Positions 1-64,000 of a DNA stretch of 64,000 nucleotides are shown here, piece by piece; position 1 is the stretch's first letter, and every line of letters starts with the position of its first letter. Location of the stretch: the sequence record OQ708376.1; one strand, written 5' to 3'. The notes under the pieces were generated by a model that did not search any database, was not told where the DNA came from, and saw only the letters and a program-made list of their open reading frames with translations. The translations under genes were made by a program, and so were the position numbers.

Positions 1-3
1 ATA

Positions 4-267
4 ATGGCACTTCGTATCTATGAGTGCCGATCCAATAGATACAATTTTTACCAGTACAGATTTGATAAAGAAGAATTTGATAGCATCAAAATGCTAAAGA
101 ATTTATGTAACAATAAAAAGAATATGCATATATCAGAATTTGTTGCTTTGTATTTTTATTTAAAAAGTTCATTGTATATGAACACGATGCAAAGATTCGA
201 TACTAGAATTAATGTATTCACCGATAAAGAATTTTATATATACGATAAATTCTTAGATAAGGTTTAA
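4..267 (+). CDS. hypothetical protein (may be 5'-truncated by the window edge)
   Basis: 87-aa ORF abutting the next gene; no recognised motif. Confidence 0.5.
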   Translation: MALRIYECRSNRYNFYQYRFDKEEFDSIKMLKNLCNNKKNMHISEFVALYFYLKSSLYMNTMQRFDTRINVFTDKEFYIYDKFLDKV

Positions 268-268
268 T

Positions 269-766
269 ATGACAACTGTTTATATTGATAAACGATTAAA
301 TTTATTGATTACCGATTCTAGAGTTACGTCAACTATACCACGAAACTTATTTGGTTTTTTCCCACTAAGACCAAAATATCAATATGGAGTTGTTAATCAA
401 AAAACTTTATATGTACATGACCGTTTATTCAGTGCTAGTGGGTCAGTAAGTGAAATTGATAAAGTACTGGATTGGTTAATTAATAAAGTACCAGTTATAC
501 CTGACAGAAAGTTAAGTTGCCATTGTGTGCTTCTTTCTAAAGATTATGTTATTCATATGATTTTAACTAAAGGAAAGTTTATTAAAAAACTTGAATATCT
601 ACATGAAGACTACACTTTCTTTATGGGAAGTGGTGGAGAATACATGGTAGATGCTGCTATTCATGAAGAACATACAACTTTATATGATAAAGTGTTTAGT
701 ACTTTCATGGATGTGCATAACCATGATTGCTTCACAGATGATAATATTAATGTATATCGATTTTGA
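269..766 (+). CDS. proteasome-beta/HslV-like Ntn-hydrolase fold protein
   Basis: N-terminal M-T-T, DSRVT motif, later GSGG and C-terminal DxxT, matching the T1/D17/K33/S129 pattern of Ntn proteases. Confidence 0.55.
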   Translation: MTTVYIDKRLNLLITDSRVTSTIPRNLFGFFPLRPKYQYGVVNQKTLYVHDRLFSASGSVSEIDKVLDWLINKVPVIPDRKLSCHCVLLSKDYVIHMILTKGKFIKKLEYLHEDYTFFMGSGGEYMVDAAIHEEHTTLYDKVFSTFMDVHNHDCFTDDNINVYRF

Positions 767-787
767 TTTCGTCATTAGGAGATGTAA

Positions 788-1753
788 GTGAAAAAGCTTG
801 ATTTAAATACAATTGCCGAAGAAGTTCTGGATGAATGTTTTTCTAATGAAGAAGTCAACACACTAGAAGCCTTAGATTTCGTTGAAGATAAAGATGAAAA
901 TGAAGGTAAAGTACAAAGCAGTTTCAAATATAATATTACACTTAAGCGACCACCAAATGTTTCCAATGAAGATCTAATTCGTGATATTCAAGCTGGTATC
1001 AATGTAAAGAAAAACACTGAACTGTTAGTTCGTTACAATTATGGACTTATTATTGATGTAGCAAGTAAATGTACTTGTTATATCCCATTTGAAGATAAGA
1101 TTTCATATGGTGTTGAGGGGTTCATGAGAGCACTAAAAACCTTTGATCTTAATAAGAATGTGAAGTTCATTACCTATGCTTCTTCTAGTATTTACATGAC
1201 AGTTTATAACGAAAGTTCTGACGCTAACTATATGGTACACTTCCCACGTTATATGAGTGTTCATAAGATCAAAGTAAAAAGATTCTGTCAGGAATATATG
1301 CGTAAACATGGTGTTCGCCCAACTCCTGAAATAATCTCAGAGGGTACTGGGATTGAGATTCAGCATGTTAATAACTGTTTGTTATTTCAAAGCGAATACA
1401 CTTCTCTGGATGCACCATTAGACGGTGTTACCGATGGTACACTAGGTGACATTATTCATTCACCTGCTTCTGATTTTAACCTCAATGTTGATAGTATTCG
1501 TGCACCTTTACGTTATGCTATCAATGAACTGACTAACGAATTGAGTACTAAAGAACGTGAGATTATCCAGCGTGTTCATGGTCTAGGTGAATATGAACCT
1601 GAAACGCTTCGTGAGATTGCTGATAATGGTTTTGTTGATGATAATGGAAAATATGTTAAATCCCGTTCATCAATACACCGAAAGTACAGTGAAGCTATGC
1701 AAAAGCTTAAGAAGTTAGTACTTGCAAAAGGGTACGAATACGAAGATTTCTAA
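788..1753 (+). CDS. phage sigma70-family RNA polymerase sigma factor
   Basis: Region 2 (EDKISYGVEGFMRALKTFD...KFITYA) and region 4 (LSTKEREII...ETLREIA) recognisable; GTG start after AGGAGA. Confidence 0.85.
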   Translation: MKKLDLNTIAEEVLDECFSNEEVNTLEALDFVEDKDENEGKVQSSFKYNITLKRPPNVSNEDLIRDIQAGINVKKNTELLVRYNYGLIIDVASKCTCYIPFEDKISYGVEGFMRALKTFDLNKNVKFITYASSSIYMTVYNESSDANYMVHFPRYMSVHKIKVKRFCQEYMRKHGVRPTPEIISEGTGIEIQHVNNCLLFQSEYTSLDAPLDGVTDGTLGDIIHSPASDFNLNVDSIRAPLRYAINELTNELSTKEREIIQRVHGLGEYEPETLREIADNGFVDDNGKYVKSRSSIHRKYSEAMQKLKKLVLAKGYEYEDF

Positions 1754-1761
1754 AGAACAAG

Positions 1762-1787
1762 GGTTGGCTTATGCCAACCTTTTTTTT
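1762..1787 (+). terminator. intrinsic terminator
   Basis: GGTTGGC-TTAT-GCCAACC followed by T8. Confidence 0.85.
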
Positions 1788-1808
1788 ATGGGATGAAGTA
1801 AAAGTTTG

Positions 1809-1817
1809 TGATATAAT
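1809..1817 (+). promoter_or_regulatory. extended -10 promoter ahead of an ORF-less region
   Basis: TGaTATAAT. Confidence 0.5.
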
Positions 1818-2311
1818 TATCTTGTACAATTCTGTTGGCATGATATTCATGTACCTGATCCACTCGAAAACGTAGAGGGCAGTTGAGCAGTCCGACAGTG
1901 CGAACAGCAAAAGAAACCCGTTAGATGTGGGCATAGTTTGAACCCCTCACGGCAATGCGGCTGTATAAAGAACCACGTTAGGATAGCTGGTGGTTCCTTG
2001 ATAGACATATAAGGATAACACCTTACGAATTATCTAAGGGAGAGTTATCGAATTTTGTACAGGAAAGTTGCGTCCAAAATTTGAGTACTCACATTAAGTA
2101 TTTGATTGCATAGATACTTAATGAAGATACACTATGTTTAAAAGTGTAGACCGTCATATGAAACTGAAGTAGAGAGAAACAGGATGACCCGCTTTCGCAC
2201 TCGTTATGAGTAATCTTCAATGCAATAGCTCTGATACCATCAGCGTCAAATTTCCCTCCTTGTGGGGGGAAGAAAAATCCCTTCCTCAAATCCCGTCAAT
2301 ATTAAAAGTCC

Positions 2312-2340
2312 TTGACAGTTATTAATCATTCGCGTAGAAT
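2312..2340 (+). promoter_or_regulatory. sigma70-type promoter
   Basis: TTGACA-N17-TAGAAT. Confidence 0.75.
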
Positions 2341-2404
2341 ACGTAGTATTAGAAGCGAACAGACATCTCGAAGAGATGGATGATTAACCATTAAGGAATA
2401 TCAA

Positions 2405-2614
2405 ATGAATTCAGTAATCTTTTTAGTAGTCGCTTTCTCTGTTAATTCCGGTGTACAAATAACCCCAATGAATTCCATGAATCAATGCATAGCAGTACGT
2501 GATAGTACATACGAACAAGTAAACAAAGATATTTGGATTACAGTTAGTAAAGAACAAATGTGGTGTTACAATAGTAATACTAACACAAAGCTTATTGTAG
2601 GACAAACTCAATGA
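2405..2614 (+). CDS. small hypothetical protein with hydrophobic N-terminus
   Basis: AAGGA RBS, 69 aa. Confidence 0.7.
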   Translation: MNSVIFLVVAFSVNSGVQITPMNSMNQCIAVRDSTYEQVNKDIWITVSKEQMWCYNSNTNTKLIVGQTQ

Positions 2615-2841
2615 GTTATGGCGTTCGTTTTGAGATTCGTTCTATTGTCATCAATGCAGAGAAACAAGTATCGTTGGATGGTGATATACGTGAAATTTAT
2701 CTATCATGTATCCGTGCGAAATCTGAAGCAGATGCCTTAGTACAAATGTATAGTTTTAACTTTTCAAATGGATTCTATTTGGTACGAGTTATTGAAGTGA
2801 AAAAAGTACTTATTGGTTGTAGCATAGAAGGATTAATGTAA
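2611..2841 (+). CDS. hypothetical protein
   Basis: ATGA overlap with the upstream gene, 76 aa. Confidence 0.65.
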   Translation: MSYGVRFEIRSIVINAEKQVSLDGDIREIYLSCIRAKSEADALVQMYSFNFSNGFYLVRVIEVKKVLIGCSIEGLM

Positions 2842-2842
2842 A

Positions 2843-3631
2843 ATGAGCACTATAGATGAACTGATTCGACGGAATTCAAAATATTACCAACCATCAGAAA
2901 TTGTAGGTAACATTACCAAATCAGAGTTTGGTCCAAATACTCGAAAACTCATTCATGTAATGTCACGTGATGGCTTTAAATGTGATTGTTGCGGTGAATC
3001 TAATGTAGTATTCACTTTACACAAGCACAGTACTAAAGATCGTTATAAATTCAGACCTTATGTACTTAAAGGGAAACGCCTTGTACGCATGACGTTAGAC
3101 CATAATGTACTGGACTGTCTTCAGGGCGGTAATGATAAAGAGAACATGACTGCACTGTGTGAAGATTGTAACGCATTACGCCAGCATAAGTTTGCTGAAT
3201 ACAGTGAGTTTAAACACTGGTATAATAACGCGGATCGTTCAATCGAGCCTGACGTTAACTACTGCTTCATTGAGTACATTAAGAATGCCAAAGATACATA
3301 CATTCTTAAATCAATGTCACCTATTACCGTGTTTCCTGAGAACCTATTCACTACATTAAAGAATAGTTTTATTGTAGGTGATATTGATGCATTCAAGTAT
3401 TTTGACAAAGGTGCAAAACATTTTGAAATTCAATGTCTTAGTACTGCACTATGTGAACTCATTAAAATTTACATAAAAGAGTATTTGGGTATTGACAATG
3501 TACGTGTACCAGAGTATACTTTTTCTATTGAATTCGATTGTGAATCAATCAAAGAGTTTGGAATTCTTTTCAATAAACAAATAGAACTTGCAATTCAAAA
3601 CGAAATCAAGTACTATACTACTAACATTTAA
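2843..3631 (+). CDS. HNH endonuclease
   Basis: CDCCG...TLDHN...GGNDKENMTALCEDCN (CxxC-H-N-CxxCN). Confidence 0.8.
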   Translation: MSTIDELIRRNSKYYQPSEIVGNITKSEFGPNTRKLIHVMSRDGFKCDCCGESNVVFTLHKHSTKDRYKFRPYVLKGKRLVRMTLDHNVLDCLQGGNDKENMTALCEDCNALRQHKFAEYSEFKHWYNNADRSIEPDVNYCFIEYIKNAKDTYILKSMSPITVFPENLFTTLKNSFIVGDIDAFKYFDKGAKHFEIQCLSTALCELIKIYIKEYLGIDNVRVPEYTFSIEFDCESIKEFGILFNKQIELAIQNEIKYYTTNI

Positions 3632-3646
3632 TCAGAGGAAATTATC

Positions 3647-3829
3647 ATGCAAATTATCATTCTTATCGTTGGCATCATGCTGGGTGTTTACGGTCACTCC
3701 TGGATGAACGAGAAGTTTCCTAATACGCGTCCTGAGTATTGCAGTTCTAATGTATTCCAGAATGGTGAGAAACCAAAGGAAAGCATTGGTAAAAAGCTGG
3801 ATAAAGTACTTGATGTGATCAATGAATAA
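3647..3829 (+). CDS. small membrane-anchored protein
   Basis: GAGG RBS, N-terminal hydrophobic helix. Confidence 0.65.
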   Translation: MQIIILIVGIMLGVYGHSWMNEKFPNTRPEYCSSNVFQNGEKPKESIGKKLDKVLDVINE

Positions 3830-3839
3830 GGGCCATAAA

Positions 3840-4040
3840 ATGTTTAAACCGAATTCCAATGTTGGTAAGAAAGTTCAATTACTTGAAGATGTATCCACCA
3901 TGAGTGGAATTTTCCCAAGAGGTCACATCATGACTATTATTGCCGAAACATCCCGTGGGTGGGATTTGGAAGATGCTGATGGTAATCGCATCCTTGAGGC
4001 TGGATTCTATGGTCATCGTGAATATAAAATCGTTGATTAA
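3840..4040 (+). CDS. hypothetical protein
   Basis: ORF 3822..4040; start re-called at the ATG after AAGGG. Confidence 0.6.
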   Translation: MFKPNSNVGKKVQLLEDVSTMSGIFPRGHIMTIIAETSRGWDLEDADGNRILEAGFYGHREYKIVD

Positions 4041-4049
4041 GGATACAAC

Positions 4050-4133
4050 ATGACTTTAGAGATTGTCTTTGGTATTGTTAGCTTAGTCGTCTGTGTGGGT
4101 TGGTTTGGGTATCTGATGATTTTTAGTGATTAA
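4050..4133 (+). CDS. 27-aa hydrophobic peptide
   Basis: AAGGA RBS; MTLEIVFGIVSLVVCVGWFGYLMIFSD. Confidence 0.5.
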   Translation: MTLEIVFGIVSLVVCVGWFGYLMIFSD

Positions 4134-4136
4134 TAC

Positions 4137-4164
4137 TTGACATAAGATATCAGTACTGTATAAT
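4137..4164 (+). promoter_or_regulatory. sigma70-type promoter, 16-bp spacer containing AGTACT
   Basis: TTGACA-taagatatcagtactg-TATAAT. Confidence 0.8.
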
Positions 4165-4209
4165 GTTTATATCAAACGAAATCCACTTTAACAAATGATA
4201 GGAAATATT

Positions 4210-4488
4210 ATGTCTTTTTCTAAAGAAGAACGTGACCTTATTAAAAAAGCAATCTGGTTTTATGCTAATGAAGGGAAGTGCGATGAAGAAAAAGCACGTG
4301 AACTGTGTAATATCTTTGAGAAGAAACAAGATCTAAAAGTGTATCGTATCCGTGATTTGGATGAAGGGGATCGTATTGTCCTAGCTGAAACAAAAGAAGA
4401 AGCAGAACAAATCTTCACTGATAAAAACGAAAATCCACATTGGATGGAAGAAGTCTGTGATGTTAAAAAAGGTACTTATATCGATTGA
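4210..4488 (+). CDS. hypothetical protein
   Basis: AGGA RBS; ORF 4195..4488. Confidence 0.7.
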   Translation: MSFSKEERDLIKKAIWFYANEGKCDEEKARELCNIFEKKQDLKVYRIRDLDEGDRIVLAETKEEAEQIFTDKNENPHWMEEVCDVKKGTYID

Positions 4489-4607
4489 CAGTACTGAATA
4501 ATAGCAGTATTATGTTTTATATAAAAGGGAATGCAGTGAAAGGAAAGACAGCATAATCGTACTCGTCACTGCGTTCCCGCCCTTTTAAATTAAATGAGGA
4601 ATTAACT

Positions 4608-4916
4608 ATGTTTCAAACTAACACTCAAGGTTTTGTAATCATCGATTTGAATCAAAACAGCGGTCATTGGATGAAACCTACTGACGCATGTATGCAGTTT
4701 GATTTCTTAGGTTACAAAATTAGTGTAAGTACTGGTGCTTCTGTACTGAGAGGTGGTTGTATCGTTGAACATCTGGTAACTGATCCAGAAGGTCGTGAGT
4801 ATGAAATCGCAGGTTCAGTACAAGATGCCATTATGTTTGTATGTCAGCGTGAAATGAATGGTTCGAATTCAAATGCACTGACTCATGCTCTTTCTCAAGA
4901 AGTGGAGGTTCGTTAA
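4608..4916 (+). CDS. hypothetical protein
   Basis: GAGGA RBS, 102 aa. Confidence 0.75.
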   Translation: MFQTNTQGFVIIDLNQNSGHWMKPTDACMQFDFLGYKISVSTGASVLRGGCIVEHLVTDPEGREYEIAGSVQDAIMFVCQREMNGSNSNALTHALSQEVEVR

Positions 4917-5161
4917 TGAAATACATTGTAGCAGTACTCGTCGCATTTCTACTCACTGCATGTGATGCTTCTACCAAAGAACGTACAAGTGATTTTGTTC
5001 TACCTGCTGAATTAAAAGAAGCAGGGTGTAAGATTTATCGTATGCAACAAGATGGTGCTGGTGCGACTTTATACACTGTGTACTGTCCTAATGCAAATAC
5101 AAGTACTGGATACACTAGCGGTAAAACACGAATCAACACTTCCGTAATTCATGGAGAATAA
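4916..5161 (+). CDS. putative lipoprotein
   Basis: Signal peptide with lipobox L-T-A-C. Confidence 0.7.
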   Translation: MKYIVAVLVAFLLTACDASTKERTSDFVLPAELKEAGCKIYRMQQDGAGATLYTVYCPNANTSTGYTSGKTRINTSVIHGE

Positions 5162-5163
5162 CA

Positions 5164-5532
5164 ATGAGCCTTGATACAACACGTGCAGCAGATTTATTAA
5201 CTCGTCTGAATGATGAAGAATATCTTGCTGAGATAAAGTACAAGCTTGACAAACTTGTTCGAAGTGCTGAAGTAATTGAAGTTGAAGGTCACTTACCGAT
5301 GGATCAATACCATAGGTTCAAGGAAGATATGGTTTATTATCCTAATGAAATTTGGATTGAGTGGCAACATTGGACTAACAAAACTCTTCGCATTGAAGGG
5401 TATTGTGTGAAGTATGAAAGTTCACCTGGTGATGTTACAAAAACTCTATCAATTTGGTGTACAAAAACAAATGAACTCGTTGAGGTGAATTTGAATTATA
5501 TGAATGGATTCCGTTGGGGTGATGTTAAATGA
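5164..5532 (+). CDS. hypothetical protein
   Basis: GGAG RBS, 122 aa. Confidence 0.7.
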   Translation: MSLDTTRAADLLTRLNDEEYLAEIKYKLDKLVRSAEVIEVEGHLPMDQYHRFKEDMVYYPNEIWIEWQHWTNKTLRIEGYCVKYESSPGDVTKTLSIWCTKTNELVEVNLNYMNGFRWGDVK

Positions 5533-5804
5533 TTAAAAAACTCTTGACTGGAATCATTGTGTGCAGTACAATGTTTCTTACAGCATGTAATGATGACGGC
5601 AGGTTTAGTGCAAAAGACTTAGTTCGTCAGGATTGTACATTCACAGGTAAGTCTTTTATTAACGAGTATGAAATATGTACACAATCAGGTCGTATCTGTG
5701 GTGGTTGGGAAAAACGTCAGGAGCGATTGTATGTATATGAATGCCCTGGACATCACAACAAAGTACTAAGCACACACAAACTTGTTTATGATAAGGTTGA
5801 ATAA
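5529..5804 (+). CDS. putative lipoprotein, Cys-rich
   Basis: Lipobox L-T-A-C plus additional Cys residues. Confidence 0.7.
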   Translation: MIKKLLTGIIVCSTMFLTACNDDGRFSAKDLVRQDCTFTGKSFINEYEICTQSGRICGGWEKRQERLYVYECPGHHNKVLSTHKLVYDKVE

Positions 5805-6373
5805 TGACTACCAATGAAATGATGCAGGTTATTTGGGATAAAGGTTGTGATATTAAAATCACTAGTACTGATGTTCGTGTATTCAAAACTGAATATATGG
5901 AGTACTTGGACCTTGATACTTATAATAATATTGTATCAATTGAACACAAAGGTGCAGTACTGGAAACCATTGACGTAGTACTCAAGAAAGCTACCGACCT
6001 ATTAGGAGTGGCAGTGTGAATAACAAAGAGTGGGAAGATTACCGCAAGAAGTGCAGGGAGTTTGATAAAGAACTTACTGGTACAGTGAATGCAGTAATGT
6101 GGGTATCTGTAATTATTGCAGTTCTTGCGTTGGGTGCTATTATTATTAATAAATTATTCTAAGGCGAATATCATGTTTACTTTATATCTCGCAGTAGTTC
6201 TCACCAATGGTGAAATCACTCGTACTATTGGTGAAGGTGTATATAAAACACCAGACCAGTGCTACTCTGCCACTCATTGGCCTCGCGATAGTGGGGATGA
6301 AACTCGCACTGAATTCAAATGCATGAAAGTAAAAGGTGATTTTGTTAACCTTAAGGTTATCGAGGCGAAATAA
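5804..6373 (+). CDS. three small hypothetical genes (5804..6019, 6016..6162, 6173..6373)
   Basis: Translationally coupled ORFs with RBS-like purines. Confidence 0.6.
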
Positions 6374-6891
6374 TGGATATTAATGAGTTGTTGAAATTAG
6401 TGTTTAATCGTGAACGCCGCGATACAAGACCAATTGAATATCAAGATGTGATACGCATTGAAACTGATTTCTGTTATGGTAAAACAACTCATGACCTTTT
6501 GAATCTCTCTGGAAAACGCTATGCTGATGTTTGTTTTTCAGAGAGAAGTGATGGTTCAGAAATAACGAGTACTGATATTGTTTGTTACGCACGCAGTGCT
6601 GATAAATCTTATGAAATAGAACTTATATATTCCCCTAGTTCTAAAACAAATCATCACCGCCATATTTTATATGATGTTTACACACCACCTGGTATTGCTG
6701 AATATTTTGTTATTGATTATAGTACTGAAGAAAATGTGTTTCAACAAAGTTTGATTCATAACTTTGAGGTGAATGATCCATTAGTACCAAAGTTGTTCAA
6801 ACTACTTGACACCATCGATGTTGATTTTGAATTTGTTATGTGCATTAGAACTTCTTTATTCAATGAATTCATGGAACTTTTTAATATATGA
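6373..6891 (+). CDS. hypothetical protein, member of the dispersed ExxFQxS family
   Basis: STEENVFQQSLIH motif. Confidence 0.7.
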   Translation: MDINELLKLVFNRERRDTRPIEYQDVIRIETDFCYGKTTHDLLNLSGKRYADVCFSERSDGSEITSTDIVCYARSADKSYEIELIYSPSSKTNHHRHILYDVYTPPGIAEYFVIDYSTEENVFQQSLIHNFEVNDPLVPKLFKLLDTIDVDFEFVMCIRTSLFNEFMELFNI

Positions 6892-7539
6892 ATAGATACT
6901 ATGTTGTGTATGAACACGTCTCTGAATTTAATAACATACGCGGGTTTTCCAGAGTAGTCACCAAGATGGATGTATTCATTCGTGCTCTTAGTGAAGTAGA
7001 TGCACTGTTTAAATTGTTTGATGAAATTACAAAGTATAACACACCTAAAACACACCGCTATGTGGAAACTGTACATAGCATTATGCTAACTGAAAGTGAT
7101 GAGGAATGATAAATGAATTTATATCTAGTTGAAGGTTTAGTACAAGTCTATAAACCAGAAGGTGAAGGTCAACGTTTTTCACACGTAGAAGAATTTAAGT
7201 ACGTTGTACAGGCTGATGGTCAGTACGATGCGGAAATTCAAGTAGATGAATCATTCCGTAAGAAAAATGAAATTGGTAAATTTCAATACCAGAACTTACA
7301 ATATAAAGTATGGCCTAGTATAAATGACTAAGATGTGGTGGTGTCATGGTGTATATAACGTGTATGTAAATGGTAGATATAAAATGTCTAGTACCTATGC
7401 AAGACGTGTTAATGCGAACAACCAAGTTGATGCTGCTTGTGAGATCATTGAGTGGTATGCTGAGTTCAATGCACCTGACTATATGTACGAAATAGTTACA
7501 ATAAATGTTGTACAAATCGATACATCTTTGATACAATAA
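6888..7539 (+). CDS. three small hypothetical genes (6888..7109, 7113..7331, 7324..7539)
   Basis: Overlapping stop/start ORFs of 71-73 aa. Confidence 0.6.
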
Positions 7540-7646
7540 CCACATCAAAAAAATTGCATCTGAGGATACTTATGTTAGTTAATCTTAATTTCATCACTTC
7601 ACCTGACTGGGCATTACGTGGAGTTTCTTTAAACTTCAAGGAAACT

Positions 7647-8234
7647 ATGTTTGACTACATTGGTGAGTGTACATTGGTAAATGCAACTTTTGATCCAAAT
7701 CATCCGTTTTGGGCTGAAATTCATGATCCAAATGTAAACAACAATACATCTGTTATGACTATTGTCCAGACTAAACATGCAGGTATCCTTGCAGGTTATC
7801 GACCTGCACATGCAATTGAACACTTCACTGATTACGATGTCGTGGATGAATACCCAATGATCCATGAAGATGGAAGTCTATACACATCTGAAGACTTCCG
7901 TGCTATCTTTAATAGTACTGATGATATTCTACCAAGTGGACGTCCACGTCCTGAGTCTTATCTTATGCATCCATCTTATGGTGTAGCAGATACGCTTGAA
8001 CAGATTATGAATAAGTACAAGAACCTAATTGAAGGTCCAGAAGAAATTGTCCTGTGCTATCACCCAGTACTGAAGTCTGAACAACCAAAGGATGGTGGAT
8101 GGCGTTGGCATAAGAATGGTGAGTATATCGGTACTAAACGAAGTAAAGAACGTTTTGAGTACTTGTATGATGAGCCAGATGTTGATGTGGTTTTGTGTTA
8201 TAATTTTATTAAGGTGAAAAAGAAATGTATCTAG
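7647..8234 (+). CDS. hypothetical protein
   Basis: ORF 7554..8234; start re-called at the ATG after AAGGA. Confidence 0.7.
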   Translation: MFDYIGECTLVNATFDPNHPFWAEIHDPNVNNNTSVMTIVQTKHAGILAGYRPAHAIEHFTDYDVVDEYPMIHEDGSLYTSEDFRAIFNSTDDILPSGRPRPESYLMHPSYGVADTLEQIMNKYKNLIEGPEEIVLCYHPVLKSEQPKDGGWRWHKNGEYIGTKRSKERFEYLYDEPDVDVVLCYNFIKVKKKCI

Positions 8235-8467
8235 TACTAAGTTTTGTTGTTGCACTATTGTTTATGTTCTATCCTACACTAGTGGCATTAGCCACTAGAC
8301 GAACGATGGTAGATCTCACTACTGTATTCTTGCTAAACGTGGCATTAGTACTGGTGTCTATTATCATTCCAGTGAGCTTTACAGTTATTGATATTATTTC
8401 GGTATTACTCTTCGTGTTAAGTTATCTTATGCTTATTGAAGAAACAAATGTTGACAAACGTTCGTAG
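8225..8467 (+). CDS. membrane protein
   Basis: Three hydrophobic segments. Confidence 0.65.
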   Translation: MYLVLSFVVALLFMFYPTLVALATRRTMVDLTTVFLLNVALVLVSIIIPVSFTVIDIISVLLFVLSYLMLIEETNVDKRS

Positions 8468-8524
8468 TACTGTATAATGGTTCCTGTAGTCTGAAACTTA
8501 ACACTTAAACTTGAGGTAAAAAAT

Positions 8525-8851
8525 ATGCTATCAGTACTAATTTCAATTCCGTCTTTAATTCTGATTTGGCTTCTGGTTTACGAATGCTTTATTACTGATG
8601 ATAATGATAAAAAAGAGTTCTCTGAGTTGTTTATGCTTGATTCACCGATTGTGCGTATTTTCTATACAGTAGTTGTGGTTTCAGTAATTGTATGGGTTTT
8701 GAGTTTTATCTTCCCACTCGGTGCAGTAGTTAAAACTTTGGATTTAGTTGAGAACTTTGTTGCAATTATGTGGCTAATCAAAGCACTATTTGCAGGAAAT
8801 GTTAAAATTTGGATTGATATTATCAAATTCAAGTTCACGAATAAGATGTAA
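8525..8851 (+). CDS. membrane protein
   Basis: GAGG RBS behind a TTGACA-N16-TATAAT promoter; 3 hydrophobic segments. Confidence 0.7.
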   Translation: MLSVLISIPSLILIWLLVYECFITDDNDKKEFSELFMLDSPIVRIFYTVVVVSVIVWVLSFIFPLGAVVKTLDLVENFVAIMWLIKALFAGNVKIWIDIIKFKFTNKM

Positions 8852-8929
8852 CAGTGAAAATATCTCTATAGTATTAAATACTTCTGTACATATATATAGT
8901 ACAGAAGTATTTCTCGTTAGAGGTTTGTT

Positions 8930-9289
8930 ATGAAGAGTTATATAAAATTAATAGCACTTGTGTGTGCATTATTTTCATGTTTTAGTTATGGTGCAGCAGC
9001 AGAAACATATTGTCGTAGTACTAAGGGAACGTGGCATGTATTGACTAACGACCCTAGAAATGGTAAAAATATAGTTGTTGATGGTGTGATTTATCGTTTT
9101 AAAGTAGAAAGTATTATCGGTAATAAAAAAATCTCGACTTATAGAGATGATTCTGGTACATTAGCAAACGTAATATTAATTGTAGACCCAAGAACTGGTA
9201 ATGGTGATATCTATATAGTAATTTACTTGGACTCATCGGTACGCCGTGACCTAGATATAGATAAATTGAACTTACACTGTGAAATATAG
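8930..9289 (+). CDS. exported protein
   Basis: Signal peptide ending SYG-AAA. Confidence 0.65.
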   Translation: MKSYIKLIALVCALFSCFSYGAAAETYCRSTKGTWHVLTNDPRNGKNIVVDGVIYRFKVESIIGNKKISTYRDDSGTLANVILIVDPRTGNGDIYIVIYLDSSVRRDLDIDKLNLHCEI

Positions 9290-9300
9290 GACTTAAAAAA

Positions 9301-9678
9301 ATGGTAAACACTATTTTACTTTTGTTGTTGAATATTCCAATTATTCTGTCTTTTTTAATTTCTATTTTTATGGCAGGATATTGTTTAGTTGCAGTAATTC
9401 ATTTCATTTTAACAAACAAATATGTCCTAATTTCTAAGCTTGATTCTATTTTTGCTTGCGATTCGATTGCTTATAACTTGTGGTTAATTTGTTCTTGCAT
9501 TATGGGAGTAACTTTCCTTCTGTATGTATTTGATGTCCTTGACCAAAAGTTCGTATACATCAGTACTGGATTGGCTCTTTATCCTGCTACGTGGTACTTG
9601 ATTTACGTTGGTGATATATGGTATAGTACTTATAAAGAATATCAGTACAAGAAATCACTTAACGTTGGAGGAAAATAA
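9301..9678 (+). CDS. membrane protein
   Basis: 3-4 hydrophobic segments. Confidence 0.65.
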   Translation: MVNTILLLLLNIPIILSFLISIFMAGYCLVAVIHFILTNKYVLISKLDSIFACDSIAYNLWLICSCIMGVTFLLYVFDVLDQKFVYISTGLALYPATWYLIYVGDIWYSTYKEYQYKKSLNVGGK

Positions 9679-9680
9679 TC

Positions 9681-10031
9681 ATGAAAATTATTTTATTTTT
9701 TGTATGTATGTTAATGTGTGGATTGTCATATGCTGAACCATTGGAAGGTTTAGTTTGTACAGATGGTAATATTAAACATATCTATCAAGGTGATAGTGAC
9801 GATCGAGATATTGTATATATTGATGGACAATCATATACGTTTGTTAAAGAGCATACAGTAGGCGACATTAGCTTCACTGAGTTTTCTAACGACACAGACC
9901 CTAACTTCTTAGCGTTTATTGAAGTAGATGTATATGAAGATAGTAATGGCACACAATATGCTAAATTAGTTATGATGCGTCGTGGTGCTAAAGAAACTAG
10001 TTTTGGTGGCTTGTGTAAATATAAGGATTGA
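9681..10031 (+). CDS. exported acidic protein
   Basis: Signal peptide ending SYA; GGAGG RBS. Confidence 0.7.
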   Translation: MKIILFFVCMLMCGLSYAEPLEGLVCTDGNIKHIYQGDSDDRDIVYIDGQSYTFVKEHTVGDISFTEFSNDTDPNFLAFIEVDVYEDSNGTQYAKLVMMRRGAKETSFGGLCKYKD

Positions 10032-10035
10032 TATT

Positions 10036-10227
10036 ATGTTGATTTATCAAAGTGATAATATTCGTGTTATGCAGCATCCCTACTTACAAATCTTTGATGT
10101 GCAGCAGTATATGGAAGGTGATGACCCAAGAACCTATGGTCGTAAGTATGATTACTTCACTGTAAAGCAGTGTAAAAATATTAACGAAGTACGACAATTA
10201 GTTCAAGAACTTCAAAACAAAGGTTGA
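10036..10227 (+). CDS. hypothetical protein
   Basis: AAGGA RBS; 3' part of ORF 9982..10227. Confidence 0.6.
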   Translation: MLIYQSDNIRVMQHPYLQIFDVQQYMEGDDPRTYGRKYDYFTVKQCKNINEVRQLVQELQNKG

Positions 10228-10253
10228 CTTCGGTCAGCCTTTTTTGTTATAAT
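10219..10253 (+). terminator. fused terminator/promoter cassette (type copy)
   Basis: GGTTGAC-TTCG-GTCAGCC-T6 whose left arm supplies -35 TTGACT, N18 from TATAAT; further copies near 13461, 13646, 15221, 16305, 20801, 21384 (truncated), 22083, 24041, 52961, 56988, 60258, 62516. Confidence 0.85.
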
Positions 10254-10281
10254 TCTCTTAATAAATTAGAGGATTTTAATT

Positions 10282-10722
10282 ATGTATGTATATCGTTTTG
10301 AACTTAAATTCAGTTACATTGAACCTAACTTAGAACCTGCACGAACTGTAGGTCCGTTTGCACGGTATTCAACCAGATACAGTACTAAAAATGGATTTGA
10401 CCGTTTGCTTATGACTACACCTTCTCAATTCCAACCTGAACCAACTGAGGATGGGATCTATTCAATCAAAAGTGGATGGGTATTTGGCTGTCAAAGTTTG
10501 AAAGATTTGTTCAGATTCTTCACTATGGACTTGGGTAAATTGCATCGTGCTGGGTTTGCTATATCTGTATATGAAGTTCCAGACCACCATGTAGACATTG
10601 GTCGTAATCAGGTTCAGTACTATTGCGGTAGTGCTAAATTAGTTCGTATCATGTCAGTTAAGGAAGCAAAGGATGAGTTCCGACAAAGTAAAAGAGAAAC
10701 ACATGAGGTAATATATGGATAA
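10282..10722 (+). CDS. hypothetical protein
   Basis: GAGGA RBS, 146 aa. Confidence 0.75.
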   Translation: MYVYRFELKFSYIEPNLEPARTVGPFARYSTRYSTKNGFDRLLMTTPSQFQPEPTEDGIYSIKSGWVFGCQSLKDLFRFFTMDLGKLHRAGFAISVYEVPDHHVDIGRNQVQYYCGSAKLVRIMSVKEAKDEFRQSKRETHEVIYG

Positions 10723-11646
10723 AACTCAAATAGAATTAAAGAAATTTGTTTCATTCTATCTTCCTGATGACCCACGTAATTCACAAAAAGATATTGAATA
10801 TTATAATATCCTATCTAAACAGTTAATGAGAAAGTTTCAACAGTGTTTAACTATATTCAATACAGATGGAAGACGTAGATACCGAATCGTTTCAATGAAT
10901 GATGAAAACGCAAATTTCTTTGATTACGATGTAGTTTTTAGAGCATATAATGATGATCGTATAAAATTAAATTATGATCAAATTATACTTGACCTGAATG
11001 TTATATGTGTTATAATCACTCACGTAGCCGAACTTAATGGTTTTAAAGAATGGTATTGAATAGAGGATAACATATGAAGCTTAAATTACAATATAATGGA
11101 TTTACTTTACGTAATGATACTGAATTTATTAATCGTTCTCCTGGTGCTGAACTGTTTTTACGAGAGATGAACATTCCTTTCATCATTACTACAGTGGGCG
11201 ACCGTGAAGTTCTACAATATGCAGAGCATCCGATTATTGATGTTCCTTGGTACTCTGAGCATATGTACATGGATATGGCACGTCGCTACAACTGTAAGTT
11301 CGTAGTTGAAGGTGATAAAATTACAGTCGAATTTAAATAAGGTAAATTAAAAATGATCAGTACTTCAGTTAATGAAAGCATCGTCGCTGACGTAGAAATG
11401 GTTAAAGAATGTGCAGATGAAACTCTTCGTGATATGTACATTAATGATTTAATTACTGAATACGGTAGTCGTGGTGTACACGAATTTATTCGTTTAAGTG
11501 GAGAGTTGATGAAAAATCGAATTCGTATGAAGCTTAACGTACATCCAAAAGCATGGGCATTTACATTAAAATACGCAGAAGATATTGTTAATTTGCGTCG
11601 AACTGAAGTATATGAACGTTTGCACAATGGTATGTTAGATAAATGA
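10715..11646 (+). CDS. three hypothetical genes (10715..11059, 11074..11340, 11353..11646)
   Basis: Each with RBS; co-oriented. Confidence 0.7.
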
Positions 11647-11698
11647 TTGTAAAATAGGAATTCTTAAATGAATTCCTTTTTGTTTATAAGGTATAGTA

Positions 11699-11920
11699 AT
11701 GAAATATATAGTACTTGTACTGATATTATTCAGTACTGTTGTAAGTGCTAAACAAAAAGAATATGTTAAATGTATAAATTATGAAGAGAAATATGTTGAA
11801 ACATATAAAAAAAGTATAATTAAAAACGTTTCGATTACTAACAGAGCAACAATCATTGTACTTAAAAATGGGTTAATTATGCTATATAAACCACACGTTA
11901 AATGTGAAATTATTAATTGA
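11699..11920 (+). CDS. small exported protein
   Basis: Signal peptide ending VSA. Confidence 0.6.
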   Translation: MKYIVLVLILFSTVVSAKQKEYVKCINYEEKYVETYKKSIIKNVSITNRATIIVLKNGLIMLYKPHVKCEIIN

Positions 11921-11927
11921 GGAAATT

Positions 11928-12500
11928 ATGAATCGTAAAGGTCGTTTTAAAGTATCAAAAAAGAACAAAAGTTCTAGGTTTAAACCTATTGTTTTAACAG
12001 TTAAATCTAACAAAGATTTAACTGCACTTAGTAAAAAGATAATTTCATCTAAGATTGAAGTATCATACGTAAATTCATTAAAATATATGAATGTCAAACC
12101 ACTGGACCAACTCATTTCACTTATATTTGAACGTAATGATTTTGAGATATCAGTAGATGATTATAGAGCCTATAATGCTGGTTTCATTAATGTTACTTGT
12201 AATAAAAAACTAACTGAGTTGGAAAATTTGTCATGTATAATAAATCTAGATAAAGGTGTTGTGAAGTACCATTTTGTACATTTCACTAATATCAATAATG
12301 GAATGGGTGTACAATCCAGACCTATAGTGCCTACGTGTGATGTTACTAAATTAGCAAAGCTCAATGATGAAGAATATTTTCAAGAAAGCATTGTAACTGA
12401 GCATTTAGATGATATAATAGCTACTTACAAAGAATGCATATGGGTGTTGAATGCTATAAAACCTAAATTGTGTTTAATGAATATTGTTCGTGATTTATGA
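11928..12500 (+). CDS. hypothetical protein, ExxFQxS family
   Basis: LNDEEYFQESIVTEH; start re-called after GAGGA. Confidence 0.7.
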   Translation: MNRKGRFKVSKKNKSSRFKPIVLTVKSNKDLTALSKKIISSKIEVSYVNSLKYMNVKPLDQLISLIFERNDFEISVDDYRAYNAGFINVTCNKKLTELENLSCIINLDKGVVKYHFVHFTNINNGMGVQSRPIVPTCDVTKLAKLNDEEYFQESIVTEHLDDIIATYKECIWVLNAIKPKLCLMNIVRDL

Positions 12501-12513
12501 ATGGGGAATCGTA

Positions 12514-12957
12514 ATGAGTTGGGTAAATGTTAATAGTATTGAACTTAACGAACAAGATATTTTTGCATTTGTAAATTTAACTAATAACACAGTACTAAAA
12601 GGGCGTTTGTTCAGTGCTAGTGATGGGTACAAATGGATCTCTTTGATGGATGATAGTGGTGTGATTTATAATGTAATGCAATTACCCCAATGGGTATATA
12701 GTAACACTGCTGACGATGTTCTTACCGCAGTTATGCGTGAGTTTGAAAAACTCCCAGGTGGTGATATCAAAAACAAAGTTTTTAATGCAGAACGTAAAAA
12801 TTATACAGCACAGCAATTGGAATCCCTTGCCATTGCTGCTTATCAAGCTGCTATTAAGAAGCCAGAGTGCGTTATTCTTAAGTATGTACCAGACTTAAAA
12901 CTTACGTTGGAAGACATGGATGCATTCATTTTTACATCTGAACTTGAACAGTACTAA
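12514..12957 (+). CDS. hypothetical protein
   Basis: GGGGA RBS; 3' part of ORF 12484..12957. Confidence 0.7.
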   Translation: MSWVNVNSIELNEQDIFAFVNLTNNTVLKGRLFSASDGYKWISLMDDSGVIYNVMQLPQWVYSNTADDVLTAVMREFEKLPGGDIKNKVFNAERKNYTAQQLESLAIAAYQAAIKKPECVILKYVPDLKLTLEDMDAFIFTSELEQY

Positions 12958-13028
12958 TTTAACTTTGGGACAACCATTCTTATTATGATATAATGTTTTA
13001 TGTCATTCGATATAAATGACAACGGAAC

Positions 13029-13036
13029 TATAAATA
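13029..13036 (+). promoter_or_regulatory. putative late promoter TATAAATA
   Basis: Exact T4 late consensus; second exact copy at 13678..13685, TAAATA at 15251. Confidence 0.55.
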
Positions 13037-13072
13037 TTATAGTAAAATTTATCTCTTATAGGAGTTATAAAA

Positions 13073-13456
13073 ATGGTTGATAAATGGAATAAGAAAGATC
13101 CATCACATGATGTTGATATTTCTGGTCTAGACAATGCACATAAGCACAAGTATCTAGATTCACTAGGTCTTCTAAAACCAGACCAAAGTCTTGCACATGA
13201 TCGTCCATCCCGTGAAAAAGCATTTAGCCTAGAATCACTAGGTCATGAGCTTAATCGTGTGTTTGAGGATCACCCAATCTATGTACGTGATATTATCGAG
13301 AAACTTAAAGTAACTCCTAAAGAGCACTTTAAAGCAACTGTACACTCTGCATTCCGTGCATTGCATGATTCTCTAAAGAAAACTCACAATCTTCGTAAAA
13401 TTCATGATGAAATCGTGAATGCAATCGAAAGTGAAAAACATAAGTTCAAGAAGTAA
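13073..13456 (+). CDS. His/Lys-rich protein, possibly virion-internal
   Basis: AGGAG RBS, TATAAATA upstream, own terminator. Confidence 0.75.
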   Translation: MVDKWNKKDPSHDVDISGLDNAHKHKYLDSLGLLKPDQSLAHDRPSREKAFSLESLGHELNRVFEDHPIYVRDIIEKLKVTPKEHFKATVHSAFRALHDSLKKTHNLRKIHDEIVNAIESEKHKFKK

Positions 13457-13525
13457 TAAAAAGGGGTTGACTAAGGTCAGCCCTTTGTTGTATCATAACT
13501 TCTCAATATAACTGAGGTATCATAT

Positions 13526-13639
13526 ATGCAAGGTTTGAAATTTGTAGTTGCTGCACTCATCGCCGCAGTTCTGGTTGGTGGTGTATTCTATGTAGTGGAT
13601 CAAAAAGTAAATCCACCTGCACAAGAACAATCTAAGTAA
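13526..13639 (+). CDS. 37-aa single-pass membrane peptide
   Basis: GAGG RBS; MQGLKFVVAALIAAVLVGGVFYVVDQK. Confidence 0.6.
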   Translation: MQGLKFVVAALIAAVLVGGVFYVVDQKVNPPAQEQSK

Positions 13640-13726
13640 CAAAATAAGGTTGACTTCGGTCAGCCTTTTCTTTATACTATAAATATAGTCATAGAGAAAA
13701 AAATGAAATCTATGGAGAGAAATCAA

Positions 13727-15214
13727 ATGCCAAGTAATTTTACTGATAAAAATGGTGGTAACATGGCTGGTCACTCTGATAAATGGAGTGAACGCAACCG
13801 CCGTCCAAATAGTTATCAAGCAGGTCAAGGTTCACGTGGGTCACGTAACCAAGGAACTGGTCTAGCTGGTAAAGCAAACGCAGAAGCAGGTGAAGTTAAG
13901 AGTACTGAGAACATGACTGAGCTAGAAAAGCTACGTTATGTTAACTCATTAGGTCTTCTTAACGCAACACAAAAACAACGCCTTGCTGATATGGAACGTG
14001 CTGAGAAAGAACAAGCAGTTCCTAAAGAAGAACCAAAAGCAGAAGTACCTAAAGCTGCTAACCCTGTTAAAGAGTTATCAGATAACTTAGGTAAGATCTT
14101 TGCTAACAAACCACAGTTGATTCAGGGTATTGTCAAAGCACTACAGGCAGTTCCTAAAGAAGAACTCAAAGGTAAAGCACAAGCTGTACTTGATGTAATG
14201 AAAGGTAATAAGAGCACTGAACCAACTGAAGTATTCAGTACTATCATGCGTGCACTTGAAGGTACACACAAAGAAGATTCCAAAGAACCTGAACAGGGTG
14301 AAGCAAGTCTTGATGGTATTCTTAAAACTTTTGATAATATTGGTAAAGCAGACCGTGCTAATGCCCAGCAAGTCAAGAATGTACTGGCTAAACTTGAAAA
14401 CCGTTTAGAAGGTAAAGACAATAAGGTTAAGCTCGTATCAGATGCAGTTAACAGTGCACTTAAATCTTATGTACAAGGTGAGAAAAGTCGCTTCGTAACA
14501 GCTATGGATGCTGCATTCAACACTATGAAAAAGTATGAAGCAGAACATGGTGAGAAGGTAACACCAGATGGTTATCTAAAGCGTGCAGATGAAGAGGGTG
14601 CAGTTGAACAGAAAGATGTTGAGCCTGAGCAAGAAGAAATACCTGATACCGTTGATATGGATGGATACATTCATCGTCCTGAGATGGAAGAGTTTGGGTC
14701 AGATAAAGAAGGTTTTGAACATGCAATGGCAGTATATAAAGCATTAGTTAAAAATCCAGATTATGCTAACCGTTTTGTTGACGAGTTTGATAGTGCATGG
14801 AATAACTACAAAGAGAAAGGTTATGACTTCCCTGCTGAAGCTGCATTCTTTGAACTTGGTAAACTATTAGCTAAACATGGAATTGACGTTGGTTCATCTG
14901 ATTCCGAAGGTATGGAAGAAGAACATCTTGAAATGACCGATAAATCAATTCATGAACTTCAAAAGCTAATGATGTGGATATCCGAGATTGGCAAAAAAGC
15001 AGGTGCTGATCGTAAAAGTATCAACAAAAACATTAGTTGGATTAAAGATAATGTTGGTAACAATGCTCGTAAACTTCAAAAGGCGTGGGCTGATTTAGTA
15101 AATGGTGCAGATGATGTTGACATTGAATCACCAGAAGCATATGAGTATGCACTAACTACACTTGATAACTCATTCAAAGAGTACGACAGTGGTGTTGGAA
15201 AGGATAAAAAATAA
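13727..15214 (+). CDS. large charged helical protein, possibly an internal head protein
   Basis: GGAGAG RBS, TATAAATA upstream, low-complexity N-terminus, E/K-rich. Confidence 0.75.
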   Translation: MPSNFTDKNGGNMAGHSDKWSERNRRPNSYQAGQGSRGSRNQGTGLAGKANAEAGEVKSTENMTELEKLRYVNSLGLLNATQKQRLADMERAEKEQAVPKEEPKAEVPKAANPVKELSDNLGKIFANKPQLIQGIVKALQAVPKEELKGKAQAVLDVMKGNKSTEPTEVFSTIMRALEGTHKEDSKEPEQGEASLDGILKTFDNIGKADRANAQQVKNVLAKLENRLEGKDNKVKLVSDAVNSALKSYVQGEKSRFVTAMDAAFNTMKKYEAEHGEKVTPDGYLKRADEEGAVEQKDVEPEQEEIPDTVDMDGYIHRPEMEEFGSDKEGFEHAMAVYKALVKNPDYANRFVDEFDSAWNNYKEKGYDFPAEAAFFELGKLLAKHGIDVGSSDSEGMEEEHLEMTDKSIHELQKLMMWISEIGKKAGADRKSINKNISWIKDNVGNNARKLQKAWADLVNGADDVDIESPEAYEYALTTLDNSFKEYDSGVGKDKK

Positions 15215-15285
15215 ACATTTAAAAGGTTGACTTCGGTCAACCTTTTTTTGTAAATATAAAAGAGGAATTAAGAAGAGGGATTACA

Positions 15286-15871
15286 ATGAAAAAATATATT
15301 ATATTTGGAATTGTATTATTTTCCAGTACTAGTTATGGTGCAGATTATCATTGCTCCGTAGCAAGACAGGATTTCAGAAATGGGGATTTCTATACCACTT
15401 CATACACAAAAGGAATAATACACGACATCGACACAACTATTGGATTTAATGCATTTGATAACAAAGATTCATATACTTCAGGTATACTATCTGAGCGTAA
15501 GACTGATGTAATGGGAATAGAAAAAGAGTTCCGGTGATTCAGTAGCAATGTGCAATGACATTGAAAGTACTAAAACAATTTATTATAATAATGAACGTAA
15601 TTATCGTTTTCATAATTTAACCACAAATAAAAGTTTACTATTTTACAATTGTAAAGAAGTAAAACTCCCACCCGACAATAGCTGTAACCCGACGAACCCA
15701 TCACCAGCACAATGTAATACTCAATCTGAACCTGATAACAATAAAAAAGACAAAGATAAAGATAAAAAAGAAGACAAAAAACCTTTAAAAGATAAAAAGA
15801 AAGATAAAAAACCTAATCCGTTTAAAAATAATAAACCAGCACAACCCGATATGACGTGTAAAATAAAATAA
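15286..15871 (+). pseudogene. exported protein split by a +1 frameshift (ORFs 15286..15537 and 15548..15871)
   Basis: Removing one A from the A5 run at 15521..15525 joins IEK-SSGDSVAMCND in frame; the second ORF has no RBS. Confidence 0.55.
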
Positions 15872-15880
15872 GGATATATA

Positions 15881-16300
15881 ATGAAAAAGATTTTTTTAAG
15901 TATTATTTTAGTACTTTTTAGTTTTAATGTATATGCAGCAGATGCTAAACAGGTTGCAAATACAGTAAAAGATGTTATAGTAGATAATGCTCCTACATTA
16001 GAGGAAATTGGGGTAAAAACTTGTGATATAGTAATATATAATTTAGTTAATGATGAACGAGTTATGTTGAATACGTATGAACAAGTAGTCCCATTGGTTG
16101 AATCTGGTGATGCTTTTAGCTTTACATATAAAGTTAAATTAACAGGAGGGGTTGAAGTTAATCTTGACATTGATACCGCTTCAGTACTAAAAGATAAACT
16201 AGGATATGTGTTCAATCGTATTCGTGAAGAAGGTCATCTTAAGTATGTTTATGAAAGTAAAATACTAAAACGTGCAATAGTTATAGAAAACTGTAAATGA
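15881..16300 (+). CDS. exported protein
   Basis: Signal peptide ending VYA. Confidence 0.7.
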   Translation: MKKIFLSIILVLFSFNVYAADAKQVANTVKDVIVDNAPTLEEIGVKTCDIVIYNLVNDERVMLNTYEQVVPLVESGDAFSFTYKVKLTGGVEVNLDIDTASVLKDKLGYVFNRIREEGHLKYVYESKILKRAIVIENCK

Positions 16301-16369
16301 TAATAAAAGGGTTGACTTCGGTCAGCCTTTTTTGTTATGATGTTGATATTAACTACAGAGGATAAAGTA

Positions 16370-17011
16370 ATGACTAAGCAAGAAATATTCAAAACTTTAA
16401 TTGACATTTTGCGTCCATCAAAAACTCGTTGTGCGATGGAGTTTGATATTCCTTATGCTGAACGCGTAATCTTTCCACAAGTTAAAGCTGCTGGACTTAC
16501 TTTGCTTGGAATGGGGATGTACTCTGTAGTAGTTGAACATAAAAACTATCCTGGACGAGCATTTAAAGTAACCACTTCACGCTGGGATGGTTTTCGTGCT
16601 TATGCAAAGTACTGCATTGAAAACGCAGGAACCAAGTTTCTTCCAGTGATCTACAGTGCCAACGAACAAGGAAACTTTGGATGGTATGAGATGGACAAGT
16701 ACTATCCTATAATTAAACAAAAAAATAATTATGATGACTTTGTTAGTACTAAAATTGGAGATTTGTATTCGTATGCACATGCTGGTCAGTACGCAACTTC
16801 AGTGAATGATATGCGTGGAAATTCTGAAGAGATTGCTATTGCAACGGTCGCTGCTAACATCATGAAAGAGTTTCACGGGCGTTTTGTACCAGACATTCAT
16901 TCAAGTAATGTGATGATGGATAAAGATGGGAATGTATTCATTACTGATCCTCTTTCGTGTGATGTGCGTAGAGAAATACCAATTACTGAAGAAGATCCAG
17001 TTTTTTATTGA
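16370..17011 (+). CDS. T7 gp0.7-like Ser/Thr protein kinase
   Basis: LLGMGMYS, AFKV, DIHSSNVM, ITDP motifs. Confidence 0.8.
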   Translation: MTKQEIFKTLIDILRPSKTRCAMEFDIPYAERVIFPQVKAAGLTLLGMGMYSVVVEHKNYPGRAFKVTTSRWDGFRAYAKYCIENAGTKFLPVIYSANEQGNFGWYEMDKYYPIIKQKNNYDDFVSTKIGDLYSYAHAGQYATSVNDMRGNSEEIAIATVAANIMKEFHGRFVPDIHSSNVMMDKDGNVFITDPLSCDVRREIPITEEDPVFY

Positions 17012-17072
17012 CAGAACTGATGTTCTGATGTATTCTTAATAAACCATAAAAATTGCGGTAAAGGATAAAATC

Positions 17073-17354
17073 ATGCGTTCATTTGAAAACTTAATAGGTA
17101 AGCATCTTTTATCTGAAATTGATGCAGACGTTAAAGAATTATCCAAATCAAAAAGTTACATTCATTTGGATGAACTGTTTGTTAAGTACGGTGAGATTGG
17201 TTTTAAGTCATTATTTGTTTTTACTATGAAAGTACATAGTTTAAAGTACTTCGATTTGAGTGCTAAAGATGGTGAACCGAATCTATATTACATGTATTAC
17301 CTTAAGAACAAAGATGAAGCTAATACATTACTCTCTGAATATATATTGGGGTAA
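17073..17354 (+). CDS. hypothetical protein
   Basis: AAGGA RBS behind a TTGACA-N17-TATTCT promoter. Confidence 0.65.
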   Translation: MRSFENLIGKHLLSEIDADVKELSKSKSYIHLDELFVKYGEIGFKSLFVFTMKVHSLKYFDLSAKDGEPNLYYMYYLKNKDEANTLLSEYILG

Positions 17355-17356
17355 AA

Positions 17357-18392
17357 ATGGAACAATATTTTGAATTAATAAACAAAGTATCATTTTATGT
17401 AGTATCTTTGGTTTGGGTGTATTATATGTTTTGCTATATTATTGCATTCTTCCGATACACTACTTTATATGAACGTATCTACTATGATGCCCCAATTTCA
17501 TTCTTGATGTTTTGTGCCTGTACGTGGGGAATATTAGAAGTACTGATATGTGGGTATAGTACTGATGAATTAAATCTGGTATCGGTGTTGACTGGGTTTT
17601 CATTTGTTGTTATGATAGCTGCCGTTCCAGTATGGTTGTTCTTTGGACTAGTTCATCGCATTGATATATGGCGTTCTAATATCCCTGAAAAGTAAGGATT
17701 GGTAATGATTTATTACACTAACATGTTTGCCTATGCTGTTGCTTGCATTTACATTGTTTACTTCTTATTCGGTGGAGTACTGTGCTTCTTTAAGTACAAA
17801 ACGTTGTTCAACCGAATGTACCCAAATCATCCAATTGTAGTTGTACTTTTGATTCTTTCAGTTTCTCAAATAATCGTTGAAACTACAATGGGTATCAGTA
17901 GTGTACATTATAGTTTTGGTACTATAGTAATTATTACTATGCTTATTGCATACATTTTAGTACTTGGATATGGTATCTTTGGTAATATTGGTATGAAAAT
18001 GTATCATCGAATTAAAACATTACGTGATAATCTACCGGAGCGTTGATATGTATAATTTGAACCTAATCTCATATATTATAACAACACTGTTTACATTCTA
18101 TGCCTTTGTTGGTATAATCCTACTGTACTTTAAATTTTATAAAGTGTTTAACCGTTTCTATCCTTCAATGGAGAATGAGTTTTTCTTTGTGTTGTACGTA
18201 GGTTACACATTAATGGCTACATGTTTCACTGTAGCCGATGGTGTCATCGGCATTAAAACTGATTCCCCAAATGGTAGTACGCTGGTTGCATTTATTCTTA
18301 CTGGATTCCTTGCAACTTATATTGCCTTCATTACAACATGGTCAGTGGTTGAATTTCTCTTGCGACTACGAAAGAATATGCCGAATCGATAG
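17357..18392 (+). CDS. three paralogous ~115-aa 3-TM membrane proteins (17357..17695, 17705..18046, 18048..18392)
   Basis: Shared Y..F....F(K/R)Y..L..R.YP motif and basic R...P C-terminus. Confidence 0.75.
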
Positions 18393-18401
18393 GAGACATA
18401 T

Positions 18402-18656
18402 ATGTTTGCGTTGCGTAATAAAAACACTAAAGAATTATTATGTATTGATACCGTATGGGATTGTGCGGGGTCAACTACAGTTCTTGAAGAAGGAACTGGA
18501 TATTGCGTGTTTGTTGTACATGATAGGAATGAACTCGAATTATTACTTGCTGAGTTCAATGCTGGTGGTAATCCTAACAGTACTGAATACCCTGAGATTA
18601 TCAATCCAGCACCACCAGGCTCTTATGAAATTCTACAACTGTGGGAGTTGAAGTAA
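18402..18656 (+). CDS. hypothetical protein, paralog of 20528..20797
   Basis: M(F/Y)AL.NK...L..LL...YEI..L shared. Confidence 0.7.
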   Translation: MFALRNKNTKELLCIDTVWDCAGSTTVLEEGTGYCVFVVHDRNELELLLAEFNAGGNPNSTEYPEIINPAPPGSYEILQLWELK

Positions 18657-19036
18657 TGCGTCAAATGCACAAAGTAACCGAGCTAAACAAGCGTCTGGTT
18701 AAACAATCAATGTTCGAGGATAAAGAGTCTTATTATAACTTTAAACGTGCAGTAGAGGCTGCTATCCACATTCAGAAGCTTAAAGAACGTGGTTGTATTA
18801 TTCTGGAAAATGGTTCGGAAGTTGTAACGGATGACTTTAGTGTAGCGTTTGATGTTTCACCTGACGGGACGCTATCAATGCCCCGCTTAGGAACTGGAAA
18901 CATGACTGTTTGGGTTGGCTTCACTATGGGGAATGTACCTGGTACTGTGTACGTAGATGATGCAGAATTGAAAGACAGTTTCAAAAACTTATCTTATCTT
19001 GAACCACAATACGCACATGAAATGAATTTATTTTGA
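18656..19036 (+). CDS. hypothetical protein
   Basis: TAATG coupling to the upstream gene. Confidence 0.7.
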   Translation: MRQMHKVTELNKRLVKQSMFEDKESYYNFKRAVEAAIHIQKLKERGCIILENGSEVVTDDFSVAFDVSPDGTLSMPRLGTGNMTVWVGFTMGNVPGTVYVDDAELKDSFKNLSYLEPQYAHEMNLF

Positions 19037-19112
19037 GTTGACAAACACATTCAGTACTGTATAATGCTTATCAAGGGGATGAACTTCTCATCCCTACAAT
19101 CGAGGAACTACC

Positions 19113-19667
19113 ATGATTACTTTTAAGAAAACTGCTAACCACATCCATGAAATCTACATTAACGGTCACAAAGCTGGCCTTCTTCGTTTACTCGCCCATC
19201 ACCCTGATGCTACCGTATCTGATAATGAACCTAAAGATTGGCGTGTCTTTTTCTTTGGAAAGTACAGTGATTTTCAAGTATCAAACCTGAAGAACATTCG
19301 TTCAGTATGCACGTTAAATGAAATTAAAGAAAAGTTAGCACAAGCATTGAAAACTAATCCAGATGGTGTTCTTCCACCTGATAACTTTGTAGAGAAAGGT
19401 TATGCCTTAGCTCATTTCAAAGATGGTACTATTCAATCTATCAGTACTGAATATGAATATCATTGGACTGAGTACTTCACTTATGGTTCGAGTAATACAT
19501 TGATGGATTCACGTAGTAAATTGGAAGAAGTACTGACTCGTATGAATGAACGCGAGCGTCAGTTATATGACAAACCAGAAATGTGGAGTTCAACTTACAT
19601 TGACCGTATTGACTATGTTATTATGACTCCAATCTTTGACACTGCTTACTATGATTCTTTGAAATAA
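19113..19667 (+). CDS. hypothetical protein
   Basis: Own N16 promoter, 5' hairpin and GAGGA RBS. Confidence 0.75.
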   Translation: MITFKKTANHIHEIYINGHKAGLLRLLAHHPDATVSDNEPKDWRVFFFGKYSDFQVSNLKNIRSVCTLNEIKEKLAQALKTNPDGVLPPDNFVEKGYALAHFKDGTIQSISTEYEYHWTEYFTYGSSNTLMDSRSKLEEVLTRMNERERQLYDKPEMWSSTYIDRIDYVIMTPIFDTAYYDSLK

Positions 19668-19678
19668 GGATAACTTAT

Positions 19679-19855
19679 ATGAAACTACGTACTCGTAATC
19701 GACTGATGGATGCACTGTACCATGAACAGCTTTCACTGAATGAAGTGAAGCGTCAGTTAATGTACACATATCAGTTTCCCGCTCGCATTGCAAAACAACG
19801 TGCTAAAGAATTGCTGAAAGAAGCAATCGAGTACTGGGAATCTGATTCGTACTAA
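19679..19855 (+). CDS. 58-aa hypothetical protein
   Basis: AAGGA RBS; below the ORF-track cutoff. Confidence 0.55.
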   Translation: MKLRTRNRLMDALYHEQLSLNEVKRQLMYTYQFPARIAKQRAKELLKEAIEYWESDSY

Positions 19856-19894
19856 TATTACGTGATATGTCACGTTAATTAAGTGAGGCGATAA

Positions 19895-20146
19895 ATGAAA
19901 ATATTATTAGTTCTAATACTACTAATAGTTTTACCATTTACTTTAGTATCCCCTGGACTTGCATGGAATGTATTTGTGTACTTAGTATGTACTATTGTAG
20001 TAAATGGTATCTTGTTCTTAGTTCTATTCATAAATGGAATAGGACACGGTGGAGGATGGACCAGTACTGCTGATATTGTACATAAAACCACTATGTCTTT
20101 ATTTGTAATGTGGAATTTATTCTGGACTTGGTTTGTGTTCTTCTAA
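19895..20146 (+). CDS. membrane protein
   Basis: Three hydrophobic segments. Confidence 0.65.
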   Translation: MKILLVLILLIVLPFTLVSPGLAWNVFVYLVCTIVVNGILFLVLFINGIGHGGGWTSTADIVHKTTMSLFVMWNLFWTWFVFF

Positions 20147-20154
20147 TTAAAAAT

Positions 20155-20526
20155 ATGAATATAGATTTGAAAGGTGCAACACGAACTGTTATCCTCGTTG
20201 GGGAATATGCTATCAAGATTCCAACCTTTAAAAGTTGGAAGCTATTCTTAACAGGGATGATAGCTAACCTCAATGAACGTTCGTGGATGCAGTACTCCAA
20301 TCGTAGTGATAGTAGTATCTGTCCTACGTTGTGGTCATCATGTACTGGACTAGTAACTGTACAGAAACGTTGTAAGCCAGTTCAACATAGGGGTTTATTT
20401 TGGGTGGAGTTGTGTGCTTTAGCATTGAATTCAGAGTTAAGTACTGACTTCTTCTATTCAGATGCGAAGCCAGAAAACTTTGGGTATCTGGGTGGTAAGT
20501 TAGTTAAACTTGATTATGGAGATTAA
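20155..20526 (+). CDS. minimal protein-kinase-like protein
   Basis: KGATR..V, AIKIP, N.NE, DAKPENFG, LDYG in about 123 aa. Confidence 0.7.
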   Translation: MNIDLKGATRTVILVGEYAIKIPTFKSWKLFLTGMIANLNERSWMQYSNRSDSSICPTLWSSCTGLVTVQKRCKPVQHRGLFWVELCALALNSELSTDFFYSDAKPENFGYLGGKLVKLDYGD

Positions 20527-20527
20527 T

Positions 20528-20797
20528 ATGTACGCACTGTATAATAAAGAAAAGAAACGATTTGCTAAGGTTGAAATTTCGATTGATACATTTGATATGT
20601 TGGAGTACTGTATTGTAACTGACCTATATGCTAACTTGTATTACGTTCTTGATGACGTATCAGTACTGCAACGATTGCTTGAGAATTCCAAAAGTCAATG
20701 CCAGGGCATCCATGATGGTTCATCTTATGAAACACCTGAGTGTTCCTACGGCTATCTGGACGGGTATGAGATTGTGAAGTTGGGGATCATTGAATAA
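20528..20797 (+). CDS. hypothetical protein, paralog of 18402..18656
   Basis: GGAG RBS; shared N- and C-terminal motifs. Confidence 0.7.
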   Translation: MYALYNKEKKRFAKVEISIDTFDMLEYCIVTDLYANLYYVLDDVSVLQRLLENSKSQCQGIHDGSSYETPECSYGYLDGYEIVKLGIIE

Positions 20798-20864
20798 AGA
20801 AAAGGGTTGACTTCGGTCAGCCCTTTTTGCTATAATTATTTCATCAAGACGAGAGGATGAATAC

Positions 20865-21380
20865 ATGACACGCATTAACTTAGTACACGTTAAAGAACTT
20901 GCTGACCAACATCTGATGGCTGAATATCGTGAACTCCCACGTGTATTTGGTGCTGTACAAAAACACGTTCAAGCACGTAAGCGTGTACGTGATTTCAAAA
21001 TTAACAGTACTTATCTGTTAGGTTCAGGTCATGTGACATTCTTTTACGACAAGTTGCTGTACTTACAGAAGCGTCATATCGATATTGTTAACGAATGTTT
21101 GCGTCGTGGTATGAAGATTCAAAACACTGAAGTAAACGACATTAGCGGATTCCCTGCTGAGTTTTGTAATGACTACGTACCATCGGAGTCAGAGATTAAA
21201 ATGTCTCGTGACCGTTTGATTGAGAAGCTCCAGATGAAGCCTACGTGGTATAAGTTTACTGATGTTGAATGTCCACAGTACGTTAAAGATATGCAGAACG
21301 TAAGTAGTAAGAACGAATCTAGTACTGATATGTTCGACGAAATTGAAGAACAAATCAAAGATGAAATGAATAATTATTAA
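20865..21380 (+). CDS. denV: pyrimidine dimer DNA glycosylase (T4 endonuclease V) with acidic C-terminal extension
   Basis: MTRINL...[19 protein letters not shown]...[13 protein letters not shown] closely matches T4 DenV. Confidence 0.95.
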
Positions 21381-21418
21381 AGGAAAGGGTTGACTTCGGT
21401 TACACAAAGGAACATAAC

Positions 21419-21613
21419 ATGTTATTAGTATATTCAAAGCGTTTCTGGATTTCTTTTATTGTACTATCGCTAATCGGCTTCGGTTTGAGTATACTCTTTT
21501 CGTGGGATGAATTGGGCACATGGTATTATGAAGTCCCGTGGTACATGAAGATAGCTCCTTGTTATGCGGCATTGTTCGTGTCATTCCTTATTGTTGTCTT
21601 CAGCGAGGATTAG
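21419..21613 (+). CDS. 2-TM membrane protein
   Basis: AAGGA RBS; two hydrophobic helices. Confidence 0.65.
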   Translation: MLLVYSKRFWISFIVLSLIGFGLSILFSWDELGTWYYEVPWYMKIAPCYAALFVSFLIVVFSED

Positions 21614-21719
21614 TTGATGTAGTATGTGCTACACCAAAGTATTTGGATATTTTAGATATAAACATTGACACCTGTTCTATCTTTCTGTATTATGTACATC
21701 ACCAAATGAGGAATACAAC

Positions 21720-22079
21720 ATGGCATCTTTAAGTGAAATCGCAGAATACAACCCACTAACAATCTCAACAATTCAACGTACAAAAACTTTTTATTTCCGT
21801 CCTTCTGATGGATGGAAACGTGGAATGAATGGTGACTATCGAGTACTGGAAGATTCACTAATCGAGCGTATCAACTCTGAACTACAGAAGTATGAAGGTG
21901 TTAAAGTTGTGCGTTCAACTTCTCGTTATTTTGAGTACTACATTGAGTCTTCAACTGTAAATGAAAACTCATCATTCTCGGTGGACAACACTGATATTCT
22001 TCGTAATGCAGTTGGTCTGTTATGCAACATTGCAGAAGAAATGGGCTTAACTATTACTACTATGAGTGAATTAGAATAA
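21720..22079 (+). CDS. hypothetical protein
   Basis: Own TTGACA-N17-TATTAT promoter and GAGGA RBS. Confidence 0.75.
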   Translation: MASLSEIAEYNPLTISTIQRTKTFYFRPSDGWKRGMNGDYRVLEDSLIERINSELQKYEGVKVVRSTSRYFEYYIESSTVNENSSFSVDNTDILRNAVGLLCNIAEEMGLTITTMSELE

Positions 22080-22144
22080 CATAAAGGGTTGACTTCGGTC
22101 AGCCCTTTTTGCTATAATACTTTCATCAACAGAAGAGGTAACAC

Positions 22145-22375
22145 ATGAAACTATCTTTTATACGATTGGCTGAATTCTTTGGTACTGATGTAATTACTCT
22201 ACAACAAATAGCAGATAATACATCATTAACTACGCAAGAAGTACTTGACTTAGATGTAATTCAGTGCAATAATACTTCAATCGATTACAAAGAAGGTCTT
22301 GTCGAAAAAGATAAGATTCAGGCTAAGATTAATGGTGCTGGACGGGTTCAGTACTGGAAAGCTATATTAAGTTGA
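22145..22375 (+). CDS. hypothetical protein
   Basis: Follows the terminator-promoter cassette; GAGG RBS. Confidence 0.7.
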   Translation: MKLSFIRLAEFFGTDVITLQQIADNTSLTTQEVLDLDVIQCNNTSIDYKEGLVEKDKIQAKINGAGRVQYWKAILS

Positions 22376-22390
22376 ATTGGAGATTTGTAT

Positions 22391-24034
22391 ATGATTGGAA
22401 GTTTTTGTTTTATTGACAAAAAAAAACGTTCAAAACCTTATATTATTGCTGAAAAGGTAAGAAATATATTTTCTAATATAAAAGAAATAAATTGTGACTT
22501 TATTGGTTTTGATATTAACTCAATACTTGAATGGGAAGGGGAAAAAACATATATTTTATATGAAATAAATGGTATAACAAAAAAGATTAGATATGATATT
22601 CTAAGACAACATTCTAATAATGGTTCTTTTCCGAATAAAAAACATTTTAATTCTGAAGAATTAAAAAAATGTAGTAAAGAAAAAAAAATATTTGATTATG
22701 ATAAGTCAATGAGATTGTCATCTTATTATTCAACACCAAATATAATAACGGTTGGTGATAAAGATATATCATATTTTACTGCTCTTCAGTTAGAAGCTAT
22801 ATCTCCATATATGCATTTTAACTCTATCACACCCACTGAATATTCGAAAAAAATATTGAATAAGATAAAAGAGTTTAAAAATGTTGAAGTTATTTTTTAT
22901 GGATTTTATGTATCATACTATTCAGAATGGAATAACAAAAAAACAAAAATAGTAATATCTTTTAATGAATATGTTACCTATCATATGACAATTGATGATT
23001 TTTTATATAGTTTAGATAGTAATATAACAGATATTCCTCGTTTTAATTATAATAATGAAAATTTTATTTATCGTATGATGTTTTTTGGATATGCTAATAA
23101 TCATACTTTTGATTTATCAAATTTAAACATTAAAAATTCCAAATCAATAATTAGAAAAAAATGTAAAGTATGTAAAAGTACTGATGTAGTGAGTATTGCA
23201 CAACATATTAGGAATCCTAGTTGCTCTGTATGTTTTTATAATACTGAAAAATTTAATTATAATGAATATGAAGCATGTGAAGAAGTTGTTAATGAGTATA
23301 AGGGATTTCATTATATGAATCATGATAATATAAAATTCATTCCAATTGGATGTTCTTACACACCATTTGAATGGTATGAAATAATAAAATATAAGGGTGG
23401 TGATTCTTTTATTGGTTTTTATATTAACAGTTCTTCAGAGTTTGACGGTAATAAGACGAAAATTTTATTAGATATTAATGGGGTAATATTAACTCCAACA
23501 ATTCTCAATTTTCTTGAGAGATACGAAAATATGTATAAAGACCTAATAAATCCAACAATATCTTTGGAAATTATGTCTAATAATAAATACAAACCCTCGG
23601 TTGCACGTCACAAAAGAATCTTTAGTCAACCTATTTTAACATTAGGAGGGATTATTTCATCAAATGATTTATCATCATATGAAATGATAGTCGCATTGTT
23701 CCTAATCAAAAATAATATTGATTTTCATTTTCAATTCAGAACTGAAGAATCAATAGAATTTATGGGAAATAGAAGATATGATTTTTATGTACCAGATTAT
23801 AATCTAATCATTGAAGTTGATGGTGCACAGCATACAAACTATTGCCCAATATTTCATAGAAGTGAAGAGTGCTTACAAAAACAAATGGAAATTGATGAAA
23901 TAAAACTTGAATTTGCAAAAGAATCAGGATATAATTTTGCTCGCATTAACTATGATGAATCTATTGTTGATGAACTTATTAATGTGATTAAAAAAATATC
24001 ATCTGAAAATAATCAGATTATTAGAACTTATTAA
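22391..24034 (+). CDS. putative homing endonuclease, C-terminal PD-(D/E)xK (DUF559/Vsr-like) domain
   Basis: RYDFYVPDYNLIIEVDGAQH; CxxC...CxxC; very AT-rich. Confidence 0.7.
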   Translation: MIGSFCFIDKKKRSKPYIIAEKVRNIFSNIKEINCDFIGFDINSILEWEGEKTYILYEINGITKKIRYDILRQHSNNGSFPNKKHFNSEELKKCSKEKKIFDYDKSMRLSSYYSTPNIITVGDKDISYFTALQLEAISPYMHFNSITPTEYSKKILNKIKEFKNVEVIFYGFYVSYYSEWNNKKTKIVISFNEYVTYHMTIDDFLYSLDSNITDIPRFNYNNENFIYRMMFFGYANNHTFDLSNLNIKNSKSIIRKKCKVCKSTDVVSIAQHIRNPSCSVCFYNTEKFNYNEYEACEEVVNEYKGFHYMNHDNIKFIPIGCSYTPFEWYEIIKYKGGDSFIGFYINSSSEFDGNKTKILLDINGVILTPTILNFLERYENMYKDLINPTISLEIMSNNKYKPSVARHKRIFSQPILTLGGIISSNDLSSYEMIVALFLIKNNIDFHFQFRTEESIEFMGNRRYDFYVPDYNLIIEVDGAQHTNYCPIFHRSEECLQKQMEIDEIKLEFAKESGYNFARINYDESIVDELINVIKKISSENNQIIRTY

Positions 24035-24104
24035 TAATAAAAAGGGTTGACTTCGGTCGGCCCTTTTTGCTATAATTATTTCATCAACTACAGAGGGTAA
24101 CGAA

Positions 24105-24878
24105 ATGAACCGTACAGAGAAAGCAATCCAAATCGAAAAGAACTTCAACTCCATGATGGCAGCACTGGAATGTCTTCTTGATACACAAACTAACTCTATC
24201 AACTCTCTGATCGTTTCTGGTAAGGGTGGTGTTGGTAAAACTTATAACGTTGACCAACGGTTGCAGAAAGCTGATGATAACTTTGAAATCGACTACAAGA
24301 AAATCAGTGGTAAAGTAACTACTTTGGGTCTGTATGAAGCACTGTATCGTTCACGTCATGCAGCATCTGTACTGTTACTTGATGACGTTGATATCTTCTC
24401 GGACGAGACTAATATTGATTTGCTTAAAGCTGTGTTGGATACGTCAGAGAAGCGTGTAGTTTCTTACGCGACTTCTGCTAAGTACTTGGAACAGCAGGGT
24501 ATCCCTAAGCAGTTTGAATTCCGTGGTAAAGTAATCTTTCTGACTAACAAAAACCTGTCACAGATTGCTAAAGGTAAAAGCAGCTTAGCACCACACATCG
24601 ATGCACTGATCACTCGTAGTATCTTTGTTGACCTGCAACTGTTCACCAACGAAGAAGTGATGATTCACATTGAGAACATCATGAACAAAACTAACATCCT
24701 TGAAAACAATGGTGTTAACAAAAATGGTTGTAAAGCAATCCTGAATTGGATGCTGAGCAATGAAGATCGTCTACGTAGTCCTTCACTGCGTATGCCAGTA
24801 CTGATCGCTGGTCTGTATAATAAATTCCCATACGATTGGGAGTCAATGGCAGAGAATATGTTCCTTGATAAAATTTAA
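24105..24878 (+). CDS. AAA-like P-loop ATPase
   Basis: Walker A SGKGGVGKT, Walker B LLLDDVD, sensor-like FLTN. Confidence 0.85.
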   Translation: MNRTEKAIQIEKNFNSMMAALECLLDTQTNSINSLIVSGKGGVGKTYNVDQRLQKADDNFEIDYKKISGKVTTLGLYEALYRSRHAASVLLLDDVDIFSDETNIDLLKAVLDTSEKRVVSYATSAKYLEQQGIPKQFEFRGKVIFLTNKNLSQIAKGKSSLAPHIDALITRSIFVDLQLFTNEEVMIHIENIMNKTNILENNGVNKNGCKAILNWMLSNEDRLRSPSLRMPVLIAGLYNKFPYDWESMAENMFLDKI

Positions 24879-24945
24879 TTACATGCATTGACAGTACTAA
24901 CAATGTGTAGTACTATAACAAAAGTTTAATCACTGGAGACACCCA

Positions 24946-27726
24946 ATGCGTGAGTTTTTTGAATCTAATATAATGCTTGGTATTACACTGATATACATGT
25001 TTGTATTCTTGTTTTATCATTCAATTGTAATTAGTCTTTGGTATTTTAAAAGGAAAGTTGTTTTTAAATTGTATTCGTATGATAATGTATTCTTAGTTGT
25101 ATATAGCATTATACAAGGTGGGTTTATTTTATTTGGTGTGATGACATATGTGATTTACATGTTACAAATTGATAATACACCACACATTACACAATATGTT
25201 GTGTTTTCAGGACTAATCGTCTGGTTATTGGTGTGTACTATGTATTTTATTATTAAAGCTCGTGATAACTTTAAATGGGGATTCTAATGTTAGAATTTTT
25301 TAAATCAGATACAATGATTAGTATTACTTTGATTTATCTGTTTGGTTTTTTCTTTTATCATGCACTAGTTGTAGTACTATGGTATTTTAAAAAGAAAATT
25401 GTTTTTAAACTGTATCCAGTGAGGAATTCATCACTAGTTCTTTACACACTTGTTCAAGGTTTGTTTGCAATTGTTGGTCTTATGGCACACTTAATTTATT
25501 GTGCTAATCCTCACTTGAACTCAATCTCACAATATATTGTATTCTTTGGGTTGTTCATTTGGTTAGTTGCATACTTAATCCATCTCATTATTCATGGTAG
25601 AGATAAAATTCGCGGAGACTTCTAATGTTTGAAGCTTATCTTGAGTTTTTAAGGAGTAGTCCAGTTGCACATTCACTTGCAGGGATTATTCTAACAACTT
25701 ATGTATCATTTTGGTTAGTTATGTTTCTAGGATGGTATTTTAAACGACAATTCTATAAACGTAATGGTGAAGATTTTATGAATTCTGCCATTAATCAATC
25801 GTTGTTTGCATCAACATTGATTGCATGTATTGTAGCAACACTCACAGGAAAGGTACTACCAGCTTTTTCCGCAGTTTACGGCACACTTGGGATGATATGT
25901 TTAACTTTTATATTGACCATTAAAATTTGTTGTGTTATGATTGAACTTCGAAATAAGATACCGGAGGAATGATGGAGTACTTTATTGATTTACTGCCGTG
26001 GTATATGAAAGTTAGTACTTTGTACTATATTATTAGTGCTGGGTTCTACTTTCTGATGTGGTTCTTCAAACGACCAATTTCAGTATTCATCTCTGATAAC
26101 ATGCTGCAATTAAAATTACACGCATGGTTTGGTATGGCGATGATTATGCCAATTATTCACTACTCAATGATTAGTAGAGGTTTCCGTTCTAATGGTGAAC
26201 CAATTGTATTAGTATTCTATTGGGGTTCAACTATTGCATATGTAAGTTTGTTGTTGTTCCCAGTCGTTCATAAGTTACGTGCTAAAGTTCCTGATGCGAG
26301 GTACTAATGGATATAGTAACATTGATTTACACGTTGTATTCATTCTATTTCATTATGTGTTGGGTTGGATTTTTATTTGTACTCAAGATGTTTGATTATG
26401 TTGAAAAACAGATAAAAGAATTTTGTATTCCTTTTATCGGTTCAACCATTATTAGTGTTTCTTGTGTGTATTTTTTGGTTTTTGATCCACCAGATAACAC
26501 TGCAATGATTGACTTGATGTTACTACCAACAACTGTTACTTTTTTATGTAGTCTGATGCCGCCGATTAGCCGTGGACTAACAGAATTTAGACGCAATCAA
26601 AAGCGTAAACGAGGGATGTAATGGAAATTGCTCTTATTATCTTAACTGCTATGCTGTTTATTAGTACTGTGGTTATAATTGGTAAATTCTTTTGTGTATC
26701 ATTTTTAGAAACGGTATACGATGAAATTGCTGATGATTATGAATTACAAGCCGGATTTTTCATTACGTATTGGCTTAGTTTATTTTGTCTAGTCATTGCT
26801 TGGATTTTACATATCTTTAAATGGGGTATGGTAGACGGTGATCCTATTATGGCAATTATTGTTCTAGTGTTTGGTATCCTTGGTGGTGCAGTGCATAATC
26901 TAATGGTTATCTGGCAAACTGTTCAATATGTTTTGGTTCCCTATTTCGAAAAGATGCACAGTACAATTAAAAAACGTAAACGAGGTTAGTATGAACGGGA
27001 TAGAATTATCTTTCGTTGGTCAATTACTAGTAATGGCGTATACATTTATCTTCTCACTGAATGCATTCGTGTGCATTGGGAAGTACTTCCATAAGCGACC
27101 ATTATCAAATATATATGATGTAATCCAAAAGAGATATAGTCCAGCATATACTGTGTTGGGTACAGTATTCAATTTTGGTTTTATTGTATTAATAATTGGA
27201 CTGTTCACATCCTCTTTGAATACAATAACCTTTGGTCTTATGATATGTTCATTGGTATTAGCCGTAATTATATGTTGTTTAGTACTGCACCTTGTGGTAC
27301 TATTGTATATAAAGATCTCTGAAATCCACCAACGTTTGGGTATGAGGAAATAATATGAGTTACCGTGAGATATTTTCCATTATTTCAATTATTATGTTCA
27401 GTACTGGAACACTGGTATGGTTATTATACTTCTTCTGTATTAATCCAGTGTATAATATGTTATGTAATATTAAATCAAGTGCCGGATATATCACTTTTAT
27501 GGTCTTTATGGGATATTATTGTCTAAGCATTTTAGGTGTTGTTTTGGTTGTTATATTTGATGTGGGACCAAATAGTGATGGTATGGAAATACATGAATTA
27601 ATAACCATGTTTGGATGTATGATACCAACAGCACTACTGTTTGTAGCTACTGGTAGTGGATTGATAAAATTATATAATTATTTAAAATCCATTCATAATT
27701 CCATTCATAATAAGCGTATGTCATAA
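24946..27726 (+). CDS. eight tandem paralogous ~105-125-aa membrane proteins (24946..25287, 25287..25625, 25625..25972, 25969..26307, 26307..26621, 26621..26989, 26991..27353, 27355..27726)
   Basis: Three hydrophobic helices, W/K-Y-F-K motif after helix 1, basic C-terminus; stop/start coupling. Confidence 0.75.
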
Positions 27727-27731
27727 TAAAA

Positions 27732-27755
27732 ATCCAGTACTATTAAGTACTGGAT
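27732..27755. terminator. hairpin with AGTAC(T) in both arms
   Basis: ATCCAGTAC-TATTAA-GTACTGGAT. Confidence 0.5.
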
Positions 27756-27767
27756 GTATAAGGAGTT

Positions 27768-28430
27768 ATGATGAAATCAAAATTAGGTTTGTTTTATAAA
27801 AATTATTTTGTTAAACAACGTAAATTTATAAAAAAATATTTCTCTGGAGAGAAGTCTAGTCCTATAATCTTTAAAAGACCAAGTTATAATACTTACTTAG
27901 CTGGTGCTAAACAGTCTAAGAAATTTATTACTCTTTTACATAAAAACAACATTAAAGCTTCTTATGTTGAAACGAGAAGAAACTCATCAATAACTCCGGG
28001 TGATTTTATTGAGTACGGATGTTTCAATATTAAGTACAATGATAATACATACTTTATGGATATTGATTGTAATACATCCAATCTTTTTAACATTGTAGTA
28101 AATCCATTAAAACAATATAATGTTTATGGTGATTCTATTATCAAATTAATCAAAAACAAAGATGGCTTTGATTTTGAAATAAATGTTTTAGATGATAATT
28201 TTGACGAAGTACCCGTAAACCCTGAAATCTGTGATATTTTAAACAGTTTAAAAGGTAGTACCTACAATATATCATCTGATTTAATGTTTCAGTACTCATT
28301 AATCCATAAAGATATTGAAAAGTATATTGAATGCTCCAGAATTTTGAATTTTCTCTATGATGAATTTAAAAAGAGTTCTAAAATAACTGCATACACTTTG
28401 TACAATATTCCTAAAATGGTGAATCTTTGA
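27768..28430 (+). CDS. hypothetical protein, ExxFQxS family
   Basis: LNSLKGSTYNISSDLMFQYSLIH; AAGGAG RBS. Confidence 0.7.
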   Translation: MMKSKLGLFYKNYFVKQRKFIKKYFSGEKSSPIIFKRPSYNTYLAGAKQSKKFITLLHKNNIKASYVETRRNSSITPGDFIEYGCFNIKYNDNTYFMDIDCNTSNLFNIVVNPLKQYNVYGDSIIKLIKNKDGFDFEINVLDDNFDEVPVNPEICDILNSLKGSTYNISSDLMFQYSLIHKDIEKYIECSRILNFLYDEFKKSSKITAYTLYNIPKMVNL

Positions 28431-29563
28431 CAAATACAGTACTGGCAACTCCACCGTCTGTAATATTTTGTCCAGTACTGTAAATTTGTATACCATCGGT
28501 TAAGTAAGTTCTGTATAAAGTTGCTGTAACATATACGTTATTCATATTCATCTCTGTTGGTAGTACACATTTGGTATAGGCCGACACATCGGTTTGTGTA
28601 CCTATACCTAATTGTCCTGCGTTATCGCCTGTGTTATTACCAGTTGCGTAAACACCCAATGAAGTTATAATATGATTAGAAAAATATGAATAACCTACAC
28701 TGCTTCTTATTATATCGCCAGGTGCTTGTGTTGTTTGTCTTAACGAAATATATGTTTGTGATGTAGAACCATTTGCTAACTGACCAAAGTATTGACCACC
28801 ACCATGATATGCAAATAATTTATTAGTACTATTATTATTTGCTATAGCAAAAGCAAAGTAACTTGAGTTTGTTGTATAATCTTTTACTGTATAGGTATTA
28901 GTTATTTGAGAACATAACGTGTACTTTGAATATAACGTCATGTCGGTTGTACCTACGCCTGATATTGCACCAGTATAATACAATCTTCCATCGGTTCCAA
29001 TAAAACCTTGCATAAGAAAATTTGCCAATATTTTGGATGGTGTAACTCCAGTAGGTACTGTTCCTTGTACAAATGATGAAAGTGAATCAGTACTTCTACC
29101 ATTTCCTAGTTGACCATAACTACCATAGCCTGTATTCCATATAGTGTTGTCTGTGCATAATACGCTCAGTGCTCCTGCACTAACTACAATTTGTTTTATT
29201 GTTTTGCCTAGGGCTGTTATTCTATCAAACACTATCTTTGCAGAAGACCACGTTGTTGACTTATCAGTTGATAAACCGAATGATGCACCATTTCCAGCGT
29301 ACCACATCGTATTATCTTTCTTTTTTATTAAGGTTGACTCATACCCGCACCCATAGATCTTCTACGTTTGTATTGCATAAAACCCATTTCGTTTGTGTTA
29401 TAATATTACCTATACCCATTTGCCCAAACTCTTGAGAGCCTCTACTGTACAACGTACCATCTGACATAAGGGCAAAAACTGTCGTATCAGATGAAGCTAT
29501 TTTTGTAACAGAAGGTTGTATGTTCTTTTTTGATGATGTGATAATTCTTCCAAAGGGTAGCAT
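28411..29563 (-). pseudogene. RCC1/BLIP-II-like propeller paralog 1, +1 frameshift
   Basis: MLPFGRI start at 29563; removing one C at 29350..29352 gives LWCGYESTLIKKKDNTMWY in frame with 28411..29307. Confidence 0.75.
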
Positions 29564-29634
29564 TGTATCCTCCAAATGTAAATCGTTATTATATTTAGGA
29601 CAAAAAAATGCCAGTACAAAATACTGGCTTTATT

Positions 29635-30840
29635 TTATATACCACGACTGGGTATTTTATATAATTGAAATTTAGTGTAATAATCAGAAACTGTTGTACC
29701 TGTCGCTTGTGGGATATAGCCACTCAAATACACATCCCCTTGATTATCCATATACACATTTGTACATTCACTTGGACAGAATAACTCGATGCTGCCAACT
29801 TTAGGTGCATCAACTGGAACTACAAATGTAGTACTTGATGTGGTATTACCGCGACCGAGCCTACCATATGTGTTTATACCACACATATAAAGTGAATTGT
29901 TAGTTTTAACCGTAAGCCCACCATATGTTAATGAATTTGATTTCATTTCCATATTATCTGATATTGGTAGAGTGGAGATTGTAGATAATACTGTCCCTGA
30001 TGAAGCGGCTGAACCATTACCCAAGTTACCTTCCGATTGAATCCCACTTGCACGAACTGTATATGTATTATTCGTGTTGTGTTTAGATACAACCCATGAT
30101 GCACTCCCACCAAGTTCATAATGTATAACAGTATTGTTGGCTAATGCACCCATTTGTGTCCATACTTTAACGTTAGTTTCACCATTACTTATACCAAGTG
30201 AACCCCATGTGTTTTGACCAGTGACCCAAAGTGTTTTATCAATTTTCTGCACAATCACTGCACTTGAACCTGTTTTTACACTATCCACATTCGTATTAAT
30301 TGAAGTAAATGTTGATAATCTTGTGGTTGTGTTATTACCAAAATATCCCTGTGTATTGGCCCCCATTCCATATAGCGTACCATTTTGAAGTAAAACAAAA
30401 ATACCCTCCCCTACAATTTGAATGTCCTTAATTTGCGACAATTGTGTTGCATTGAATACTGATGTAAAATATGAAGTACAATCAGTATAAGTACTGACAG
30501 TACTTAATCCTGTACCAATAGCTCTACCTACGCCACTGTAATAAAATTTATTATCTTCGGTTTGGATTAAATTAAAAGAACCTTGGGCTGTTCTAAAACG
30601 TTTTACATTTTGGTATATTAAAGCCCACTCTTTTACTTTCGCATTAGGTACACCATTTCCGAATCCATAGTTTTGTGAACTAGTTCCACCTATACCCATT
30701 AAGTCTCCATTTTTATATAATAGTAAGAGTGCTGTTGCTGGAATAACTGACGCACTATAACCATTGTAAATAAAGATTTCTTTCACTTCAGGAACTTTCA
30801 TTTTATTTGCGTATTTTATCATCCTTGGAAAAGGTAACAT
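29635..30840 (-). CDS. RCC1/BLIP-II-like propeller paralog 2
   Basis: MLPFPRMIKYAN; G.N..G.LG repeats; 401 aa. Confidence 0.85.
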   Translation of the reverse strand: MLPFPRMIKYANKMKVPEVKEIFIYNGYSASVIPATALLLLYKNGDLMGIGGTSSQNYGFGNGVPNAKVKEWALIYQNVKRFRTAQGSFNLIQTEDNKFYYSGVGRAIGTGLSTVSTYTDCTSYFTSVFNATQLSQIKDIQIVGEGIFVLLQNGTLYGMGANTQGYFGNNTTTRLSTFTSINTNVDSVKTGSSAVIVQKIDKTLWVTGQNTWGSLGISNGETNVKVWTQMGALANNTVIHYELGGSASWVVSKHNTNNTYTVRASGIQSEGNLGNGSAASSGTVLSTISTLPISDNMEMKSNSLTYGGLTVKTNNSLYMCGINTYGRLGRGNTTSSTTFVVPVDAPKVGSIELFCPSECTNVYMDNQGDVYLSGYIPQATGTTVSDYYTKFQLYKIPSRGI

Positions 30841-30915
30841 AAATCCCTCCTTTATTCATTATACTATATTTAATCAAAAAGAAAAGCCAGCACTCTGTAC
30901 TGGCATTTAAAATAA

Positions 30916-32091
30916 TCAAATTGTAGGAAGTAGGAATTCTTTCATAACAGATGAACTGCTTGCAGATACATTATCTGGTGATTTCCCTGCGTAGTATAAT
31001 TTATTATTAATGAACATATACAATGTTGCATCATTTCCTGCAACTAGTGATTCACTTTTCTTAAATTGAACACCACTAGGTAAAATTGCTTCAACAAATG
31101 AACCTGATTCTCTTGTAGTATTATTTGCCAATTGACCATTGTTATTATAACCAGTACTATAAATTTTACCTGAACTATAATATACGAGTCCACGAGTACT
31201 AGTGTTTTCTATTCGAATGAATTCACTATCATCTGGAACTGTAGTTGATAGTACTGGGTTTAACTTATAAGCAGATGTTACATTATTATTACCCAATTGA
31301 CCATAACCTTGAAAGCCTAGAGTGTACATTGGACATGATTCTGGTGTACCTTTTGTTATAATACCAATATAATTCGAACTACAAAAAATATCTATTGCTT
31401 CTGTAATAGGTGTACCCTTATATTGAACCCAAGGGAATACATACGTTTGTTGCTTACTATTTCCCAAAGTACCGGAAGTTGTTGTTCCTGTACGCCACAT
31501 TGTATCATCAAGTTTAATTATCCAGTTAGCTGGCGTTATCGATGAACAGAATTTTTTAACATTATCCACTAAAAATGTAAATTTATTATAATATGATGCA
31601 GTGTTTATTCCAAACTTAGCACCAGTATTATCACCTAACAAATATAAACTATTATCTGTATCTAAAATCAAAGCATAATCATAACCCACGTATATCTCTT
31701 TAATTTTTGAAATACCAAATTGTGCGAAATAGCTTGTACATTCAGTGAATGTTGTCACTGTATTTGTTGTGTTATTACCTAGCCATTTATCTAAACCACT
31801 ATAAAAGAATCTATCATCATTTGTGCGTATTAGACAAAAAGAGTTCATTGTACTGCACCAAAAATCTTTAACATTGCTGTATATTTGTGTCCATTCAGTT
31901 ACTTGATTAGTATGACCTAAACCAAAAATTCCACCATTCTGAAGACCAATAGCCCATATTGAACCATTTTTGTCAAGCATCATCGTGCATGTATATGAAT
32001 AACCACATGACGGGGTAACTAATTTAACAAAATTGGGAATATATGGTAAAACTTTATTTCCATAATCCAACATTCTTACAAAAGGTAACAT
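30916..32091 (-). CDS. RCC1/BLIP-II-like propeller paralog 3
   Basis: MLPFVRMLDYGN; GYNNNGQL repeats; 391 aa. Confidence 0.85.
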   Translation of the reverse strand: MLPFVRMLDYGNKVLPYIPNFVKLVTPSCGYSYTCTMMLDKNGSIWAIGLQNGGIFGLGHTNQVTEWTQIYSNVKDFWCSTMNSFCLIRTNDDRFFYSGLDKWLGNNTTNTVTTFTECTSYFAQFGISKIKEIYVGYDYALILDTDNSLYLLGDNTGAKFGINTASYYNKFTFLVDNVKKFCSSITPANWIIKLDDTMWRTGTTTSGTLGNSKQQTYVFPWVQYKGTPITEAIDIFCSSNYIGIITKGTPESCPMYTLGFQGYGQLGNNNVTSAYKLNPVLSTTVPDDSEFIRIENTSTRGLVYYSSGKIYSTGYNNNGQLANNTTRESGSFVEAILPSGVQFKKSESLVAGNDATLYMFINNKLYYAGKSPDNVSASSSSVMKEFLLPTI

Positions 32092-32162
32092 AAATTCCTC
32101 CTTTATTCATTATACTATATTTAATACAAATAAGAAAGCCAGTACAGAGTACTGGCATAATG

Positions 32163-33314
32163 TCAATAAGCATCCCAAGGTAATGGTGTCTTTCTAAACC
32201 CATACCTAGTTGCGTTCTGCCCATCTCCGGCAATGTATCTACCGGTCCCACACTGATATAATTCAGTACTGCTACATATCGCACCACCAATAGTACCACT
32301 ACACCACTGTGTTATATTAGAATATAATATTGGTAAATCACTACATTTGGTATATACTGCAACCGTGGCAGTCCCGCTCGGACCACCAAACACACTTCGG
32401 TTCGAACCCGTGTAATATATGCCATCTGGACTCATAAATGCAGATGTATAAGTTGTACTGCAATCCACTGGACTTCTTATATTATTAAGATCGCTTGGGT
32501 ATGCTCTAGCACCATATGTGTATACATTACCAGCAGTAGTAATACCATTACCTAACTGACCATCATTTTGTCCACCACATGTAACCAACGATGCAGTACC
32601 GGAAACAATTGCAGTAGCATTATACGAAGTACCTATAGCAATAGAAGCACCCGCCCTTTGGGATGGGGTAGGAACTGCGGCTGCGTTCCCCTGACCTAAT
32701 TCACCATTGACATTTCTTCCCCATCCATATACCGAGGTGGTATCTAATTGACATAGTACTGTACCATAACTAAACGTATATCGTATATCTTTCACAGCCG
32801 ATGGTAAACCACTAACTTTAGTTGCAACACTAATAACTCCAGAAACGCCAGTAACTCCAGCGTTTGCGTTCATATTACGTCCATATGCGTATAAAGAACC
32901 ATCAGCAGTTTTAATATGCATCATGCCATCTGTGCAATATAATGCATCGATGCTATCCACTACAACCGCTCCCATACTAGACGTTATATCGTTCCACCCA
33001 AACGTTGTAGTATTAGAAATTAAGTTATTTCCAGCGTAAAGTATTCTATTATTATTTGTAACTACAACTGTATAATTGGCAGTAACGCCAATTAATCTAA
33101 CATTCTCATATATCTTAGACCACATTCCTATTGAATTTGTGTTAGCATCCAGAAATCCCAACTGACCAGCGGTATTATATCCAATACCCCACACATCACC
33201 TGCACTGTCCAATAACACTTCATGGGAAAAACCAATCTTAAAATCTTTTATCGTTGGTGTTACAGGAACAGGTTTAATATTCCCGTACTGAATCATTCTT
33301 GCAAAAGGTAACAT
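32163..33314 (-). CDS. RCC1/BLIP-II-like propeller paralog 4
   Basis: True start MLPFARMIQYGN after GGAGG; GWGRNVNGELG repeat. Confidence 0.85.
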   Translation of the reverse strand: MLPFARMIQYGNIKPVPVTPTIKDFKIGFSHEVLLDSAGDVWGIGYNTAGQLGFLDANTNSIGMWSKIYENVRLIGVTANYTVVVTNNNRILYAGNNLISNTTTFGWNDITSSMGAVVVDSIDALYCTDGMMHIKTADGSLYAYGRNMNANAGVTGVSGVISVATKVSGLPSAVKDIRYTFSYGTVLCQLDTTSVYGWGRNVNGELGQGNAAAVPTPSQRAGASIAIGTSYNATAIVSGTASLVTCGGQNDGQLGNGITTAGNVYTYGARAYPSDLNNIRSPVDCSTTYTSAFMSPDGIYYTGSNRSVFGGPSGTATVAVYTKCSDLPILYSNITQWCSGTIGGAICSSTELYQCGTGRYIAGDGQNATRYGFRKTPLPWDAY

Positions 33315-33385
33315 AATTCCCTCCTTATTCATTATACTATATTTAATACAAATAAGAAAGCCAGTACAGAGTACTGGCATTGTGT

Positions 33386-34565
33386 TTATCTAAAAGGAAT
33401 GCACTTTTTGAATTTATATATATATCCAGTCTCACCTTGTTCAGTAAAATACCCAGGGTTTCCAGTCCAGTATAAATCCTCACCTATACTAACTACCGAT
33501 ACTGAACCATTACCAATCGTACCAAACCACTCAACATATGATAAGTCAACACTATCATCAAAGAATTCTATTGGTAATATTGAACCATAATTCCCAGAGA
33601 ATGCGTTGCGGCCTAATCCAGCACCATTAGAATTATATCCCTTACCATTCGTATTAATAATGTTAGTACTGGATTTTATTGCATTAACATAGGATACTGG
33701 TGAAAGTTTATCGAATGAATTTGCTGTTATATCGGTATAGGGATTTGTAGTAAATGATGACCTTATTATAGCAGTATTTTCAGAACCACCTATAGTCAAC
33801 TGTGTGTTCCAACCAGCCGCCATTAAAGACAAAGCAGATGTACTACTTTGAACAATCAAACGTGTTACCCATCGTGTAGCTTGTACTGCAATTACATGAG
33901 AACTACCAAGATTCAATGCAGTAAAAGTAGTAATAGGATTATTATCACCGGTTCCTAATTGATAAAAAGTATTCTCACCACAACGATAATATATACCATC
34001 TTTTATATAGTGAAAGTTTCTGCTCATTTCACTAGATGCAATTGCAGATACACTAGTGTCTATTAAGAGTGGAGATGTAATTGGTGTAGTTGCTGTACCC
34101 AATTCACTTGCACCATTCATGCCTATACCATATAACTGACCGTCACTTGTTAGTATTAACATGGAATTGTTAGTACTGGTTGATGATGTTATTTTTATAT
34201 CTTTTATTGAACTCGGAGAAATAGATCCAAAATATGATTCACAACGAGTCCATGTTGAAACAGAAGATGATATACCAAAAACTGAGTTAGTTCCACTATA
34301 GTACAATTCCCCTTGTTTTGTTCTAATTATAGTACAATATAAAGAACTCCAGAAATCATCAACACTATAAGGACATAAAACCCATCTATCTAAAAAAGAT
34401 GAACCAGTAACTCCCATTTTTGATAATTGGTTTCCGTCCACGCATATATAATGACCCATCACTGTATAATACGCTTATTGAATTTTCATCACTATTAATT
34501 TTAACAACAGTATCTTTGCCAGGGGCAATATTCCCATAATTCATCATTCTTCCAAAAGGTAACAT
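33386..34565 (-). pseudogene. RCC1/BLIP-II-like propeller paralog 5, +1 frameshift
   Basis: MLPFGRMMNYGN at 34565; removing one T at 34431..34433 gives LYMRGRNQLSKMG in frame with 33386..34462. Confidence 0.75.
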
Positions 34566-34639
34566 AATTCCCTCCTTTATTCATTATAATATATTTAATA
34601 CAAAAAAGAAAAGCCAGTACTGAAGTACTGGCGAAATTA

Positions 34640-35830
34640 TTACAATTGTCTAGGTGTATCCAGAACATATCTAGTTGTACTAGGACCACCATCATCATAA
34701 GTTCCGGTTGAATATATATTTTTCATATCAGCAGTTAGAAAAGTACGATACGAACCGCGATATATTTTTATTTTATCATACATAGAATATGTTATTTGTG
34801 TAGGCATTGGACATGCAGTAAACTTACCAACAGTTGCACTAGTACCAATACCCAATGAACCAGCATAACTACTGGCATTTAAACCAGTTGCATATACACC
34901 AGTACTCGTAACTAGTATACTAGATTGTGTTGGGTATCCTGTATGAATTGAATACAAAGTTCCAGTTGGTAATGTCGTACTATTGCTCCCTAATACAGCA
35001 AGTGCCGAACTGGTTGTGGTATTGTTACCCCATGCACCATTACTCGCTAAACCACCAACTAGAAACTGACGTGCACCAGAACTTGGATTCTCAACCAAAG
35101 CACTGACTGCACCACTTGAGCATCCAGTGTATTGTAACGTTTTTGTGTATGTTGTACTTGGTTTATATAAAGTATATTCATTAAATGGTGTCCATGTGGT
35201 ACTGGTACTTATACCTGACGTACCACCACCAATATATAAATTATTTTGTGTATCAAAAAACATTACACAGTTATTTGTTGACTGTATTTGTGCAATATCA
35301 ACATTAGGCGTGACAGCTTTTACAAATGATCCATCTGTTATTTGTTGAGTACTACCAGTACCATCAGCGAATTGTCTAGCCCCACTCCAACCAGTACTCC
35401 ATATTGTATTATTATCCATTAATACCGTAAACCACGTAGTACCTCCATACATCTGTTTAATTGAAGTACTTGAACTTTGCGTGTACAAATTTTCAATATA
35501 TTGGTTATAACTTAAAAACGTAGTAGTACTAGTTGGTAAACCAAGATGATCACCATATCCACAATAAAAATAATTTGAGTCATTATCTTTTACTAATAAA
35601 GTTCCTTGTGTAAGCCAGCAATCGTTAACGTTTTCTCTAATTAATGTCCATGATTTTAATGCAGTGTTGTTTCCTCTACCGAATTTCCCAAAACTATTAT
35701 TCCCACGTGCATATAGTTGACCATCCGTATACAGAACCACAACATCTAAATCAGTTGGGATTATTTTCTTAATTTGAAGTGGTACTGGGACAATATTCCC
35801 ATAATTCATCATTCTTGCAAAAGGTAACAT
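34640..35830 (-). CDS. RCC1/BLIP-II-like propeller paralog 6
   Basis: MLPFARMMNYGN; 396 aa. Confidence 0.85.
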   Translation of the reverse strand: MLPFARMMNYGNIVPVPLQIKKIIPTDLDVVVLYTDGQLYARGNNSFGKFGRGNNTALKSWTLIRENVNDCWLTQGTLLVKDNDSNYFYCGYGDHLGLPTSTTTFLSYNQYIENLYTQSSSTSIKQMYGGTTWFTVLMDNNTIWSTGWSGARQFADGTGSTQQITDGSFVKAVTPNVDIAQIQSTNNCVMFFDTQNNLYIGGGTSGISTSTTWTPFNEYTLYKPSTTYTKTLQYTGCSSGAVSALVENPSSGARQFLVGGLASNGAWGNNTTTSSALAVLGSNSTTLPTGTLYSIHTGYPTQSSILVTSTGVYATGLNASSYAGSLGIGTSATVGKFTACPMPTQITYSMYDKIKIYRGSYRTFLTADMKNIYSTGTYDDGGPSTTRYVLDTPRQL

Positions 35831-35901
35831 ATTTCCCTCCTTTATTCATTATACTATATTTAATACAAATAAGAAAGCCAGTACAGTGTACTGGCATTAT
35901 A

Positions 35902-37041
35902 TTATTTCCACGGTAGAAGTGAATCAGGAACCCTTGTTGGTACAGTAGTTGAAGACATTCCAGTAAGATTGGGTACACCACATGTGTATAAATTATTATA
36001 TTCGTCAACTAACATCGTATAAGAATAGCTCTTACAAAAACTACTAAGATTACTACCTTCTAATGCAGTAAGATCCATTTCAGCGAATGATGTTATATAC
36101 ATATCAGTTGTACCAATACCACATTGACCATTTGAATTAAGGCCACATGAAAATAACTTATTATTATTATTAATTATACAGGATGGTCCGGTAAGGTTTG
36201 TCCCAAGCTCACCCACCAACTCCACTTCTCCTTGGAATGATAAATTTGGAATTAATGTACTCATTGGGGCTACTGACCTATTTCCTGTACCTGCTTGTCC
36301 ATAGTCGTTAATAGATGCAACTTTAACATTACCATCATTAAGAAATATATAAGAAGTTTCATTTGTATTGACTGCTTTAATTGCATTACTAATCGAAGTA
36401 TCTTGTGTAAATGTGAGCAAGTTTTGTGTCGTCGTTCCTGATACAAACGTTCTACCTGCATACCAATATGAACCATCATTTAGTACTAATCCAGTACTAT
36501 ATATTGCACAACCAGCACTGATAACATTTTCTATTGTACTATAGGTGAATCGTGAAACGCTTGAAGTTGATCCATTCCCAAAAACACCACCAGTACCAGC
36601 ACCACAGTAGAACCACTTTCCATTTTTTAAAAATACACGCATACACGAAGATATCACAACACTATCAATATCATCTGCACTGACACCGAAATCAGTAAAG
36701 TTCTGTGTTATATCAACCCAAACGCCGTTAGTGTTTGAAGATAGTATTGGAATAACAGTACGTCTACCAGTGTACCAAATAGTACCATCTTTCTTTATAG
36801 CAATTGTTCCTTGTACCCCACCCCAATATCGTGTAACATTTGAGTTGACAAGAGTCCATTCAGTTGAAGAGTCCAATGAACCATTACCACTTTGTCCATA
36901 TGCTGAAGAACCAAACCAATATAGATTACCATTTGTGTGTAAATAAAATTTGGCATCAGCAGAACATTGTAACCTGTTTTTAGGTAGAATCAGTTCAGGT
37001 GCGATATTCCCGTACTTAACCATTCTTGCAAAAGGTAACAT
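35902..37041 (-). CDS. RCC1/BLIP-II-like propeller paralog 7
   Basis: True start MLPFARMVKYGN; CGLNSNGQCGIG repeat. Confidence 0.85.
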   Translation of the reverse strand: MLPFARMVKYGNIAPELILPKNRLQCSADAKFYLHTNGNLYWFGSSAYGQSGNGSLDSSTEWTLVNSNVTRYWGGVQGTIAIKKDGTIWYTGRRTVIPILSSNTNGVWVDITQNFTDFGVSADDIDSVVISSCMRVFLKNGKWFYCGAGTGGVFGNGSTSSVSRFTYSTIENVISAGCAIYSTGLVLNDGSYWYAGRTFVSGTTTQNLLTFTQDTSISNAIKAVNTNETSYIFLNDGNVKVASINDYGQAGTGNRSVAPMSTLIPNLSFQGEVELVGELGTNLTGPSCIINNNNKLFSCGLNSNGQCGIGTTDMYITSFAEMDLTALEGSNLSSFCKSYSYTMLVDEYNNLYTCGVPNLTGMSSTTVPTRVPDSLLPWK

Positions 37042-37111
37042 ATTCCCTCCTTTATTTGTTATACTATATTTAATACAAATAAGAAAGCCAGTACAGAGTA
37101 CTGGCATTATG

Positions 37112-38221
37112 TTATTTTGGTAAATCAATTTTAGTAAAGACTGCAACATCCTCGATTGCACCTGGAATGGCGTAATACGATCCAGTACTATACACATCTC
37201 CATTTTTGGTTAATATCGATGTCAAACCATCACTAAAAAGAACATCCCTAATCTCACTAACTTCAACGGGTAATTGTAAATTGGTAGCACTATATATAGC
37301 ACCAGTTTGAGAATTGTTTAATCCCAAACCACGGTTCGCCCCAACACCCTTCTGATATGTACTAGTAATTACCATTTGTGTAGCAGTATTTAAGGCAGGT
37401 GAATTCGTCATAAACAACGGAGAACTATTAGGCAAAGTACTTAAAGGAACTGCACGGAATGTAGTCGTACCTGAACTAAGAAAGTTTGGAGTTTGACCAC
37501 ATACGAAATATGATGTACCATTATAGTAATTTAATGCATTACCACCAATGGCTGCATCGATTACACCAGAACTACGCAATCCCCAAGTGTTAATTTGTGT
37601 TTGGTTCCCCGTACCATGCTGCCCACTACTATTCCATCCAGAACTATATAGCTTATTATCTAATGTAAGATACATACTATCATTCGCATTGGTCATTACT
37701 TTACGAACGTTCGTAGCACATTGAGTTAATGTGTAAATTGATGATGAACCAATACCCAAAGAACCACGATATCCATTATCTCCTGCACCATAGAGTACTG
37801 AATTAGTGCTAAGTACAAATATTAAACCATTTGTGCATACAATATTAGCAATTTCACTGACTGGTATAGCATTGGTAAACCAACTAGTCCTTTCAACTAA
37901 TACAGTACTGTAAGAAGTAGTTGTAGAAGATGAGAACCAGTACGTTTGACCTGATGTCCATATAGTATTATCATTTTTAATAATAACAAGTGTACGATCA
38001 CCCACGAAAAAATTAGAAACATCTGCACTTACTAATGTCCACGAAGACACCGTGTTGGTATTACCATTTCCAGATTCACCACCTTGATTTCTACCTATGT
38101 AATATAAATCATGTGAATCAGTCAATAAGAATTGACCTTGTGTAGAAGCACCAACTTTAATTATTTTTTTAGGACCAGGGACAATATTTCCATACCTAAT
38201 TATTCTTCCAAAAGGTAACAT
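37112..38221 (-). CDS. RCC1/BLIP-II-like propeller paralog 8
   Basis: True start MLPFGRIIRYGN; SGWNSSGQHG repeat. Confidence 0.85.
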   Translation of the reverse strand: MLPFGRIIRYGNIVPGPKKIIKVGASTQGQFLLTDSHDLYYIGRNQGGESGNGNTNTVSSWTLVSADVSNFFVGDRTLVIIKNDNTIWTSGQTYWFSSSTTTSYSTVLVERTSWFTNAIPVSEIANIVCTNGLIFVLSTNSVLYGAGDNGYRGSLGIGSSSIYTLTQCATNVRKVMTNANDSMYLTLDNKLYSSGWNSSGQHGTGNQTQINTWGLRSSGVIDAAIGGNALNYYNGTSYFVCGQTPNFLSSGTTTFRAVPLSTLPNSSPLFMTNSPALNTATQMVITSTYQKGVGANRGLGLNNSQTGAIYSATNLQLPVEVSEIRDVLFSDGLTSILTKNGDVYSTGSYYAIPGAIEDVAVFTKIDLPK

Positions 38222-38229
38222 ATTCCCTC

Positions 38230-39432
38230 CTATTGTTGCCATAACTGCGTTGGCATTAATGTTAGTGTAGTAATACTATAAGTGCCATCTGGCAATCTAC
38301 CACCATTTCCATTCCAGCCACCACATGCATATAATTTATAATCTTTAGTAATTATTATGGTTCTGCTCCAATCTTTAGATGCCATAAGAACATTTTCATA
38401 ACCACCACTTATTGCACTAAGATTAAAAATATTCCAAGTTCTAACTAATGTATTAGTTCCATTACCTTCTTGACCATATGAGTTAGCACCACTACTTCTA
38501 ACATATGGTGCGTATTGTGCCATAGGTGCACCAATTGATGCATTTCCCATATTACTTGGACAAATAAAAGTACTGTACTTACTTACATCAACCGTGACCG
38601 ATGTGTTCCTAATTGGTGTTAGCTGATTTACCGATGTAGTCGTACCATTACCCGCTTGTCCAGTACTGTTAGCCCCGCTATAATATACAGACCCACCAGT
38701 AGTAAACCACCAAGTAACATCGTATGTAGTACTAATATGTTCTACATTACTAATCACGAATTTGTTCAAATATACAACAGAACTACCACCACATCCACTT
38801 TCACCAAAGTTATCCTTACCACAAAACCATGCATCTTTATTTGATTTGATATAGTGCGTTCCTTGTAATGAACATGCCATATGTGTAACTTCACCCATAT
38901 TAGTCATAACTGTGAGTGTAGGGATGGAATTTTTATTACCAGAGCCACATTCACCATTGGTATTTCTTCCACACGCAATTACTCTACCATCGGTTAATAA
39001 TATTCTAGTACTTTCACCTATATATACACTCTTGATCATATTAGCCATAACACCTATTTTATTAAATGCAACAGTAACATCAGTCCATGTTGTCAAATAA
39101 CCATTAACAGGTGTTGCATCTCCATAATCAGAAAATGCAGCCACAGACCCAGTGTAGTATATTTTATTATCCAAATCAATCATCAACGAACCTTGAACAC
39201 CAAGCCAAAAGGCTGCACAGTTCCTTGCAAGTACTGTAAATGACGAAACTGCTGCTGAATTCCCAAGACCAAATTGATACATGTTATTACTACCATAACC
39301 ATATAAAGTATTAGTTGGGTTATGTAGATACATACAGTTTGTATAATGTTGTTGTAAAACATCTGAGAACTCTACAGGTTCTGGACCTGGTGCAATATTT
39401 GCGTACTTAACCATTCTTCCAAAAGGTAACAT
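38230..39432 (-). CDS. RCC1/BLIP-II-like propeller paralog 9
   Basis: MLPFGRMVKYAN; CGRNTNGECG repeat; 400 aa. Confidence 0.85.
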   Translation of the reverse strand: MLPFGRMVKYANIAPGPEPVEFSDVLQQHYTNCMYLHNPTNTLYGYGSNNMYQFGLGNSAAVSSFTVLARNCAAFWLGVQGSLMIDLDNKIYYTGSVAAFSDYGDATPVNGYLTTWTDVTVAFNKIGVMANMIKSVYIGESTRILLTDGRVIACGRNTNGECGSGNKNSIPTLTVMTNMGEVTHMACSLQGTHYIKSNKDAWFCGKDNFGESGCGGSSVVYLNKFVISNVEHISTTYDVTWWFTTGGSVYYSGANSTGQAGNGTTTSVNQLTPIRNTSVTVDVSKYSTFICPSNMGNASIGAPMAQYAPYVRSSGANSYGQEGNGTNTLVRTWNIFNLSAISGGYENVLMASKDWSRTIIITKDYKLYACGGWNGNGGRLPDGTYSITTLTLMPTQLWQQ

Positions 39433-39480
39433 ATTTCCCTCCTTATTAATTATATCATATTTACCCCATAAAGAAAACCC

Positions 39481-39509
39481 TTGACATCCTTTCAGTACTG
39501 GTGTACTAT
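39481..39509 (+). promoter_or_regulatory. promoter of the small-gene array, divergent from the propeller array
   Basis: TTGACA-N17-TACTAT, AGTACT in the spacer. Confidence 0.7.
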
Positions 39510-39534
39510 AGAAGGAATATAAGGAGAACTACAC

Positions 39535-40972
39535 ATGACAAATACTCTTAAGTACTACCTCAATACTCTAAATGAACTAGAGTACGGGGAATTTCTCGCG
39601 GATAGTTCGTGGCTAATTGAGCTAAAAAATTATAATAGTCCAGGATGCACCCTTATGATGAACAATGCAATTGATACCCTCATTGTGAGTATTTTACACA
39701 GCAACATCTGCGGGGATAGCAATAAACAATTATCAAAAATCTTAGTACTGCTATCTATATGAACATTGAACAGTACTACATCGATGCACTACCAACAAAA
39801 GGTCTACGAGAAAGCCTACTGTATACACAAAATACTTTTATACACTACAAACGTTGTCCTAAACTCCTGAACTCGTACAGGAGTAATATCATAAGAAATG
39901 CTTTACAAGGGGCAGAAAGTATGCAATACTATTATATCCTTGCCCTTTTAATCGAGTACTAATATGAATACTGAACATAAAGAATTCTACACCAAATACC
40001 TTAGCAACGAAGAACAATTGTTTCTAAGGAGTGTATCACCTTTAAGTATAGATACACCACACGCCAGAGATTGCTTTAATAATTGTATACGTAGTACTAT
40101 AGAAGCAATCGAATGTAATAACAAAAATATTATGTACTCAGGTTTAATAGGACTAATATATTTCTATGAATAATCATAAAGATTTCTATTGTAGTAAACT
40201 ACCCAAACAAGAACAGCTATCATTCTCTTTAGCACCACCTATGAGAAAGGATAATCTGTATTATAATTACGATTTCAGGATGGTGACACGTTATGCAATA
40301 GAACATACGTTCCCTGCAACTAAGTACCGCTCTATCCTGAACCTCATCTTTAAGTTCTAAAAGGTACACCAGGGACCGAGTACTTTAACATAGTAAGGCT
40401 AATTACAATGAATCATATAAGCTACTACTACCAACAACTATCCGACAGAGACAAGTACAGTCACAACTCCCATGTGTGGTACTACAAACGCGGCAGTATA
40501 AGAGACAAACAACATTACTTCTGTATTTCTATTAAAGAAGCACTGACAACTAAGTACACGTACCGAGCAGTACTGAAACTTATTGAAATGTAAGGAAGAA
40601 AATGAACATAGAATTCTATTTAACTAAACTACAACACGCCGAAAGATTCAACTTCAATAAGTTCAATATTTTCTACAATTGCGGGAACAAAAAAGATAAA
40701 CACACCTTCCTATATGTCGTCACAAGAGATGCACAAAACGAAAAGTACACATACAGAGAAGTAATGAAACTAATCGCTATTTAAGGAATACTATGCAACA
40801 ATTCTATAGAGAACGTATAACCATAAAAGACCGTTTCATGTACGACACCTTCGTGAAGTACTACAAACTAGGAACAAAAAGTACTAAAAATATTAATCTC
40901 AATAGCTGCATTTATGCTGTACTAACACAAGATAATCCCTACAGGGAAATCCTCGCCCTGGCATCTATATAA
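39535..40972 (+). CDS. seven tandem ~60-75-aa paralogs (39535..39762, 39759..39962, 39964..40173, 40166..40360, 40408..40593, 40602..40784, 40793..40972)
   Basis: N-terminal (K/E)(F/Y)Y...L and C-terminal Y..(I/L)L.LI. Confidence 0.75.
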
Positions 40973-40982
40973 AGGAAACCAA

Positions 40983-41654
40983 ATGAAACTTAATGCACAC
41001 AGCAAACAATACCTTAAGCACTTTAAGTACCTCAATAGTATTCAGGCAGAATCAGTTACATCTGCATATACGTATCACCCGAATGTACTAAAGAAACGAA
41101 ATAAAAAGGAAAAATCCAGTACAAATGGAGTTAACGTATCAAAGAACCTTGAATTGTACATGAAGAAAAATAATATAGCTGTTCATTATATGAATATCTA
41201 TAATACTGATTTAAAAGTATTGAGTACTAATACGAGCACAAAGGTACTAAAGAACGCATCCTTCATCATCAATATGCAGTTGGATAATACCCCGTGCACT
41301 TTAATGCTATACTTCGGGAATACATACTTCTTCGGGAATTGTAACACCTCCCACGATGTCAATACAGCACAATTCCAAATGGGTGGCATATACTCTACTG
41401 ATGCAGAAAAAGTACACGAGAATATGCACTTCTGGCAAGCACAACGTACAGAAGAAACTGATACAGTACTACAATTCCTCAAAGAATTACAAGGCAAAGA
41501 ATTATCCGAGGAAGAACTATTCATGTACAGTACTGTAATCGATAATCCAGCACTCTATAAAAATGCGTACAATCTGACAAAACATGTACAGGAAATTATC
41601 AGTACTAATAAGAAAATGCATCACCTCATTACGTATATTACAAACTATGTATAA
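40983..41654 (+). CDS. hypothetical protein, ExxFQxS family, interrupting the small-gene array
   Basis: LKELQGKELSEEELFMYSTVID. Confidence 0.75.
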   Translation: MKLNAHSKQYLKHFKYLNSIQAESVTSAYTYHPNVLKKRNKKEKSSTNGVNVSKNLELYMKKNNIAVHYMNIYNTDLKVLSTNTSTKVLKNASFIINMQLDNTPCTLMLYFGNTYFFGNCNTSHDVNTAQFQMGGIYSTDAEKVHENMHFWQAQRTEETDTVLQFLKELQGKELSEEELFMYSTVIDNPALYKNAYNLTKHVQEIISTNKKMHHLITYITNYV

Positions 41655-43585
41655 AGAATTCTACATAAAAGAACTACCAAAGTTTCTACAAGGAAATCTA
41701 TTAGAAGATGAACCTCGCGGTATTGACTGTATATATGAAGCTGATTACTTCCGTACATGTACTGAACAAGTACTTAATGAAGAAGCTAATGAAAACAATT
41801 ATCAAGTACAACTGTACCACACCCTGTACCTTGCGTTCCAGTACTAAGGATAATATATGTATAAAGAATACTACATAGAGAAACTCCCAATGTATCTCCA
41901 ACACCTTGTACCAAACGTTGCATTGGGTATAGAAAAAAACTACGAAAAAGACTACTTCATTCAGTGCACTAAATCCTCGATATATATTGAAGACTATAAT
42001 CGAGTACTGTATCATATCCTTTTACTAATATATAGGTACTAATATGCACAAAGAATACTACACACAATTTCTCCCCAGCATTTTTGAACACTACGCCAGA
42101 TATAAAGTCCCTATGGATAACGATTTGGCAGTACTGGGATTCAATAACTGCATAGAACGAAGTATAGAAAATAGTAGTAGTTATGACCAGCTATATAACA
42201 CTATCCTACTTATATTCAGGTACTAACATGCATAAAGAATACTACACAAAACATTTCCCAATGTACCTCAGAACTAATCTATTAGATAAACCTCGCGGTA
42301 TCAATGCACAAAACGATAAAGTGTACTTTACTATGTGCACTAAAGCATGTATACTAGATTTTGACAGCTATCATCGAGTACTGTATCATACCCTGTACCT
42401 AGCTTTCGTATTCTAAGAGAACAATATGCATAAAGAATTCTACTTAAGCCATCTCGATCTAAACTCCCAAATGCTTATACCACAAATCCCAATAGATATC
42501 AAGGATAAGAAAAATACCGAACAATTCATTTACCATACACAGTGTGCGATCACCCCAAATTACATTCCATATGAATTGTACTACATTCTCGCCCTAATAT
42601 ATAGGTACTAATATGCATAGAGAATACTACACACAATTTGTTAAAGGGAACTACAAACATGCCGTACCCAGAACCCCTTTAAATTTTCATGACCCAAGTA
42701 CTATATTCTTGTTCCATGACGCAATACGTACAGTACTCAATACTAAAGATGAAGATGTGCAGTACGTATTCTTACTATTACTTATATACAGACACTAACT
42801 AATATGAATAAAGAACATAAAGAATTCTACTCCAAATACATAAGCCCCTCAGAACAAATGTTTCTAAGGACTACTCCACCTTTAAGTACTAATACATTTT
42901 TCGGCAGAGTATGCTACAATAATTGTATTCAAATGACTTTAAACGCAAACGAAGATGGTAACAGTACTAACCTGTACTCAGGTATCATAGGTATACTATT
43001 CCTGTATGAATAATTACAAAGACTTCTATTTGAATACACTACCTACTGTACTTTCTCTAAGTGCTCAATGTAAAATCCCGCTGGATAATGCTTACGCCAG
43101 ATATAGCTATTCCATAACTGTTAATCGATGTATAGAGAATCATTGCAGTACTAACCAGTACTATAACATAATCCTACTTATATTCAGGTACTAATATGAA
43201 TAAAGAACATAAAGAATTCTATATACGAAAACTAACATTCGTCCCCGTAAGAATATATAAAGAATGCGACCCAAGATTATACCTATGGCACTTCAATGAG
43301 TGCATAAAAGATTCTATATACCCTAAGAACTACAAAGAACAATTGTGCTCAGTACTAACACTAGTACTATCATATTAATTAATAGAGAATACTATGTATA
43401 AAAACTTCTATATAAGTAAACTAAAAGAAAATGAACAAGTATGGATTAGATCTATAATAGTACTGGCATTTAATAGATATGCATTTAACAGATGTACCGA
43501 GATTGCTATAGACCCTTATAATATTAAAGAGAATGTACAGTATAATCAGTACTACTATATCTTAATGCTTATATATAGGAAGTAA
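41647..43585 (+). CDS. ten tandem ~60-69-aa paralogs (41647..41847, 41857..42042, 42044..42226, 42228..42416, 42426..42611, 42613..42798, 42804..43013, 43006..43194, 43196..43378, 43394..43585)
   Basis: M(Y/H)KE(Y/F)Y...LP...F..C(I/T)...I...Y..LY..LLLI(Y/F)RY; recurring junction AGGTACTAATATG. Confidence 0.8.
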
Positions 43586-44611
43586 TTAAACACAAGTAGA
43601 CAGGGGAAGCTCCTAGTGAACAACCTTTATGTACAGGCGAATTGTTAAAATTCAGCCTGGACAAATGCGATCACTAGGATTCTCCCCAGGCTAAACCCCG
43701 TAATCATAGGTAGTCATAAGTAATCATATATAAACATTTATATGAGCACCGTAGAATCACAGAATGATTATATATGATTCAGTACTGATTAGTATAGACA
43801 AGAATTCTCAAGAATGCACGGGAAGGATTCAGTACTGATATGCCACTAAGTAGGCAGAGGAAGTCTGCCGTACTTTGTAGTTTCCAAGCTCCTTTTCCAT
43901 TTTTCAAATTACATCAAATGTAATCAAAAGTAATCACGCAATGATTAGTACTGAATTATTACTTTCACCTTAATTACAATTACCCTTTTACCCTTCGGGG
44001 TAAAATTCAATTACCCCTTGAGGCTCCAGCAAAAAGTTGGTTAGTACTCCATCCTAAATCTCGATCCTAAAAATTTTGGAGTACCTATGAAATAAAAGTT
44101 GGATCTTCGAAAGTTGAAATTTACGTTGGGACGTTTATGATTTGTGGGATATAATGATGTTTGTAGACGGGTAGTTCTCAAGAATATCAGTACTGAAAGA
44201 TGAAAGAAAGTTATTGACTTTATGATTCAGTACTGTATAATGTTCTACATAGGGTGATGAGTTGCTGCGAACAATTCATTTACTCTACCTCCTGTCGTGA
44301 GACAGTACAGAAAAGATAGTTCCTCCTGTGGTGGTACATCTTTTTGAACCTCATATGAAAATCGTAATAACAGTACTGATATTAACAGAATGGTGTCAGT
44401 ACTGATTTTAATCTAAAGCATTATGCCACCAGCACAAGCTGGTGGATTCCCTCTAACAGTATTCAGTACTACATGATGGTCTTCATCCTCCTAGGGTAAC
44501 ATAGTGAGGGCTATGATGGCAGTACTGAATACTCCCTTTCAAAAGATAGATCTATGGTATAGTACTGACGGATTTTGGGCGTAGTTACCCTGGATGGATT
44601 TTGGGCGTAGA

Positions 44612-44755
44612 TATGTCTAGCCCTCCAGAAGTCTGGAAGTAAAGATGGCTATCCATCTAGACGGCTAAACGGCTAGATTTCTGGATGGCTGGATGGCTAG
44701 ACGTTTGGACGGCTAAACGGCTAGATGGTTACACGTCTGGAAGTATAGACGGCTA
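44612..44755 (+). repeat. phased degenerate 8-bp tandem array, consensus GAYGGCTA, 18 units
   Basis: Near-consensus units at 44644, 44660, 44668, 44684, 44692, 44708, 44716, 44724, 44748, all in the same 8-bp register. Confidence 0.85.
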
Positions 44756-45384
44756 AATCAAAATTTTATTTTGTTTTTTCCAATAGTTCCCCTACCGCGT
44801 GGGGATAGTTTCCCCGCAGTATCTGGTGTTAGATTTTTCTGAATCTGGAATCATTATCTTATAAACTGGGGGCAATGTCAACGGCCTGGCCGGATATTTT
44901 TAAAAATTTTTTCAGTACTGAATTTTGGGCGTAACTATGCACCCGGTGGGCTTGAGTCTTTCTCGACTTGATGGAACTATTATACAGTACTGGAAAAATA
45001 AAGCAATACCCTGGAAGCAAAAAAGTTTTAATTAATTTGCTTGCTATCCTGGGCCGGACTATGGTACTATATTTCAGTACTGAGAAAGTGCGTTTACCTG
45101 CTAGGGTGCGGGAGTGTATCCTTTTTTTATATCTTGAATTTTGGACGGATCTTCCCACCCCCTGGGGTATCCGCTTTCTCGCGTCTATGTAGTAATTATA
45201 CGCTTTTTCAGGATCAAGTCAATACCTAAAAACAAAATAATTGAAAATAATTTAACGCGTTTAAACGGCCTGTAAAGCCCTGGAATGATTGGAATGGTGC
45301 AAATGTATAGCTTATGTGTATTAATGCGTTAGAATGCGTCTGAGGACGTTTTACGGGGTATAGGGATGATTTAGTGGATTGATT

Positions 45385-45471
45385 CAGTACTGAATAATAG
45401 TACTCCTATATAGAAAGATAGTTCCCCTGGATGATTGCAGTACTGAATAATAGTACTCCTATATAGAAAGA
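45385..45471 (+). repeat. 34-bp exact direct repeat, two copies
   Basis: CAGTACTGAATAATAGTACTCCTATATAGAAAGA at 45385..45418 and 45438..45471. Confidence 0.9.
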
Positions 45472-45585
45472 AAACTATTTTAAAAGTATTTGTAGAAAGT
45501 ACTTGCACCGTACTGATAAAAGCGTATAATGTTTTACATCGAGAGCGGGAACACTTCCCGCTACACATTAAGAGAGATTAAAACG

Positions 45586-45948
45586 ATGGCGACTCAAATC
45601 AATAAAATCATGCTTAACCTGGTAAACTTCCGCGATGAGATGAAAGGTCTTCCGGCTGAAACTGTAAAAATTCACATTGCAGCTTATCGGGAACTTATTG
45701 CAATGTTGCCGCTTAAGCGTGAACAATACGCCGCTACTTTGATGCTGGATTCAATGATCCATATAATGATCTCAAATGATTTGACGATGGTTTATCAGTA
45801 TATGGGCGAAAATTTCGCGGTGTGTAGTAAGCCAGTACCAGGGATGGCAACAACTGAGGAATTGCACGGCTTAAACTTAAAACAAGATGCATGGGATAAT
45901 ATGCCTCGTTTCCTGGTATGGGCTGACAGTGGCAAAATTTACAAATAA
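45586..45948 (+). CDS. early hypothetical protein
   Basis: Start re-called downstream of the promoter hairpin and RBS. Confidence 0.75.
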   Translation: MATQINKIMLNLVNFRDEMKGLPAETVKIHIAAYRELIAMLPLKREQYAATLMLDSMIHIMISNDLTMVYQYMGENFAVCSKPVPGMATTEELHGLNLKQDAWDNMPRFLVWADSGKIYK

Positions 45949-46041
45949 GTTTAATAAAGTACTTGCAAACTATGTTTAATGGCGTATAATGTTTTACATC
46001 AGGTGGGGAATAGTTCCCCACTATATAAGAGGATTAAAAAA

Positions 46042-46281
46042 ATGGCTAAATCAAAAATGTTCTTAGGTCACAAAAACAAAACTCATTGGAATGTAAGCCT
46101 TTGGATTAATAACGATGAGGGATTGTATCGGTTGGCCCAGGACTTTATTAACGATAGCACTAATCGCAATGATGCGGCCCGTCATATGATGTTATTTTTA
46201 GAACAGACTGGACAAGATAAAACACCGGACGGATTCAAATATAGCACTACTGCGATCCGTGCGGCGATGGTTGGAATGTAA
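46042..46281 (+). CDS. early hypothetical protein
   Basis: GAGGA RBS; WNVSLWINNDEGLY motif. Confidence 0.75.
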   Translation: MAKSKMFLGHKNKTHWNVSLWINNDEGLYRLAQDFINDSTNRNDAARHMMLFLEQTGQDKTPDGFKYSTTAIRAAMVGM

Positions 46282-46367
46282 TAGAATTTATTTAAAGTAC
46301 TATCATTTTTTTGCGATAGTACTTTATAATAGTGTTTTATTCATACACCAACGATAAGGGCAACAGC

Positions 46368-46634
46368 ATGAAAATTAAGTATTTTGCGACGCGTGAACAA
46401 GCTCGGATCGCCGCACGCCAGGACGGGGCAACGTTTAAAGATATGGGCGTACAATCGGAACGTGGTAAACGTTGGGCCATTGTAAAGCGTAGTACCGCCA
46501 GATCATTACAGTACTGGTTAGCGGCCTTAAAAAGTCCCGATAGTGTATCGCGTCGAGTGGTAGAAATAAAGCTCGACCGAAAGGGCAACCGCGTGACCGT
46601 GTACCGTACTAAAAAGATTGCAGTACTTGAATAA
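46368..46634 (+). CDS. basic early protein, paralog of 58345..58740
   Basis: K(Y/F)(F/Y)ATRE.AR..AR..GA.FKDMG and DRKGNRVTVY shared. Confidence 0.75.
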   Translation: MKIKYFATREQARIAARQDGATFKDMGVQSERGKRWAIVKRSTARSLQYWLAALKSPDSVSRRVVEIKLDRKGNRVTVYRTKKIAVLE

Positions 46635-46715
46635 AAAGTACTTGCAAACTATGTTTAATGGCGTATAATGTTTTACATCGAGAGCGGGAACTCTTCCCGC
46701 CTATAACCTGGAGTA

Positions 46716-46952
46716 ATGAAAATGACTAATATGTATATGACTGAAGTTAAAACCGTAAAAGATACTACCACGAATAAAACTACTTACTTACAGCGGATCT
46801 GTGGTGTATGGCAACGTATCAGCAAATCAAAGTACTTTAAATTAACATCATATGCAAACCGTTCGGATTCATTCAGTACTGAAATAAAAGGTAATAAAGT
46901 ACACCAATACGGCACTTATTATTATTATAGCCTGGACGCGATTGCAGTATAA
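46716..46952 (+). CDS. early hypothetical protein
   Basis: Own promoter, GGAG RBS. Confidence 0.7.
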   Translation: MKMTNMYMTEVKTVKDTTTNKTTYLQRICGVWQRISKSKYFKLTSYANRSDSFSTEIKGNKVHQYGTYYYYSLDAIAV

Positions 46953-47020
46953 GCAGTTTACAAATCTTTACAATTGCCGGTATTGACTTATTTTGTCAGT
47001 ACTGGCATAATGTATTCATT

Positions 47021-47125
47021 GGCAGATAAGCCGTAGCCCATAGGGTGCGGGAGTGTATCTATAGAAAAATTAGTTTAGTATAGTTACAATTGTGCACCCG
47101 GTGGGTTAGCTGTTGTCATGGGGTA
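47021..47125. ncRNA. convergent pair of promoter-driven mini-RNAs (CCC-N3-GGG-TGC family)
   Basis: + promoter near 46984 and - promoter near 47153 face each other with no ORF between; 11 family copies in total. Confidence 0.5.
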
Positions 47126-47237
47126 TATTATACCAGTACTTGATAATGCTGTCAATACTTTTTTTTTACTATTCAGTACTGAAAACTATTTTTAAAAAGT
47201 ACTTGCAAACTATGTTTAAAGGCGTATAATGTTTTAC

Positions 47238-47312
47238 ATCAGGACGGGGAACGAAATAAGTAACTTCCCGTTAAGTAGCCCAGGAGTAAGGCACACGAAA
47301 AACTCCCCTGAT
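47238..47312 (+). ncRNA. candidate ~75-nt structured RNA, copy A (B 57150..57222, C 49793..49865)
   Basis: Starts at the promoter TSS; closing stem ATCAGG/CCTGAT, two inner hairpins, TAAGTAG linker, covariation among copies. Confidence 0.55.
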
Positions 47313-47380
47313 AAAATAGTTTGACAAATGTTTTTAAAAGCGTATAATACTTACATCAACTACTGAATGAGGGTTACAAA

Positions 47381-47992
47381 ATGAAAACTATCACTACTAC
47401 TACTTATGTTATGGCTTTTTCTGAATTGAACGCAGAACAACAAACGTCAGCTATCGAACTGGTTCGGGAACGTGAAAAAAACTCAAACGACAATTATTTT
47501 TCTGAAAGTGAAATTGAATACTATAAAGAAACAGTACTACCGGAATATGGCATTAATGACGCTGAAATACAATTCAGTGGTTTTTGGTCCCAGGGTGACG
47601 GTGCATCAATCAGTACTGACCACGTTGACGCAGTGAAGTTTTTACGCAAGGTAAGAGCATTAACTAAGTATCGCTCAATCCGTCACTTGCTGAATGAAGA
47701 TGATTTGGCGATGAGTGTAAAACGTTCGCACTCCCACTACTCGCATGAGAATACTGTAAGCGGGTACATTGAATCGGCTTACACTGATTTAACCGCAAAA
47801 CAAGAAACGTTAGTTAATGAGCTTGAGGAACTACTCACTGAAACTATTCGTGAATTGTCCCGCAAGTTGTACCGTGATTTAGAGAATGCATATGAGGATC
47901 AATTCACTACTGAAAACATTACGGCACTGATTGAGGGTAACGAATATCAATTCAATGTTATTGATGGCGTAGTAGAATCAATCGAATATTAA
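47381..47992 (+). CDS. acidic early protein with FSGFWSQGDGA motif
   Basis: GAGG RBS, own promoter, 203 aa. Confidence 0.8.
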   Translation: MKTITTTTYVMAFSELNAEQQTSAIELVREREKNSNDNYFSESEIEYYKETVLPEYGINDAEIQFSGFWSQGDGASISTDHVDAVKFLRKVRALTKYRSIRHLLNEDDLAMSVKRSHSHYSHENTVSGYIESAYTDLTAKQETLVNELEELLTETIRELSRKLYRDLENAYEDQFTTENITALIEGNEYQFNVIDGVVESIEY

Positions 47993-48084
47993 TTTAAAAA
48001 GTACTTGCAAACTAAGTTTAAAAGCGTATAATACTTTATATCGAGAGCGGGAATAGTTCCCGCTACTAATGAGGAATACTACAA

Positions 48085-49675
48085 ATGAATACTTTTACCT
48101 TCGCTCAATTGAACGCCCTGGATGTATTGTCTGATGCTTTGCGGGATGCAACTGAAAGCGGTTTATTTGACAATGTTGACATTCACCCTGATGTAATTAA
48201 TAATTTTTGTGATGCTATCGCAGAAGTACTGGAAGATCTAAAAAAATAATAGAAAGTACTTGCAATTAGTTTTCAGTACTGTATAATGGTTTACATCAAA
48301 GGGAGAAATGGTTCTCCCTGGTAATGAGGAAAATACAATGGCTAATATCACTACTCTTTCCCAACTGGAAGCACTGGTTAAATCTATGCGGGAACATGCT
48401 GACAAAATCGGCGTACAAGATCCAGCCGTTTGCTTCTGCGACGAATTGAATGATGATACCCTGGTAATAGCAGAAGTCCAGGACGTTTCTAACTATTCCT
48501 CGCGTTACACTGGCGGCGTAGCAAATAAAGGTGACTTCTGTTTATACCTTACAAAATAACAACGCGGGGAGATAATAACTCCCCGTTACTTTTTCAGTAC
48601 TGAATCATTTAATAGACGGATCTCGGCACCCGGTGGGTTAGTGACTGTTTCGTCTTGATGTAGTAATTATGCCAGTACTGGATGCACTTGTCAACAATTA
48701 TTTTCCAAATACTTTTTATTAAAATACTTGCAATTAGTTTTTAAACGCGTATAATGTTTTGCATAGGGGGAGCGGTTCCCCTGGTAACTAAGGAATAATA
48801 AAATGCTTGAACAAATCAAATCAACGTCTTCGAATGTAACGGGAACGGTAGCACACTTTACTAGTGATGAATCGCGGGGCGTTCCCTATTGTGCTGTACA
48901 TGTAAACACTGAGGGTAACTACTGGTTTACGGTTTACGGATCATATTCATTTGGACGGCCTGGACATCAAAAAATTCTGGATAAAGTACAACCAACGGGT
49001 AAAAATATCACTGCCGAAATGTTTTATAAAAAATCATAAAGTACTTGCAATTAGTTTTTAGTACTGTATAATATTTTACATCGCAAGGGGAAACGGTTTC
49101 CCCTGGTAACTAAGGATAATCAAATGAAAATTGCAATCATCGCCCTGGCTTTATCTGTTTCCTCTTTCGCTGTTAATGCGTCATTAGATGTAAGTAGTGA
49201 AAAATTCATTCAGTGCACTGTTGCAATGACCGATGAAAGAACTGGCGAGATTGTATTAAAGGATTTAGAGATCCAGCCGGAAGCATTTAAAAACGGCCCG
49301 TTCCATGAAGAAGACGAAAACGGTAGCACGACAATTTATTATGATGCCAGTACTAAACGCGGTTCGGTCACTGTAATGGATACCGAGAAAGTAACTCATA
49401 CCGGCGTTATTAATTGCCGTTGATAGATACTACGGGGTAACATCATGACTAAGCGAATTGTTTTACTTAACGAAAGCAGTACTACACAACTACTTAACGC
49501 CGTGCATTATGATATTGAAACGAGCGTTAATCTTATCAGTACTGTAGTTCTGTTGGACACTGGAAAGGTAGCCAATGATAAAGCGATTGCAGGTATACTA
49601 ACGGATCTTGTGCCTGGTAGCAGTGCACCAATAACGTTAAATGGTAAAGTGTTTAATATTTTACTCACTGATTAA
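48085..49675 (+). CDS. five early genes (48085..48249, 48338..48559, 48803..49039, 49124..49423 with signal peptide, 49445..49675)
   Basis: Most have their own promoter-hairpin-RBS; terminator AGCCCACC-T-GGTGGGCT-T run at 49682. Confidence 0.7.
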
Positions 49676-49908
49676 GTACATAGCCCACCTGGTGGGCTTT
49701 TTTGTTTTTGTAGTATCGTAGTACTGAGATACTTTGAAAATAGTTTTAAAAAAGTAGTTGACATTACCACAGAAAAGCGTAGAATGTATTACATCAAGAC
49801 GGGGAGCACTAAGTAGACCGCCAGTAAGTCGAACGAAAAACTGGACACGTCGAGAAAACTTTGATACACTAATAAACGTAAACTAAACTTTAATTGAGGA
49901 TTTATAAA

Positions 49909-50391
49909 ATGGCTAATGTAAAATCATTCATCAAAGCACTGGTAGCAAATGAAACTAACGTCGCGGCTGAGATCCTGGCTGAACTGGATAACGATACCAT
50001 GAAAGCGGTACGCAACAATTTTAACATTGCGTACAGTGAAGCTAAAGAACTGCAAGCCAAAAAGGTAGCAGAACTGGAAGAACAGAAAAAAGCCCGTGAA
50101 GCAGAACTACAAGCAACAATTGAAAGTATTCAGGCGGCAGTGTCTGGATTGGATCTGGAAGTGGTTGTAGAAATGGCACATAAAGCCCTGGCGGTTAAGT
50201 ACGGTGAAGATAAGCCGGAATCTAAACCTAAAAAATGGATTCAAGAACGTGTTACTGTAGTACTTGATAACGGTGAAGAACATTTGATTCCTGTACGCGG
50301 TAACTGCATTGCGGTAGTACTGGACGCTATCAAAGAAAGCGGTATGACTCGCGAGGAATGGATCGAAGCTCATCGCAAAGTTGAAGCATAA
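49909..50391 (+). CDS. H-NS-like protein with a degenerate DNA-binding motif
   Basis: N-terminal coiled coil, K/P linker, C-terminal DNGE...RG..AVV.DAI.E.G...EEW aligning by eye to H-NS ENGE...QGR.PAVI..AM.E.G...DDF. Confidence 0.5.
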   Translation: MANVKSFIKALVANETNVAAEILAELDNDTMKAVRNNFNIAYSEAKELQAKKVAELEEQKKAREAELQATIESIQAAVSGLDLEVVVEMAHKALAVKYGEDKPESKPKKWIQERVTVVLDNGEEHLIPVRGNCIAVVLDAIKESGMTREEWIEAHRKVEA

Positions 50392-50676
50392 CAATTAAAG
50401 TACTGAATCACTAGCCCACCTTAAACAGTGGGCTTTTTTGTGTCTGTAGTATTCCAGTCCACCAGCACCGCCTAGAATCGATTCTAACGCATTAAACTGA
50501 TTATCTGATACATCGCCCTAGCTGGTGGCGTTAAGGTCGTTAGAATGCGATTGAGAGCGTTTAAAGTATTTTGCAAAAAGTAATAAAAAGTACTTGCACG
50601 ATTAAGAGATTAGCGTATAATGTTTTACATCGAGAGGGGGAAACGGTTCTCCTTCCAAATCAAAGGAATCAAAACA

Positions 50677-51203
50677 ATGGCTATTATCATTACTCGCGTA
50701 TCTGGTACTACTGGCAACGAACAAGTAGTTGCAGTCATTACTAACAAGGCAGGTGCGGAATTGCAAAATGCAATGAATACCTGGGCCGTTAATGAGTTCG
50801 GTCAGTGGGCAAGTGTAGCATACATTGAAACCTATCAAGTGCCGTCGATTAGTTTAACTGATTTGGGCGTTGAGCGTATCCTTTGCCTGGATGAATTAAA
50901 TTAAAAAAAGTACTTGCAAAGTAAATCGAATAAAGTATAATACATTACATCAAGGGGAGAAATGATTCTCCCCACTACAAGGAAACTAAAATGGCTATCA
51001 TTACTAAAATCAAAGTTAACAAGACTATCGTTAAACTGGCAGAAGTGAAAGAAGGTTATAAAGTATCTTGGTGCGGTATGTATCGGACGTTCGCAGATAT
51101 AGATGATGCGATCAATTATTACAGTGACACGGTTAAAAACTTTGTTCGTGCTGATGTGGTTATGGCAGTGGCAACATATAAAGCAGCGAAAGAAAGTAAG
51201 TAA
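50677..51203 (+). CDS. two early hypothetical genes (50677..50904, 50991..51203)
   Basis: Own promoter cassettes and RBS. Confidence 0.7.
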
Positions 51204-51294
51204 AAATATTATCACAGTACTATTGACATAGTTTGATAGTACTGGCATAATAGATTTTATCAAGACGACACATATTAATTTAAGGAATACTAAA

Positions 51295-51618
51295 ATGGCT
51301 AAAACTATCATCAACACCGTTTCCCTGGCTGCAATCCATGCAATCAATGTTGACGGTAAACGTTGGACTGATTCATATGGCAATACTTATCATTCTTGTC
51401 ATGTAAGCGTTGAACTGGATAACGGCTTGAATGATCTGGCGGTTGAATCATTTACTTATGGCTATGAGGATGCATATCAACAAACGGCGGTATCACTCTT
51501 AAAGGAATCAGTAGACGGGCTTGATACTGTTGAAACCTCCCTCTATCGTTTGTGCAATGATCTTAATATCCCGTTGCATTGTACTGTACAGGATGTAAAA
51601 CGTAAAAAAGATCTTTAA
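51295..51618 (+). CDS. early protein, paralog of 57926..58249
   Basis: RWTD..GNTYHSC.VS...FTYGY...DVKRKKD shared. Confidence 0.8.
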   Translation: MAKTIINTVSLAAIHAINVDGKRWTDSYGNTYHSCHVSVELDNGLNDLAVESFTYGYEDAYQQTAVSLLKESVDGLDTVETSLYRLCNDLNIPLHCTVQDVKRKKDL

Positions 51619-51698
51619 TTAGCTTTACTTTATGCAGATACTTTGATATAGTGTCTGCATAGGGGAAAGAAATTAAATCAACTTAAGAGGAAAGTAAA

Positions 51699-52728
51699 AT
51701 GAAAAATATCAGTACTTTAATCGATGCAGGTACACATGTTCGTCGGTCTATGGTTGCAACCAGTTCTACAAAACAAGTAGCGAGCGGTTATCTTGTATTT
51801 GTGCACGATGGAAAACTCCTGGAACGTTCAATCAATTTTGATGTTAAAAACAATTGCCGTTTTATTATCTTTCGCCGTGAACAATATAAAATTGATTTGC
51901 CAGCGAAGCCCATTAGCGGGGCGTACAACGTGCAATCATTGTTTGAGCGTCAACCTTACACCTATTAATCAAAACATCGTTAGCGGTCGATTTAGGCCGC
52001 TTATATTGGGGATTATACCATGAACGTTAATCAAGTACTGAATGAGATCGAAAGCATCATTAAACCGATGAAGCGTACTGATGCTATGTTAACACCGGAA
52101 GAATGCCGCCTTTATGAGCGTTACAGCGTCGAACAAGTCCAGGCAATGGCTATGGCTACCCCAGCCGTTTCACCGCCTGAGAATGCGTTACAGGACGTTA
52201 CAGGGGATTATATCATTAATCCAGTACTAGGGAAGATGACTGCAATCACCGAAGATCAAAAAGACTACTTAAGCCAGTACTTAAAAGGTTAATTAATATG
52301 CTTACTGTACAGGATAAGATCGACATCTTAAAGGTTAATATGTATGTGATTGATGCCGTACCTGGTAAAGTATTTGCATACGATGATAGTACTGTAAGCG
52401 ATTTCTACTATAGCCAGGACGTGGGGGATCTTTCTGTACAGTCGGTTATTGAAAACGTAGTTAATGCAGCGTATGAGCATTTACTTTCAAATAGTACTTG
52501 CAATTAGTTTTTAAACGCGTATAATGTTTTACATGAAGGGGAGAAATGATTCTCCCCAATAACAGGAGAAACAAAATGAAACAATACAACGCTCGGTTTG
52601 ATGTTACTATCGGTAACGGCAAAGGTCAATTCTCTTTCAGTACTCGCCGCAGTTATACAGAAAACTTCCTGCGTAATTGTGCACTGACCGCCGCTCAAAT
52701 TAAACACTATTTTCAGGCTAAAAAATGA
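51699..52728 (+). CDS. four early hypothetical genes (51699..51968, 52020..52292, 52298..52507, 52576..52728)
   Basis: RBS and co-orientation. Confidence 0.65.
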
Positions 52729-53168
52729 AATCATTAGCTTATTACAGTTCGGCCCTGGTCGGTGCATTGATCGCGGCATTGTTAGTAACCTATCTATTCT
52801 TTATGGTGATTTAAATGAATCCAACAGGTTTAAACTATAAAAGTTGTTCTGCATTTACGAAAGCAAATAAAGCGAATGCACGTAAAGCGAAAGTACAGGA
52901 ATACATCAAGCAAGGCATGACGCGAAAAGCGGCGATTATAAAAGCTAAAAATAAATGAAAAAAGTGGTTGACTTCGGTCAGCCATTTTGTTATTATATAT
53001 TCATTGAGAGATAGCTCACTAGCCCACAGGGTGCAGGAGTGTATCTATTGTATGAGTATTGAGTACTGAAAACTATTTTTAAAAAGTACTTGCAAACTAT
53101 CTCAATAAGCGTATAATGTTTTACATCGAAAGGGGAAACGGTTTCCCCTGGTAATAAGGAAACAAATC

Positions 53169-53819
53169 ATGACTATCTCAATTGCTCAATCTAACTTTGA
53201 AAATGAAATCATCGCCCAGGCACTGCGTTTAAATGATGGTCGGGCCGAAATTAATTACGGTTTCAATTCAGGCGGTTGCGAAAAATATCAGTACTTTGTA
53301 ACGGCTGATGGCGGTGTCCTGGGTATCAATACAGTTATTGTAAACATCCAAAAAATTAATTTCAATGATCCAGACGATAGCCAGTTTTACATCACTGGCG
53401 TAGACGTGAACTATGAGGATGACTCACTAACTGATGATCACACTGGCGAGCGGTTAGAAAGTGCATACGGTGAAGATGATTATCAGTCCGGTCCAGAAGA
53501 TTTCGAATAATATAAAAAAATAGTTTGACAATAGATTATAGTACTGTATAATAGTTTACATCAAGGGGAGAAAAACTTCTCCCCACTAACAGAGAGAGAA
53601 AACAAAATGGCTAATATCCGGTCGAAATTAAAAAATGCAAAACAAGTTTTATTTTCAGATCATGAATACTTTAATAAAGATATTACAGGAGTTACAAGTA
53701 TCAAGGAAGTAAAAGAAAAAACCGGCGTTTTGTGTGATGTGCGATTAGTTGGAACATTTGGGAATAACGTGCTATATCGCTGCGGTGATTACAATTTTAC
53801 ACTGACTATCATTAACTAA
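53169..53819 (+). CDS. two early genes (53169..53510 acidic; 53607..53819)
   Basis: Own promoter cassettes and RBS. Confidence 0.7.
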
Positions 53820-54958
53820 AAATATTATCACAGTACTATTGACATAGTTTGATAGTACTGACATAATAACTTTTATCAACTACACTATTAAGGAATTAAA
53901 AATGGCTATCATCGCAAAAACTGAAATCGTTGGTCTGGATTCTATCATCATGACGTTTGAAGATCAAAAAGGTATGTATGTAGTTTCATATGGTGATTAT
54001 GTTCGGGAGTATGAAACGGTAGACGAAGCCTTTGAAAGTTACATTCGCCAGGTGAATAAAGCATACGACGATTACCGCTAAAATATATTACCAGTACTAT
54101 TAAAGATATTGACAACGTTTGATAGTACTGTATAATAAGTTTTATCAACAGTAGTTAACTTAACCTAAGAGAGAAATAAAATGATCGCACTGGATTCATT
54201 CATCGACGCAGTACTGGCAAAAACTGGCGAGGATCTGACCGCAGAACAATACGCAATGATCGAGCAATGCCAGCAAGACGGTAAATCGGTGAAAGATACT
54301 GTTAAGATTATCCGCAAGATGTAAGATTATAGCCCACTGGTTAACGCTGGTGGGCTTTAATTCATTACCCTATACAATGCCAGTACTAAACCGTTTATCT
54401 CGTTAGAATGCGTTACAGGACGTTTAACAATGATTAGCATGAAATCAGTACAAAAACAAATAGAAACATTATCAAAAATTAAACGTAAACAGTACTCCTT
54501 AGAATATACAATCAATGGTAACTATCATCTAATGAAAGAGAATAATTTTATAGTCATTGATGAATCATTGCAAATCATTAGTATAGTACTGAAAGCATTA
54601 ATCAATGACAGAAAAAAATTAAAATAAACTATTGACAATATCATCAAGTACTGGCATAATACTTACATCAAGACGAGAACGTCACTAACCCATAGGGTGC
54701 ACAAATGTAACTGTATAATATTGATCAAAAAATGATCTGATCAATACTTGATCAATTTGCGTAAAGTAGTATAATTCTATGCAGTTGGTTAGACGAAAGG
54801 TTATGATTAGTAGTGCAAGTGTATAAAAATTTTCATGGTGTATCGTTTCGCACATATGGGGATGAATATGTGGTATCATGTGGATTGGAAAAAGTAAGAA
54901 CAAGTAATATTATTGTCGCATTACAGTACTATAGTATTTTTATAATGAGGTTAAAATA

Positions 54959-55216
54959 ATGGCTGTAGGATTCGCGAAAGATGGGGCCGAACAAGACGAG
55001 ATTAACGCAGTGATTCAGGCCGCCGTTAACCACGCTAGAAAGCAAATTAACGCACAAATAGAATCACTGATACATTGCCTCGACTGCGGCGATATAATCC
55101 CTGAGAATCGACGCCAGGCCGTTAAGGGATGTAAGTACTGCATAACTTGCCAGGAGGATCATGATAGTACTTTTAAACGTCCCCCGCGTAATTGTTGGCA
55201 TAGATCTATGAGATAA
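54959..55216 (+). CDS. DksA/TraR C4 zinc-finger protein (YbiI-like)
   Basis: MAVGFAKDGA N-terminus; CxxC-G..IPE.RR.A..G-CxxC..CQ. Confidence 0.85.
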   Translation: MAVGFAKDGAEQDEINAVIQAAVNHARKQINAQIESLIHCLDCGDIIPENRRQAVKGCKYCITCQEDHDSTFKRPPRNCWHRSMR

Positions 55217-55279
55217 AAAGTATTGACAGTACTGAAAGATAGTGTATAATGTTTTATATCTTAACTGAGGATAGAAATC

Positions 55280-55636
55280 ATGGGAATACAACATATCACG
55301 CGTACTACTGACAATGGCGAGATCACTGGTTATCAAGTACAGGGCAAAGTAGCACAATTGCAGTACTGGTTTGTTAAACGTGGAATCATTGCACCGGATC
55401 TTGATTATGACCGTGTAGCGTTTATTGATTCTCTTTATGTTGATCCTGATAGTCGGGGCAATGGTGAAGGTAACGAATTAATGAATGCCTTTATTGATGC
55501 CGCCGATGATTCAGATTGTATCATTTTAGAATGCGATACGGGAGAAGATAACGCCTTTAATCTTAAAGAATGGTACGAAGGTTTCGGATTCGAGGTACTG
55601 ATCGATAGTGAATATCCTATCATGATTTTATCATAG
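55280..55636 (+). CDS. GNAT-family acetyltransferase
   Basis: IDSLYVDPDSRGNGEG (motif A) and WYEGFGF (motif B). Confidence 0.8.
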   Translation: MGIQHITRTTDNGEITGYQVQGKVAQLQYWFVKRGIIAPDLDYDRVAFIDSLYVDPDSRGNGEGNELMNAFIDAADDSDCIILECDTGEDNAFNLKEWYEGFGFEVLIDSEYPIMILS

Positions 55637-55708
55637 TACTTGCATTTAGTTTTCAGTAGTGTTATAGTACTTACATCAAGGGGAAACATCTTCCCCTACT
55701 AAGAGGAA

Positions 55709-56550
55709 ATGAAAATGGAAAACTTATCAAGTATTTTAGTACAAGATGATTTCGGTAATCCTGGAAGTGCTATCATTGTTCGGGGTAATAAAGCAACATT
55801 TGTTATTGCTGGTGGACCTGTACAGCGTAGCATTAAAAACAATGCCGTTACTATTAATAATGTACGCTATCGCTTAGATAAAGAATTGATTCATAAACTG
55901 TAATATTAATTTAATAGAGGATAACAATAAATGTACATTCATACTACTATCACAAAGGAAGTCCGTTGCCAGTTCGAAAGTATTCCGGGCGTATGTTTCA
56001 TCACTGGTACGTTTTCCCCTGGTGATCGTGATAATCCAGTACTGTTACAATTACGCCATCCATCATGGGATAAAGCATTTGATCTACCGTTGAATGAATT
56101 CGCAACTACTGCTGAAAAGTACATTAAAAATATTCGCGAGAATGATCGACTATTCATTAATGCTTTTAGTGATTCCGCGTTAAGCGAGATCCACGGTGTA
56201 TTGGTTGCAATCATGGAATCAATGGAGAAAACTAAATTCAAACAAGGTGAATAAAAACTATTGACAAGATAATCTAGTACTGTATAATAAGTTACATGAA
56301 GGGGAGAAATGATTCTCCCCACTGAGAGGAAAGAAAAATGCAAGGTCAACTAATCGTTCGTAAATGGTCTGATACTAACGCTAAACCGTGGGATGTACAA
56401 TACATCGGACCGGATGGGGTATCACGTTATCAGCCTGGCGTAACGCATAGTACTGAGCAATATGCCGCCGCTCACCGCGAACGCCTGTTAGAATCCATGA
56501 AACAGGGATACGGTGAAAAATTCATTCAAGATCATTGGCTGAAAGATTAA
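55709..56550 (+). CDS. three early hypothetical genes (55709..55903, 55931..56254, 56338..56550)
   Basis: GAGGA RBS; promoter cassettes. Confidence 0.7.
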
Positions 56551-57291
56551 TATAAGGAGTACAGCTTATGCAAATGAATCCGATGATTATTGTTTTAGCT
56601 GTACTTATGATCATTCATGCAATAGTAGAAGTATTAACGCAATCAGGAGTAATAAAATGATTCAAGTAGAATTATCAGTACTGAAAGATCTGTTTTATCG
56701 GTTAGGTACTACTGGCGAGTATCCTAAAAGTGATACCGCAAAACTTTTTGTATCACTCGACTTATGGCAACGCGAACAATTAGTAATGTCCTGGCGTAAA
56801 GGTAAAGCAGATAGCGAGGTGAAAGCATGAAAGAATTCTTATTCGAAGTAGTGTTTCAAGGTGTCGGTAGTAACCAACTGATTCGCTCAAGTGGTTACAA
56901 TGTTAACCAGGCATGGAATAACATTAAACAAATGTACCCGAACGCTATCACCTATCGCAACCCGAAACAAGTTTAAAAATAATTGAAAAAGGGATTGACT
57001 CCGGTCAGTCCCTTTGCTATTATATACGCATAGAAACAAATCAGCCCACAGGGTGCATAAATGTATCTATTGTTTGCTGGTGGCTAGTACTGAAAACTAT
57101 TTTTAAAAAAGTACTTGCATTGTACTTAGAATCAAGTATAATGTTTTACATCAGGACGGGGAACGAAACAAGTAACCCCGTTAAGTAGTCCAGGAGTAAG
57201 ACATAAGAAAACCTCCCCTGATAAAATAGTTTGACAATAGAAAGTAAACGAGTATAATACTTACATCAACCACTGATAAGGAAACATTAAA

Positions 57292-57567
57292 ATGCGGATT
57301 CTACTGACAGCTAACGAAATCGAACAAGTACTGACTACTAACCTGGAAGACTGGAAACGTGAAGCAGATATCCAGGCGGTTCAACGGCTTAACGATGAGT
57401 TAACGCCGGATGACTTAAGCAAGATTGTAGATCCTCAATTCTACGAAGATATCCACGACACCGCGTTAAGCGTCGAGGATGTACTAGATAAGCACTACAT
57501 TGATATTGATTTGCAGGTTTACGGTCGTAAAAACTTTATCACTATTCACGACATTTACAATAATTAA
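57292..57567 (+). CDS. small highly acidic early protein
   Basis: About 20 D/E versus 8 K/R in 91 aa. Confidence 0.75.
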   Translation: MRILLTANEIEQVLTTNLEDWKREADIQAVQRLNDELTPDDLSKIVDPQFYEDIHDTALSVEDVLDKHYIDIDLQVYGRKNFITIHDIYNN

Positions 57568-57653
57568 GTATTGACAAAGTATCTTAGTACTGTATAATAG
57601 TTTACATCGAGAGGGGGAATGGTTCCCCTCCTAACAAAGAGAGAGAAATAAAA

Positions 57654-57836
57654 ATGGCTAAATGCACTATCTGTAAGAAAGAAATCGTATTAGTTCCAAG
57701 TGCCCGTGAACGTGCCGCTCGGTTCGGTGGCAAAGCGTCAGACTATACAAAAATGTTTACTACCCATGCAGCTTGCCAGGTAGCAAAACGTTCACAAGAA
57801 AGCGTAGAATTAATGCGTAAACTTTCCAAAAAATAA
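57654..57836 (+). CDS. small Zn-binding early protein
   Basis: CxxC...HxxC. Confidence 0.7.
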   Translation: MAKCTICKKEIVLVPSARERAARFGGKASDYTKMFTTHAACQVAKRSQESVELMRKLSKK

Positions 57837-57925
57837 GTATTGACAAAGTATCTTAGTACTGTATAATAGTTTACATCAAGCGAGGGGAATGGTTCCCCTC
57901 CTAACTAAAAGAGAGAGAAATAAAA

Positions 57926-58249
57926 ATGGCTATGATCCTTACCCAGAAAGTAGAACTGAAAATTGTAACCTCCTTTGACATTAAAGTTAATCGCTGGACT
58001 GATCGGAACGGTAACACTTACCACTCTTGCTACGTGTCCGCGTTAATTGGCGACCGCTGGGAAGACTTGGGACATGAAACCTTTACTTACGGTTACGGTA
58101 CACAAGGAGAATACACGGGCTTGGAGATCATTAAAGAAACCGTTATAGGTTTCAACCCGAAAGAAAAAGTTATTCACCGCATCGAAAAAGAGATTAACAA
58201 AGAAATAACAGTTCGCTACTACGATGTAAAACGTAAGAAAGACATGTAA
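57926..58249 (+). CDS. early protein, paralog of 51295..51618
   Basis: Shared motifs listed under 51295. Confidence 0.8.
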   Translation: MAMILTQKVELKIVTSFDIKVNRWTDRNGNTYHSCYVSALIGDRWEDLGHETFTYGYGTQGEYTGLEIIKETVIGFNPKEKVIHRIEKEINKEITVRYYDVKRKKDM

Positions 58250-58344
58250 TAGAATCCATTTAAAGTACTATTTGACATTGCCCAGATAGTACTTTATAAT
58301 AGACTCTAACTTGTAGTACTAACTCAACTAATAGGATGTATACC

Positions 58345-58740
58345 ATGATTACTAAATTCTACGCTACCCGTGAAGCTGCCCGTATTGTTGCACGCGAGGA
58401 AGGAGCAGCATTTAAAGACATGGGCAAAGATGCACCGAAAGGTCAACGCTGGGCCGTACAGTTCAAAGAAATCTCTGATATCGTGAATTCACCGGAGCCA
58501 GTACTAACAGCAGCAGAACTAAAACGAGCGGATTTACTGGCGGCAGTACTTAACGCACAAGATGAATTTATCGCTGATTCTGATATCAAAGTACAGACAA
58601 ACCATACCGCTTGGACTCACGCGGATCACCTGGCAAACCTTAAGCGTCCAAGTGAACTGGTTCGCAACCAGAAAGAGATCCGACACGACCGTAAGGGTAA
58701 TCGTGTAACAGTATACAGTAAACGCCGCCAGGTTATCTAA
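58345..58740 (+). CDS. early protein, paralog of 46368..46634 with a longer middle segment
   Basis: Shared N- and C-terminal motifs. Confidence 0.8.
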   Translation: MITKFYATREAARIVAREEGAAFKDMGKDAPKGQRWAVQFKEISDIVNSPEPVLTAAELKRADLLAAVLNAQDEFIADSDIKVQTNHTAWTHADHLANLKRPSELVRNQKEIRHDRKGNRVTVYSKRRQVI

Positions 58741-58802
58741 TAACTTGCAGTACTAACAACACGGCGGGATCAGTTCCCGCCTTTTTTATAGGATAAACTA
58801 AA

Positions 58803-59057
58803 ATGATTAAGGTACAACTATCTAAAGATAATATCTTGCGGGTACACTATAAAGCACCACAGAGAATCATCACAAAGGCCGTACAGCTTGCTAATGAGTT
58901 TATTAATGGTAACCTATTACCAAGGAAGTTAAGCAACGGAAAACTGCGTGTAATCGATGTAGACACTAACAACAGAATAGTAATTGAGAACACAGGAAAG
59001 ATAAACCTATATGAACACCAACAATATAATAAGAAAATAAAACTAATATCACGTTGA
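58803..59057 (+). CDS. possible ParE/RelE-like fold protein
   Basis: P.RI..KAV.L...F..G...R.L...I.V...R.V...H..YNK pattern. Confidence 0.35.
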   Translation: MIKVQLSKDNILRVHYKAPQRIITKAVQLANEFINGNLLPRKLSNGKLRVIDVDTNNRIVIENTGKINLYEHQQYNKKIKLISR

Positions 59058-59110
59058 CAGTACTCAATTGTTTTAGTACTATGTACATATACCAACACGG
59101 GAGAAACAAA

Positions 59111-59630
59111 ATGAAATTATCTAAAATCGAAAAGAAAACTATTGATGAAGCAGTTAAGCACGGTTATACCTTTCGTAATGATTCACATTTTACCAATTTT
59201 CAACAAGGGTATCGTACTATTAAAAAACTCATTGACAAAGGTTTATTAGTTGAAGTCAATAACGGCAATGGTATTGAGTATCAACCAACACAAGACGCAT
59301 TTTATTTTAAGAAATATAATATTATCTAATTGACAGTACTCAAATGTTTTAGTACTATATGTACATACCAACACGGGGAAAAACAAAATGATTACTTTAG
59401 AAAAACGTATCAAAGAAACTACATCGCTGGTGGAACTGTTAACAGTACTGAAATGCCGTACTACTCGGTTTAGTACACCGGACTTTATTAATATGGTTGA
59501 TGTTAATGGTCGCTATCGTATCACGGTCGAACAAGGAGCGGCGAAAGTATTCAGTACTAAAAACACTAAGGAAGTGATTCACGCTGTAAGTGTTAAAAAA
59601 GTAGTTGCCATTGATAGTAAAGTACTGTAA
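59111..59630 (+). CDS. two small basic early genes (59111..59329, possible wHTH; 59388..59630)
   Basis: Near-duplicate upstream promoters; TIKKLIDKGLL in the first. Confidence 0.65.
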
Positions 59631-59661
59631 GATAGTTTCATTAACTCAAGGAGAACATGCA

Positions 59662-60246
59662 ATGCGTAATTATACTAAATTCATCCGTACCCTGTCAGAA
59701 ATGGAAACCAACAAAGAGATCCTTTCAGCTTGTCGGTTAGCTGGTCTGGAGATCATCGGTGCGGGTTCTTCCCGTATTGTATTCGCTTTAAATGATCGGT
59801 TAGTGATTAAGGTCGCGAATTGTGATGCGGGTGTAGAACAAAATGAAACTGAATGTAAGGTATGGAATTTTTTAGATTATGACCGCCCTCAATTGAAACA
59901 GTACTTTGCAAAGGTGCATATGCATTTATGCGATCCTGATAATATGTTTATCGTTATGGATCGGTTGAGTACTGCAAGTAAAGGCAGTGTAAAGCACGTA
60001 AACGCGTGCAATGAATTAAAGTACAATATTAAACGTAATGCCATTGAACGCCAGCACCGCTTTGCTGATGCACTACAACACGTTGATGATACATTATCAA
60101 CACTAACGATAAGAGATATCAGAAAACAGAATATCGGCCAGGATCGTAATGGCCTTATTAAAGTACTTGATTACGGTTTAACCCGCAATATCTGGAATCA
60201 GTACTATAAAAAGCGTGATGTAGAAGCAAGTAAGGTAACACGATAA
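59662..60246 (+). CDS. Ser/Thr protein kinase-like
   Basis: IGAGSSR.V, VIKVA, QNETE, DIRKQNIG, LDYG. Confidence 0.8.
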   Translation: MRNYTKFIRTLSEMETNKEILSACRLAGLEIIGAGSSRIVFALNDRLVIKVANCDAGVEQNETECKVWNFLDYDRPQLKQYFAKVHMHLCDPDNMFIVMDRLSTASKGSVKHVNACNELKYNIKRNAIERQHRFADALQHVDDTLSTLTIRDIRKQNIGQDRNGLIKVLDYGLTRNIWNQYYKKRDVEASKVTR

Positions 60247-60467
60247 AAAAGATTAAAAAAGGGATTGACTCCGGTCAGTCCCTTTGCTATTATATATTCA
60301 TTGAGAGATAACTCACTGACCCATAGGGTGCGGAAGTGTATCTATTATATAAGTATTCAGTACTGAAAACTATTTTTAAAAAAGTACTTGCATTGTACTT
60401 AGAATCAAGTATAATGTTTTACATAGAGAGGGGGAAATGGTTCTCCCTGGTAATAAGGAATAAAATC

Positions 60468-62500
60468 ATGACTACAATGACTTGCATTTACGCTTCCAAT
60501 CTTCTGAATGATGCGGCCTTTAATGTTGATTCAGAATATCAATGTTATCGGGATGAAAATAAAAAAGTTTTTGTAGTTGATAATAATGGTTTCCATATTG
60601 AATTACAATCCGGTTTCACTGGTGTTGATGGTAAATCAGTGTGGGGCGTACAGGATGATAAAGGCACATATCATTTTAAACGTAATTAAGTATTGACAAA
60701 GTATATCAGTACTGTATAATAGTTTACATCAAGGGGAGAATAGTTCTCCCCGATACTAAAAGGAAACAAAATTATGTCCAGCTACTCCGCTACTATGATC
60801 ATTAAAGATATGAACGGTAATCCTACTTCTGCTGGTGGATCATTTGGAAACATTAATTTAGATGGTCGGTTATCCATGCAATCAGCCATCGATGCAGCGA
60901 AAGAAGTTTTTAAGAATGAATGTACTGTTAGTAAGATGGATTATATGGGATTCGCTATCGAGAAAACTAATCGTTTTGTGAACTACAAAAATCCACTGAT
61001 GATTGATACTAACCTGAAAGCTAACGAAGTGGGGTACTTATTATGACAGTAGAAGAAGTTAAAAAAGTACTGGCAGTACTACGCTATCATAATCATTGCA
61101 AGGTGAAGAATGATCCTGATTATGTTGATTCATCCCTGGAGGAAGACACATTAAACGCAATAAGCCATATGCAAACATTAGCAAAGCGTATGACCGAAAA
61201 GAATAGACCGGACTATATCGGAAATAAAATTTAAAAAGTACTTGCATTGTAGTTAGATTAACGTATAATGTTTTACATAGAGCGGGGGAATAGTTCTCCC
61301 GCCAGTCCAGGAGATACACCATGAACACTATCGAAATCACTATCAATGCACACGTATACGACAACGTAGTACTGCAAACTACTATGACCGCTAATGATAC
61401 CAGTACTTTGCGGAATACCGTTGTAAGTGCTGTATGTGCTGCAATCGGTGATGTAGCCCTGGAAAATGCAGAACACATCAACAACGGTTTCACTATGTGC
61501 AAACGTGATAACGCAAAACATATCATCTTAGAAGGTTACGGCGGTGTAGAATATAATCTTTATATGAAAAAAGTACTTGCATAATAACTAAAACAAAGTA
61601 TAATGTTTTGCATAGGGGGAGATATCCTCCCCCACTAAAAGGAGTAATAAAATGGCTAACTTTGATGAACTGATGCGGGAAGTAGCTAACCTGGCAGAAG
61701 AGAAGAAATCATTCGATTCTATCTATAACACCGCTCACCGTGATTCAGTACTGGCATGTACTCAGGATCAAAAAGATGAACTAATCGCCACCTATCATGA
61801 AGCATGGAAGTACTACCGACAATGGGAGAAAGAAGAAAGTGAGTCTACCATTGACGGCCTCAATAATCTAATCTAAAAGTTTTATTTCAGTACTATTGAC
61901 ATAGCTTGATAGTACTGATGTAATAACTTTACTAACTACAAGGGGAAACATAATGGAACAGTTCACACAATATCGGGTAAATCCTCAAGCTATGGCCTAC
62001 GTAGAAGACCATAAAACATTACCAGTACTGCAACCAGTTAAAGGCCATATCTATCGTGCTATGTCGTGGAGTACTGCACAGGATGGATATAAAACCGTTG
62101 CCGTGGGTATGTATTGCGGGAATGGTGAATGGTTTGATCCAAATAATCCGGTAGCCATTGACAGTACTGAAAAAATGAAATGGGCCGACTACATCGAAGA
62201 TATTTCATAAAACTATTTGACAGTACTAACCAGTAATGTATAATGTTTTACATAGAGCGGGGGAATAGTTCTCCCGTCAATAGTTTGGAGTAAAACATTA
62301 TGTCTATCGCTATCGCCCTGGTTGAAGTACTGAAAGAAGCTAAAGCCAACCTTATCGATGTACAGATTAAGGAATTACAAAATGGTTTAATCGGCTGTAC
62401 TTGTACCGCTGGTGGAGCGGCAGACTATCGGGAATTCGAATCACTTGAATCGATGGTCCGTTATCTTACCATGATCGTAGAAGATTGGAGAATCATCTAA
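60468..62500 (+). CDS. seven small early genes (60468..60689, 60774..61046, 61043..61234, 61321..61584, 61652..61876, 61953..62210, 62300..62500)
   Basis: Nearly all have their own promoter, hairpin and RBS. Confidence 0.7.
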
Positions 62501-62746
62501 CAAAAAAGAATAAAAAAAGGGATTGACTCCGGTCAGTCCCTTTGCTATTATATACTCATAGACAAAAACTAGCCCACTGGGTGCAGGAGTGTATCTAAAA
62601 TATATAGTTAATAACGGTGAGTAACTATCTGCTGGTGGGGTGAAAACTATTAATAAAAAAAGTATTGACAAAGTATATCAGTACTGCAATAATGTATCTC
62701 GTAGGGCGGCAATGGTGCGACGGCCCACAAAGTTAGGAGATTCAAA

Positions 62747-63848
62747 ATGAGTACTTCAATCGCTATCGTTAAAGCTTTCATCCGTACCAATGTTTCATCT
62801 GTATTCATCGACGGTCTGGATCGGGAAGTAGAATACTCAATCATTATCGCACAGACTGCAAACGGTGCTCGGTATATCCTTAATGATAGTGAAGCAAATC
62901 ACTACTACTTCACTAAAGCTACTGGCTTTAAACGCATCGATGCTGACGTAGTATACACTAAGATGAATAAGCTGGTAGACAAGATTAACGCGAAAGGTAC
63001 TATCGATTTACAGTACTGGACCGAAACCGATCCAGAATATGGATCTCACCGCTACCTGAATCCAGGTATTAAAATGTAAAAAGTACTTGCATAGTACTTA
63101 GAATCAAGTATAATGTTTTACATAGAGAGGGGGAAATGGTTCTCCCTCCTAAATTAAGGAGTTTTATCATGACCTTCTCAATCAATTCCTTCGCTGACGT
63201 TTTAGTACTGGCTCGGACTTTCGGTAAAGATGCACTGGAGTACGCTGTAAGTAATGGTACTATCCAACCGGAACAGTGCCGCATCATTGGAAACTGCAAA
63301 CGTTGGGCGGTATCCAATACTATTGCACTGGAAAACTTCCACGATGGCAACAATGAATATTCTGTTGATGTAGTATTCGAAGCCGTTGATCTCGGCGGTA
63401 TCTATAATACTAACCTGAATGATGTGCGTATCGTTCGCACGGGGTTCGGTGCTTATGATGTATCTATTCGTGAAGCTATGAACACCGGATACATTAGCAA
63501 GGACTTACTTGCTCACATCATGCAGCTGTGTACGGAACGTAACGAAGCACGCACTATCTTAGGACTGTAAGCGTTACACATCACCAAACATCATAGGCCG
63601 CCTTGTAGCGGCCTTAACTATATCAGGAGGGCATACATATGTTCTATACAGTATACAGCGTTCTAGGTACTATTGCAGGCGTACATGATAACGTCAATGA
63701 TGCTATGCGTACAGTACTGCAACAGGTTCCACTAAAGCCTAAGACCATTAAGCAGATGACAGCACGACTAACCAGGGCGACCGATGGCGTGGAAGTATGG
63801 CAGGACTACGGGGATACACAGATAATCGTTAGCGTAACGAAGGATTAA
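62747..63848 (+). CDS. three early genes (62747..63079, 63169..63570, 63639..63848)
   Basis: AGGAG/GGAGG RBS; promoter cassettes. Confidence 0.7.
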
Positions 63849-64000
63849 TGCGTAAAGGGATCTAGTACTGATTCAGAAAAAAGTCAAGGCGTTTTTAAAA
63901 TTATGCGTTAAAAAAATGCATAGGTAATCCCTTGACTTTTTTGAAATAAAAGGGATTGGACTATGGCAAAATGCGTAGGGGGCTAAAGGGCGGGTAACCT

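Follow-up and report, generated by a model that had tools for sequence, protein, structure and literature searches.

Avoidance of palindromes is a textbook trait of phage genomes. Against this rule, a palindrome of the restriction type, AGTACT, is the commonest hexamer of a 350 kb phage genome, and the question raised by the DNA described here is what maintains the word and what reads it. The window (the whole stretch of 64,000 nucleotides that was analysed) corresponds to the final 64 kb of the genome of Escherichia phage vB_EcoM_CRJP21, a Rak2-like jumbo phage (366 kb, Asteriusvirus). Its G+C content is 35.4%, not the ~34% first estimated. An AGTACT excess was not mentioned in the literature searched on this phage group. 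The word provides an experimental handle on early-gene regulation in large phages that lack both hypermodified bases and a nucleus-like compartment, as well as on the possible organisation or marking of DNA by such phages and on their survival of ScaI-type restriction. Two features define the setting:

1..64000, unstranded: AGTACT, 280 copies, 151 in 1-43848 (3.4/kb) and 129 in 43849-64000 (6.4/kb).
43849..64000, plus strand: right copy of the direct terminal repeat, 20,152 bp, identical to record positions 1-20152.

The terminal repeat contains small early genes, every one of them preceded by a separate promoter of the sigma-70 type (strong TTGACA-16/17-TATAAT matches). With a near-consensus promoter and a G+C-rich 5′ hairpin ahead of each short gene, it resembles the early stem-loop cassettes of the T4 type. 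To our knowledge those cassettes have not been described with an iterated palindrome, and they cannot account for AGTACT in coding regions. In a relative, a terminal repeat of ~21 kb was confirmed experimentally (PMC13070987).

The original prediction held that AGTACT is massively over-represented, and the counts bear this out. The 280 copies in the window compare with 21.0 ± 4.6 in dinucleotide-preserving shuffles (maximum 32), and AGTACT ranks first among the 4096 hexamers, both in the window and genome-wide (888 copies against 99 expected, or 9x). The first 6 kb, where about 19 copies had been counted by eye, hold 20, with ~2 expected. Markov simulations of the window yielded 21 ± 5 copies at order 1 (a 13x excess), 46 ± 7 at order 2 and 104 ± 10 at order 3. 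Even at order 4, proposed as a null under which the enrichment might disappear, 100 runs gave 227 ± 15 with a maximum of 257, so that the excess survives. This last null errs on the conservative side, since most occurrences of AGTAC and GTACT, the 5-mers within the word, come from AGTACT itself. The codon-preserving nulls agree: annotated genes of the window contain 167 copies, against 49.4 ± 5.8 when synonymous codons are shuffled (3.4x) and 22.9 ± 4.4 when codon order is shuffled. These genic copies are divided 77/31/59 among the reading frames, each of which is enriched about 3-4x. A further 111 copies are intergenic, and the high density claimed for both kinds of DNA was found in both (3.3/kb coding, 8.1/kb intergenic). 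The excess therefore has the features of a HIP-type sequence, an exact palindrome in excess under composition-aware nulls in all coding frames and in non-coding DNA. Composition, codon usage and repeats as its source are largely refuted by the codon and order-4 nulls together with the genome-wide counts.

Across the genome the density follows gene class, with 6-7/kb in the terminal repeat, 2.5-3.8/kb in early regions and 1.1-2/kb in late regions; late genes distant from the repeats still show the excess. The mean spacing is one copy per ~390 bp throughout. Short-range spacing, for which a phasing analysis had been suggested, was Poisson, and no phasing was seen. The specificity is sharp. Exact AGTACT is 9x enriched, and every one-mismatch neighbour stands at 2.2x or below (AGTATT, for example, at 1.23x). 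AGGACT is the sole depleted neighbour, in line with a general GACT deficit.

The pressure for AGTACT is strong enough to bend codon choice and even amino-acid choice. Ser-Thr dipeptides are encoded as AGT-ACT in 54% of cases against 16% expected, and the dipeptides ST (1.44x) and QY (1.45x) are the two most over-represented, with VL at 1.34x; ST, QY and VL are the three reading frames of AGTACT. The flanks are symmetric. C at -1 and G at +1 occur at ~45% of sites and the opposite bases, G at -1 or C at +1, at 8%, a pattern consistent with a symmetric factor that recognises duplex DNA rather than with an RNA motif. AGTAC is followed by T 67% of the time even in stretches with all genes on one strand.

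The word had also been placed directly before the -10 element and over the -35 element of promoters. All 11 places named for the former were recovered within 2 nt and one more was found at 54124; the motif AGTACTGTATAAT lies at 4152, 8466, 19053, 44229, 48275, 49060, 53540, 54124, 56276, 57586, 57855 and 60708. The form fused to the -35, AGTACTTGCA, occurs 18 times in the window. Representative promoters and control elements are as follows:

4137..4164, plus strand: promoter TTGACA-16-TATAAT, AGTACT at 4152 directly before the -10 (register -19 to -14).
19038..19065, plus strand: promoter of the same class (AGTACT adjoining the -10), AGTACT at 19053.
45958..45990, plus strand: -35-fused promoter AGTACTTGCAA-N16-TATAAT, one of the 18 AGTACTTGCA sites.
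47172..47230, plus strand: promoter module in which TTCAGTACTGAA at 47172 precedes by 23 bp the AGTACT fused to the -35 at 47198.
48255..48287, plus strand: two-site promoter; one AGTACT, at 48255, is fused to the -35 (AGTACTTGCAA), the other, at 48275, adjoins the -10, and 20 bp separate them.
49040..49072, plus strand: second two-site promoter, AGTACT at 49040 and 49060.
43600..45585, unstranded: non-coding control region over the start of the terminal repeat, 19 AGTACT in 2 kb, many within (A)TTCAGTACTGAA(T).
45382..45395, unstranded: perfect 14 bp palindrome ATTCAGTACTGAAT, the fullest extended form.

Measured from the -10, AGTACT starts 7-9 bp upstream in 26 cases in CRJP21 and 27 in CBB, and 27-30 bp upstream in 23 cases in each. 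In promoter coordinates these registers are ~-19 to -14 (adjoining the -10) and ~-39 to -34 (fused to the -35), both inside the RNA polymerase footprint. The palindrome is thus found where a global operator would be expected, at fixed footprint positions of many promoters in both phages. Among strong plus-strand promoter matches, 38/80 have AGTACT in the footprint; the late-gene region, scanned for the same promoter registers, showed none. The module at 47172 is repeated in layout (TTCAGTACTGAA and then a -35-fused AGTACT) at 53062/53085, 57086/57110 and 60359/60383, and many intergenic copies belong to such repeated promoter modules. An extended palindrome is present in a subset of sites. Nineteen sites in the window match at least 6 of the 8 flank positions of ATTC|AGTACT|GAAT, against 2.2 expected, and they cluster in the control DNA of the terminal repeat. 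Since coding-region sites hold almost no information past the ±1 positions, the extended form may partly reflect duplication of promoter modules.

The signal extends to the whole clade. Observed and expected AGTACT counts were 114/10.8 in RaK2, 114/14.4 in GAP32, 112/15.7 in CBB, 83/11.9 in an Eneladusvirus and 92/14.1 in Munch, and these five phages combine the excess with a purge of other palindromes. AGTACT is depleted in PA5oct (3 against 14.4 expected) and in the T4-like coliphage ELT3 (0 against 7.2). Between GAP32 and CBB, 64% of AGTACT sites are conserved against a background of 39%, and 89% against 53% where the encoded residues are the same; between CRJP21 and GAP32 the values are 22% and 12%. 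Most positions turn over between genera at a constant density. These comparisons indicate that AGTACT is kept by selection in at least five related lineages (three named genera, an Eneladusvirus and the unclassified Munch). The AGTACT-rich phages all infect Enterobacterales.

The original prediction had set the excess against the usual avoidance of palindromes by phages, and this inversion is borne out. In the CRJP21 genome 23/64 six-base palindromes are absent, as is GCGC, and CGATCG occurs once in 344 kb; restriction-site avoidance is thus extreme for these words and reversed for AGTACT. In the host E. coli K-12 AGTACT is ~43 times rarer (0.06/kb against 2.58/kb in the phage), and GCGC, which the phage lacks, occurs at ~7 per kb. 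High AGTACT density together with the absence of GCGC offers a simple metagenome signature for the clade. AGTACT itself is locally missing from two islands of 5 and 7.5 kb, which contain none against 13 and 19 expected at genome density. The second island contains 40 copies of AGTACA, one base away, on the plus strand and none on the other; the block is on the sense strand, next to the repeat, and remains unconverted in both CRJP21 and 121Q. The empty islands and the unconverted AGTACA suggest active local avoidance, that is, that the full palindrome has a consequence.

The original reading of AGTACT as a genome-wide cis code thus stands as far as a selected, DNA-level signal located in promoters at fixed registers is concerned, while a role in packaging found no support. 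The signal is real, selected, symmetric and clade-wide, with an extended palindromic subset. As the best explanation we tentatively favour a positively selected iterated palindrome that is recognised, in duplex DNA, by a factor of two-fold symmetry, most probably a dimeric DNA-binding protein of the phage. The copies at immediate-early sigma-70 promoters would act as operators that switch the promoter class as a block, joined in many cases by a third, longer TTCAGTACTGAA site ~23 bp further upstream. Through the hundreds of core-only sites the factor would occupy the phage chromosome along its full length, and this loading would mark or organise phage DNA as distinct from the site-poor host chromosome. 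We infer that the factor is a protein rather than an enzyme, and that it represses or times the early promoters; the intragenic sites would serve marking or organisation. Several observations fit the symmetric binder less well. Six-base sharpness is unusually strict for a regulator and closer to what methyltransferases or nucleases show; a regulator has no obvious need of ~700 copies within genes at the cost of altered proteins; and the strand-oriented AGTACA island is not predicted by a symmetric binder. Pfam searches of the 48 terminal-repeat proteins detected no DNA-binding domain, and CRJP21 has no homologue of the one HTH regulator annotated nearby in CBB.

Several known systems share part of this pattern. 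KorA and KorB of IncP plasmids recognise palindromes reused at the -35 or -10 of many promoters, which gives block control, with extra copies elsewhere; the sites are about a dozen, of 12-13 bp, and the repressor is known. AGTACT is likewise reused at -35 and -10 and has further copies off promoters, but these include hundreds of intragenic six-base copies. Dam GATC signals (SeqA, MutH; the IS10 and Mu mom promoters) show that methylation state can gate promoter hexamers. GATC resembles AGTACT as a short palindrome found once per few hundred bp and in promoter hexamers, but it is not strongly over-represented in E. coli. The sites of SlmA (SBS, GTGAGTACTCAC), Noc (NBS), MatP (matS) and ParB (parS) are palindromes bound by dimeric proteins and scattered for marking or organisation, as proposed here. 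They measure 12-16 bp and occur in tens of copies per chromosome, whereas AGTACT recurs every 390 bp and lacks SlmA flanks. Chi, KOPS and DNA uptake sequences share a selected density, turnover of positions and biased codon choice; they are asymmetric and strand-oriented, whereas AGTACT is palindromic and only the AGTACA island is oriented. HIP1 of cyanobacteria (GCGATCGC) is also a short exact palindrome in many-fold excess in coding and non-coding DNA. Between cyanobacterial genomes, HIP sites are retained above background level, a sign of selection rather than neutral replenishment (PMC5861425), and AGTACT behaves in the same way. The function of HIP1 is unknown, although methyltransferase and chromosome-structure links have been proposed (PMC4390886). 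AGTACT is not HIP1 proper, being a different word in a different organism: a hexamer rather than an octamer, A+T-rich, in a virus whose genome is purged of palindromes, and at fixed promoter registers. It provides a tractable viral system for the HIP1 puzzle, which has long resisted solution.

Methylation is a less probable explanation. On this view an orphan methyltransferase of the phage would act on AGTACT, most plausibly making N6-methyladenine. ScaI-type protection would lift avoidance, the mark would then serve as a signal, for instance by gating early promoters on fully methylated incoming DNA versus new DNA, and the word would be iterated as proposed for cyanobacterial HIP. The six-base sharpness suits such an enzyme, and position alone would suit a methylation-gated promoter, as AGTACT overlaps the -35 or adjoins the -10, just where methylation could alter sigma-70 contacts. 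Unmodified coliphages avoid the word (ELT3, above), so the clade must somehow tolerate ScaI-type enzymes. Two methyltransferases are encoded in the CRJP21 genome, one of the Dam family (PF05869) and one of the C5 type (PF00145), the specificities of which are not readable from sequence; no AGTACT-specific enzyme was found, and the characterised Dam-family members we know of act on GATC. Protection alone would leave AGTACT at a neutral frequency, not at a 9x excess with reshaped dipeptides, and extended palindromes of 12-14 bp are unexpected for a six-base enzyme. Sites with methylcytosine after A are McrBC targets. A cytosine-methylated AGTACT would be such a target, yet the close relative Sharanji grows on E. 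coli K-12 MG1655 (PMC11895373). RaK2 DNA was reported to be partly methylated, with bisulfite detecting methylcytosine only in CpG context (data not shown in that paper, PMC3622015), and AGTACT contains no CpG. Cytosine methylation of AGTACT is thus unlikely. HIP sequences do co-occur with methyltransferases specific for them (PMC4390886).

A broader scheme, which we regard as improbable, is a two-word code of self and host in nucleus-less jumbo phages with unmodified DNA. A phage protein reading the dense AGTACT would protect and organise the phage chromosome and set its timing, a phage nuclease would destroy host DNA by targeting GCGC, and the oriented AGTACA block would be a strand-specific version of the signal.

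Quite improbable, in our judgement, is that AGTACT is the site of a phage nicking or cutting endonuclease that seeds recombination-dependent replication and terminal-repeat recombination in the 350 kb genome, density being selected and AGTACA giving strand-specific nicks. It would account for the sharp hexamer specificity, for selection on density rather than position with Poisson spacing, for the peak density in the terminal repeats and for the oriented AGTACA block beside the repeat, which is hard to explain otherwise; relatives also carry T4-type recombination genes. The fixed promoter registers are left unexplained, no candidate enzyme was found, and the label ‘restriction enzyme’ in the record is unsupported. 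Virion DNA of fEgEco12 digests as predicted for an intact linear genome and is not fragmented, an assay to which single-strand nicks are invisible (PMC13070987).

A functionless neutral drive, for example with mismatch repair or gene conversion biased in favour of AGTACT, is very unlikely. It would suit Poisson spacing and turnover at constant density, and a repair model of this kind was proposed for HIP1 (PMC4390886). No one-mismatch neighbour is drained, however: AGTATT is not depleted and AGGACT tracks the GACT deficit. The empty islands, the 40 AGTACA left one step away, the promoter registers conserved across genera and the density gradient by expression class all argue against it. Repair drive, composition and SlmA binding are disfavoured.

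It is highly improbable that the word acts in RNA as AGUACU, or that it simply follows from codon usage, from amino-acid content or from the duplication of cassettes with promoters and terminators. The sense-strand orientation of the AGTACA block would fit the former, and the many intergenic copies in repeated promoter modules and one amplified terminator module the latter. Against these readings, codon-preserving nulls do not remove the excess, which is seen in each reading frame and also in late genes that lie well away from the repeats. An RNA motif is opposed by the symmetric flanks, the predominance of T as sixth base even with one-strand genes and the many sites upstream of transcription starts.

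Barely credible is titration of the host nucleoid-occlusion protein SlmA, which would block division and explain the filamentation seen in a relative; the SlmA consensus GTGAGTACTCAC has an AGTACT core (PMC3020112), every AGTACT-rich phage infects Enterobacterales, and Sharanji-infected cells filament with phage DNA spread through the cell and no division inhibitor known (PMC11895373). The SlmA site is a 12 bp palindrome, GTRAGYRCTYAC, that requires G1, T2 and a purine at position 3 (PMC3020112). The genome contains zero full sites, and one SlmA-type half flank is depleted (17/888 against 58 expected).

AGTACT had also been noted in terminator arms. It is present there, but these are not independent events, as one paralogous module has been copied ~8 times. 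Further copies of the GCCAGTACT-CT-GTACTGGC module listed first below lie at 33360-33378, 34613-34632, 35877-35895 and 37087-37105. Two hairpins were recorded in addition:

32138..32156, minus strand: intrinsic terminator GCCAGTACT-CT-GTACTGGC plus T-run, after an RCC1-like paralogue.
27732..27755, minus strand: hairpin ATCCAGTACTTAATAGTACTGGAT, AGTACT in both arms.
44371..44404, plus strand: hairpin with CAGTACTG at both stem ends.

AGTACT was found 280 times in the window, compared with 21.0 ± 4.6 in dinucleotide shuffles, and ranked first among hexamers, above all words made only of A and T. Simulated Markov chains gave 21 copies at order 1, 46 at order 2 and 104 at order 3. The order-4 model already includes the 5-mers AGTAC and GTACT, whose own counts come mostly from the hexamer, and it gave 227 ± 15 (maximum 257 in 100 runs). 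The observed count lies above this maximum and the excess thus survived the order-4 test. Annotated genes held 167 sites, against 49.4 ± 5.8 when synonymous codons were shuffled within genes and 22.9 ± 4.4 when codon order was shuffled, and enrichment was about 3-4 fold in each of the three reading frames. The original prediction of a massive over-representation in both coding and non-coding DNA was borne out by these counts and by the densities (3.3/kb in coding and 8.1/kb in intergenic sequence), and the excess was kept under both of the nulls proposed with it, the order-4 chain and the codon-preserving shuffle.

Compared with OQ708376.1 (366,301 bp), the record of Escherichia phage vB_EcoM_CRJP21 (here CRJP21), an Asteriusvirus whose kin include 121Q, PBECO4, G17 and Sharanji, the window matches positions 302302-366301 at 100% identity. 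Since window 43849-64000 and record 1-20152 are identical, the window ends in a direct terminal repeat of 20,152 bp, of which it carries the right copy, and whole-record counts include window 43849-64000 twice. A repeat of about 21 kb was confirmed experimentally in the relative fEgEco12 (PMC13070987). In the unique sequence, about 344 kb, AGTACT was counted 888 times against 99 expected, and all 10 kb bins across the genome were enriched. Density was 6-7/kb in the terminal repeat, 2.5-3.8/kb in the early region and 1.1-2/kb in the late and structural regions. An artefact of composition, codon usage or repeats is ruled out by Markov orders 1-4, by the synonymous and codon-order shuffles, and by the whole-genome and late-gene counts.

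AGTACT also reshapes the proteome. Ser-Thr dipeptides were encoded as AGT-ACT in 54% of cases, compared with 16% expected from codon usage. The two most over-represented dipeptides, QY (1.45x) and ST (1.44x), are two frames of AGTACT, and VL, its third frame, stood at 1.34x.

The relatives sampled share the trait. RaK2, GAP32, CBB, an Eneladusvirus and Munch represent related lineages, and PA5oct and ELT3 served as comparison phages.

AGTACT and GCGC in relatives and comparison phages (counts on 41-50 kb samples)
RaK2: AGTACT 114, expected 10.8; GCGC 0
GAP32: AGTACT 114, expected 14.4; GCGC 0
CBB: AGTACT 112, expected 15.7; GCGC 0
Erwinia pEa_SNUABM_19 (Eneladusvirus): AGTACT 83, expected 11.9; GCGC 0
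Salmonella Munch: AGTACT 92, expected 14.1; GCGC 0
Pseudomonas PA5oct (large terminase 43% identical): AGTACT 3, expected 14.4; GCGC normal
T4-like coliphage ELT3: AGTACT 0, expected 7.2; GCGC normal

The AGTACT-rich, GCGC-free signature was present in every enterobacterial Rak2-like lineage among those sampled. That phages usually avoid palindromic restriction sites, as the original prediction had it, agrees with the depletion of AGTACT in PA5oct and ELT3; the counts indicate that this avoidance is inverted specifically in the Rak2-like clade. In codon alignments of GAP32 and CBB orthologues (83% nucleotide identity), 64% of sites were kept, compared with 39% of other hexamers, and where only unchanged amino acids were considered the values were 89% and 53%. 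Between CRJP21 and GAP32 orthologues (64% identity) 22% of sites were kept, compared with 12%, so that from one genus to another about four positions in five turn over at an unchanged density. Judging from these alignments, site conservation is above background.

Many other palindromes have been purged. Of the 64 six-base palindromes, 23 had no copy in the genome, among them CCATGG (46 expected), TGGCCA (42), CTGCAG (35) and GGTACC (31), and AGTACT alone exceeded 1.6x. GCGC was absent from both the window (97 expected) and the genome (175 expected); its density in E. coli is 6.8 per kb. One possibility is a phage-encoded, GCGC-specific nuclease directed at host DNA. At 100-150 kb in PA5oct, TCTGCA/TGCAGA and ATGCAG/CTGCAT were about 4x over-represented and CTGCAG was found 15 times against 4.7 expected, a palindrome absent altogether from the Rak2-like phages.

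AGTACT was found in two fixed promoter registers. In the first (26 cases) it begins 7-9 bp before the -10 hexamer (AGTACTGTATAAT, AGTACTGGCATAAT), and in the second (23 cases) it begins 27-30 bp before the -10 and is fused to the -35 (AGTACTTGCAA). In promoters with both, the sites are 20 bp apart (48255/48275, 49040/49060). CBB had the same two registers, with 27 and 23 cases, and none were found in a late-gene region. Of the strong promoter matches on the + strand of the window, 38 out of 80 had AGTACT within the footprint. All positions at which AGTACTGTATAAT had been predicted directly before a -10 proved correct within 2 nt, a twelfth copy lying at 54124, and the predicted overlap with the -35 was recovered as 18 copies of AGTACTTGCA in the window. 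A longer palindrome, (A)TTCAGTACTGAA(T), encloses the core at 43600-45585, where the repeat starts, and also some 23 bp upstream of several sites fused to the -35. Nineteen window sites matched at least 6 of the 8 extra positions, against 2.2 expected.

In a second promoter class the -35 (TTGACT) lies within a terminator stem and AGTACT is absent. AGTACT had also been predicted in terminator arms, where it is real but belongs to a single module amplified along with the RCC1-like gene family. Throughout the terminal repeat, small genes stand in a row, and every one has a 5′ hairpin and a sigma-70 promoter close to the consensus.

Promoter- and terminator-related features (window coordinates)
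788-1753, + strand: phage sigma-70-family factor gene, with regions 2, 3 and 4; 34% identity to CBB_513
10222, 13465, 13648, 15225, 16310, 20805, 22087, 24045, 52966: terminator-promoter modules, a hairpin GGGTTGACTTCGGTCAGCCC with the -35-like TTGACT in its stem, then TTTTTGCTATAAT
56988, 60258, 62516: further terminator-promoter modules
28411-39433, - strand: about eight RCC1-like repeat proteins with a common upstream module and a GTAC-armed terminator
47037, 53023, 54689, 57045, 60320, 62573 (+ strand), 47082 (- strand): conserved element of about 24 nt, CCCAYAGGGTGCRNRARTGTATCT

The CCCAYAGGGTGCRNRARTGTATCT element recurs downstream of terminator-promoter modules, where the terminal repeat has long stretches between genes. 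Rfam returned no match for it and no RNA family in the whole window. The sigma-70-family gene is ‘hypothetical’ in OQ708376.1, which gives the sigma label to another gene. Product names in this record are displaced from their genes, and GenBank labels were not used as evidence. The ‘endonuclease V’ label is at 17357-17695 and the true endonuclease V at 20865-21380; the genes labelled ‘major capsid protein’ and ‘terminase’ have implausible sizes.

The flanks of AGTACT were symmetric, with C before and G after in about 45% of sites and G before and C after in 8%. When all sites were pooled, almost no flank information was found past ±1. The suggested check for phasing found none, as inter-site spacing was exponential (mean 388, median 268) and the sole short-range excess, at 20-24 bp, was due to the promoter modules.

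Outside the window, next to the inner end of the left repeat, two segments (record 20153-25194 and 27768-35321) had no AGTACT, against about 13 and 19 sites at genome density. The first had 10 TGTACT and one AGTACA. In the second, AGTACA occurred 40 times on the + strand and TGTACT not once, against about 3 expected; the AGTACA copies lay in all frames and had diverse flanks but the same C...G preference, and 15 of the segment's 17 Ser-Thr pairs were AGT-ACA. 121Q has an identical architecture, with 36 of the 40 AGTACA kept and none converted to AGTACT. Paralogy is rejected as the origin of the AGTACA block, since its genes lack close paralogues and the block was absent from CBB. The AGTACA segment actively avoids the complete palindrome. 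The islands and the unconverted AGTACA in 121Q argue against a uniform mutational drive. A sink of very-short-patch-type repair is likewise rejected, as no one-mismatch neighbour of AGTACT was depleted as predicted (most stood at 1.2-2.2x) and AGTACA sites remain unconverted.

The analysis shows AGTACT to be a DNA signal under selection: it is symmetric, is shared across the clade, stands at fixed registers in promoters and at a subset of sites is extended to a longer palindrome. We infer that it is recognised by a phage-encoded symmetric factor. The reading we tentatively favour, although with less than even confidence, is a DNA-binding protein that would act as an operator factor at immediate-early promoters and, on the genome-wide sites, as a mark or organiser. 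It is favoured because some palindromes are extended, sites fall within the footprint of the polymerase, density follows a gradient, and AGTACT is 43-fold denser in phage than in host DNA. The strand orientation of AGTACA is not accounted for by a symmetric reader.

The search for the reader among the 48 terminal-repeat proteins found no DNA-binding domain in Pfam, the matches being a DksA/TraR zinc finger, a ParE-like toxin domain, a GNAT acetyltransferase and domains of unknown function; PHROGs returned only unknown-function families. The DksA/TraR, ParE-like and GNAT proteins, encoded within window 45586-63848, plausibly have host-takeover functions. The HTH_37 regulator of CBB has no homologue in CRJP21, and the ‘restriction enzyme’ and ‘endonuclease V’ of GenBank were discarded as displaced labels. 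This negative search and the sharp six-base specificity, which appears enzyme-like, keep two enzymatic explanations live. An orphan methyltransferase acting on AGTACT is unlikely, though the genome encodes both a Dam-family and a C5 methyltransferase, and a nicking enzyme, for which the same specificity speaks, is less probable still. Cytosine methylation of AGTACT in particular is unlikely because of a bisulfite report on RaK2 and the growth of a relative on a McrBC-proficient K-12 host. In a congener, ten enzymes cut the DNA as predicted, which excludes bulk hypermodification there. AGTACT is also the core of GTGAGTACTCAC, the site bound by the nucleoid-occlusion protein SlmA of E. coli (PMC3020112), and a close relative of CRJP21 causes filamentation and has no known division inhibitor (PMC11895373). 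Titration of SlmA is nevertheless rejected, as no complete SlmA site occurs in the genome and half flanks of the SlmA type were three-fold depleted (17 vs 58 expected).

The nearest known phenomenon is HIP1, the highly iterated palindrome of cyanobacteria, which is hyper-abundant and kept by selection (PMC5861425) and whose variants track cognate methyltransferases (PMC4390886). Like HIP1, AGTACT shows the statistical excess and the conservation of this class. Unlike HIP1, it is viral, a hexamer, embedded in promoters and set in a genome from which palindromes have otherwise been stripped. No mention of the excess, or of a link to ScaI or RsaI, was found in the papers searched on these phages.

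Two tandem arrays flank the start of the terminal repeat.

Tandem arrays (window coordinates)
41857-43585: about nine small ORFs in tandem (each about 60 aa), repeating every 187 bp or so, with MHKEYY-like starts
44627-44754: an 8 bp unit, NNACGGCT (e.g. AGACGGCT, AAACGGCT, GGATGGCT), repeated about 16 times in tandem

The first region looks non-coding because its ORFs are unannotated in the record. The second array, which begins about 800 bp within the repeat, has the appearance of an iteron array and could be part of an origin or packaging site.

Follow-up and report, generated by a model that had tools for sequence, protein, structure and literature searches.

Nine minus-strand genes of Escherichia phage vB_EcoM_CRJP21 begin with a shared 12-residue N-terminal peptide, MLPF(A/G/P/V)R(M/I)xx(Y)(G/A)N, here called the tag. 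With a probability of roughly 0.6, this peptide is a docking signal, specific to the lineage, that brings interchangeable binding heads into the virion, and the genes form an array of accessory virion proteins. Each product was predicted to consist of the tag, a short proline-containing spacer and a seven-bladed RCC1-like beta-propeller. The tag would act as an address, binding a shared site and carrying whichever domain follows into the phage particle. The propellers would be the interchangeable heads, with Kelch, Laminin-G-like lectin and glycine-rich bodies as their equivalents in sister phages. No published description of this tag was found in the literature.

Source and Gene Array

The stretch analyzed (the window) comprises 64,000 nucleotides of record OQ708376.1 and is the final 64 kb of the 366-kb genome of vB_EcoM_CRJP21, an Asteriusvirus (Rak2-like jumbo phage). 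The initial annotation placed nine genes at 28411-39432 and this location was borne out. Six-frame translation of the window gave exactly nine matches to MLPF.R, each at the start of an array gene (Table 1). The idea of a nine-member set had to be amended. Nine RCC1-like genes are present but just seven are intact (369-401 amino acids), as g1 and g5 are each frameshifted once. Both lie in two reading-frame pieces for which a single frameshift is a sufficient explanation, and each is entered as two CDS in the GenBank record. The tag residues past the first seven are lost in g1. The longer ORFs of 405 and 433 amino acids listed for two of the genes do not mark true N-termini: their extra length is the non-coding junction upstream, read through in frame; the 433-residue ORF is located at g7.

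Counterparts of several genes were found in related phages. At the protein level g4 was 96% identical to phAPEC6 gp005, g9 75% identical to gp002 and g7 65% identical to gp551/gp001, while g2 was equal in length to JP4_577 and identical across the approximately 110 residues compared. At the DNA level g8 shared 97% identity with a block of phAPEC6 and g6 approximately 96% with 121Q.

Table 1. Genes, junction cassettes and leader of the tagged array, with positions in the window.
Feature	Position	Strand	Element (position)	Basis
Leader upstream of first gene	39433..39600	-	promoter-like block and Shine-Dalgarno	
g9, intact tagged RCC1-like propeller, 400 aa	38230..39432	-	tag (39397-39432)	ORF; Pfam WD40_RLD, RCC1, RCC1_2
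g8, intact tagged RCC1-like, 369 aa	37112..38221	-	tag (38186-38221)	ORF, Pfam
Junction cassette g8/g7	37042..37111	-	hairpin (37087-37105)	
g7, intact tagged RCC1-like, 379 aa	35902..37041	-	tag (37006-37041)	ORF, Pfam
Junction cassette g7/g6	35831..35901	-	hairpin (35877-35895)	
g6, intact tagged RCC1-like, 396 aa	34640..35830	-	tag (35795-35830)	ORF, Pfam
Junction cassette g6/g5	34566..34639	-	hairpin (34613-34632)	
g5, tagged RCC1-like, one frameshift	33386..34565	-	tag (34530-34565)	Pfam RCC1-type match, C-terminal piece
Junction cassette g5/g4	33315..33385	-	hairpin (33360-33378)	
g4, intact tagged RCC1-like, 383 aa	32163..33314	-	tag (33279-33314)	ORF, Pfam
Junction cassette g4/g3	32092..32162	-	hairpin (32138-32156)	
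g3, intact tagged RCC1-like, 391 aa	30916..32091	-	tag (32056-32091)	ORF, Pfam
Junction cassette g3/g2	30841..30915	-	hairpin (30886-30904)	
g2, intact tagged RCC1-like, 401 aa	29635..30840	-	tag (30805-30840)	ORF, Pfam
Junction cassette g2/g1, more diverged	29564..29634	-	hairpin (29610-29628)	
g1, RCC1-like, one frameshift	28411..29563	-	partial tag (within 29528-29563)	Pfam match, C-terminal piece

Conservation and Modularity of the Tag

The seven intact paralogs were 73% identical in residues 1-12 and 22% identical elsewhere, in agreement with the earlier claim of an invariant N-terminus on divergent bodies. Whole-protein identity to the first paralog ranged from 20 to 28%. Invariant columns made up 7 of the 12 tag positions compared to 10 of the 434 others (Fisher P = 2e-8). 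At least 87 distinct proteins carry the tag, distributed over Asteriusvirus, Mimasvirus, Eneladusvirus, Salmonella phage Munch (in which a variant has Ile at position 2) and uncultured relatives. The proline-containing linker that had been noted after the tag recurs among these 87, with Pro at position 15 in 42 and at position 17 in 30.

The 87 tagged proteins fall into approximately 11 BLAST clusters. One N-terminal peptide is borne by unrelated folds, namely RCC1 or Kelch propellers, Laminin_G_3 lectin-like domains, glycine-rich domains and others, and the tag is modular as had been supposed. In phage CBB the tagged proteins are CBB_247, 536, 537 and 548-554, with Laminin_G_3, Kelch or unknown bodies. 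Tagged glycine-rich proteins occur in 121Q, phAPEC6 and Serratia phage BF, and Xanthomonas phage XbC2 has eleven tagged genes of mixed folds in a row. The body family of CBB_553 is also present outside the Rak2 group, for example in phage 4MG (Seunavirus). In such phages the match starts at around residue 22 and the N-terminus is without the tag, which points to a mobile body and a tag confined to the lineage.

Junctions and Probable Cassette Exchange

Alignment of the nine 5' regions and a terminator scan resolved the junction cassette into a terminator hairpin, a conserved AT-rich promoter-like block and a Shine-Dalgarno sequence. The g9/g8 boundary is different; g8 starts 8 nt past the g9 stop with a Shine-Dalgarno alone between them and no terminator or promoter cassette. 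The leader was approximately 94-95% identical to the matching region of 121Q and phAPEC6. Among 37 related genomes, CRJP21 alone gave an array coverage above 80%. Blocks of homology had their start or end either in the junction or 20-48 nt into the tag-coding region, and all 261 of 261 short DNA matches were at junctions. The array is a mosaic of cassettes, which on this sequence pattern are probably shuffled by recombination in the conserved junctions. Its evolution would combine birth and death of genes with exchange of whole cassettes, recombination taking place in the unit of terminator, promoter-like block, ribosome-binding site and tag.

A rival reading is that conservation is imposed at the DNA or RNA level, by gene conversion of the 5' junction or by a translational control site across the start codon, with the peptide having no role. 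Within Asteriusvirus the whole junction and the first 36 coding bases are almost invariant in nucleotides, and the recombination breakpoints map to this stretch, as this reading expects. It is very improbable, and largely refuted, on the evidence from other genera. Conservation of the upstream DNA is restricted to Asteriusvirus while the tag residues are kept across genera. CBB, XbC2 and Munch have spacers of approximately 10 nt between genes and lack the junction cassette, yet keep the peptide. Codons also vary synonymously at the conserved residues: P3 is encoded by CCT (22) or CCA (21), Y10 by TAC (24) or TAT (13), G11 by GGA (12), GGG (18) or GGT (2), and R6 by AGA (28), AGG (2) or CGT (1). 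The check for purely nucleotide-level conservation therefore came out negative. From these alignments, the constraint on the tag acts on the protein.

Propeller Fold and Body Properties

The RCC1-type repeats reported in the initial annotation were confirmed, as Pfam RCC1-type models matched all nine genes. In eight of the nine proteins or pieces, PF00415 or PF13540 passed its gathering cut-off. The exception, g6, had a PF25390 match and a sub-threshold RCC1_2 match and no other. PF25390 matched all nine at E-values of 1e-9 to 1e-23, under its own 150-bit cut-off. AlphaFold2 models were built for g9 and g4 and both were propellers, the predicted fold being seven-bladed and RCC1-like. The g9 model (pLDDT 89) placed the propeller at approximately residues 26-392, and Foldseek aligned it to UVR8, the HERC2 RLD and RCC1 with TM scores of 0.7-0.8 (approximately 0.75-0.8 for UVR8 and RCC1) and E-values of 1e-16 to 1e-24. 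The g4 model had a pLDDT of 77.6.

In both models the tag is outside the propeller. Residues 1-15 of g9 had pLDDT values below 50 compared to values near 90 for the propeller. In g4, residues 1-10 had a mean pLDDT of 54, a weak helix was drawn over residues 4-13 and the first strand began at residue 22. Low AlphaFold2 confidence for a 12-residue end is no proof of disorder.

The window proteins are like the RCC1/UVR8/HERC RLD family in their Pfam RCC1, RCC1_2 and WD40_RLD matches and in their predicted seven-bladed propeller, but the RCC1, UVR8, HERC RLD and BLIP-II proteins have no counterpart of the N-terminal tag. Ran, chromatin and beta-lactamase, the targets known in this family, are unsupported as targets of the window proteins. 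The suggested link to BLIP-II and an inhibitor function amounts to a resemblance, and BLIP-II was absent among the 50 best structural matches listed by Foldseek for the g9 model.

Many database records name these proteins "regulator of chromosome condensation" or "DNA condensation protein," which would imply a role in condensing phage or host DNA. The RCC1 fold itself was confirmed. The name, however, was carried over from the founding eukaryotic member of the fold, and RCC1-like repeats occur everywhere, in 102,354 representative proteins at E <= 0.001. The tagged proteins are not basic, with a median pI of 7.5, approximately 6% basic and 6% acidic residues and approximately 40% S/T/G/N, and the same locus and tag also carry Kelch, lectin-like and glycine-rich bodies. 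A condensation function is extremely improbable.

The neutral, S/T/G/N-rich composition would fit binding heads on the virion surface, as would two parallels from other phages. RCC1-like propellers are found at the end of annotated tail fiber proteins of Pseudomonas phages PollyC and Littlefix (BFVD), behind a platform-specific N-terminal attachment part, and Laminin G3 domains have been reported on jumbo phage tail fibers and virion components. In PollyC and Littlefix the attachment part is a whole T7-tail-fiber-like N-terminal domain in a protein of 867-1365 amino acids, whereas in the window genes it would be a 12-residue peptide.

Tagged Proteins in Published Virion Proteomes

Published mass spectrometry of purified GAP32, CBB, phAPEC6 and JP4 virions detected tagged proteins. 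Eight of the 10 tagged proteins of CBB are in its virion set of 55 out of 554 proteins (P = 2e-7), as are eight of the 11 of phAPEC6 in a set of 62 out of 551 (P = 2e-6). GAP32 gp001 and three JP4 tagged proteins are also in the published proteomes. Relatives of the window genes are included: phAPEC6 gp551 (g7 homologue) and gp005 (g4 homologue) were virion-detected, JP4_582 (a close g4 homologue) was detected in JP4 virions, and JP4_577 (the g2 counterpart) is on the JP4 virion LC-MS/MS table. Unique peptides were few (1-8 per tagged protein) and two to three tagged proteins per phage were missed. The evidence linking the tag to virions is correlational, and the proteomes report presence in particles and not position. 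The proposal of a docking and display system is upheld in tag modularity and in virion association, which extends to orthologues of g2, g4 and g7; its inhibitor component stays at the level of resemblance.

The tag could instead work as a protein element in some capacity other than incorporation, such as recognition by a chaperone or modifying enzyme, an oligomer hub, or a stability or turnover signal, with the bodies deciding virion presence. Its position outside the fold and its protein-level constraint would suit such a role. Negative-stain images of phAPEC6 were reported to show triskelion-shaped appendages on the capsid, and, speculatively, three heads held together by a peptide hub might look like this. 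Every unrelated body would then need its own route into the particle, yet most tagged proteins of CBB and phAPEC6 are found there. One of the body families is untagged in unrelated phage lineages, a distribution more in keeping with an adaptor for a specific platform than with an aid to folding. This explanation was judged distinctly improbable.

Comparison With the T4 Capsid-Targeting Sequence

A further possibility is that the tag acts like the T4 capsid-targeting sequence and binds the scaffolding core. The proteins would then be packed inside the head, as inner-body or ejection proteins, and be delivered together with the DNA, their bodies being variable tight-binding inhibitors of host defense proteins. 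The T4 internal proteins IPI, IPII and IPIII are highly diverse, and their common part is an N-terminal targeting sequence of approximately 10 residues that is sufficient for head incorporation (PMC9026906, PMC3012670). The tagged proteins have the same architecture, a short shared N-terminal peptide being the sole common part of unrelated, polymorphic accessory virion proteins. The lineages are related and T4-type head genes are present in Rak2-like phages; the likeness drawn here is one of architecture. phAPEC6 has an inner body for which its authors put forward RCC1-like proteins as candidates. The array is hypervariable among close relatives, as would be expected for an arms race.

Several features do not fit internal location. 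The T4-type cleavage motif L/I-X-E (PMC9026906) is not conserved in the tag, [LIM]-x-E at positions 7-9 being present in none of the seven intact window genes and 10 of the 87 tagged proteins. Any [LI]-x-E within the first 30 residues was found in 16 of the 87. While the T4 internal proteins are small and basic, the tagged bodies are large and beta-rich, rigid propellers of 25-45 kDa and lectin-like jelly rolls, binding folds otherwise found on fibers and virion surfaces. They are near-neutral and charge-poor, unlike basic DNA-embedding proteins. Packing in the head by a T4-type sequence is possible though unlikely. The fuller scenario, in which the tag is a portable packaging address like that of T4 and strain-variable propeller or lectin binders are injected with the DNA against host defense, their repertoire diversified by cassette exchange, is quite unlikely.

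Under the preferred docking interpretation the heads would most likely be exposed on the particle and bind the host surface. One candidate location is the hair-like appendages reported on the capsids and tails of 121Q, phAPEC6 and CBB.

Comparison With Branched Receptor-Binding Protein Systems

Besides the T4 sequence, the closest known kind of element is the short peptide by which branched receptor-binding proteins dock. In branched systems, exchangeable specificity modules are anchored on a docking domain of a second virion protein through group-specific N-terminal peptides of down to 7-11 residues (PMC6872550). The docking peptides are reported to have been validated experimentally (PMC13352976). 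N-terminal parts are used likewise for docking in phiKp24 and RaK2 relatives. Systems of this type include K1E/K1-5/SP6 and the Klebsiella KP32, KP34, Menlow and PhiK64-1/RaK2 groups. They share with the tagged proteins a group-specific short N-terminal peptide on divergent, exchangeable virion modules, virion presence of the tagged proteins being taken from the literature. The bodies differ, as those of branched systems are trimeric beta-helix depolymerases or tailspikes while the tagged bodies are propellers, lectin-like or glycine-rich proteins of 170-690 amino acids. Unlike branched systems there are 9-14 tagged genes per genome. The docking partner in branched systems is a protein with a T4gp10-like docking or branching domain and that of the tagged proteins is putative, the structural genes of CRJP21 being located beyond the window.

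Significance

If the docking interpretation is correct, dozens of "chromosome condensation" and "DNA condensation" genes per Rak2-like genome would be re-read as one functional class of exchangeable virion accessories marked by an address tag. Proteins with RCC1, Kelch, lectin-like and glycine-rich bodies, formerly handled apart, would be united, and a 12-residue rule would predict virion membership in at least five phage groups. The principle of T4, one short N-terminal address for many cargoes, would have been reused with a different peptide in its giant relatives. The array would become the obvious candidate for strain differences in adsorption or host interaction among near-identical jumbo phages, and it may also explain their hair-like appendages.

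Organization of the propeller array

The genome of Escherichia phage vB_EcoM_CRJP21 (OQ708376.1), a Rak2-like jumbo myophage of the genus Asteriusvirus with the host E. coli, is 366,301 bp. Nine genes (g1 to g9) are arranged head to tail on the minus strand between window positions 28411 and 39432, which correspond to 330712-341733 of the record. The window covers the final 64 kb of this record, to which the 11-kb array region is 100% identical. The initial annotation described nine propeller genes that all begin with an invariant peptide of 12 residues, referred to here as the tag. Pfam RCC1-type models matched all nine genes, and the six-frame translation of the window contained exactly nine matches to MLPF.R, each the start of an array gene. 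However, only seven genes are intact, with products of 369-401 aa, and g1 retains only residues 1-7 of the tag. A single frameshift per gene is sufficient to account for the two pieces of g1 and of g5, and the GenBank annotation likewise splits both.

The bodies behind the tag are very divergent, in agreement with the initial annotation. The intact paralogs had 20-28% identity to the first one. Pairwise identity among these paralogs was 0.73 in columns 1-12 compared to 0.22 elsewhere, and seven of the 12 tag columns were invariant compared to 10 of the 434 others (P = 2e-8).

Features of the array and of related loci
Feature	Location	Strand	Description
g1	28411-29563	-	broken: two pieces in different reading frames
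g2	29635-30840	-	intact
g3	30916-32091	-	intact
g4	32163-33314	-	intact
g5	33386-34565	-	broken: two pieces in different reading frames
g6	34640-35830	-	intact
g7	35902-37041	-	intact
g8	37112-38221	-	intact
g9	38230-39432	-	intact
Spurious extended ORF	32163-33380	-	cassette read-through
Spurious extended ORF	35902-37203	-	cassette read-through
phAPEC6 gp002 N-terminal extension	L013 (phAPEC6 locus) 3506-4810		cassette read-through, annotated as coding
JP4_581 N-terminal extension			cassette read-through, annotated as coding
Tagged two-body protein	L004 6413-8416	-	667 aa; RCC1-like half joined visibly to Kelch-like half
XbC2_591, tagged two-body protein	L042 (XbC2 locus) 359-2425	+	688 aa
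4MG_167	L041 (4MG locus) 3450-4100	+	homologue of CBB_553 body family; Escherichia phage 4MG, Vequintavirinae

Eight paralogous small hydrophobic proteins (approximately 104-125 aa, 17-50% identity to the first one) are encoded directly upstream of the array on the plus strand (24946-27726). Several of these and a neighboring 257-aa gene are labeled "regulator of chromosome condensation" in GenBank; Pfam RCC1 was absent from the 257-aa gene and the first small paralog, the two that were scanned. The tagged array of phage CBB is likewise preceded by a block of small membrane proteins. Seven tandem small ORFs of 59-75 aa, weakly related to one another, are located at 39535-40972 (plus strand). 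Common to them are a Tyr close to the N-terminus and, at the C-terminus, a motif rich in Leu; a Pfam search of the seven gave no match.

Distribution and conservation of the tag

The tag was back-translated to a degenerate DNA pattern, which was scanned against IMG/VR and metagenomes. Only five jumbo phage contigs of approximately 350 kb each matched in IMG/VR, including 121Q, Serratia phage BF and CBB. There were 26 matching metagenome loci, of which approximately 20 were genuine, meaning a complete ORF with a ribosome-binding site ahead. Matches across the whole 121Q contig were confined to its array, and CBB had one match outside its array, CBB_247. Ten CBB genes have the tag at their start (CBB_247, 536, 537, and 548-554), and their bodies are Laminin_G_3 domains, Kelch propellers or of unknown type. 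Entire mixed-fold arrays with flavors of the same peptide were found in Serratia phage BF, Xanthomonas phage XbC2 (eleven consecutive tagged genes) and Salmonella phage Munch. In the Munch set (CPT_Munch_536-545, locus L043) Ile replaces Leu at position 2, and for one member the annotated start is GTG. Because the degenerate pattern would miss this flavor, the census gives a minimum.

Tagged glycine-rich proteins are also present in 121Q, phAPEC6 and BF. A complete tagged glycine-rich ORF of 244 aa in phAPEC6 (L013, approximately 7325, plus strand) is apparently unannotated; nearby the record has a 100-aa gp004 instead, with a different-looking translation. Two proteins consist of an RCC1 propeller fused to a second body with a single tag in front. 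The L004 protein combines an RCC1-like and a Kelch-like half and therefore has two heads behind one tag.

Residues were counted over 87 distinct tagged proteins, with positions 1-4 fixed by the search requirement. The most frequent were R (68) and I (18) at position 6, M (54), I (22), and L (10) at position 7, Y (77) at position 10, G (66) and A (10) at position 11, N (76) at position 12 and P (42) at position 15. Tag flavors are distinguished by position 2 (L or I) and position 6 (R/K, I or Q). Synonymous codons were used for P3 (CCT 22, CCA 21), R6 (AGA 28, AGG 2, CGT 1), Y10 (TAC 24, TAT 13), and G11 (GGA 12, GGG 18, GGT 2). The DNA upstream of the tag was conserved within Asteriusvirus only. 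Conservation purely at the nucleotide level, which the initial annotation had named as evidence against its proposal, was rejected on this codon variation at conserved residues, together with the restriction of upstream conservation to Asteriusvirus. The same peptide precedes RCC1, Kelch, Laminin_G_3, and glycine-rich bodies, as expected of the modular tag first proposed. Judged from these sequences, the tag is a modular element conserved at the protein level.

Unrelated phages, among them 4MG (Seunavirus, 148 kb), also have members of the CBB_553 body family. The match to the 4MG homologue begins at about residue 22, and a different sequence forms its N-terminus. On this comparison the body travels between lineages and the tag is a property of the Rak2-like platform.

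Presence in virions

Published mass spectrometry of phAPEC6, CBB, GAP32, and JP4 bears out the virion association suggested at the outset. Virion ESI-MS/MS of phAPEC6 detected gp003, 005, 006, 007, 009, 010, 549, and 551, all eight of which start with the tag. Two of these have counterparts in the window, g4 being 96% identical to gp005 and g7 65% identical to gp551. Tagged proteins were enriched in the virion set of phAPEC6 (8 of 11 compared to 62 of 551 overall, P = 2e-6) and in that of CBB (8 of 10 compared to 55 of 554 overall, P = 2e-7). CBB_247, 536, 537, 548, 549, 551, 552, and 553 were detected, and of the six CBB structural proteins that MS detected and that have no GAP32 homologue, five are tagged. 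In GAP32, MS identified gp001 as structural. The virion table of JP4 includes JP4_577, 581, and 582; JP4_577 is equal in length to g2 and identical over the residues shown. The CBB and JP4 supplements are protein-level tables.

Structure models and location in the particle

The AF2 model of g9 (pLDDT 89, pTM 0.88) is an all-beta propeller from approximately residue 26, with TM scores of 0.7-0.8 to UVR8, the HERC2 RLDs and RCC1. For residues 1-15 the pLDDT was under 50, and the model shows no secondary structure there. The g4 model (pLDDT 77.6) has a first strand from residue 22 and a weak helix at residues 4-13, and residues 1-10 averaged 54. In both models the tag lies outside the fold, and the idea that it closes the propeller as a "velcro" strand was therefore rejected. 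These predictions suggest a free peptide carried by a spacer with proline, AF2 confidence at a chain end being weak evidence.

An exposed location of the tagged proteins is favored. The T4-type cleavage motif is not conserved (0 of 7 intact window genes, 10 of 87 tagged proteins overall), the proteins are near-neutral, S/T/G/N-rich and poor in charged residues, and their folds are otherwise known from fiber ends and virion surfaces. In addition, hair-like appendages on head and tail have been described for 121Q, phAPEC6, and CBB, phages whose tag repertoires are large. An internal location is still considered, as phAPEC6 has an inner body and T4 provides a precedent for internal proteins. The array neighbors of CRJP21 and of CBB had no detectable homology to each other, and no conserved flanking gene emerged as a candidate partner.

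Junctions and array evolution

Seven of the eight gene boundaries share the same cassette of approximately 70 nt, in which an 8-bp GC-rich hairpin and its T-run precede a conserved AT-rich block, with the Shine-Dalgarno sequence and start codon at the end. The g9/g8 boundary is an 8-nt gap without the cassette. A terminator scan found 16 sites compared to 5.0 ± 1.9 expected, and seven of the 16 were the cassette hairpin on the minus strand, one 3' of each of g2-g8. The AT-rich block is termed promoter-like from its position and conservation only, because a sigma-70 scan did not pick it out (40 sites compared to 59.9 expected). The cassette translates in frame, and its read-through adds spurious N-terminal extensions of 22-54 residues, which explains the overlong window ORFs and the annotated extensions of phAPEC6 gp002 and JP4_581. 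One ORF of the 349 kb metagenome contig Ga0308166_1000037 (locus L036, 5557, minus strand) has two tag copies approximately 40 residues apart, as if a leftover of one cassette had been joined to the following gene.

Among 37 related genomes array coverage exceeded 80% in CRJP21 itself only, and the others shared 6-68% of the array in one to eight pieces. In comparisons with 121Q, phAPEC6, and metagenomic arrays, the ends of long homology blocks fall in a junction or 20-48 nt within a tag-coding region. All 261 short hits were on junctions. Broken or truncated copies are common in other arrays also. The picture is of a birth-and-death cassette array in which the conserved junction and tag act as the recombination site.

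Relationship to known systems

A word-indexed protein search with g9 returned only 12 relatives, the window paralogs not among them. An exhaustive profile search gave 102,354 matches dominated by giant multi-repeat RCC1 proteins; the best 150 of these contained only three phage-sized full-length matches and were uninformative on the tag. Names were all that PHROGs provided, among them "virion structural protein" and "regulator of chromosome condensation." Literature searches on such a tag in phages and on Asteriusvirus N-termini and virions turned up no account of the tag; the genes are treated there only as paralogs of the RCC1-like or "DNA condensation" kind.

The T4 capsid-targeting sequence, of which ten residues are sufficient, is also a short N-terminal address with diverse cargoes (PMC9026906, PMC3012670), but the tag has no protease site and its cargo is of a different nature. 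In PMC6872550 and PMC13352976, K1-5/SP6-like phages and many Klebsiella phages, RaK2/K64-1 relatives among them, are described as having conserved N-terminal peptides of 7-11 residues and longer by which secondary receptor-binding proteins attach to T4gp10-like domains. The principle of a short conserved N-terminal peptide is shared, whereas cargo fold and copy number differ in the array and the partner is putative. The tag was assigned to neither system on account of these differences in protease site, cargo and copy number. In the best-supported reading, the peptide would be an address tag specific to the platform, by which the domain behind it docks at a common site of the particle, and the bodies would act as exchangeable binding modules.

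Follow-up and report, generated by a model that had tools for sequence, protein, structure and literature searches.

Nine RCC1-like beta-propeller genes of Escherichia phage vB_EcoM_CRJP21 (Asteriusvirus; a giant, or jumbo, E. coli phage) are arranged as cassettes around a conserved repeat unit, which is probably both a composite regulatory cassette and a substrate for general homologous recombination that shuffles whole propeller genes. Homologous recombination at the unit on an evolutionary time scale is well supported, because cassette order and number vary between phages, a one-cassette indel between near-identical genomes left a hybrid junction, and most ends of conserved sequence blocks fall inside the unit. 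Recombination of the array may also proceed at measurable rates within a lysate. Coordinates refer to the 64,000-nt window of sequence record OQ708376.1 that was analyzed, which represents the end of the CRJP21 genome and includes the following genes.

28411..39432, minus strand: whole array, comprising nine RCC1-like beta-propeller paralogs whose cassette types, in the order of the genes, are D A E B L C G J H
38230..39432, minus strand: g1, type D, 400 aa, first array gene
37112..38221, minus strand: g2, type A, 369 aa, fused to g1 without an intervening terminator or promoter
35902..37041, minus strand: g3, type E, 379 aa
34640..35830, minus strand: g4, type B, 396 aa, the protein used for the AF2 model
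33386..34565, minus strand: g5, type L, frameshifted after codon 59
32163..33314, minus strand: g6, type C, 383 aa
30916..32091, minus strand: g7, type G, 391 aa
29635..30840, minus strand: g8, type J, 401 aa
28411..29563, minus strand: g9, type H, the last array gene, frameshifted after codon 74

All nine genes start with MLPF, and the start pattern ATG(T/C)TACC(T/C)TTT gave nine minus-strand matches (39432, 38221, 37041, 35830, 34565, 33314, 32091, 30840, and 29563) and zero matches outside the array in the rest of the 64-kb window. The array extends down to 28411, beyond the limits of 29565-39470 set in an earlier note on this DNA. The interruptions of types L and H are common to, respectively, 4/4 and 7/7 phages that have these types. 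For g9, a programmed frameshift was considered; no slippery sequence was seen by eye, and the gene was therefore read as a putative pseudogene. The CRJP21 record also carries 'RCC1' labels on small ORFs at 24105-26621, which have no Pfam backing.

Most paralogs matched Pfam RCC1 or RCC1_2 above cut-offs, and WD40_RLD and phrog_4219 were also matched. A family profile compared with PDB sequences matched structures of HERC2, UVR8, RPGR, and RCC1 (E 1e-47 to 1e-24), and the AF2 model of g4 (type B) was an all-beta propeller with a pTM of 0.85. When protein B was used to scan IMG/VR, the match was phage 121Q only. The best-conserved segment of the array proteins was formed by the N-terminal 14 residues (MLPFxRMxxYGNIxP), with M1, L2, P3, F4, R6, Y10, and N12 invariant in 24 paralogs. 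Residues 1-19 showed no predicted secondary structure and low confidence in the AF2 model, with a mean pLDDT of 48 over residues 1-10 and of 69 over residues 11-20. Published data on virions of phage phAPEC6 include eight array proteins, for each of which 1-5 unique peptides were detected. The N-terminal peptide, which is conserved and apparently unstructured, may act as a shared virion-loading signal.

In the repeat unit, an 8-bp hairpin and T-run are followed by TTAAATATAGTATAAT, AAGGAGGG, and then approximately 14 conserved codons. Near-identical units were found at six junctions, before the genes starting at 37041, 35830, 34565, 33314, 32091, and 30840, while the remaining junctions comprised two variant units (before 39432 and 29563) and one fused pair (38221).

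39391..39470, minus strand: boundary unit before the first gene, with TAAATAT, TATAAT, RBS, and conserved codons, and no terminator hairpin
38180..38232, minus strand: fused D>A junction, which keeps only the RBS (GGAGGG) and conserved 5' codons, with no hairpin or promoter
37000..37105, minus strand: unit A>E, with hairpin (37087-37105), T-run, TAAATAT (37066-37072), RBS, ATG (37041), and 14 conserved codons
35789..35895, minus strand: unit E>B, site of the type F cassette (1,220 bp) difference from phage PBECO4
34524..34632, minus strand: unit B>L, hairpin with 4-nt loop
33273..33378, minus strand: unit L>C
32050..32156, minus strand: unit C>G
30799..30904, minus strand: unit G>J
29522..29628, minus strand: diverged unit J>H, with hairpin, TAAATAT, and GGAGG kept, different spacing, and ATGCTACCCTTT as start

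The eight unit copies lie within 11 kb, and none occurs elsewhere in the window. Across the window, the hairpin GCCAGTAC-N3-GTACTGGC had 6 matches vs 0 expected and the 29-nt promoter/RBS core 5 matches vs 0 expected; a seventh hairpin, with a 4-nt loop, is located at 34613-34632, and a sixth core copy, upstream of the gene that starts at 33314, is shortened by a 1-nt deletion. These matches bear out the description in the earlier note of six near-identical units, two variants, and one pair joined without a unit. Its estimate of approximately 85 bp for the unit was too short, since the repeat runs approximately 42 nt into the coding sequence and its real extent is about 105-120 bp. The predicted terminators consist of a GC-rich 8-bp stem (approximately -13 kcal/mol, z -2.7 to -4.3; for A>E, -13.3 kcal/mol, z -4.3) and a T-run, downstream of which follow TAAATAT/TATAAT, the RBS, and ATG. 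Corresponding hairpins were labeled as terminators by the depositors of G17. The boundary unit (39391..39470) gave no significant fold, and in other phages the identical boundary sequence precedes whichever cassette is first (D, P, Q, F, or X). At the D>A junction, the upstream stop TAG sits inside the Shine-Dalgarno sequence, and type A directly follows D in 9/9 phages that have D. The proposal that each gene is self-contained thus holds insofar as each has a predicted terminator, a promoter-like motif, and a strong RBS, and fails for the one fused pair.

When 50,697 phage records were scanned, the unit was confined to Asteriusvirus, where all 37 records had it. Other Asteriusvirus records had 4-13 unit sites each, with the exception of EJP2, in which one weak match was found. 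The palindrome CAGTACTG, of which the hairpin stem is a split form, was 65-fold over-represented in the window. A literature search yielded no description of the unit or of the CAGTACTG palindrome in Asteriusvirus phages.

As had been claimed previously, the unit is far more conserved than the genes between its copies. The 72 nt upstream of the ATG showed 85-96% identity among the six core copies, and the first 15 codons showed 78% nt and 67% aa identity among paralogs, vs 41% nt and 23% aa identity in gene bodies (paralog range 19-30% aa; gene-body identities from a codon alignment). Residues that were identical were encoded by the same codon 83% of the time within the first 15 codons vs 46% in the body. 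Upstream, the stem, TTAAATATAGTATAAT, and GGAGG were almost invariant and variation sat in the hairpin loop, T-run, and RBS spacer; the stem was identical in 81 units, with zero compensatory changes. Since variation that spares the functional parts is a pattern of purifying selection, conservation of the unit alone does not prove homogenization, and no signal of genome-wise concerted evolution of the upstream unit was found (0.138 within genomes vs 0.142 between genomes). At the coding end, the type A body carried 7 different 5'-end variants across phages. The 5' ends resembled those of genomic neighbors beyond chance (0.2244 vs 0.2349 ± 0.002; 0/2000 permutations), in a comparison of related genomes in which samples are not independent.

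Late expression of the array genes is plausible from the sequence of the units, of which the promoter class and terminator activity are likewise predicted. T4-type late promoters consist of TATAAATA at -10 and have no -35 element. The array units read ATTAAATA, which agrees with this consensus at 6/8 positions and has TAAATAT as its core. TAAATAT was 3.6-fold depleted in the window (12 copies vs 43 ± 6.5 expected), and all 12 copies were located on the coding strand, ahead of a Shine-Dalgarno sequence and start codon. The full TATAAATA occurred twice outside the array, at 13029 and 13678, before genes that matched 'virion structural protein' PHROGs, and site 13678 has the same hairpin-motif-RBS layout as the array units. 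A late motif, ATAAATA, has been predicted for the relatives CBB and GAP32, of which CBB also encodes a gp55-like sigma factor; for Sharanji, the only sigma factor reported is RpoD-like. The earlier suggestion that TAAATA indicates late expression is thus indirectly supported by the depletion of TAAATAT, the sites before virion genes, and the array proteins of phAPEC6 virions. The TATAAT that lies 2 nt downstream of the unit motif could serve host sigma70 as a weak promoter with a -10 element only. A reading of the unit as a sigma70 promoter was rejected, as it has no -35 element and the sequence 16-18 nt upstream of TATAAT is the terminator T-run; a sigma70 scan reported no unit.

According to the earlier note, invariance of gene number and order across isolates would refute shuffling. 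Neither was invariant: 11 related phages showed 11 gene orders, with 9-13 cassettes drawn from 28 cassette types and 50 distinct adjacencies among 111, and additional arrangements were found in phAPEC6 and metagenome contigs. Gain, loss, and swapping of whole genes at the repeat, which the note had also proposed, were evident from two single-cassette indels between genomes of at least 99.5% identity, both of which left the unit collapsed to a single hybrid copy. CRJP21 and PBECO4 were at least 99.5% identical across the locus (shared cassette bodies 99.9-100%) and their single difference was the gain or loss of one 1,220-bp cassette (type F). Their alignment blocks overlapped by 120 bp, corresponding to the unit, which was collapsed to one hybrid copy. 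In this E>B unit of CRJP21, the RBS variant is that of E>F in PBECO4 and the gene start is that of B (F>B), which places the crossover within approximately 40 nt of identical 5' coding sequence. The E>B junction of ELP22 has the other RBS variant, with a crossover upstream of the RBS. Metagenome contigs L019 and L020, which were 99.8% identical, likewise differed by one cassette, with a 40-bp overlap in the 5' coding sequence, where the crossover in L020 is located. Among blocks of at least 95% identity, 371/469 ends (79%) lay inside the unit (within -85..+50 of a cassette ATG) vs 11% expected, a count over related genomes that are not independent. Neighboring cassettes showed discordant affinities: type B was 99.8% identical to that of slurp01 and 90-91% to those of 121Q and SP27, while type C was 98% identical to those of 121Q and SP27 and 84-90% to those of slurp01, E9.1, SHEFM2K, and ELP22.

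These observations are most readily explained by a mechanism in which the unit, composed of an intrinsic-terminator hairpin, a -35-less TAAATAT promoter of the T4-late type, a strong RBS, and the first approximately 14 codons, would allow every RCC1-like propeller gene to be transcribed autonomously and probably late. Approximately 105-120 bp of near-identity between genes that are approximately 23% identical would provide a substrate for general homologous recombination by the phage. Unequal or inter-phage crossovers in the unit would remove, insert, or exchange whole genes, and conversion tracts would swap 5' ends. Together, crossovers and conversion would yield an Asteriusvirus pool of at least 28 cassette types that is dealt differently to each isolate.

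An alternative is that the unit is a regulatory element only, which was multiplied together with its gene by ancient tandem duplication and has been maintained because purifying selection favors expression of uniform timing and level, and that array differences reflect ordinary recombination in orthologous bodies or flanks. The invariance of functional elements next to variable loops and spacers would fit this explanation, as would the upstream unit without genome-specific homogenization, and types V and N share 3' ends, which indicates that recombination inside gene bodies does occur. It is nevertheless unlikely in view of the two one-cassette indels between near-identical genomes, with the unit as overlap and a hybrid junction, and the concentration of block ends in the unit. 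Selection for regulation would also leave unexplained the identical stem, as any GC-rich stem would terminate transcription, the conservation of synonymous sites in the first 15 codons, and the exchange of 5' ends between cassette bodies. An artificial origin of the differences between isolates, by short-read assembly across a 120-bp repeat, appears extremely improbable. Logan contigs of public runs do break at units and SD-6 has fragmented genes, but the unit is short enough to be spanned by reads of 150-250 nt, independent projects have recovered the same adjacencies (E>F>B in 6 phages; E>B in 3, with two junction variants), metagenome contigs show the same kind of indel, and the differing gene bodies of the 28 types are real sequence.

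Integrons depend on an integrase with attC sites, and have cassettes that lack a promoter. The array resembles them as a set of single-gene cassettes of variable number and order. This organization, together with the invariant stem derived from an over-represented palindrome, could suggest a dedicated site-specific system, such as an integron-like recombinase or a hairpin-recognizing nuclease, instead of general homologous recombination. Such a system is very unlikely: array cassettes have their own predicted promoter, the hairpin has a perfect 8-bp stem and lacks the features of attC, recombination also involves the boundary copy, in which the hairpin is absent, and crossovers are not at one site, being in 5' coding sequence in CRJP21 and L020 vs upstream of the RBS in ELP22. 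For Asteriusvirus, recombinase A has been reported and integrase or excisionase has not, and no integrase was annotated near the array in six records. In agreement with the earlier note, which saw no dedicated recombinase, scattered crossovers and the reported recombinase A fit general homologous recombination. Its description of the array as an accordion could not be upheld. In poxviruses, gene accordions (reportedly described by Elde et al. in 2012) arise when selection drives rapid amplification and collapse of the copy number of a single gene, and a tandem array between direct repeats could in principle expand and contract similarly by unequal crossing-over. However, no within-genome pair of cassettes exceeded 74% nt identity in any of the 11 genomes, so that recent duplicates were not found, and array size varied by different gene types, not by copies of one type. 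A gene accordion in this sense is highly doubtful; the diversity consists of old, shuffled paralogs.

Homologous recombination at the unit most closely resembles that at promoter-early stem-loops (PeSLs) of T4-type phages (Arbiol et al., 2010, PMC2839356; Comeau et al., 2014, PMC4122927). In both systems, a short stem-loop terminator directly upstream of a promoter, in the array as predicted from sequence, is repeated between non-essential genes in a hyperplastic region of a large lytic myovirus; where close relatives differ by an indel or a replacement, the endpoints fall in the motif, with crossover points scattered within it, and no dedicated recombinase is involved. Recombination between flanking PeSL copies generates mini-circles that are detectable by inverse PCR, whereas the array is known here from genome and contig sequences. 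The two elements have no sequence relationship and belong to different lineages, the array to jumbo Asteriusvirus phages. The PeSL promoter is of the sigma70-early class, with -35, -10, and an AT-rich UP element, whereas that of the array is -35-less and T4-late-looking (TAAATAT). Homology in the array further extends approximately 42 nt into coding sequence, and its genes are paralogs of one virion-associated family instead of unrelated ORFans. The PeSL authors also likened PeSL cassettes to integrons, and described internal-protein (IP) loci of T-even phages, at which PeSL-like elements confine shuffling of variable genes for virion-carried proteins to the locus (PMC2839356). The array shares with IP loci polymorphic genes, a conserved N-terminal segment, and virion-carried products, in this case in phAPEC6. 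The IP N-terminus is a capsid-targeting segment that is cleaved by the prohead protease, whereas MLPFxRMxxYGNI is known from sequence; IPs are small and basic, whereas the array proteins are propellers of approximately 40 kDa, and promoter classes differ. Morons (Hendrix, Juhala and colleagues) are autonomous promoter-gene-terminator units in phage genomes. They similarly represent single genes with their own promoter and terminator inserted between other genes, but are single, unrelated, and usually prophage-expressed, whereas the array is a tandem family that shares one boundary repeat.

It is possible, if speculative, that the unit and the 14-residue N-terminal peptide together form a plug-in system for late-made, virion-loaded propellers, in which the CAGTACTG hairpin could be a protein-recognized site that stimulates exchange. 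If so, any recombined cassette would automatically be transcribed late, translated from a strong RBS, and docked on or in the virion via its N-terminus. Phage populations would in that case maintain a repertoire of virion-borne host-interaction proteins dealt out by recombination. These might decorate the 'hairy' particle or serve on it as adhesins, or else be counter-defense proteins that are ejected.

Repeat-mediated modular shuffling, known in T4-type phages, is hereby extended to 350-kb Asteriusvirus jumbo phages, in an unusually clean case: a single protein family shares a single repeat, each of 11 isolates has its own arrangement, and near-identical genomes differ by one cassette. In phage-therapy genomics, differences at this locus should be anticipated even where isolates are identical elsewhere, and short reads easily lead to its mis-assembly. 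The RCC1-like 'DNA condensation' genes represent a variable, probably late-expressed, virion-associated protein set, which points to a role in host interaction and not in DNA condensation. The unit allows cassettes to be swapped or deleted, so that the array offers a direct handle on the role of the RCC1-like genes.

The window matched, at 100% identity, the last 64 kb of the 366-kb genome of Escherichia phage vB_EcoM_CRJP21 (CRJP21; OQ708376.1, genus Asteriusvirus; window coordinate = record coordinate - 302,301), and related sequence was found in 37 Asteriusvirus records (33 Escherichia, 4 Salmonella). Its minus strand carries an array of nine RCC1-like propeller genes (g1-g9, window 28411-39432), each starting with ATG(T/C)TACC(T/C)TTT (at 39432, 38221, 37041, 35830, 34565, 33314, 32091, 30840, and 29563); this start was absent from both strands of the rest of the window. 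The array proteins (369-401 aa) matched Pfam RCC1, RCC1_2, and WD40_RLD as well as phrog_4219, and a profile of 24 paralogs matched the RCC1-like domains of HERC2, UVR8, RPGR, and RCC1 (E 1e-47 to 1e-24). The product of the gene at 34640-35830, modelled with AlphaFold2, was an all-beta propeller (pTM 0.85).

The junctions between the genes carry a repeat, here called the unit. On the gene strand, a full unit comprises a hairpin (GCCAGTAC, a loop of 3-4 nt, GTACTGGC) and a T-rich run, followed by TTAAATATAGTATAAT, AAGGAGGG, ATG, and about 14 conserved codons (MLPFxRMxxYGNIxP). In the window, the hairpin pattern matched six times against 0 expected, a seventh copy having a 4-nt loop, and the 29-nt promoter/RBS core matched five times against 0 expected, a sixth copy showing a 1-nt deletion. 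Predicted folding energies of the hairpins were about -13 kcal/mol (z-scores -2.7 to -4.3). Near-identity holds for six of the units; the copy preceding the first gene lacks the hairpin, and that preceding the last gene has diverged. Genes g1 and g2 are fused, with the g1 stop codon inside the g2 Shine-Dalgarno sequence and both hairpin and promoter absent. The unit occurred in 37 of 37 Asteriusvirus records and in no other record of the phage collection searched (50,697 records).

As described in the earlier note, the repeat is far more conserved than the genes: the upstream 72 nt of the six core copies are 85-96% identical, and codons 1-15 show identities of 78% (nt) and 67% (aa), as compared to 41% and 23%, respectively, in the remaining gene. 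Codon choice at identical residues agreed in 83% of cases within codons 1-15 versus 46% afterwards. Because the unit extends into coding sequence, it is longer (about 105-120 bp) than the ~85 bp given in that note. Variation among 81 units was concentrated in the loop, T-run, and RBS spacer, with stem, TTAAATATAGTATAAT, and GGAGG nearly invariant, indicating that purifying selection on function explains much of the conservation. Genome-specific homogenisation of the upstream unit gave no signal (0.138 within versus 0.142 between genomes).

For comparison across isolates, the arrays of 11 phages were split into cassettes (from ATG to next ATG), and gene bodies were clustered into cassette types, denoted by letters, at a nucleotide identity of at least 85% and a length coverage of at least 70%. 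The 11 phages contained 28 types and 9-13 cassettes each, with 50 distinct adjacencies among 111. Invariance of gene number and order, which would have spoken against cassette shuffling, was not found: number varied, and all 11 orders were different. Four of these are listed below.

Cassette orders in four Asteriusvirus arrays
CRJP21: D A E B L C G J H
PBECO4: D A E F B L C G J H
121Q: F M A E B I W C N K S H
UE-S1: F Z a A C I B G b

Type C had six different successor types in the 11 phages, and type F opened the 121Q and UE-S1 arrays and took fourth place in PBECO4 and fifth in G17. Additional arrangements and new types were found in phAPEC6 and six metagenome contigs. Type A directly followed D in all nine D-carrying phages, a constant pairing that fits the absence of a unit between them.

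Two array genes, with starts at 34565 (type L, 33386-34565, minus strand) and 29563 (type H, 28411-29563, minus strand), contain frameshifts. The affected codon was constant among carriers (4/4 phages for L, 7/7 for H), which excludes sequencing error and indicates inheritance. Type I, which is not in the window, was a truncated, 245-aa cassette in 6/6 carriers among the 11 compared phages. From these shared lesions, the array probably contains inherited pseudogenes; the terminal cassette H also bears the most degenerate unit.

Comparison of closely related arrays located the exchange points at the unit. Across the locus, identity between CRJP21 and PBECO4 is at least 99.5% (99.9-100% in common cassette bodies), the difference being one extra cassette in PBECO4, of type F (1,220 bp). 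Their alignment blocks overlap by 120 bp at CRJP21 window 35787-35906, which is the unit. The CRJP21 junction between cassettes E and B (E>B) is a hybrid that joins the RBS-spacer variant of the PBECO4 E>F junction to the start of the B gene, placing the crossover in an identical stretch of 5' coding sequence about 40 nt long. The E>B junction of ELP-22 bears the other RBS variant, which indicates a separate crossover point. Between two metagenome contigs (L019 and L020, 99.8% identical), the difference was likewise a single cassette, and the overlap, at the 5' coding sequence, measured 40 bp. In blocks of at least 95% identity from all ordered pairs of 11 related phages, which are not independent pairs, 371 of 469 block ends fell within -85 to +50 nt of a cassette ATG, against about 11% expected.

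Adjacent cassettes also had discordant affinities. CRJP21 B was 99.8% identical to its counterpart in slurp01 and 90-91% to those in 121Q and SP27; for CRJP21 C, identity was 98% to 121Q and SP27 and 84-90% to slurp01, E9.1, SHEFM2K, and ELP22. This discordance is a mosaic pattern. Type A carried seven N-terminal variants on a body 93-99.9% identical in ten isolates (90% in contig L019), the 5' end on CRJP21 type C was that on slurp01 type R, and in G17 the F>M unit was identical to F>B in other phages, including B-type codons. Among these related genomes, 5' ends were nearer to those of genomic neighbours than expected (0.2244 versus 0.2349 ± 0.002; 0 of 2000 permutations).

Crossovers were spread over several positions in the unit, and the hairpin-less boundary copy had them too. 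No integrase or excisionase has been reported for the genus Asteriusvirus; recombinase A has. Scattered crossovers in the reported absence of such enzymes fit general homologous recombination, as proposed in the earlier note, better than a site-specific system.

The predicted promoter of the unit lacks a -35 element. Its motif TAAATAT occurred 12 times in the window against 43 ± 6.5 expected, always on the coding strand and preceding a Shine-Dalgarno sequence and start codon, at a distance to the start of 25-40 nt in 11 copies and about 13 nt at 10016. Array units accounted for 8 of the 12 copies, and two of the other four read TATAAATA, the T4 late consensus.

T4-type late-promoter motifs outside the array
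13029-13037 and 13678-13686: TATAAATAT, before genes with hits to 'virion structural protein' PHROGs (E 6e-56 and 5e-250)
15251-15257: TAAATAT

A hairpin and T-run lie directly 5' of the motifs at 13678-13686 and 15251-15257, as in array units. In the literature, a late motif, ATAAATA, has been predicted before structural genes of the relatives CBB and GAP32, a gp55-like sigma factor has been predicted in CBB, and purified phAPEC6 virions contained eight proteins of that phage's array (gp003, 005, 006, 007, 009, 010, 549, and 551). Together with the missing -35 element and the placement of TAAATAT, this motif distribution and the virion proteins make late expression from the predicted promoters the best reading for the array genes.

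The stem of the predicted array terminator is the palindrome CAGTACTG with a loop inserted. This palindrome was the most over-represented 8-mer of the whole window (59 copies versus 0.9 expected; for example at 4151, 19052, 44228, 48274, 60707, and 62679), and no literature on it was found. AGTACT occurred 280 times in the 64-kb window and was also enriched in relatives (3-7 per kb). Within genes, CAGTACTG mostly encodes Ser-Thr; non-coding copies form the spacer of sigma70-like promoters and adjoin the -10 element (TTGACA-N9/10-CAGTACTG-TATAAT). A sigma70-like promoter with a GC hairpin in the leader is repeated at 45493-45561, 45953-46021, and 46632-46700, where it precedes small plus-strand genes, and near 19052, 48274, and 60707. 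This is a putative second promoter/stem-loop repeat family in CRJP21, of early type.

A second tandem array (39535-43585, plus strand) consists of about 17 ORFs, each of 59-87 aa, with a 223-aa ORF breaking the series at 40983-41654. Many have an M(N/H/Y)KE(F/Y)Y N-terminus and a LIYRY-like C-terminus; they abut end to end without a regulatory unit, and their number varies between isolates. At 24105-26989 (plus strand), a 257-aa ORF is followed by six of about 104-122 aa. The CRJP21 record names five of these seven 'regulator of chromosome condensation' or 'DNA condensation'; as none of the seven matched Pfam RCC1, the labels look like annotation carry-over. The non-coding segment 44627-44754 is an iteron-like run of 8-bp periodic repeats (GGATGGCT / AGACGGCT). 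In ELP-22, a gene annotated as a homing endonuclease (263-1687 in the ELP-22 sequence) lies about 4.4 kb away from the last gene of the array, a position occupied in CRJP21 by a similarly sized hypothetical gene (window 22391-24034).

Among described systems, the nearest parallels are PeSLs of T4-type phages and internal-protein loci of T-even phages. PeSLs are composite stem-loop and promoter repeats beside dispensable genes in hyperplastic regions, which mediate indels and replacements and form mini-circles (PMC2839356, PMC4122927); internal-protein loci encode variable virion-packaged products with a common N-terminal targeting sequence (PMC2839356). The Asteriusvirus unit is unrelated to both in sequence, belongs to another phage lineage, serves a single paralog family, and has homology that reaches into coding sequence. 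In contrast to the sigma70-early promoter of PeSLs, its predicted promoter looks late-type. No literature description of the unit was found. Two copies are annotated as 'repeat_region' in the UE-S1 record and hairpins as terminators in the G17 record; the phAPEC6 paper noted only eleven RCC1-like genes and tandem duplication.

M1, L2, P3, F4, R6, Y10, and N12 were invariant in the 24 paralogs, which are otherwise 16-32% identical to the reference protein. In the AlphaFold2 model, residues 1-19 lay outside the propeller, had no predicted secondary structure, and were modelled with low confidence (mean pLDDT of 48 over residues 1-10 and 69 over residues 11-20). Conserved yet apparently unstructured, and borne by variable virion-associated proteins, this peptide may be a common docking or loading signal.

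In none of the 11 genomes were two cassettes more than 74% identical, so nothing pointed to recent duplication or amplification, and the accordion envisaged in the earlier note is the wrong picture. Recombination makes use of the repeat but need not be why it exists, and the diversity of the array is one of old paralogs dealt in differing combinations.

Follow-up and report, generated by a model that had tools for sequence, protein, structure and literature searches.

The right end of the genome of the Escherichia jumbo phage vB_EcoM_CRJP21 (Asteriusvirus; genome 366 kb) carries an array of 17 small genes, 15 to 17 of which are diverged paralogs of a soluble helical scaffold of about 60 residues with a conserved core and a highly diversified surface. 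Our best explanation, which taken as a whole we put forward as possible rather than probable, is that the array is a lineage-specific tandem multigene family housed in one polycistronic, translationally coupled operon. The analysis covered a window of 64,000 nucleotides from record OQ708376.1.

An earlier note on this DNA, made from the letters and a list of reading frames, had described 17 small genes between 39535 and 43585. The description was borne out: the interval holds 17 small ORFs of 59-75 aa on the + strand (two starts, 41647 and 42228, were refined) together with one unrelated 223-aa ORF, A223, which belongs to a different family and divides the array into seven and ten genes. The resulting 18-gene operon is the final operon in the unique part of the genome. 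Intergenic gaps within the array run from -8 to +15 nt with a single exception of 47 nt, and the annotation of the CRJP21 record misses 13 of the 17 small genes. The features of the operon are as follows.

39481..39509, + strand, sigma70-type promoter-like site; consensus scan 10/12 matches, 17-nt spacer
39535..39762, + strand, m01, 75 aa, acidic; opens the operon, membership in the family not demonstrated
39759..39962, + strand, m02, 67 aa; probable divergent member, start overlaps the m01 stop by 4 nt
39964..40173, + strand, m03, 69 aa, core; core profile E 1.6e-26
40166..40360, + strand, m04, 64 aa, core; 8-nt overlap with m03
40408..40593, + strand, m05, 61 aa, basic sub-family trio (S type); trio profile E 4e-35
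40602..40784, + strand, m06, 60 aa, S type; placed by trio profile and hhalign
40793..40972, + strand, m07, 59 aa, S type; in 11/11 phages compared
40983..41654, + strand, A223, 223 aa; phrog_29152, E 9e-156
41647..41847, + strand, m08, 66 aa, core; start overlaps the A223 stop by 8 nt, annotated as gp_583 in CRJP21
41857..42042, + strand, m09, 61 aa, core; protein chosen for the AF2 model
42044..42226, + strand, m10, 60 aa, core; 1 nt after m09
42228..42416, + strand, m11, 62 aa, core; start refined from a listed 77-aa ORF
42426..42611, + strand, m12, 61 aa, core; BLASTP and leave-out HMM
42613..42798, + strand, m13, 61 aa, core; BLASTP and leave-out HMM
42804..43013, + strand, m14, 69 aa, core; paralog of m03, missing from 121Q and SP27
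43006..43194, + strand, m15, 62 aa, core; paralog of m04 and m10, missing from 121Q and SP27
43196..43378, + strand, m16, 60 aa, core; BLASTP and leave-out HMM
43394..43585, + strand, m17, 63 aa, core; terminal gene in 10/11 arrays, JNE01 being without a member of the m17 cluster

The twelve core members (m03, m04 and m08-m17) match one another significantly in HMM tests that leave members out. The S-type trio m05-m07 aligns with the core over its full length (hhalign, 91% probability, E 1e-6), a link that emerges only with sub-family profiles built from 11 phages. At the level of profile comparison, the homology of these 15 of the 17 array proteins can be regarded as proven. The alignment of m02 with the core (hhalign, 58% probability, E 1e-4, 54 columns) makes it a probable member. 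For m01, which is found in 10 of the 11 phages at 79-100% identity and has no BLAST match to the first gene of JNE01, the leave-out HMM gave an E value of 0.54 and hhalign a probability of 3% (E 0.013); its three motifs run colinear with those of the array family. The earlier claim that all 17 form one family thus holds for the core and the trio and probably for m02, and for m01 it was not demonstrated. The family profile matched only the 17 array ORFs among the 960 six-frame ORFs of the window, which excludes chance for the array and leaves no additional member elsewhere in the window.

Twelve of the 17 proteins match phrog_11711 at E <= 0.01 (best 6e-28), with m01, m02 and m05-m07 giving no match to this profile. 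Judged by sequence, the core array family is phrog_11711, which had already been catalogued from Asteriusvirus genomes in the databases; the entry has no name, function or description and does not record the array organisation. For all 17 members, Pfam returned only sub-threshold chance matches, NCBIfam and PADLOC nothing significant, and the PDB-sequence profile search only matches at E >= 2. A word-index search gave 36 matches, an exhaustive search of 1.84 billion proteins yielded only 32 clusters at 50% identity, and every named match to the array family came from Asteriusvirus-type coliphages or Salmonella phages. The family had not been recognised in the earlier note either, and the HMM and Foldseek searches led to no well-characterised family: the unnamed PHROG is the only relative, with none in Pfam, NCBIfam, PADLOC, the PDB or by Foldseek. 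No account of the ~60-aa family was found in the Sharanji, UE-S1, fEgEco12, JP4, phAPEC6 and CBB papers or in jumbo-phage overviews. The JP4 supplements have no entries matching array proteins, and no Asteriusvirus transcriptome was found in the literature searched.

The AF2 model of m09 (pLDDT 91.7, pTM 0.74) shows two short helices at the N terminus followed by an extended linker and, at the C terminus, a helical hairpin, in agreement with the small helical scaffold that had been proposed. A Foldseek search of the PDB with this model gave no relative (best E 9), although 61 residues are too few for a strong negative, and a search of BFVD returned only members of the array family itself. Paralogs are 15-45% identical and still conserve the scaffold positions. 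The proteins are rich in Tyr, and their net charge ranges from -7.4 to +4.8 with pI values of 4.4 to 9.6. The picture of fixed ends around a hypervariable middle proved roughly right. In the core set of 12, the most frequent residue has an average share of 0.55-0.58 over residues 1-12 and 51-61 and of 0.27-0.38 between them, but the variable middle also contains conserved scaffold positions at 22, 34, 37 and 42. The surface is strongly diversified, but not, as had been suggested, in one loop only: among orthologs, variation peaks at profile positions 21-27 and at 45-49 and also spreads across the helix surfaces. The recurring 3'-end codons of many members may also serve the following gene as its ribosome-binding site, so part of the "fixed end" may reflect a constraint at the DNA level.

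The single promoter that had been placed at 39481 coincides with the sigma70-type site in the list above. In 9 phages, EJP2 and JNE01 among them, the -35 hexamer of this site is invariant and the -10 hexamer is conserved. The site lies in a divergent intergenic region of 102 nt that the operon has in common with the first RCC1-like gene, and a strong Shine-Dalgarno-like site is located between it and m01. Across the array region, sigma70 consensus matches are not enriched (21 found vs 26 expected), and no terminator-like site was found on the + strand inside the array. Most junctions are marked by a short motif consisting of a stop, one base and ATG, or by an 8-nt overlap. The longer junction motif quoted in the earlier note was confirmed with 4 occurrences at <=2 mismatches, where 0 were expected.

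Comparison with other phages showed that the array is a genuine "accordion", as it had been called. Across 11 phages the copy number is 14-23, EJP2, a member of the same genus, has no copy, and one of the indels corresponds exactly to the product of a crossover. The members from the 11 phages fall into 36 clusters at 50% identity; those of the window occupy thirteen clusters at this threshold, most of them kept in 10-11 of the 11 phages. The S-type sub-family has 2 to 6 copies in other phages, and the slot of m08 is occupied there by different members. Genes m03 and m04 form a two-gene cassette that is duplicated as m14-m15: m03 is linked to 42798-43043 by a 246-nt direct repeat of 74% identity, and m03 and m14 match in BLASTP at 1e-27. 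The substrate of the m14-m15 indel can be seen in two identical stretches.

42798..42829, + strand, 32-nt stretch of junction and 5'-coding sequence, identical to 43190-43221; substrate of the m14-m15 indel
43190..43221, + strand, second copy of the 32-nt junction stretch, identical to 42798-42829

In the alignment, 121Q and SP27 carry an exact chimera of the two 32-nt junctions in place of m14-m15. The BLAST blocks stop and restart at the 32-nt stretches, and further block ends coincide with the conserved 5' ends of genes. Unequal homologous recombination, with its crossovers in conserved stretches of junction and 5'-coding sequence, adds members to the array and removes them, in a birth-and-death mode. 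As the paralogs are old (15-45% identity) and the orthologs stable (90-100% identical among close phages), nothing points to adaptive amplification in the very recent past.

The array members are genuine genes, on which selection is purifying but relaxed. All 205 members from the 11 phages are intact ORFs of 57-77 aa. The earlier note had named a dN/dS near 1 as evidence against translated genes; the values found are 0.21-0.46, significantly below 1 in every genome pair (P for neutrality 7e-4 to 2e-7). A gene in the terminal repeat has a lower dN/dS (0.17-0.22), and A223 is similar to the array (0.41-0.46). The operon in its entirety diverges much more rapidly than the DNA on either side and forms a divergence island: in the comparison with JNE01 the flanks are 86-90% identical, whereas the array is alignable only in fragments. 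Such an island could also arise where a permissive genome end is under relaxed constraint.

The last point leads to a reading that we consider rather improbable, namely that the array is a tolerated by-product of recombination, in which repeated junctions near the terminal repeat keep making duplicates of marginal or redundant function and the divergence reflects relaxed constraint instead of an arms race. Tandem duplication has been proposed as a route of genome growth in jumbo phages (PMC5646251; PMC7247149). The free variation in copy number, the comparatively high dN/dS of the array next to the terminal-repeat gene and the fact that EJP2 manages without the array would all suit such a by-product. 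However, a marginal function is difficult to reconcile with a complete set of intact ORFs, with dN/dS significantly below 1 in each pair, and with scaffold positions conserved across such divergent paralogs. The conservation of the promoter and of translational coupling, and the retention of most window-member clusters in nearly all of the phages, also argue against it.

A223 is the fixed "anchor" of every array, and its family occurs in 37 phage records. It has no Pfam match and no PDB sequence match, and its AF2 model is poor (pLDDT 44.5), the alignment of relatives being shallow (62-87% identity). A 220-aa ORF at 27768-28430 was considered as a paralog of A223 and is unsupported (BLASTP E 2.1). 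In the 32 kb of EJP2 that were examined the small family is absent, but the promoter is still present and so is an A223-like gene: a distant A223 homolog stands alone at the same place, and distant A223 homologs are found on both sides of the RCC1-like array.

The neighbouring RCC1-like genes raise another explanation, to which we assign a slim chance: the array proteins could be chaperones, adaptors or regulators matched to the divergent RCC1-like beta-propeller paralogs. The two arrays are always adjacent with a divergent promoter region in common, and both vary in copy number between phages. In phAPEC6, the RCC1-like gp549 and gp551 are virion-associated according to a passage of the published virion table (PMC7247149). 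The same passage (entries gp347 to gp549, with the RCC1-like gp549 and gp551 present) contains no array protein, for example the m07 ortholog gp545c, although small proteins can escape detection (PMC7247149). EJP2, which has at least 14 RCC1-like genes and none of the small genes in the stretch examined, speaks against a matched partnership, and the absence from the passage may do so as well. The different strands and promoters of the two arrays argue against co-translation.

We favor a reading in which the array acts on the host. Given the consensus match of its promoter, the operon would be transcribed early by the host RNA polymerase. Each product would act as a binder inside the cell and recognise, through its variable surface, a host component of its own, which would make the array a repertoire of host-takeover or counter-defence modulators, and the content of the repertoire might track the hosts met by the phage lineage. 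An anti-defence or host-takeover role is plausible from the sequence data, as it fits the sigma70-type promoter, the divergence island, the dispensability of the array in EJP2 and the purifying but relaxed selection. No similarity to known anti-defence or host-takeover proteins was detected for the array family by Pfam, PDB profile or Foldseek PDB searches. A bolder version, which we regard as unlikely, is that one new helical fold of ~60 residues has been diversified into dozens of specificities, each neutralising a different host defence or takeover target, with recombination at the junction repeats shuffling the repertoire to suit the hosts that a lineage encounters. If true, such a repertoire of single-scaffold binders would be the phage counterpart of a variable-receptor gene family.

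Small helical proteins behind a putative early promoter might also be transcription or nucleic-acid-binding factors that redirect host or phage transcription, comparable to the small early proteins of T4 with RNA polymerase or DNA as their binding partner. Bacillus phage G has an expansion of ~35 zinc-ribbon copies, interpreted in the literature as transcription factors or as structural proteins that bind DNA (PMC7824862). We think this quite improbable for the array family. No HTH, zinc-ribbon or other DNA-binding domain was found, and the PDB fold search with the model returned none of the small phage proteins that bind polymerase. In addition, the wide range of pI, with several strongly acidic members, makes a shared nucleic-acid-binding role unlikely.

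The earlier note had offered antitoxin-like decoys as an alternative, in which the members would mimic antitoxins and so neutralise the toxins of host toxin-antitoxin defence systems. Phage-encoded toxin inhibitors have precedents in T4 TifA and T4 Dmd, and ~60 aa is the size of known inhibitors of this kind. The proposal did not fare well and appears very improbable to us: Pfam, NCBIfam and PADLOC revealed no antitoxin domain, the PDB gave no fold match, and the neighbours of the array genes are their own paralogs and A223, which has no known domain, with no adjacent toxin gene as a partner. It would be a special case of the host-directed reading with no evidence of its own.

Several known systems resemble the array in part. 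Poxviruses (K3L amplification) and asfarviruses (MGF families) carry tandem paralogs near the genome ends that change copy number by recombination and are linked to host interaction; the likeness to the CRJP21 array is one of genome dynamics only, as the viruses and the proteins are unrelated. The hyperplastic regions of T4-like phages are reportedly clusters of small lineage-specific ORFs with sigma70-type promoters, variable and dispensable, between conserved flanks. The CRJP21 array shares the small lineage-specific ORFs, the sigma70-type promoter, the variability and the conserved flanking DNA, but those regions are mosaics of unrelated ORFs that usually have their own promoters, whereas the array is one family in a single coupled operon. 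In T4, amplification of the small early gene tifA, whose product inhibits a host defence toxin, gives counter-defence (Srikant, Guegler and Laub, 10.1101/2022.04.14.488369). As in CRJP21, a small phage gene is multiplied in tandem by recombination and its copy number evolves. However, the tifA copies are recent, near-identical and lab-selected, while those of CRJP21 are old, diverged to 15-45% identity and stably inherited, and no sequence or fold similarity was found between TifA and the array proteins. Papers on jumbo-phage gene arrays (PMC7247149, PMC5646251, PMC7824862) deal with this phenomenon, in part for phages of this very group, and none of the three describes the ~60-aa family. PMC5646251 leaves unspecified which array is meant in 121Q; the small-gene array of this phage has 16 members in our comparison.

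The array provides a clean natural example of an accordion in a bacteriophage, with the substrate, the product chimera and an ancestral-like empty state (EJP2) all present in deposited genomes. If the members are host-directed binders, they would constitute an unusually large counter-defence or takeover repertoire built from a single family, in a phage group considered for therapy, and would supply a new, compact scaffold whose natural variation links sequence to specificity.

Two further features lie downstream of the operon.

43644..43710, + strand, non-coding element immediately downstream of the operon; conserved almost without change in 6 phages, JNE01 among them
43849..64000, no strand assigned, direct terminal repeat of the genome; left edge extrapolated

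The element at 43644-43710 is unique in the window and falls inside an RNA stem structure predicted at -36.7 kcal/mol (z -4.15). A permissive Rfam search of 39300-45700 returned a single chance-level match and none for the element. A large paralog family in the region downstream of the array was also considered and is unsupported by BLAST at 1e-6. The array ends ~260 nt from the terminal repeat of roughly 20 kb. Window positions 44000-64000 equal record positions 152-20152 at 100% and also the record's own end, and the record of a relative annotates "Direct Terminal Repeats" at the same place. The repeat contains 12 perfect 12/12 sigma70 consensus sites, 11 of them on the + strand, and 107 sigma70-type sites overall vs 70 expected.

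The + strand between 39535 and 43585 carries 17 small ORFs (m01–m17, numbered 5' to 3') and one 223-aa ORF, A223, which lies between m07 and m08. Refining the starts of two small ORFs to 41647 and 42228 gave lengths of 59–75 aa. The family profile matched exactly these 17 among the 960 six-frame ORFs of the window, each with an E value of 1e-13 or better (next match 0.09), in agreement with the number of small genes counted in the earlier note. Intergenic gaps range from -8 to +15 nt, the sole exception being 47 nt between m04 and m05; most junctions consist either of a stop, a single base and ATG in succession or of an 8-nt overlap. An AGG-containing Shine–Dalgarno-like element lies 8–12 nt upstream of most starts, supplied at several junctions by the final sense codons of the gene before it, and the strongest ribosome-binding site in the array is that of m01. 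The long junction motif of the earlier note occurs four times at no more than two mismatches, against 0 expected. No terminator-like site was found on the + strand within the array, and sigma70 promoter-like sites show no overall enrichment in the region; one 11-of-12 sigma70-like site (42361-42389) falls within the coding part of m11 and is either a possible internal promoter or a chance match. A single coupled operon and a single diversified scaffold are well supported.

Features flanking the array
28411-39432, - strand: nine RCC1-like genes (matches to PF00415, PF25390 and phrog_4219)
39481-39509, + strand: sigma70-type promoter-like site, -35 invariant and -10 conserved in nine phages
43644-43710, directly 3' of the array: conserved non-coding stretch of ~65 nt, lying in a predicted stem structure (z -4.15)

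Over 39400-43700, identity is 100% to vB_EcoM_CRJP21 (OQ708376.1, Asteriusvirus, 366 kb), of which the window is the final 64 kb, and 99.6% to PBECO4; the source is a bacteriophage of E. coli, and all 36 matching phage records are Escherichia or Salmonella jumbo phages. Of the 17 small genes, the CRJP21 GenBank annotation (OQ708376.1 341836-345886) lists no more than four, along with the 223-aa gene, so that the record omits 13 genes that are intact and conserved. Most small genes are annotated as hypothetical proteins in other phage records.

The claim of 17 tandem paralogs stood for most of the array. Leave-out profile tests within the window gave a strongly related core of 12 (m03, m04, m08–m17), a separate tight trio (m05–m07), a marginal m02 (E 0.022) and no significant match of m01 to the rest (E 0.54). 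We then built sub-family profiles on 215 unique sequences, gathered in 11 phages and by protein searches. With hhalign, the core matched the trio over 62 columns at 91% probability (E 1e-6) and m02 at 58% (E 1e-4). Its alignment with m01 was colinear and full length, at 3% (E 0.013). Two divergent JNE01 proteins score with the core and trio profiles alike. At the level of sequence, we read paralogy as proven for the 15 members of core and trio, probable for m02 and unproven for m01.

The family had not been recognised at first reading, and HMM and Foldseek checks likewise gave no named family, only phrog_11711 (function unknown), into which 12 members fall. Searched exhaustively with an HMM, 1.84 billion representative proteins yielded only 32 clusters, of ~60 aa apart from a 41-aa fragment and a marginal 843-aa match (E 5e-4). 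Named relatives come solely from Asteriusvirus-type coliphages or Salmonella phages, among them the divergent JNE01 and A4, whose members carry consecutive accessions. Profile searches of Pfam, NCBIfam, PADLOC and PDB with the small members gave no significant match.

The picture of an accordion is borne out by comparison. Profile searches in 11 phages found 14 (UE-S1, JNE01) to 23 (ELP-22) members; m01–m02 at the start and m17 at the end are kept in 10 of the 11, A223 is in place in all, and the interior is variable. JNE01 keeps an m02-like gene, and m01 and m17 are not detectable there. At 50% identity the window's 17 members form 13 clusters and the whole sample 36 (85 at 90%). Orthologs among close phages are 90–100% identical and paralogs 15–45%, which marks the family as an old one, shaped by birth and death rather than by recent amplification. 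Genes m14–m15 are missing from 121Q and SP27; where m13 meets m16 in these two phages, the sequence is exactly chimeric between the m13/m14 and m15/m16 junctions of the window. The changeover falls within 32 nt that are identical at 42798-42829 and 43190-43221, as expected of a product of unequal homologous recombination. Elsewhere, too, colinearity blocks break and resume at conserved gene 5' ends, for example near m08, and the pairs m03–m04 and m14–m15 are duplicates of one two-gene cassette (74% identity over 246 nt). Accordion dynamics via the junction repeats are well supported by these sequence comparisons.

Every member found in the 11 phages is an intact ORF. A dN/dS near 1, which the earlier note had named as a sign of untranslated ORFs, was not found: on same-length reciprocal orthologs of the small members, six independent genome pairs gave Nei–Gojobori values of 0.21–0.46 (binomial test against neutrality, P 7e-4 to 2e-7; pooled pN/pS 0.36). 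These values resemble those of A223 (0.41–0.46) and exceed those of a terminal-repeat gene (0.17–0.22). In comparison with JNE01, identity is 90% over the upstream flank and 86% over the 2.1 kb downstream, whereas the array aligns only as scattered fragments at 67–75%; judged by identity, the small-gene operon is a divergence island. That the array is a tolerated by-product of recombination under relaxed constraint, as its copy-number changes and divergence might suggest, appears rather unlikely beside the retained frames and the rejection of neutrality.

A223 belongs to phrog_29152 (function unknown), has no match in Pfam or PDB, and occurs in 37 phage records, inside the array every time; its model (pLDDT 44.5) was too poor for use. 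In EJP2 the promoter region is retained and one A223-like gene stands at the equivalent place, adjoining at least 14 RCC1-like genes, with no small-family member in the 32 kb examined. Distant A223 homologs (25–28% identity) flank the EJP2 RCC1-like array on both sides:
L012 5007-5675: A223 homolog
L013 12688-13380: A223 homolog
A 220-aa ORF at the equivalent left-hand position of the window (27768-28430) showed no significant similarity to A223.

A 102-nt region upstream of the small genes is common to the first gene of the divergent RCC1-like array, and the promoter that had been placed at 39481 corresponds to the candidate site within it. The RCC1-like genes are tandem beta-propeller paralogs of ~300–430 aa, with 11 copies in phAPEC6, where a passage of PMC7247149 reports two as virion-associated. 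Several short RCC1-like fragments were detected between the nine copies by BLAST, so some copies are possibly truncated or split. The small proteins might be partners of these neighbours; with EJP2 carrying the RCC1-like array and no small-family member in the 32 kb examined, we consider this improbable.

Fixed ends around a hypervariable middle had been proposed. Among the 12 core paralogs, the mean share of the commonest residue is 0.58 at residues 1–12 and 0.55 at 51–61, against 0.27–0.38 between them, but the middle also holds conserved positions (22, 34, 37, 42) with helical spacing. AlphaFold2 on m09 (26-sequence alignment; pLDDT 91.7, pTM 0.74) predicts the small helical scaffold anticipated: a pair of short helices at the N terminus, then an extended linker (16–27) and a helical hairpin (28–43, 47–59). 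Variation in one loop was not upheld, as substitutions between orthologs at 75–99% identity cluster at two stretches, profile positions 21–27 and 45–49, and are fewest in the C-terminal helix. Net charge runs from -7.4 to +4.8 over the 17 members, GRAVY is negative in all but m01, and tyrosine makes up 10.9% against 5.6% in reference ORFs. Foldseek with the m09 model found no relative in PDB (best E 9) and only the family's own members in BFVD. Small helical proteins could be transcription or nucleic-acid-binding regulators; given the spread of charge and the empty profile searches, we hold this to be a minor prospect.

We infer instead that the small proteins would form a repertoire of intracellular host-directed binders. 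This reading fits the sigma70-type promoter adjoining a region that looks early, the widely differing surfaces of the small soluble products, dispensability and fast divergence with reading frames kept, and the absence of the family from a passage of the virion protein table in PMC7247149. The nearest phage precedent is tifA of T4: amplified in tandem, this small gene overcomes a toxin–antitoxin defence (10.1101/2022.04.14.488369). General remarks on tandem duplication in 121Q-like phages have been published (PMC5646251; a passage of PMC7247149), and our literature search found no paper on the small-gene family, its fold or array dynamics. The array is an uncharacterised instance of the hypervariable accessory gene arrays of large phages.

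Downstream, 44000-64000 matches record positions 152-20152 at 100%, indicating a direct terminal repeat of ~20 kb; its left edge extrapolates to ~43849, ~260 nt past m17, and the record of a relative has direct terminal repeats annotated at the equivalent place. The repeat holds 107 promoter-like sites against 70 expected, with 12 perfect sigma70 consensus promoters (TTGACA-16/17-TATAAT), 11 on the + strand, ahead of many small + strand genes. One 28-nt hairpin, which contains a -35-like hexamer, occurs in identical copies at 56988, 60258 and 62516 and in variant form at 52961; in EJP2, intergenic units of ~90 nt recur many times. The conserved stretch 43644-43710 is nearly invariant even in JNE01, where array proteins are only 27–58% identical; it has no second copy in the window and no Rfam match. 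Lying ~140 nt ahead of the extrapolated edge, it may have a part in end formation or packaging. Over its initial ~1.7 kb (43849-45528; 86% identical in JNE01, 79% in EJP2), the terminal repeat has no convincing ORF but does have a periodic repeat of 8/16/24/48 bp at 44656-44755; this part is a candidate for a terminus, a packaging region or an origin.

GCGC is absent from the window (~56–63 expected), and GTAC (613; 208 expected from base composition, 400 from a Markov model) and AGTACT (280; ~22 from base composition, 224 from a maximal-order Markov model) are in excess, a pattern running through all 2-kb bins. Just upstream of the RCC1-like array, eight consecutive, strongly hydrophobic + strand ORFs of ~105–140 aa (24946-27726) look like multi-pass membrane proteins. 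They appear to be a further tandem family; BLAST at 1e-6 pairs the first two only, and EJP2 has an equivalent run.
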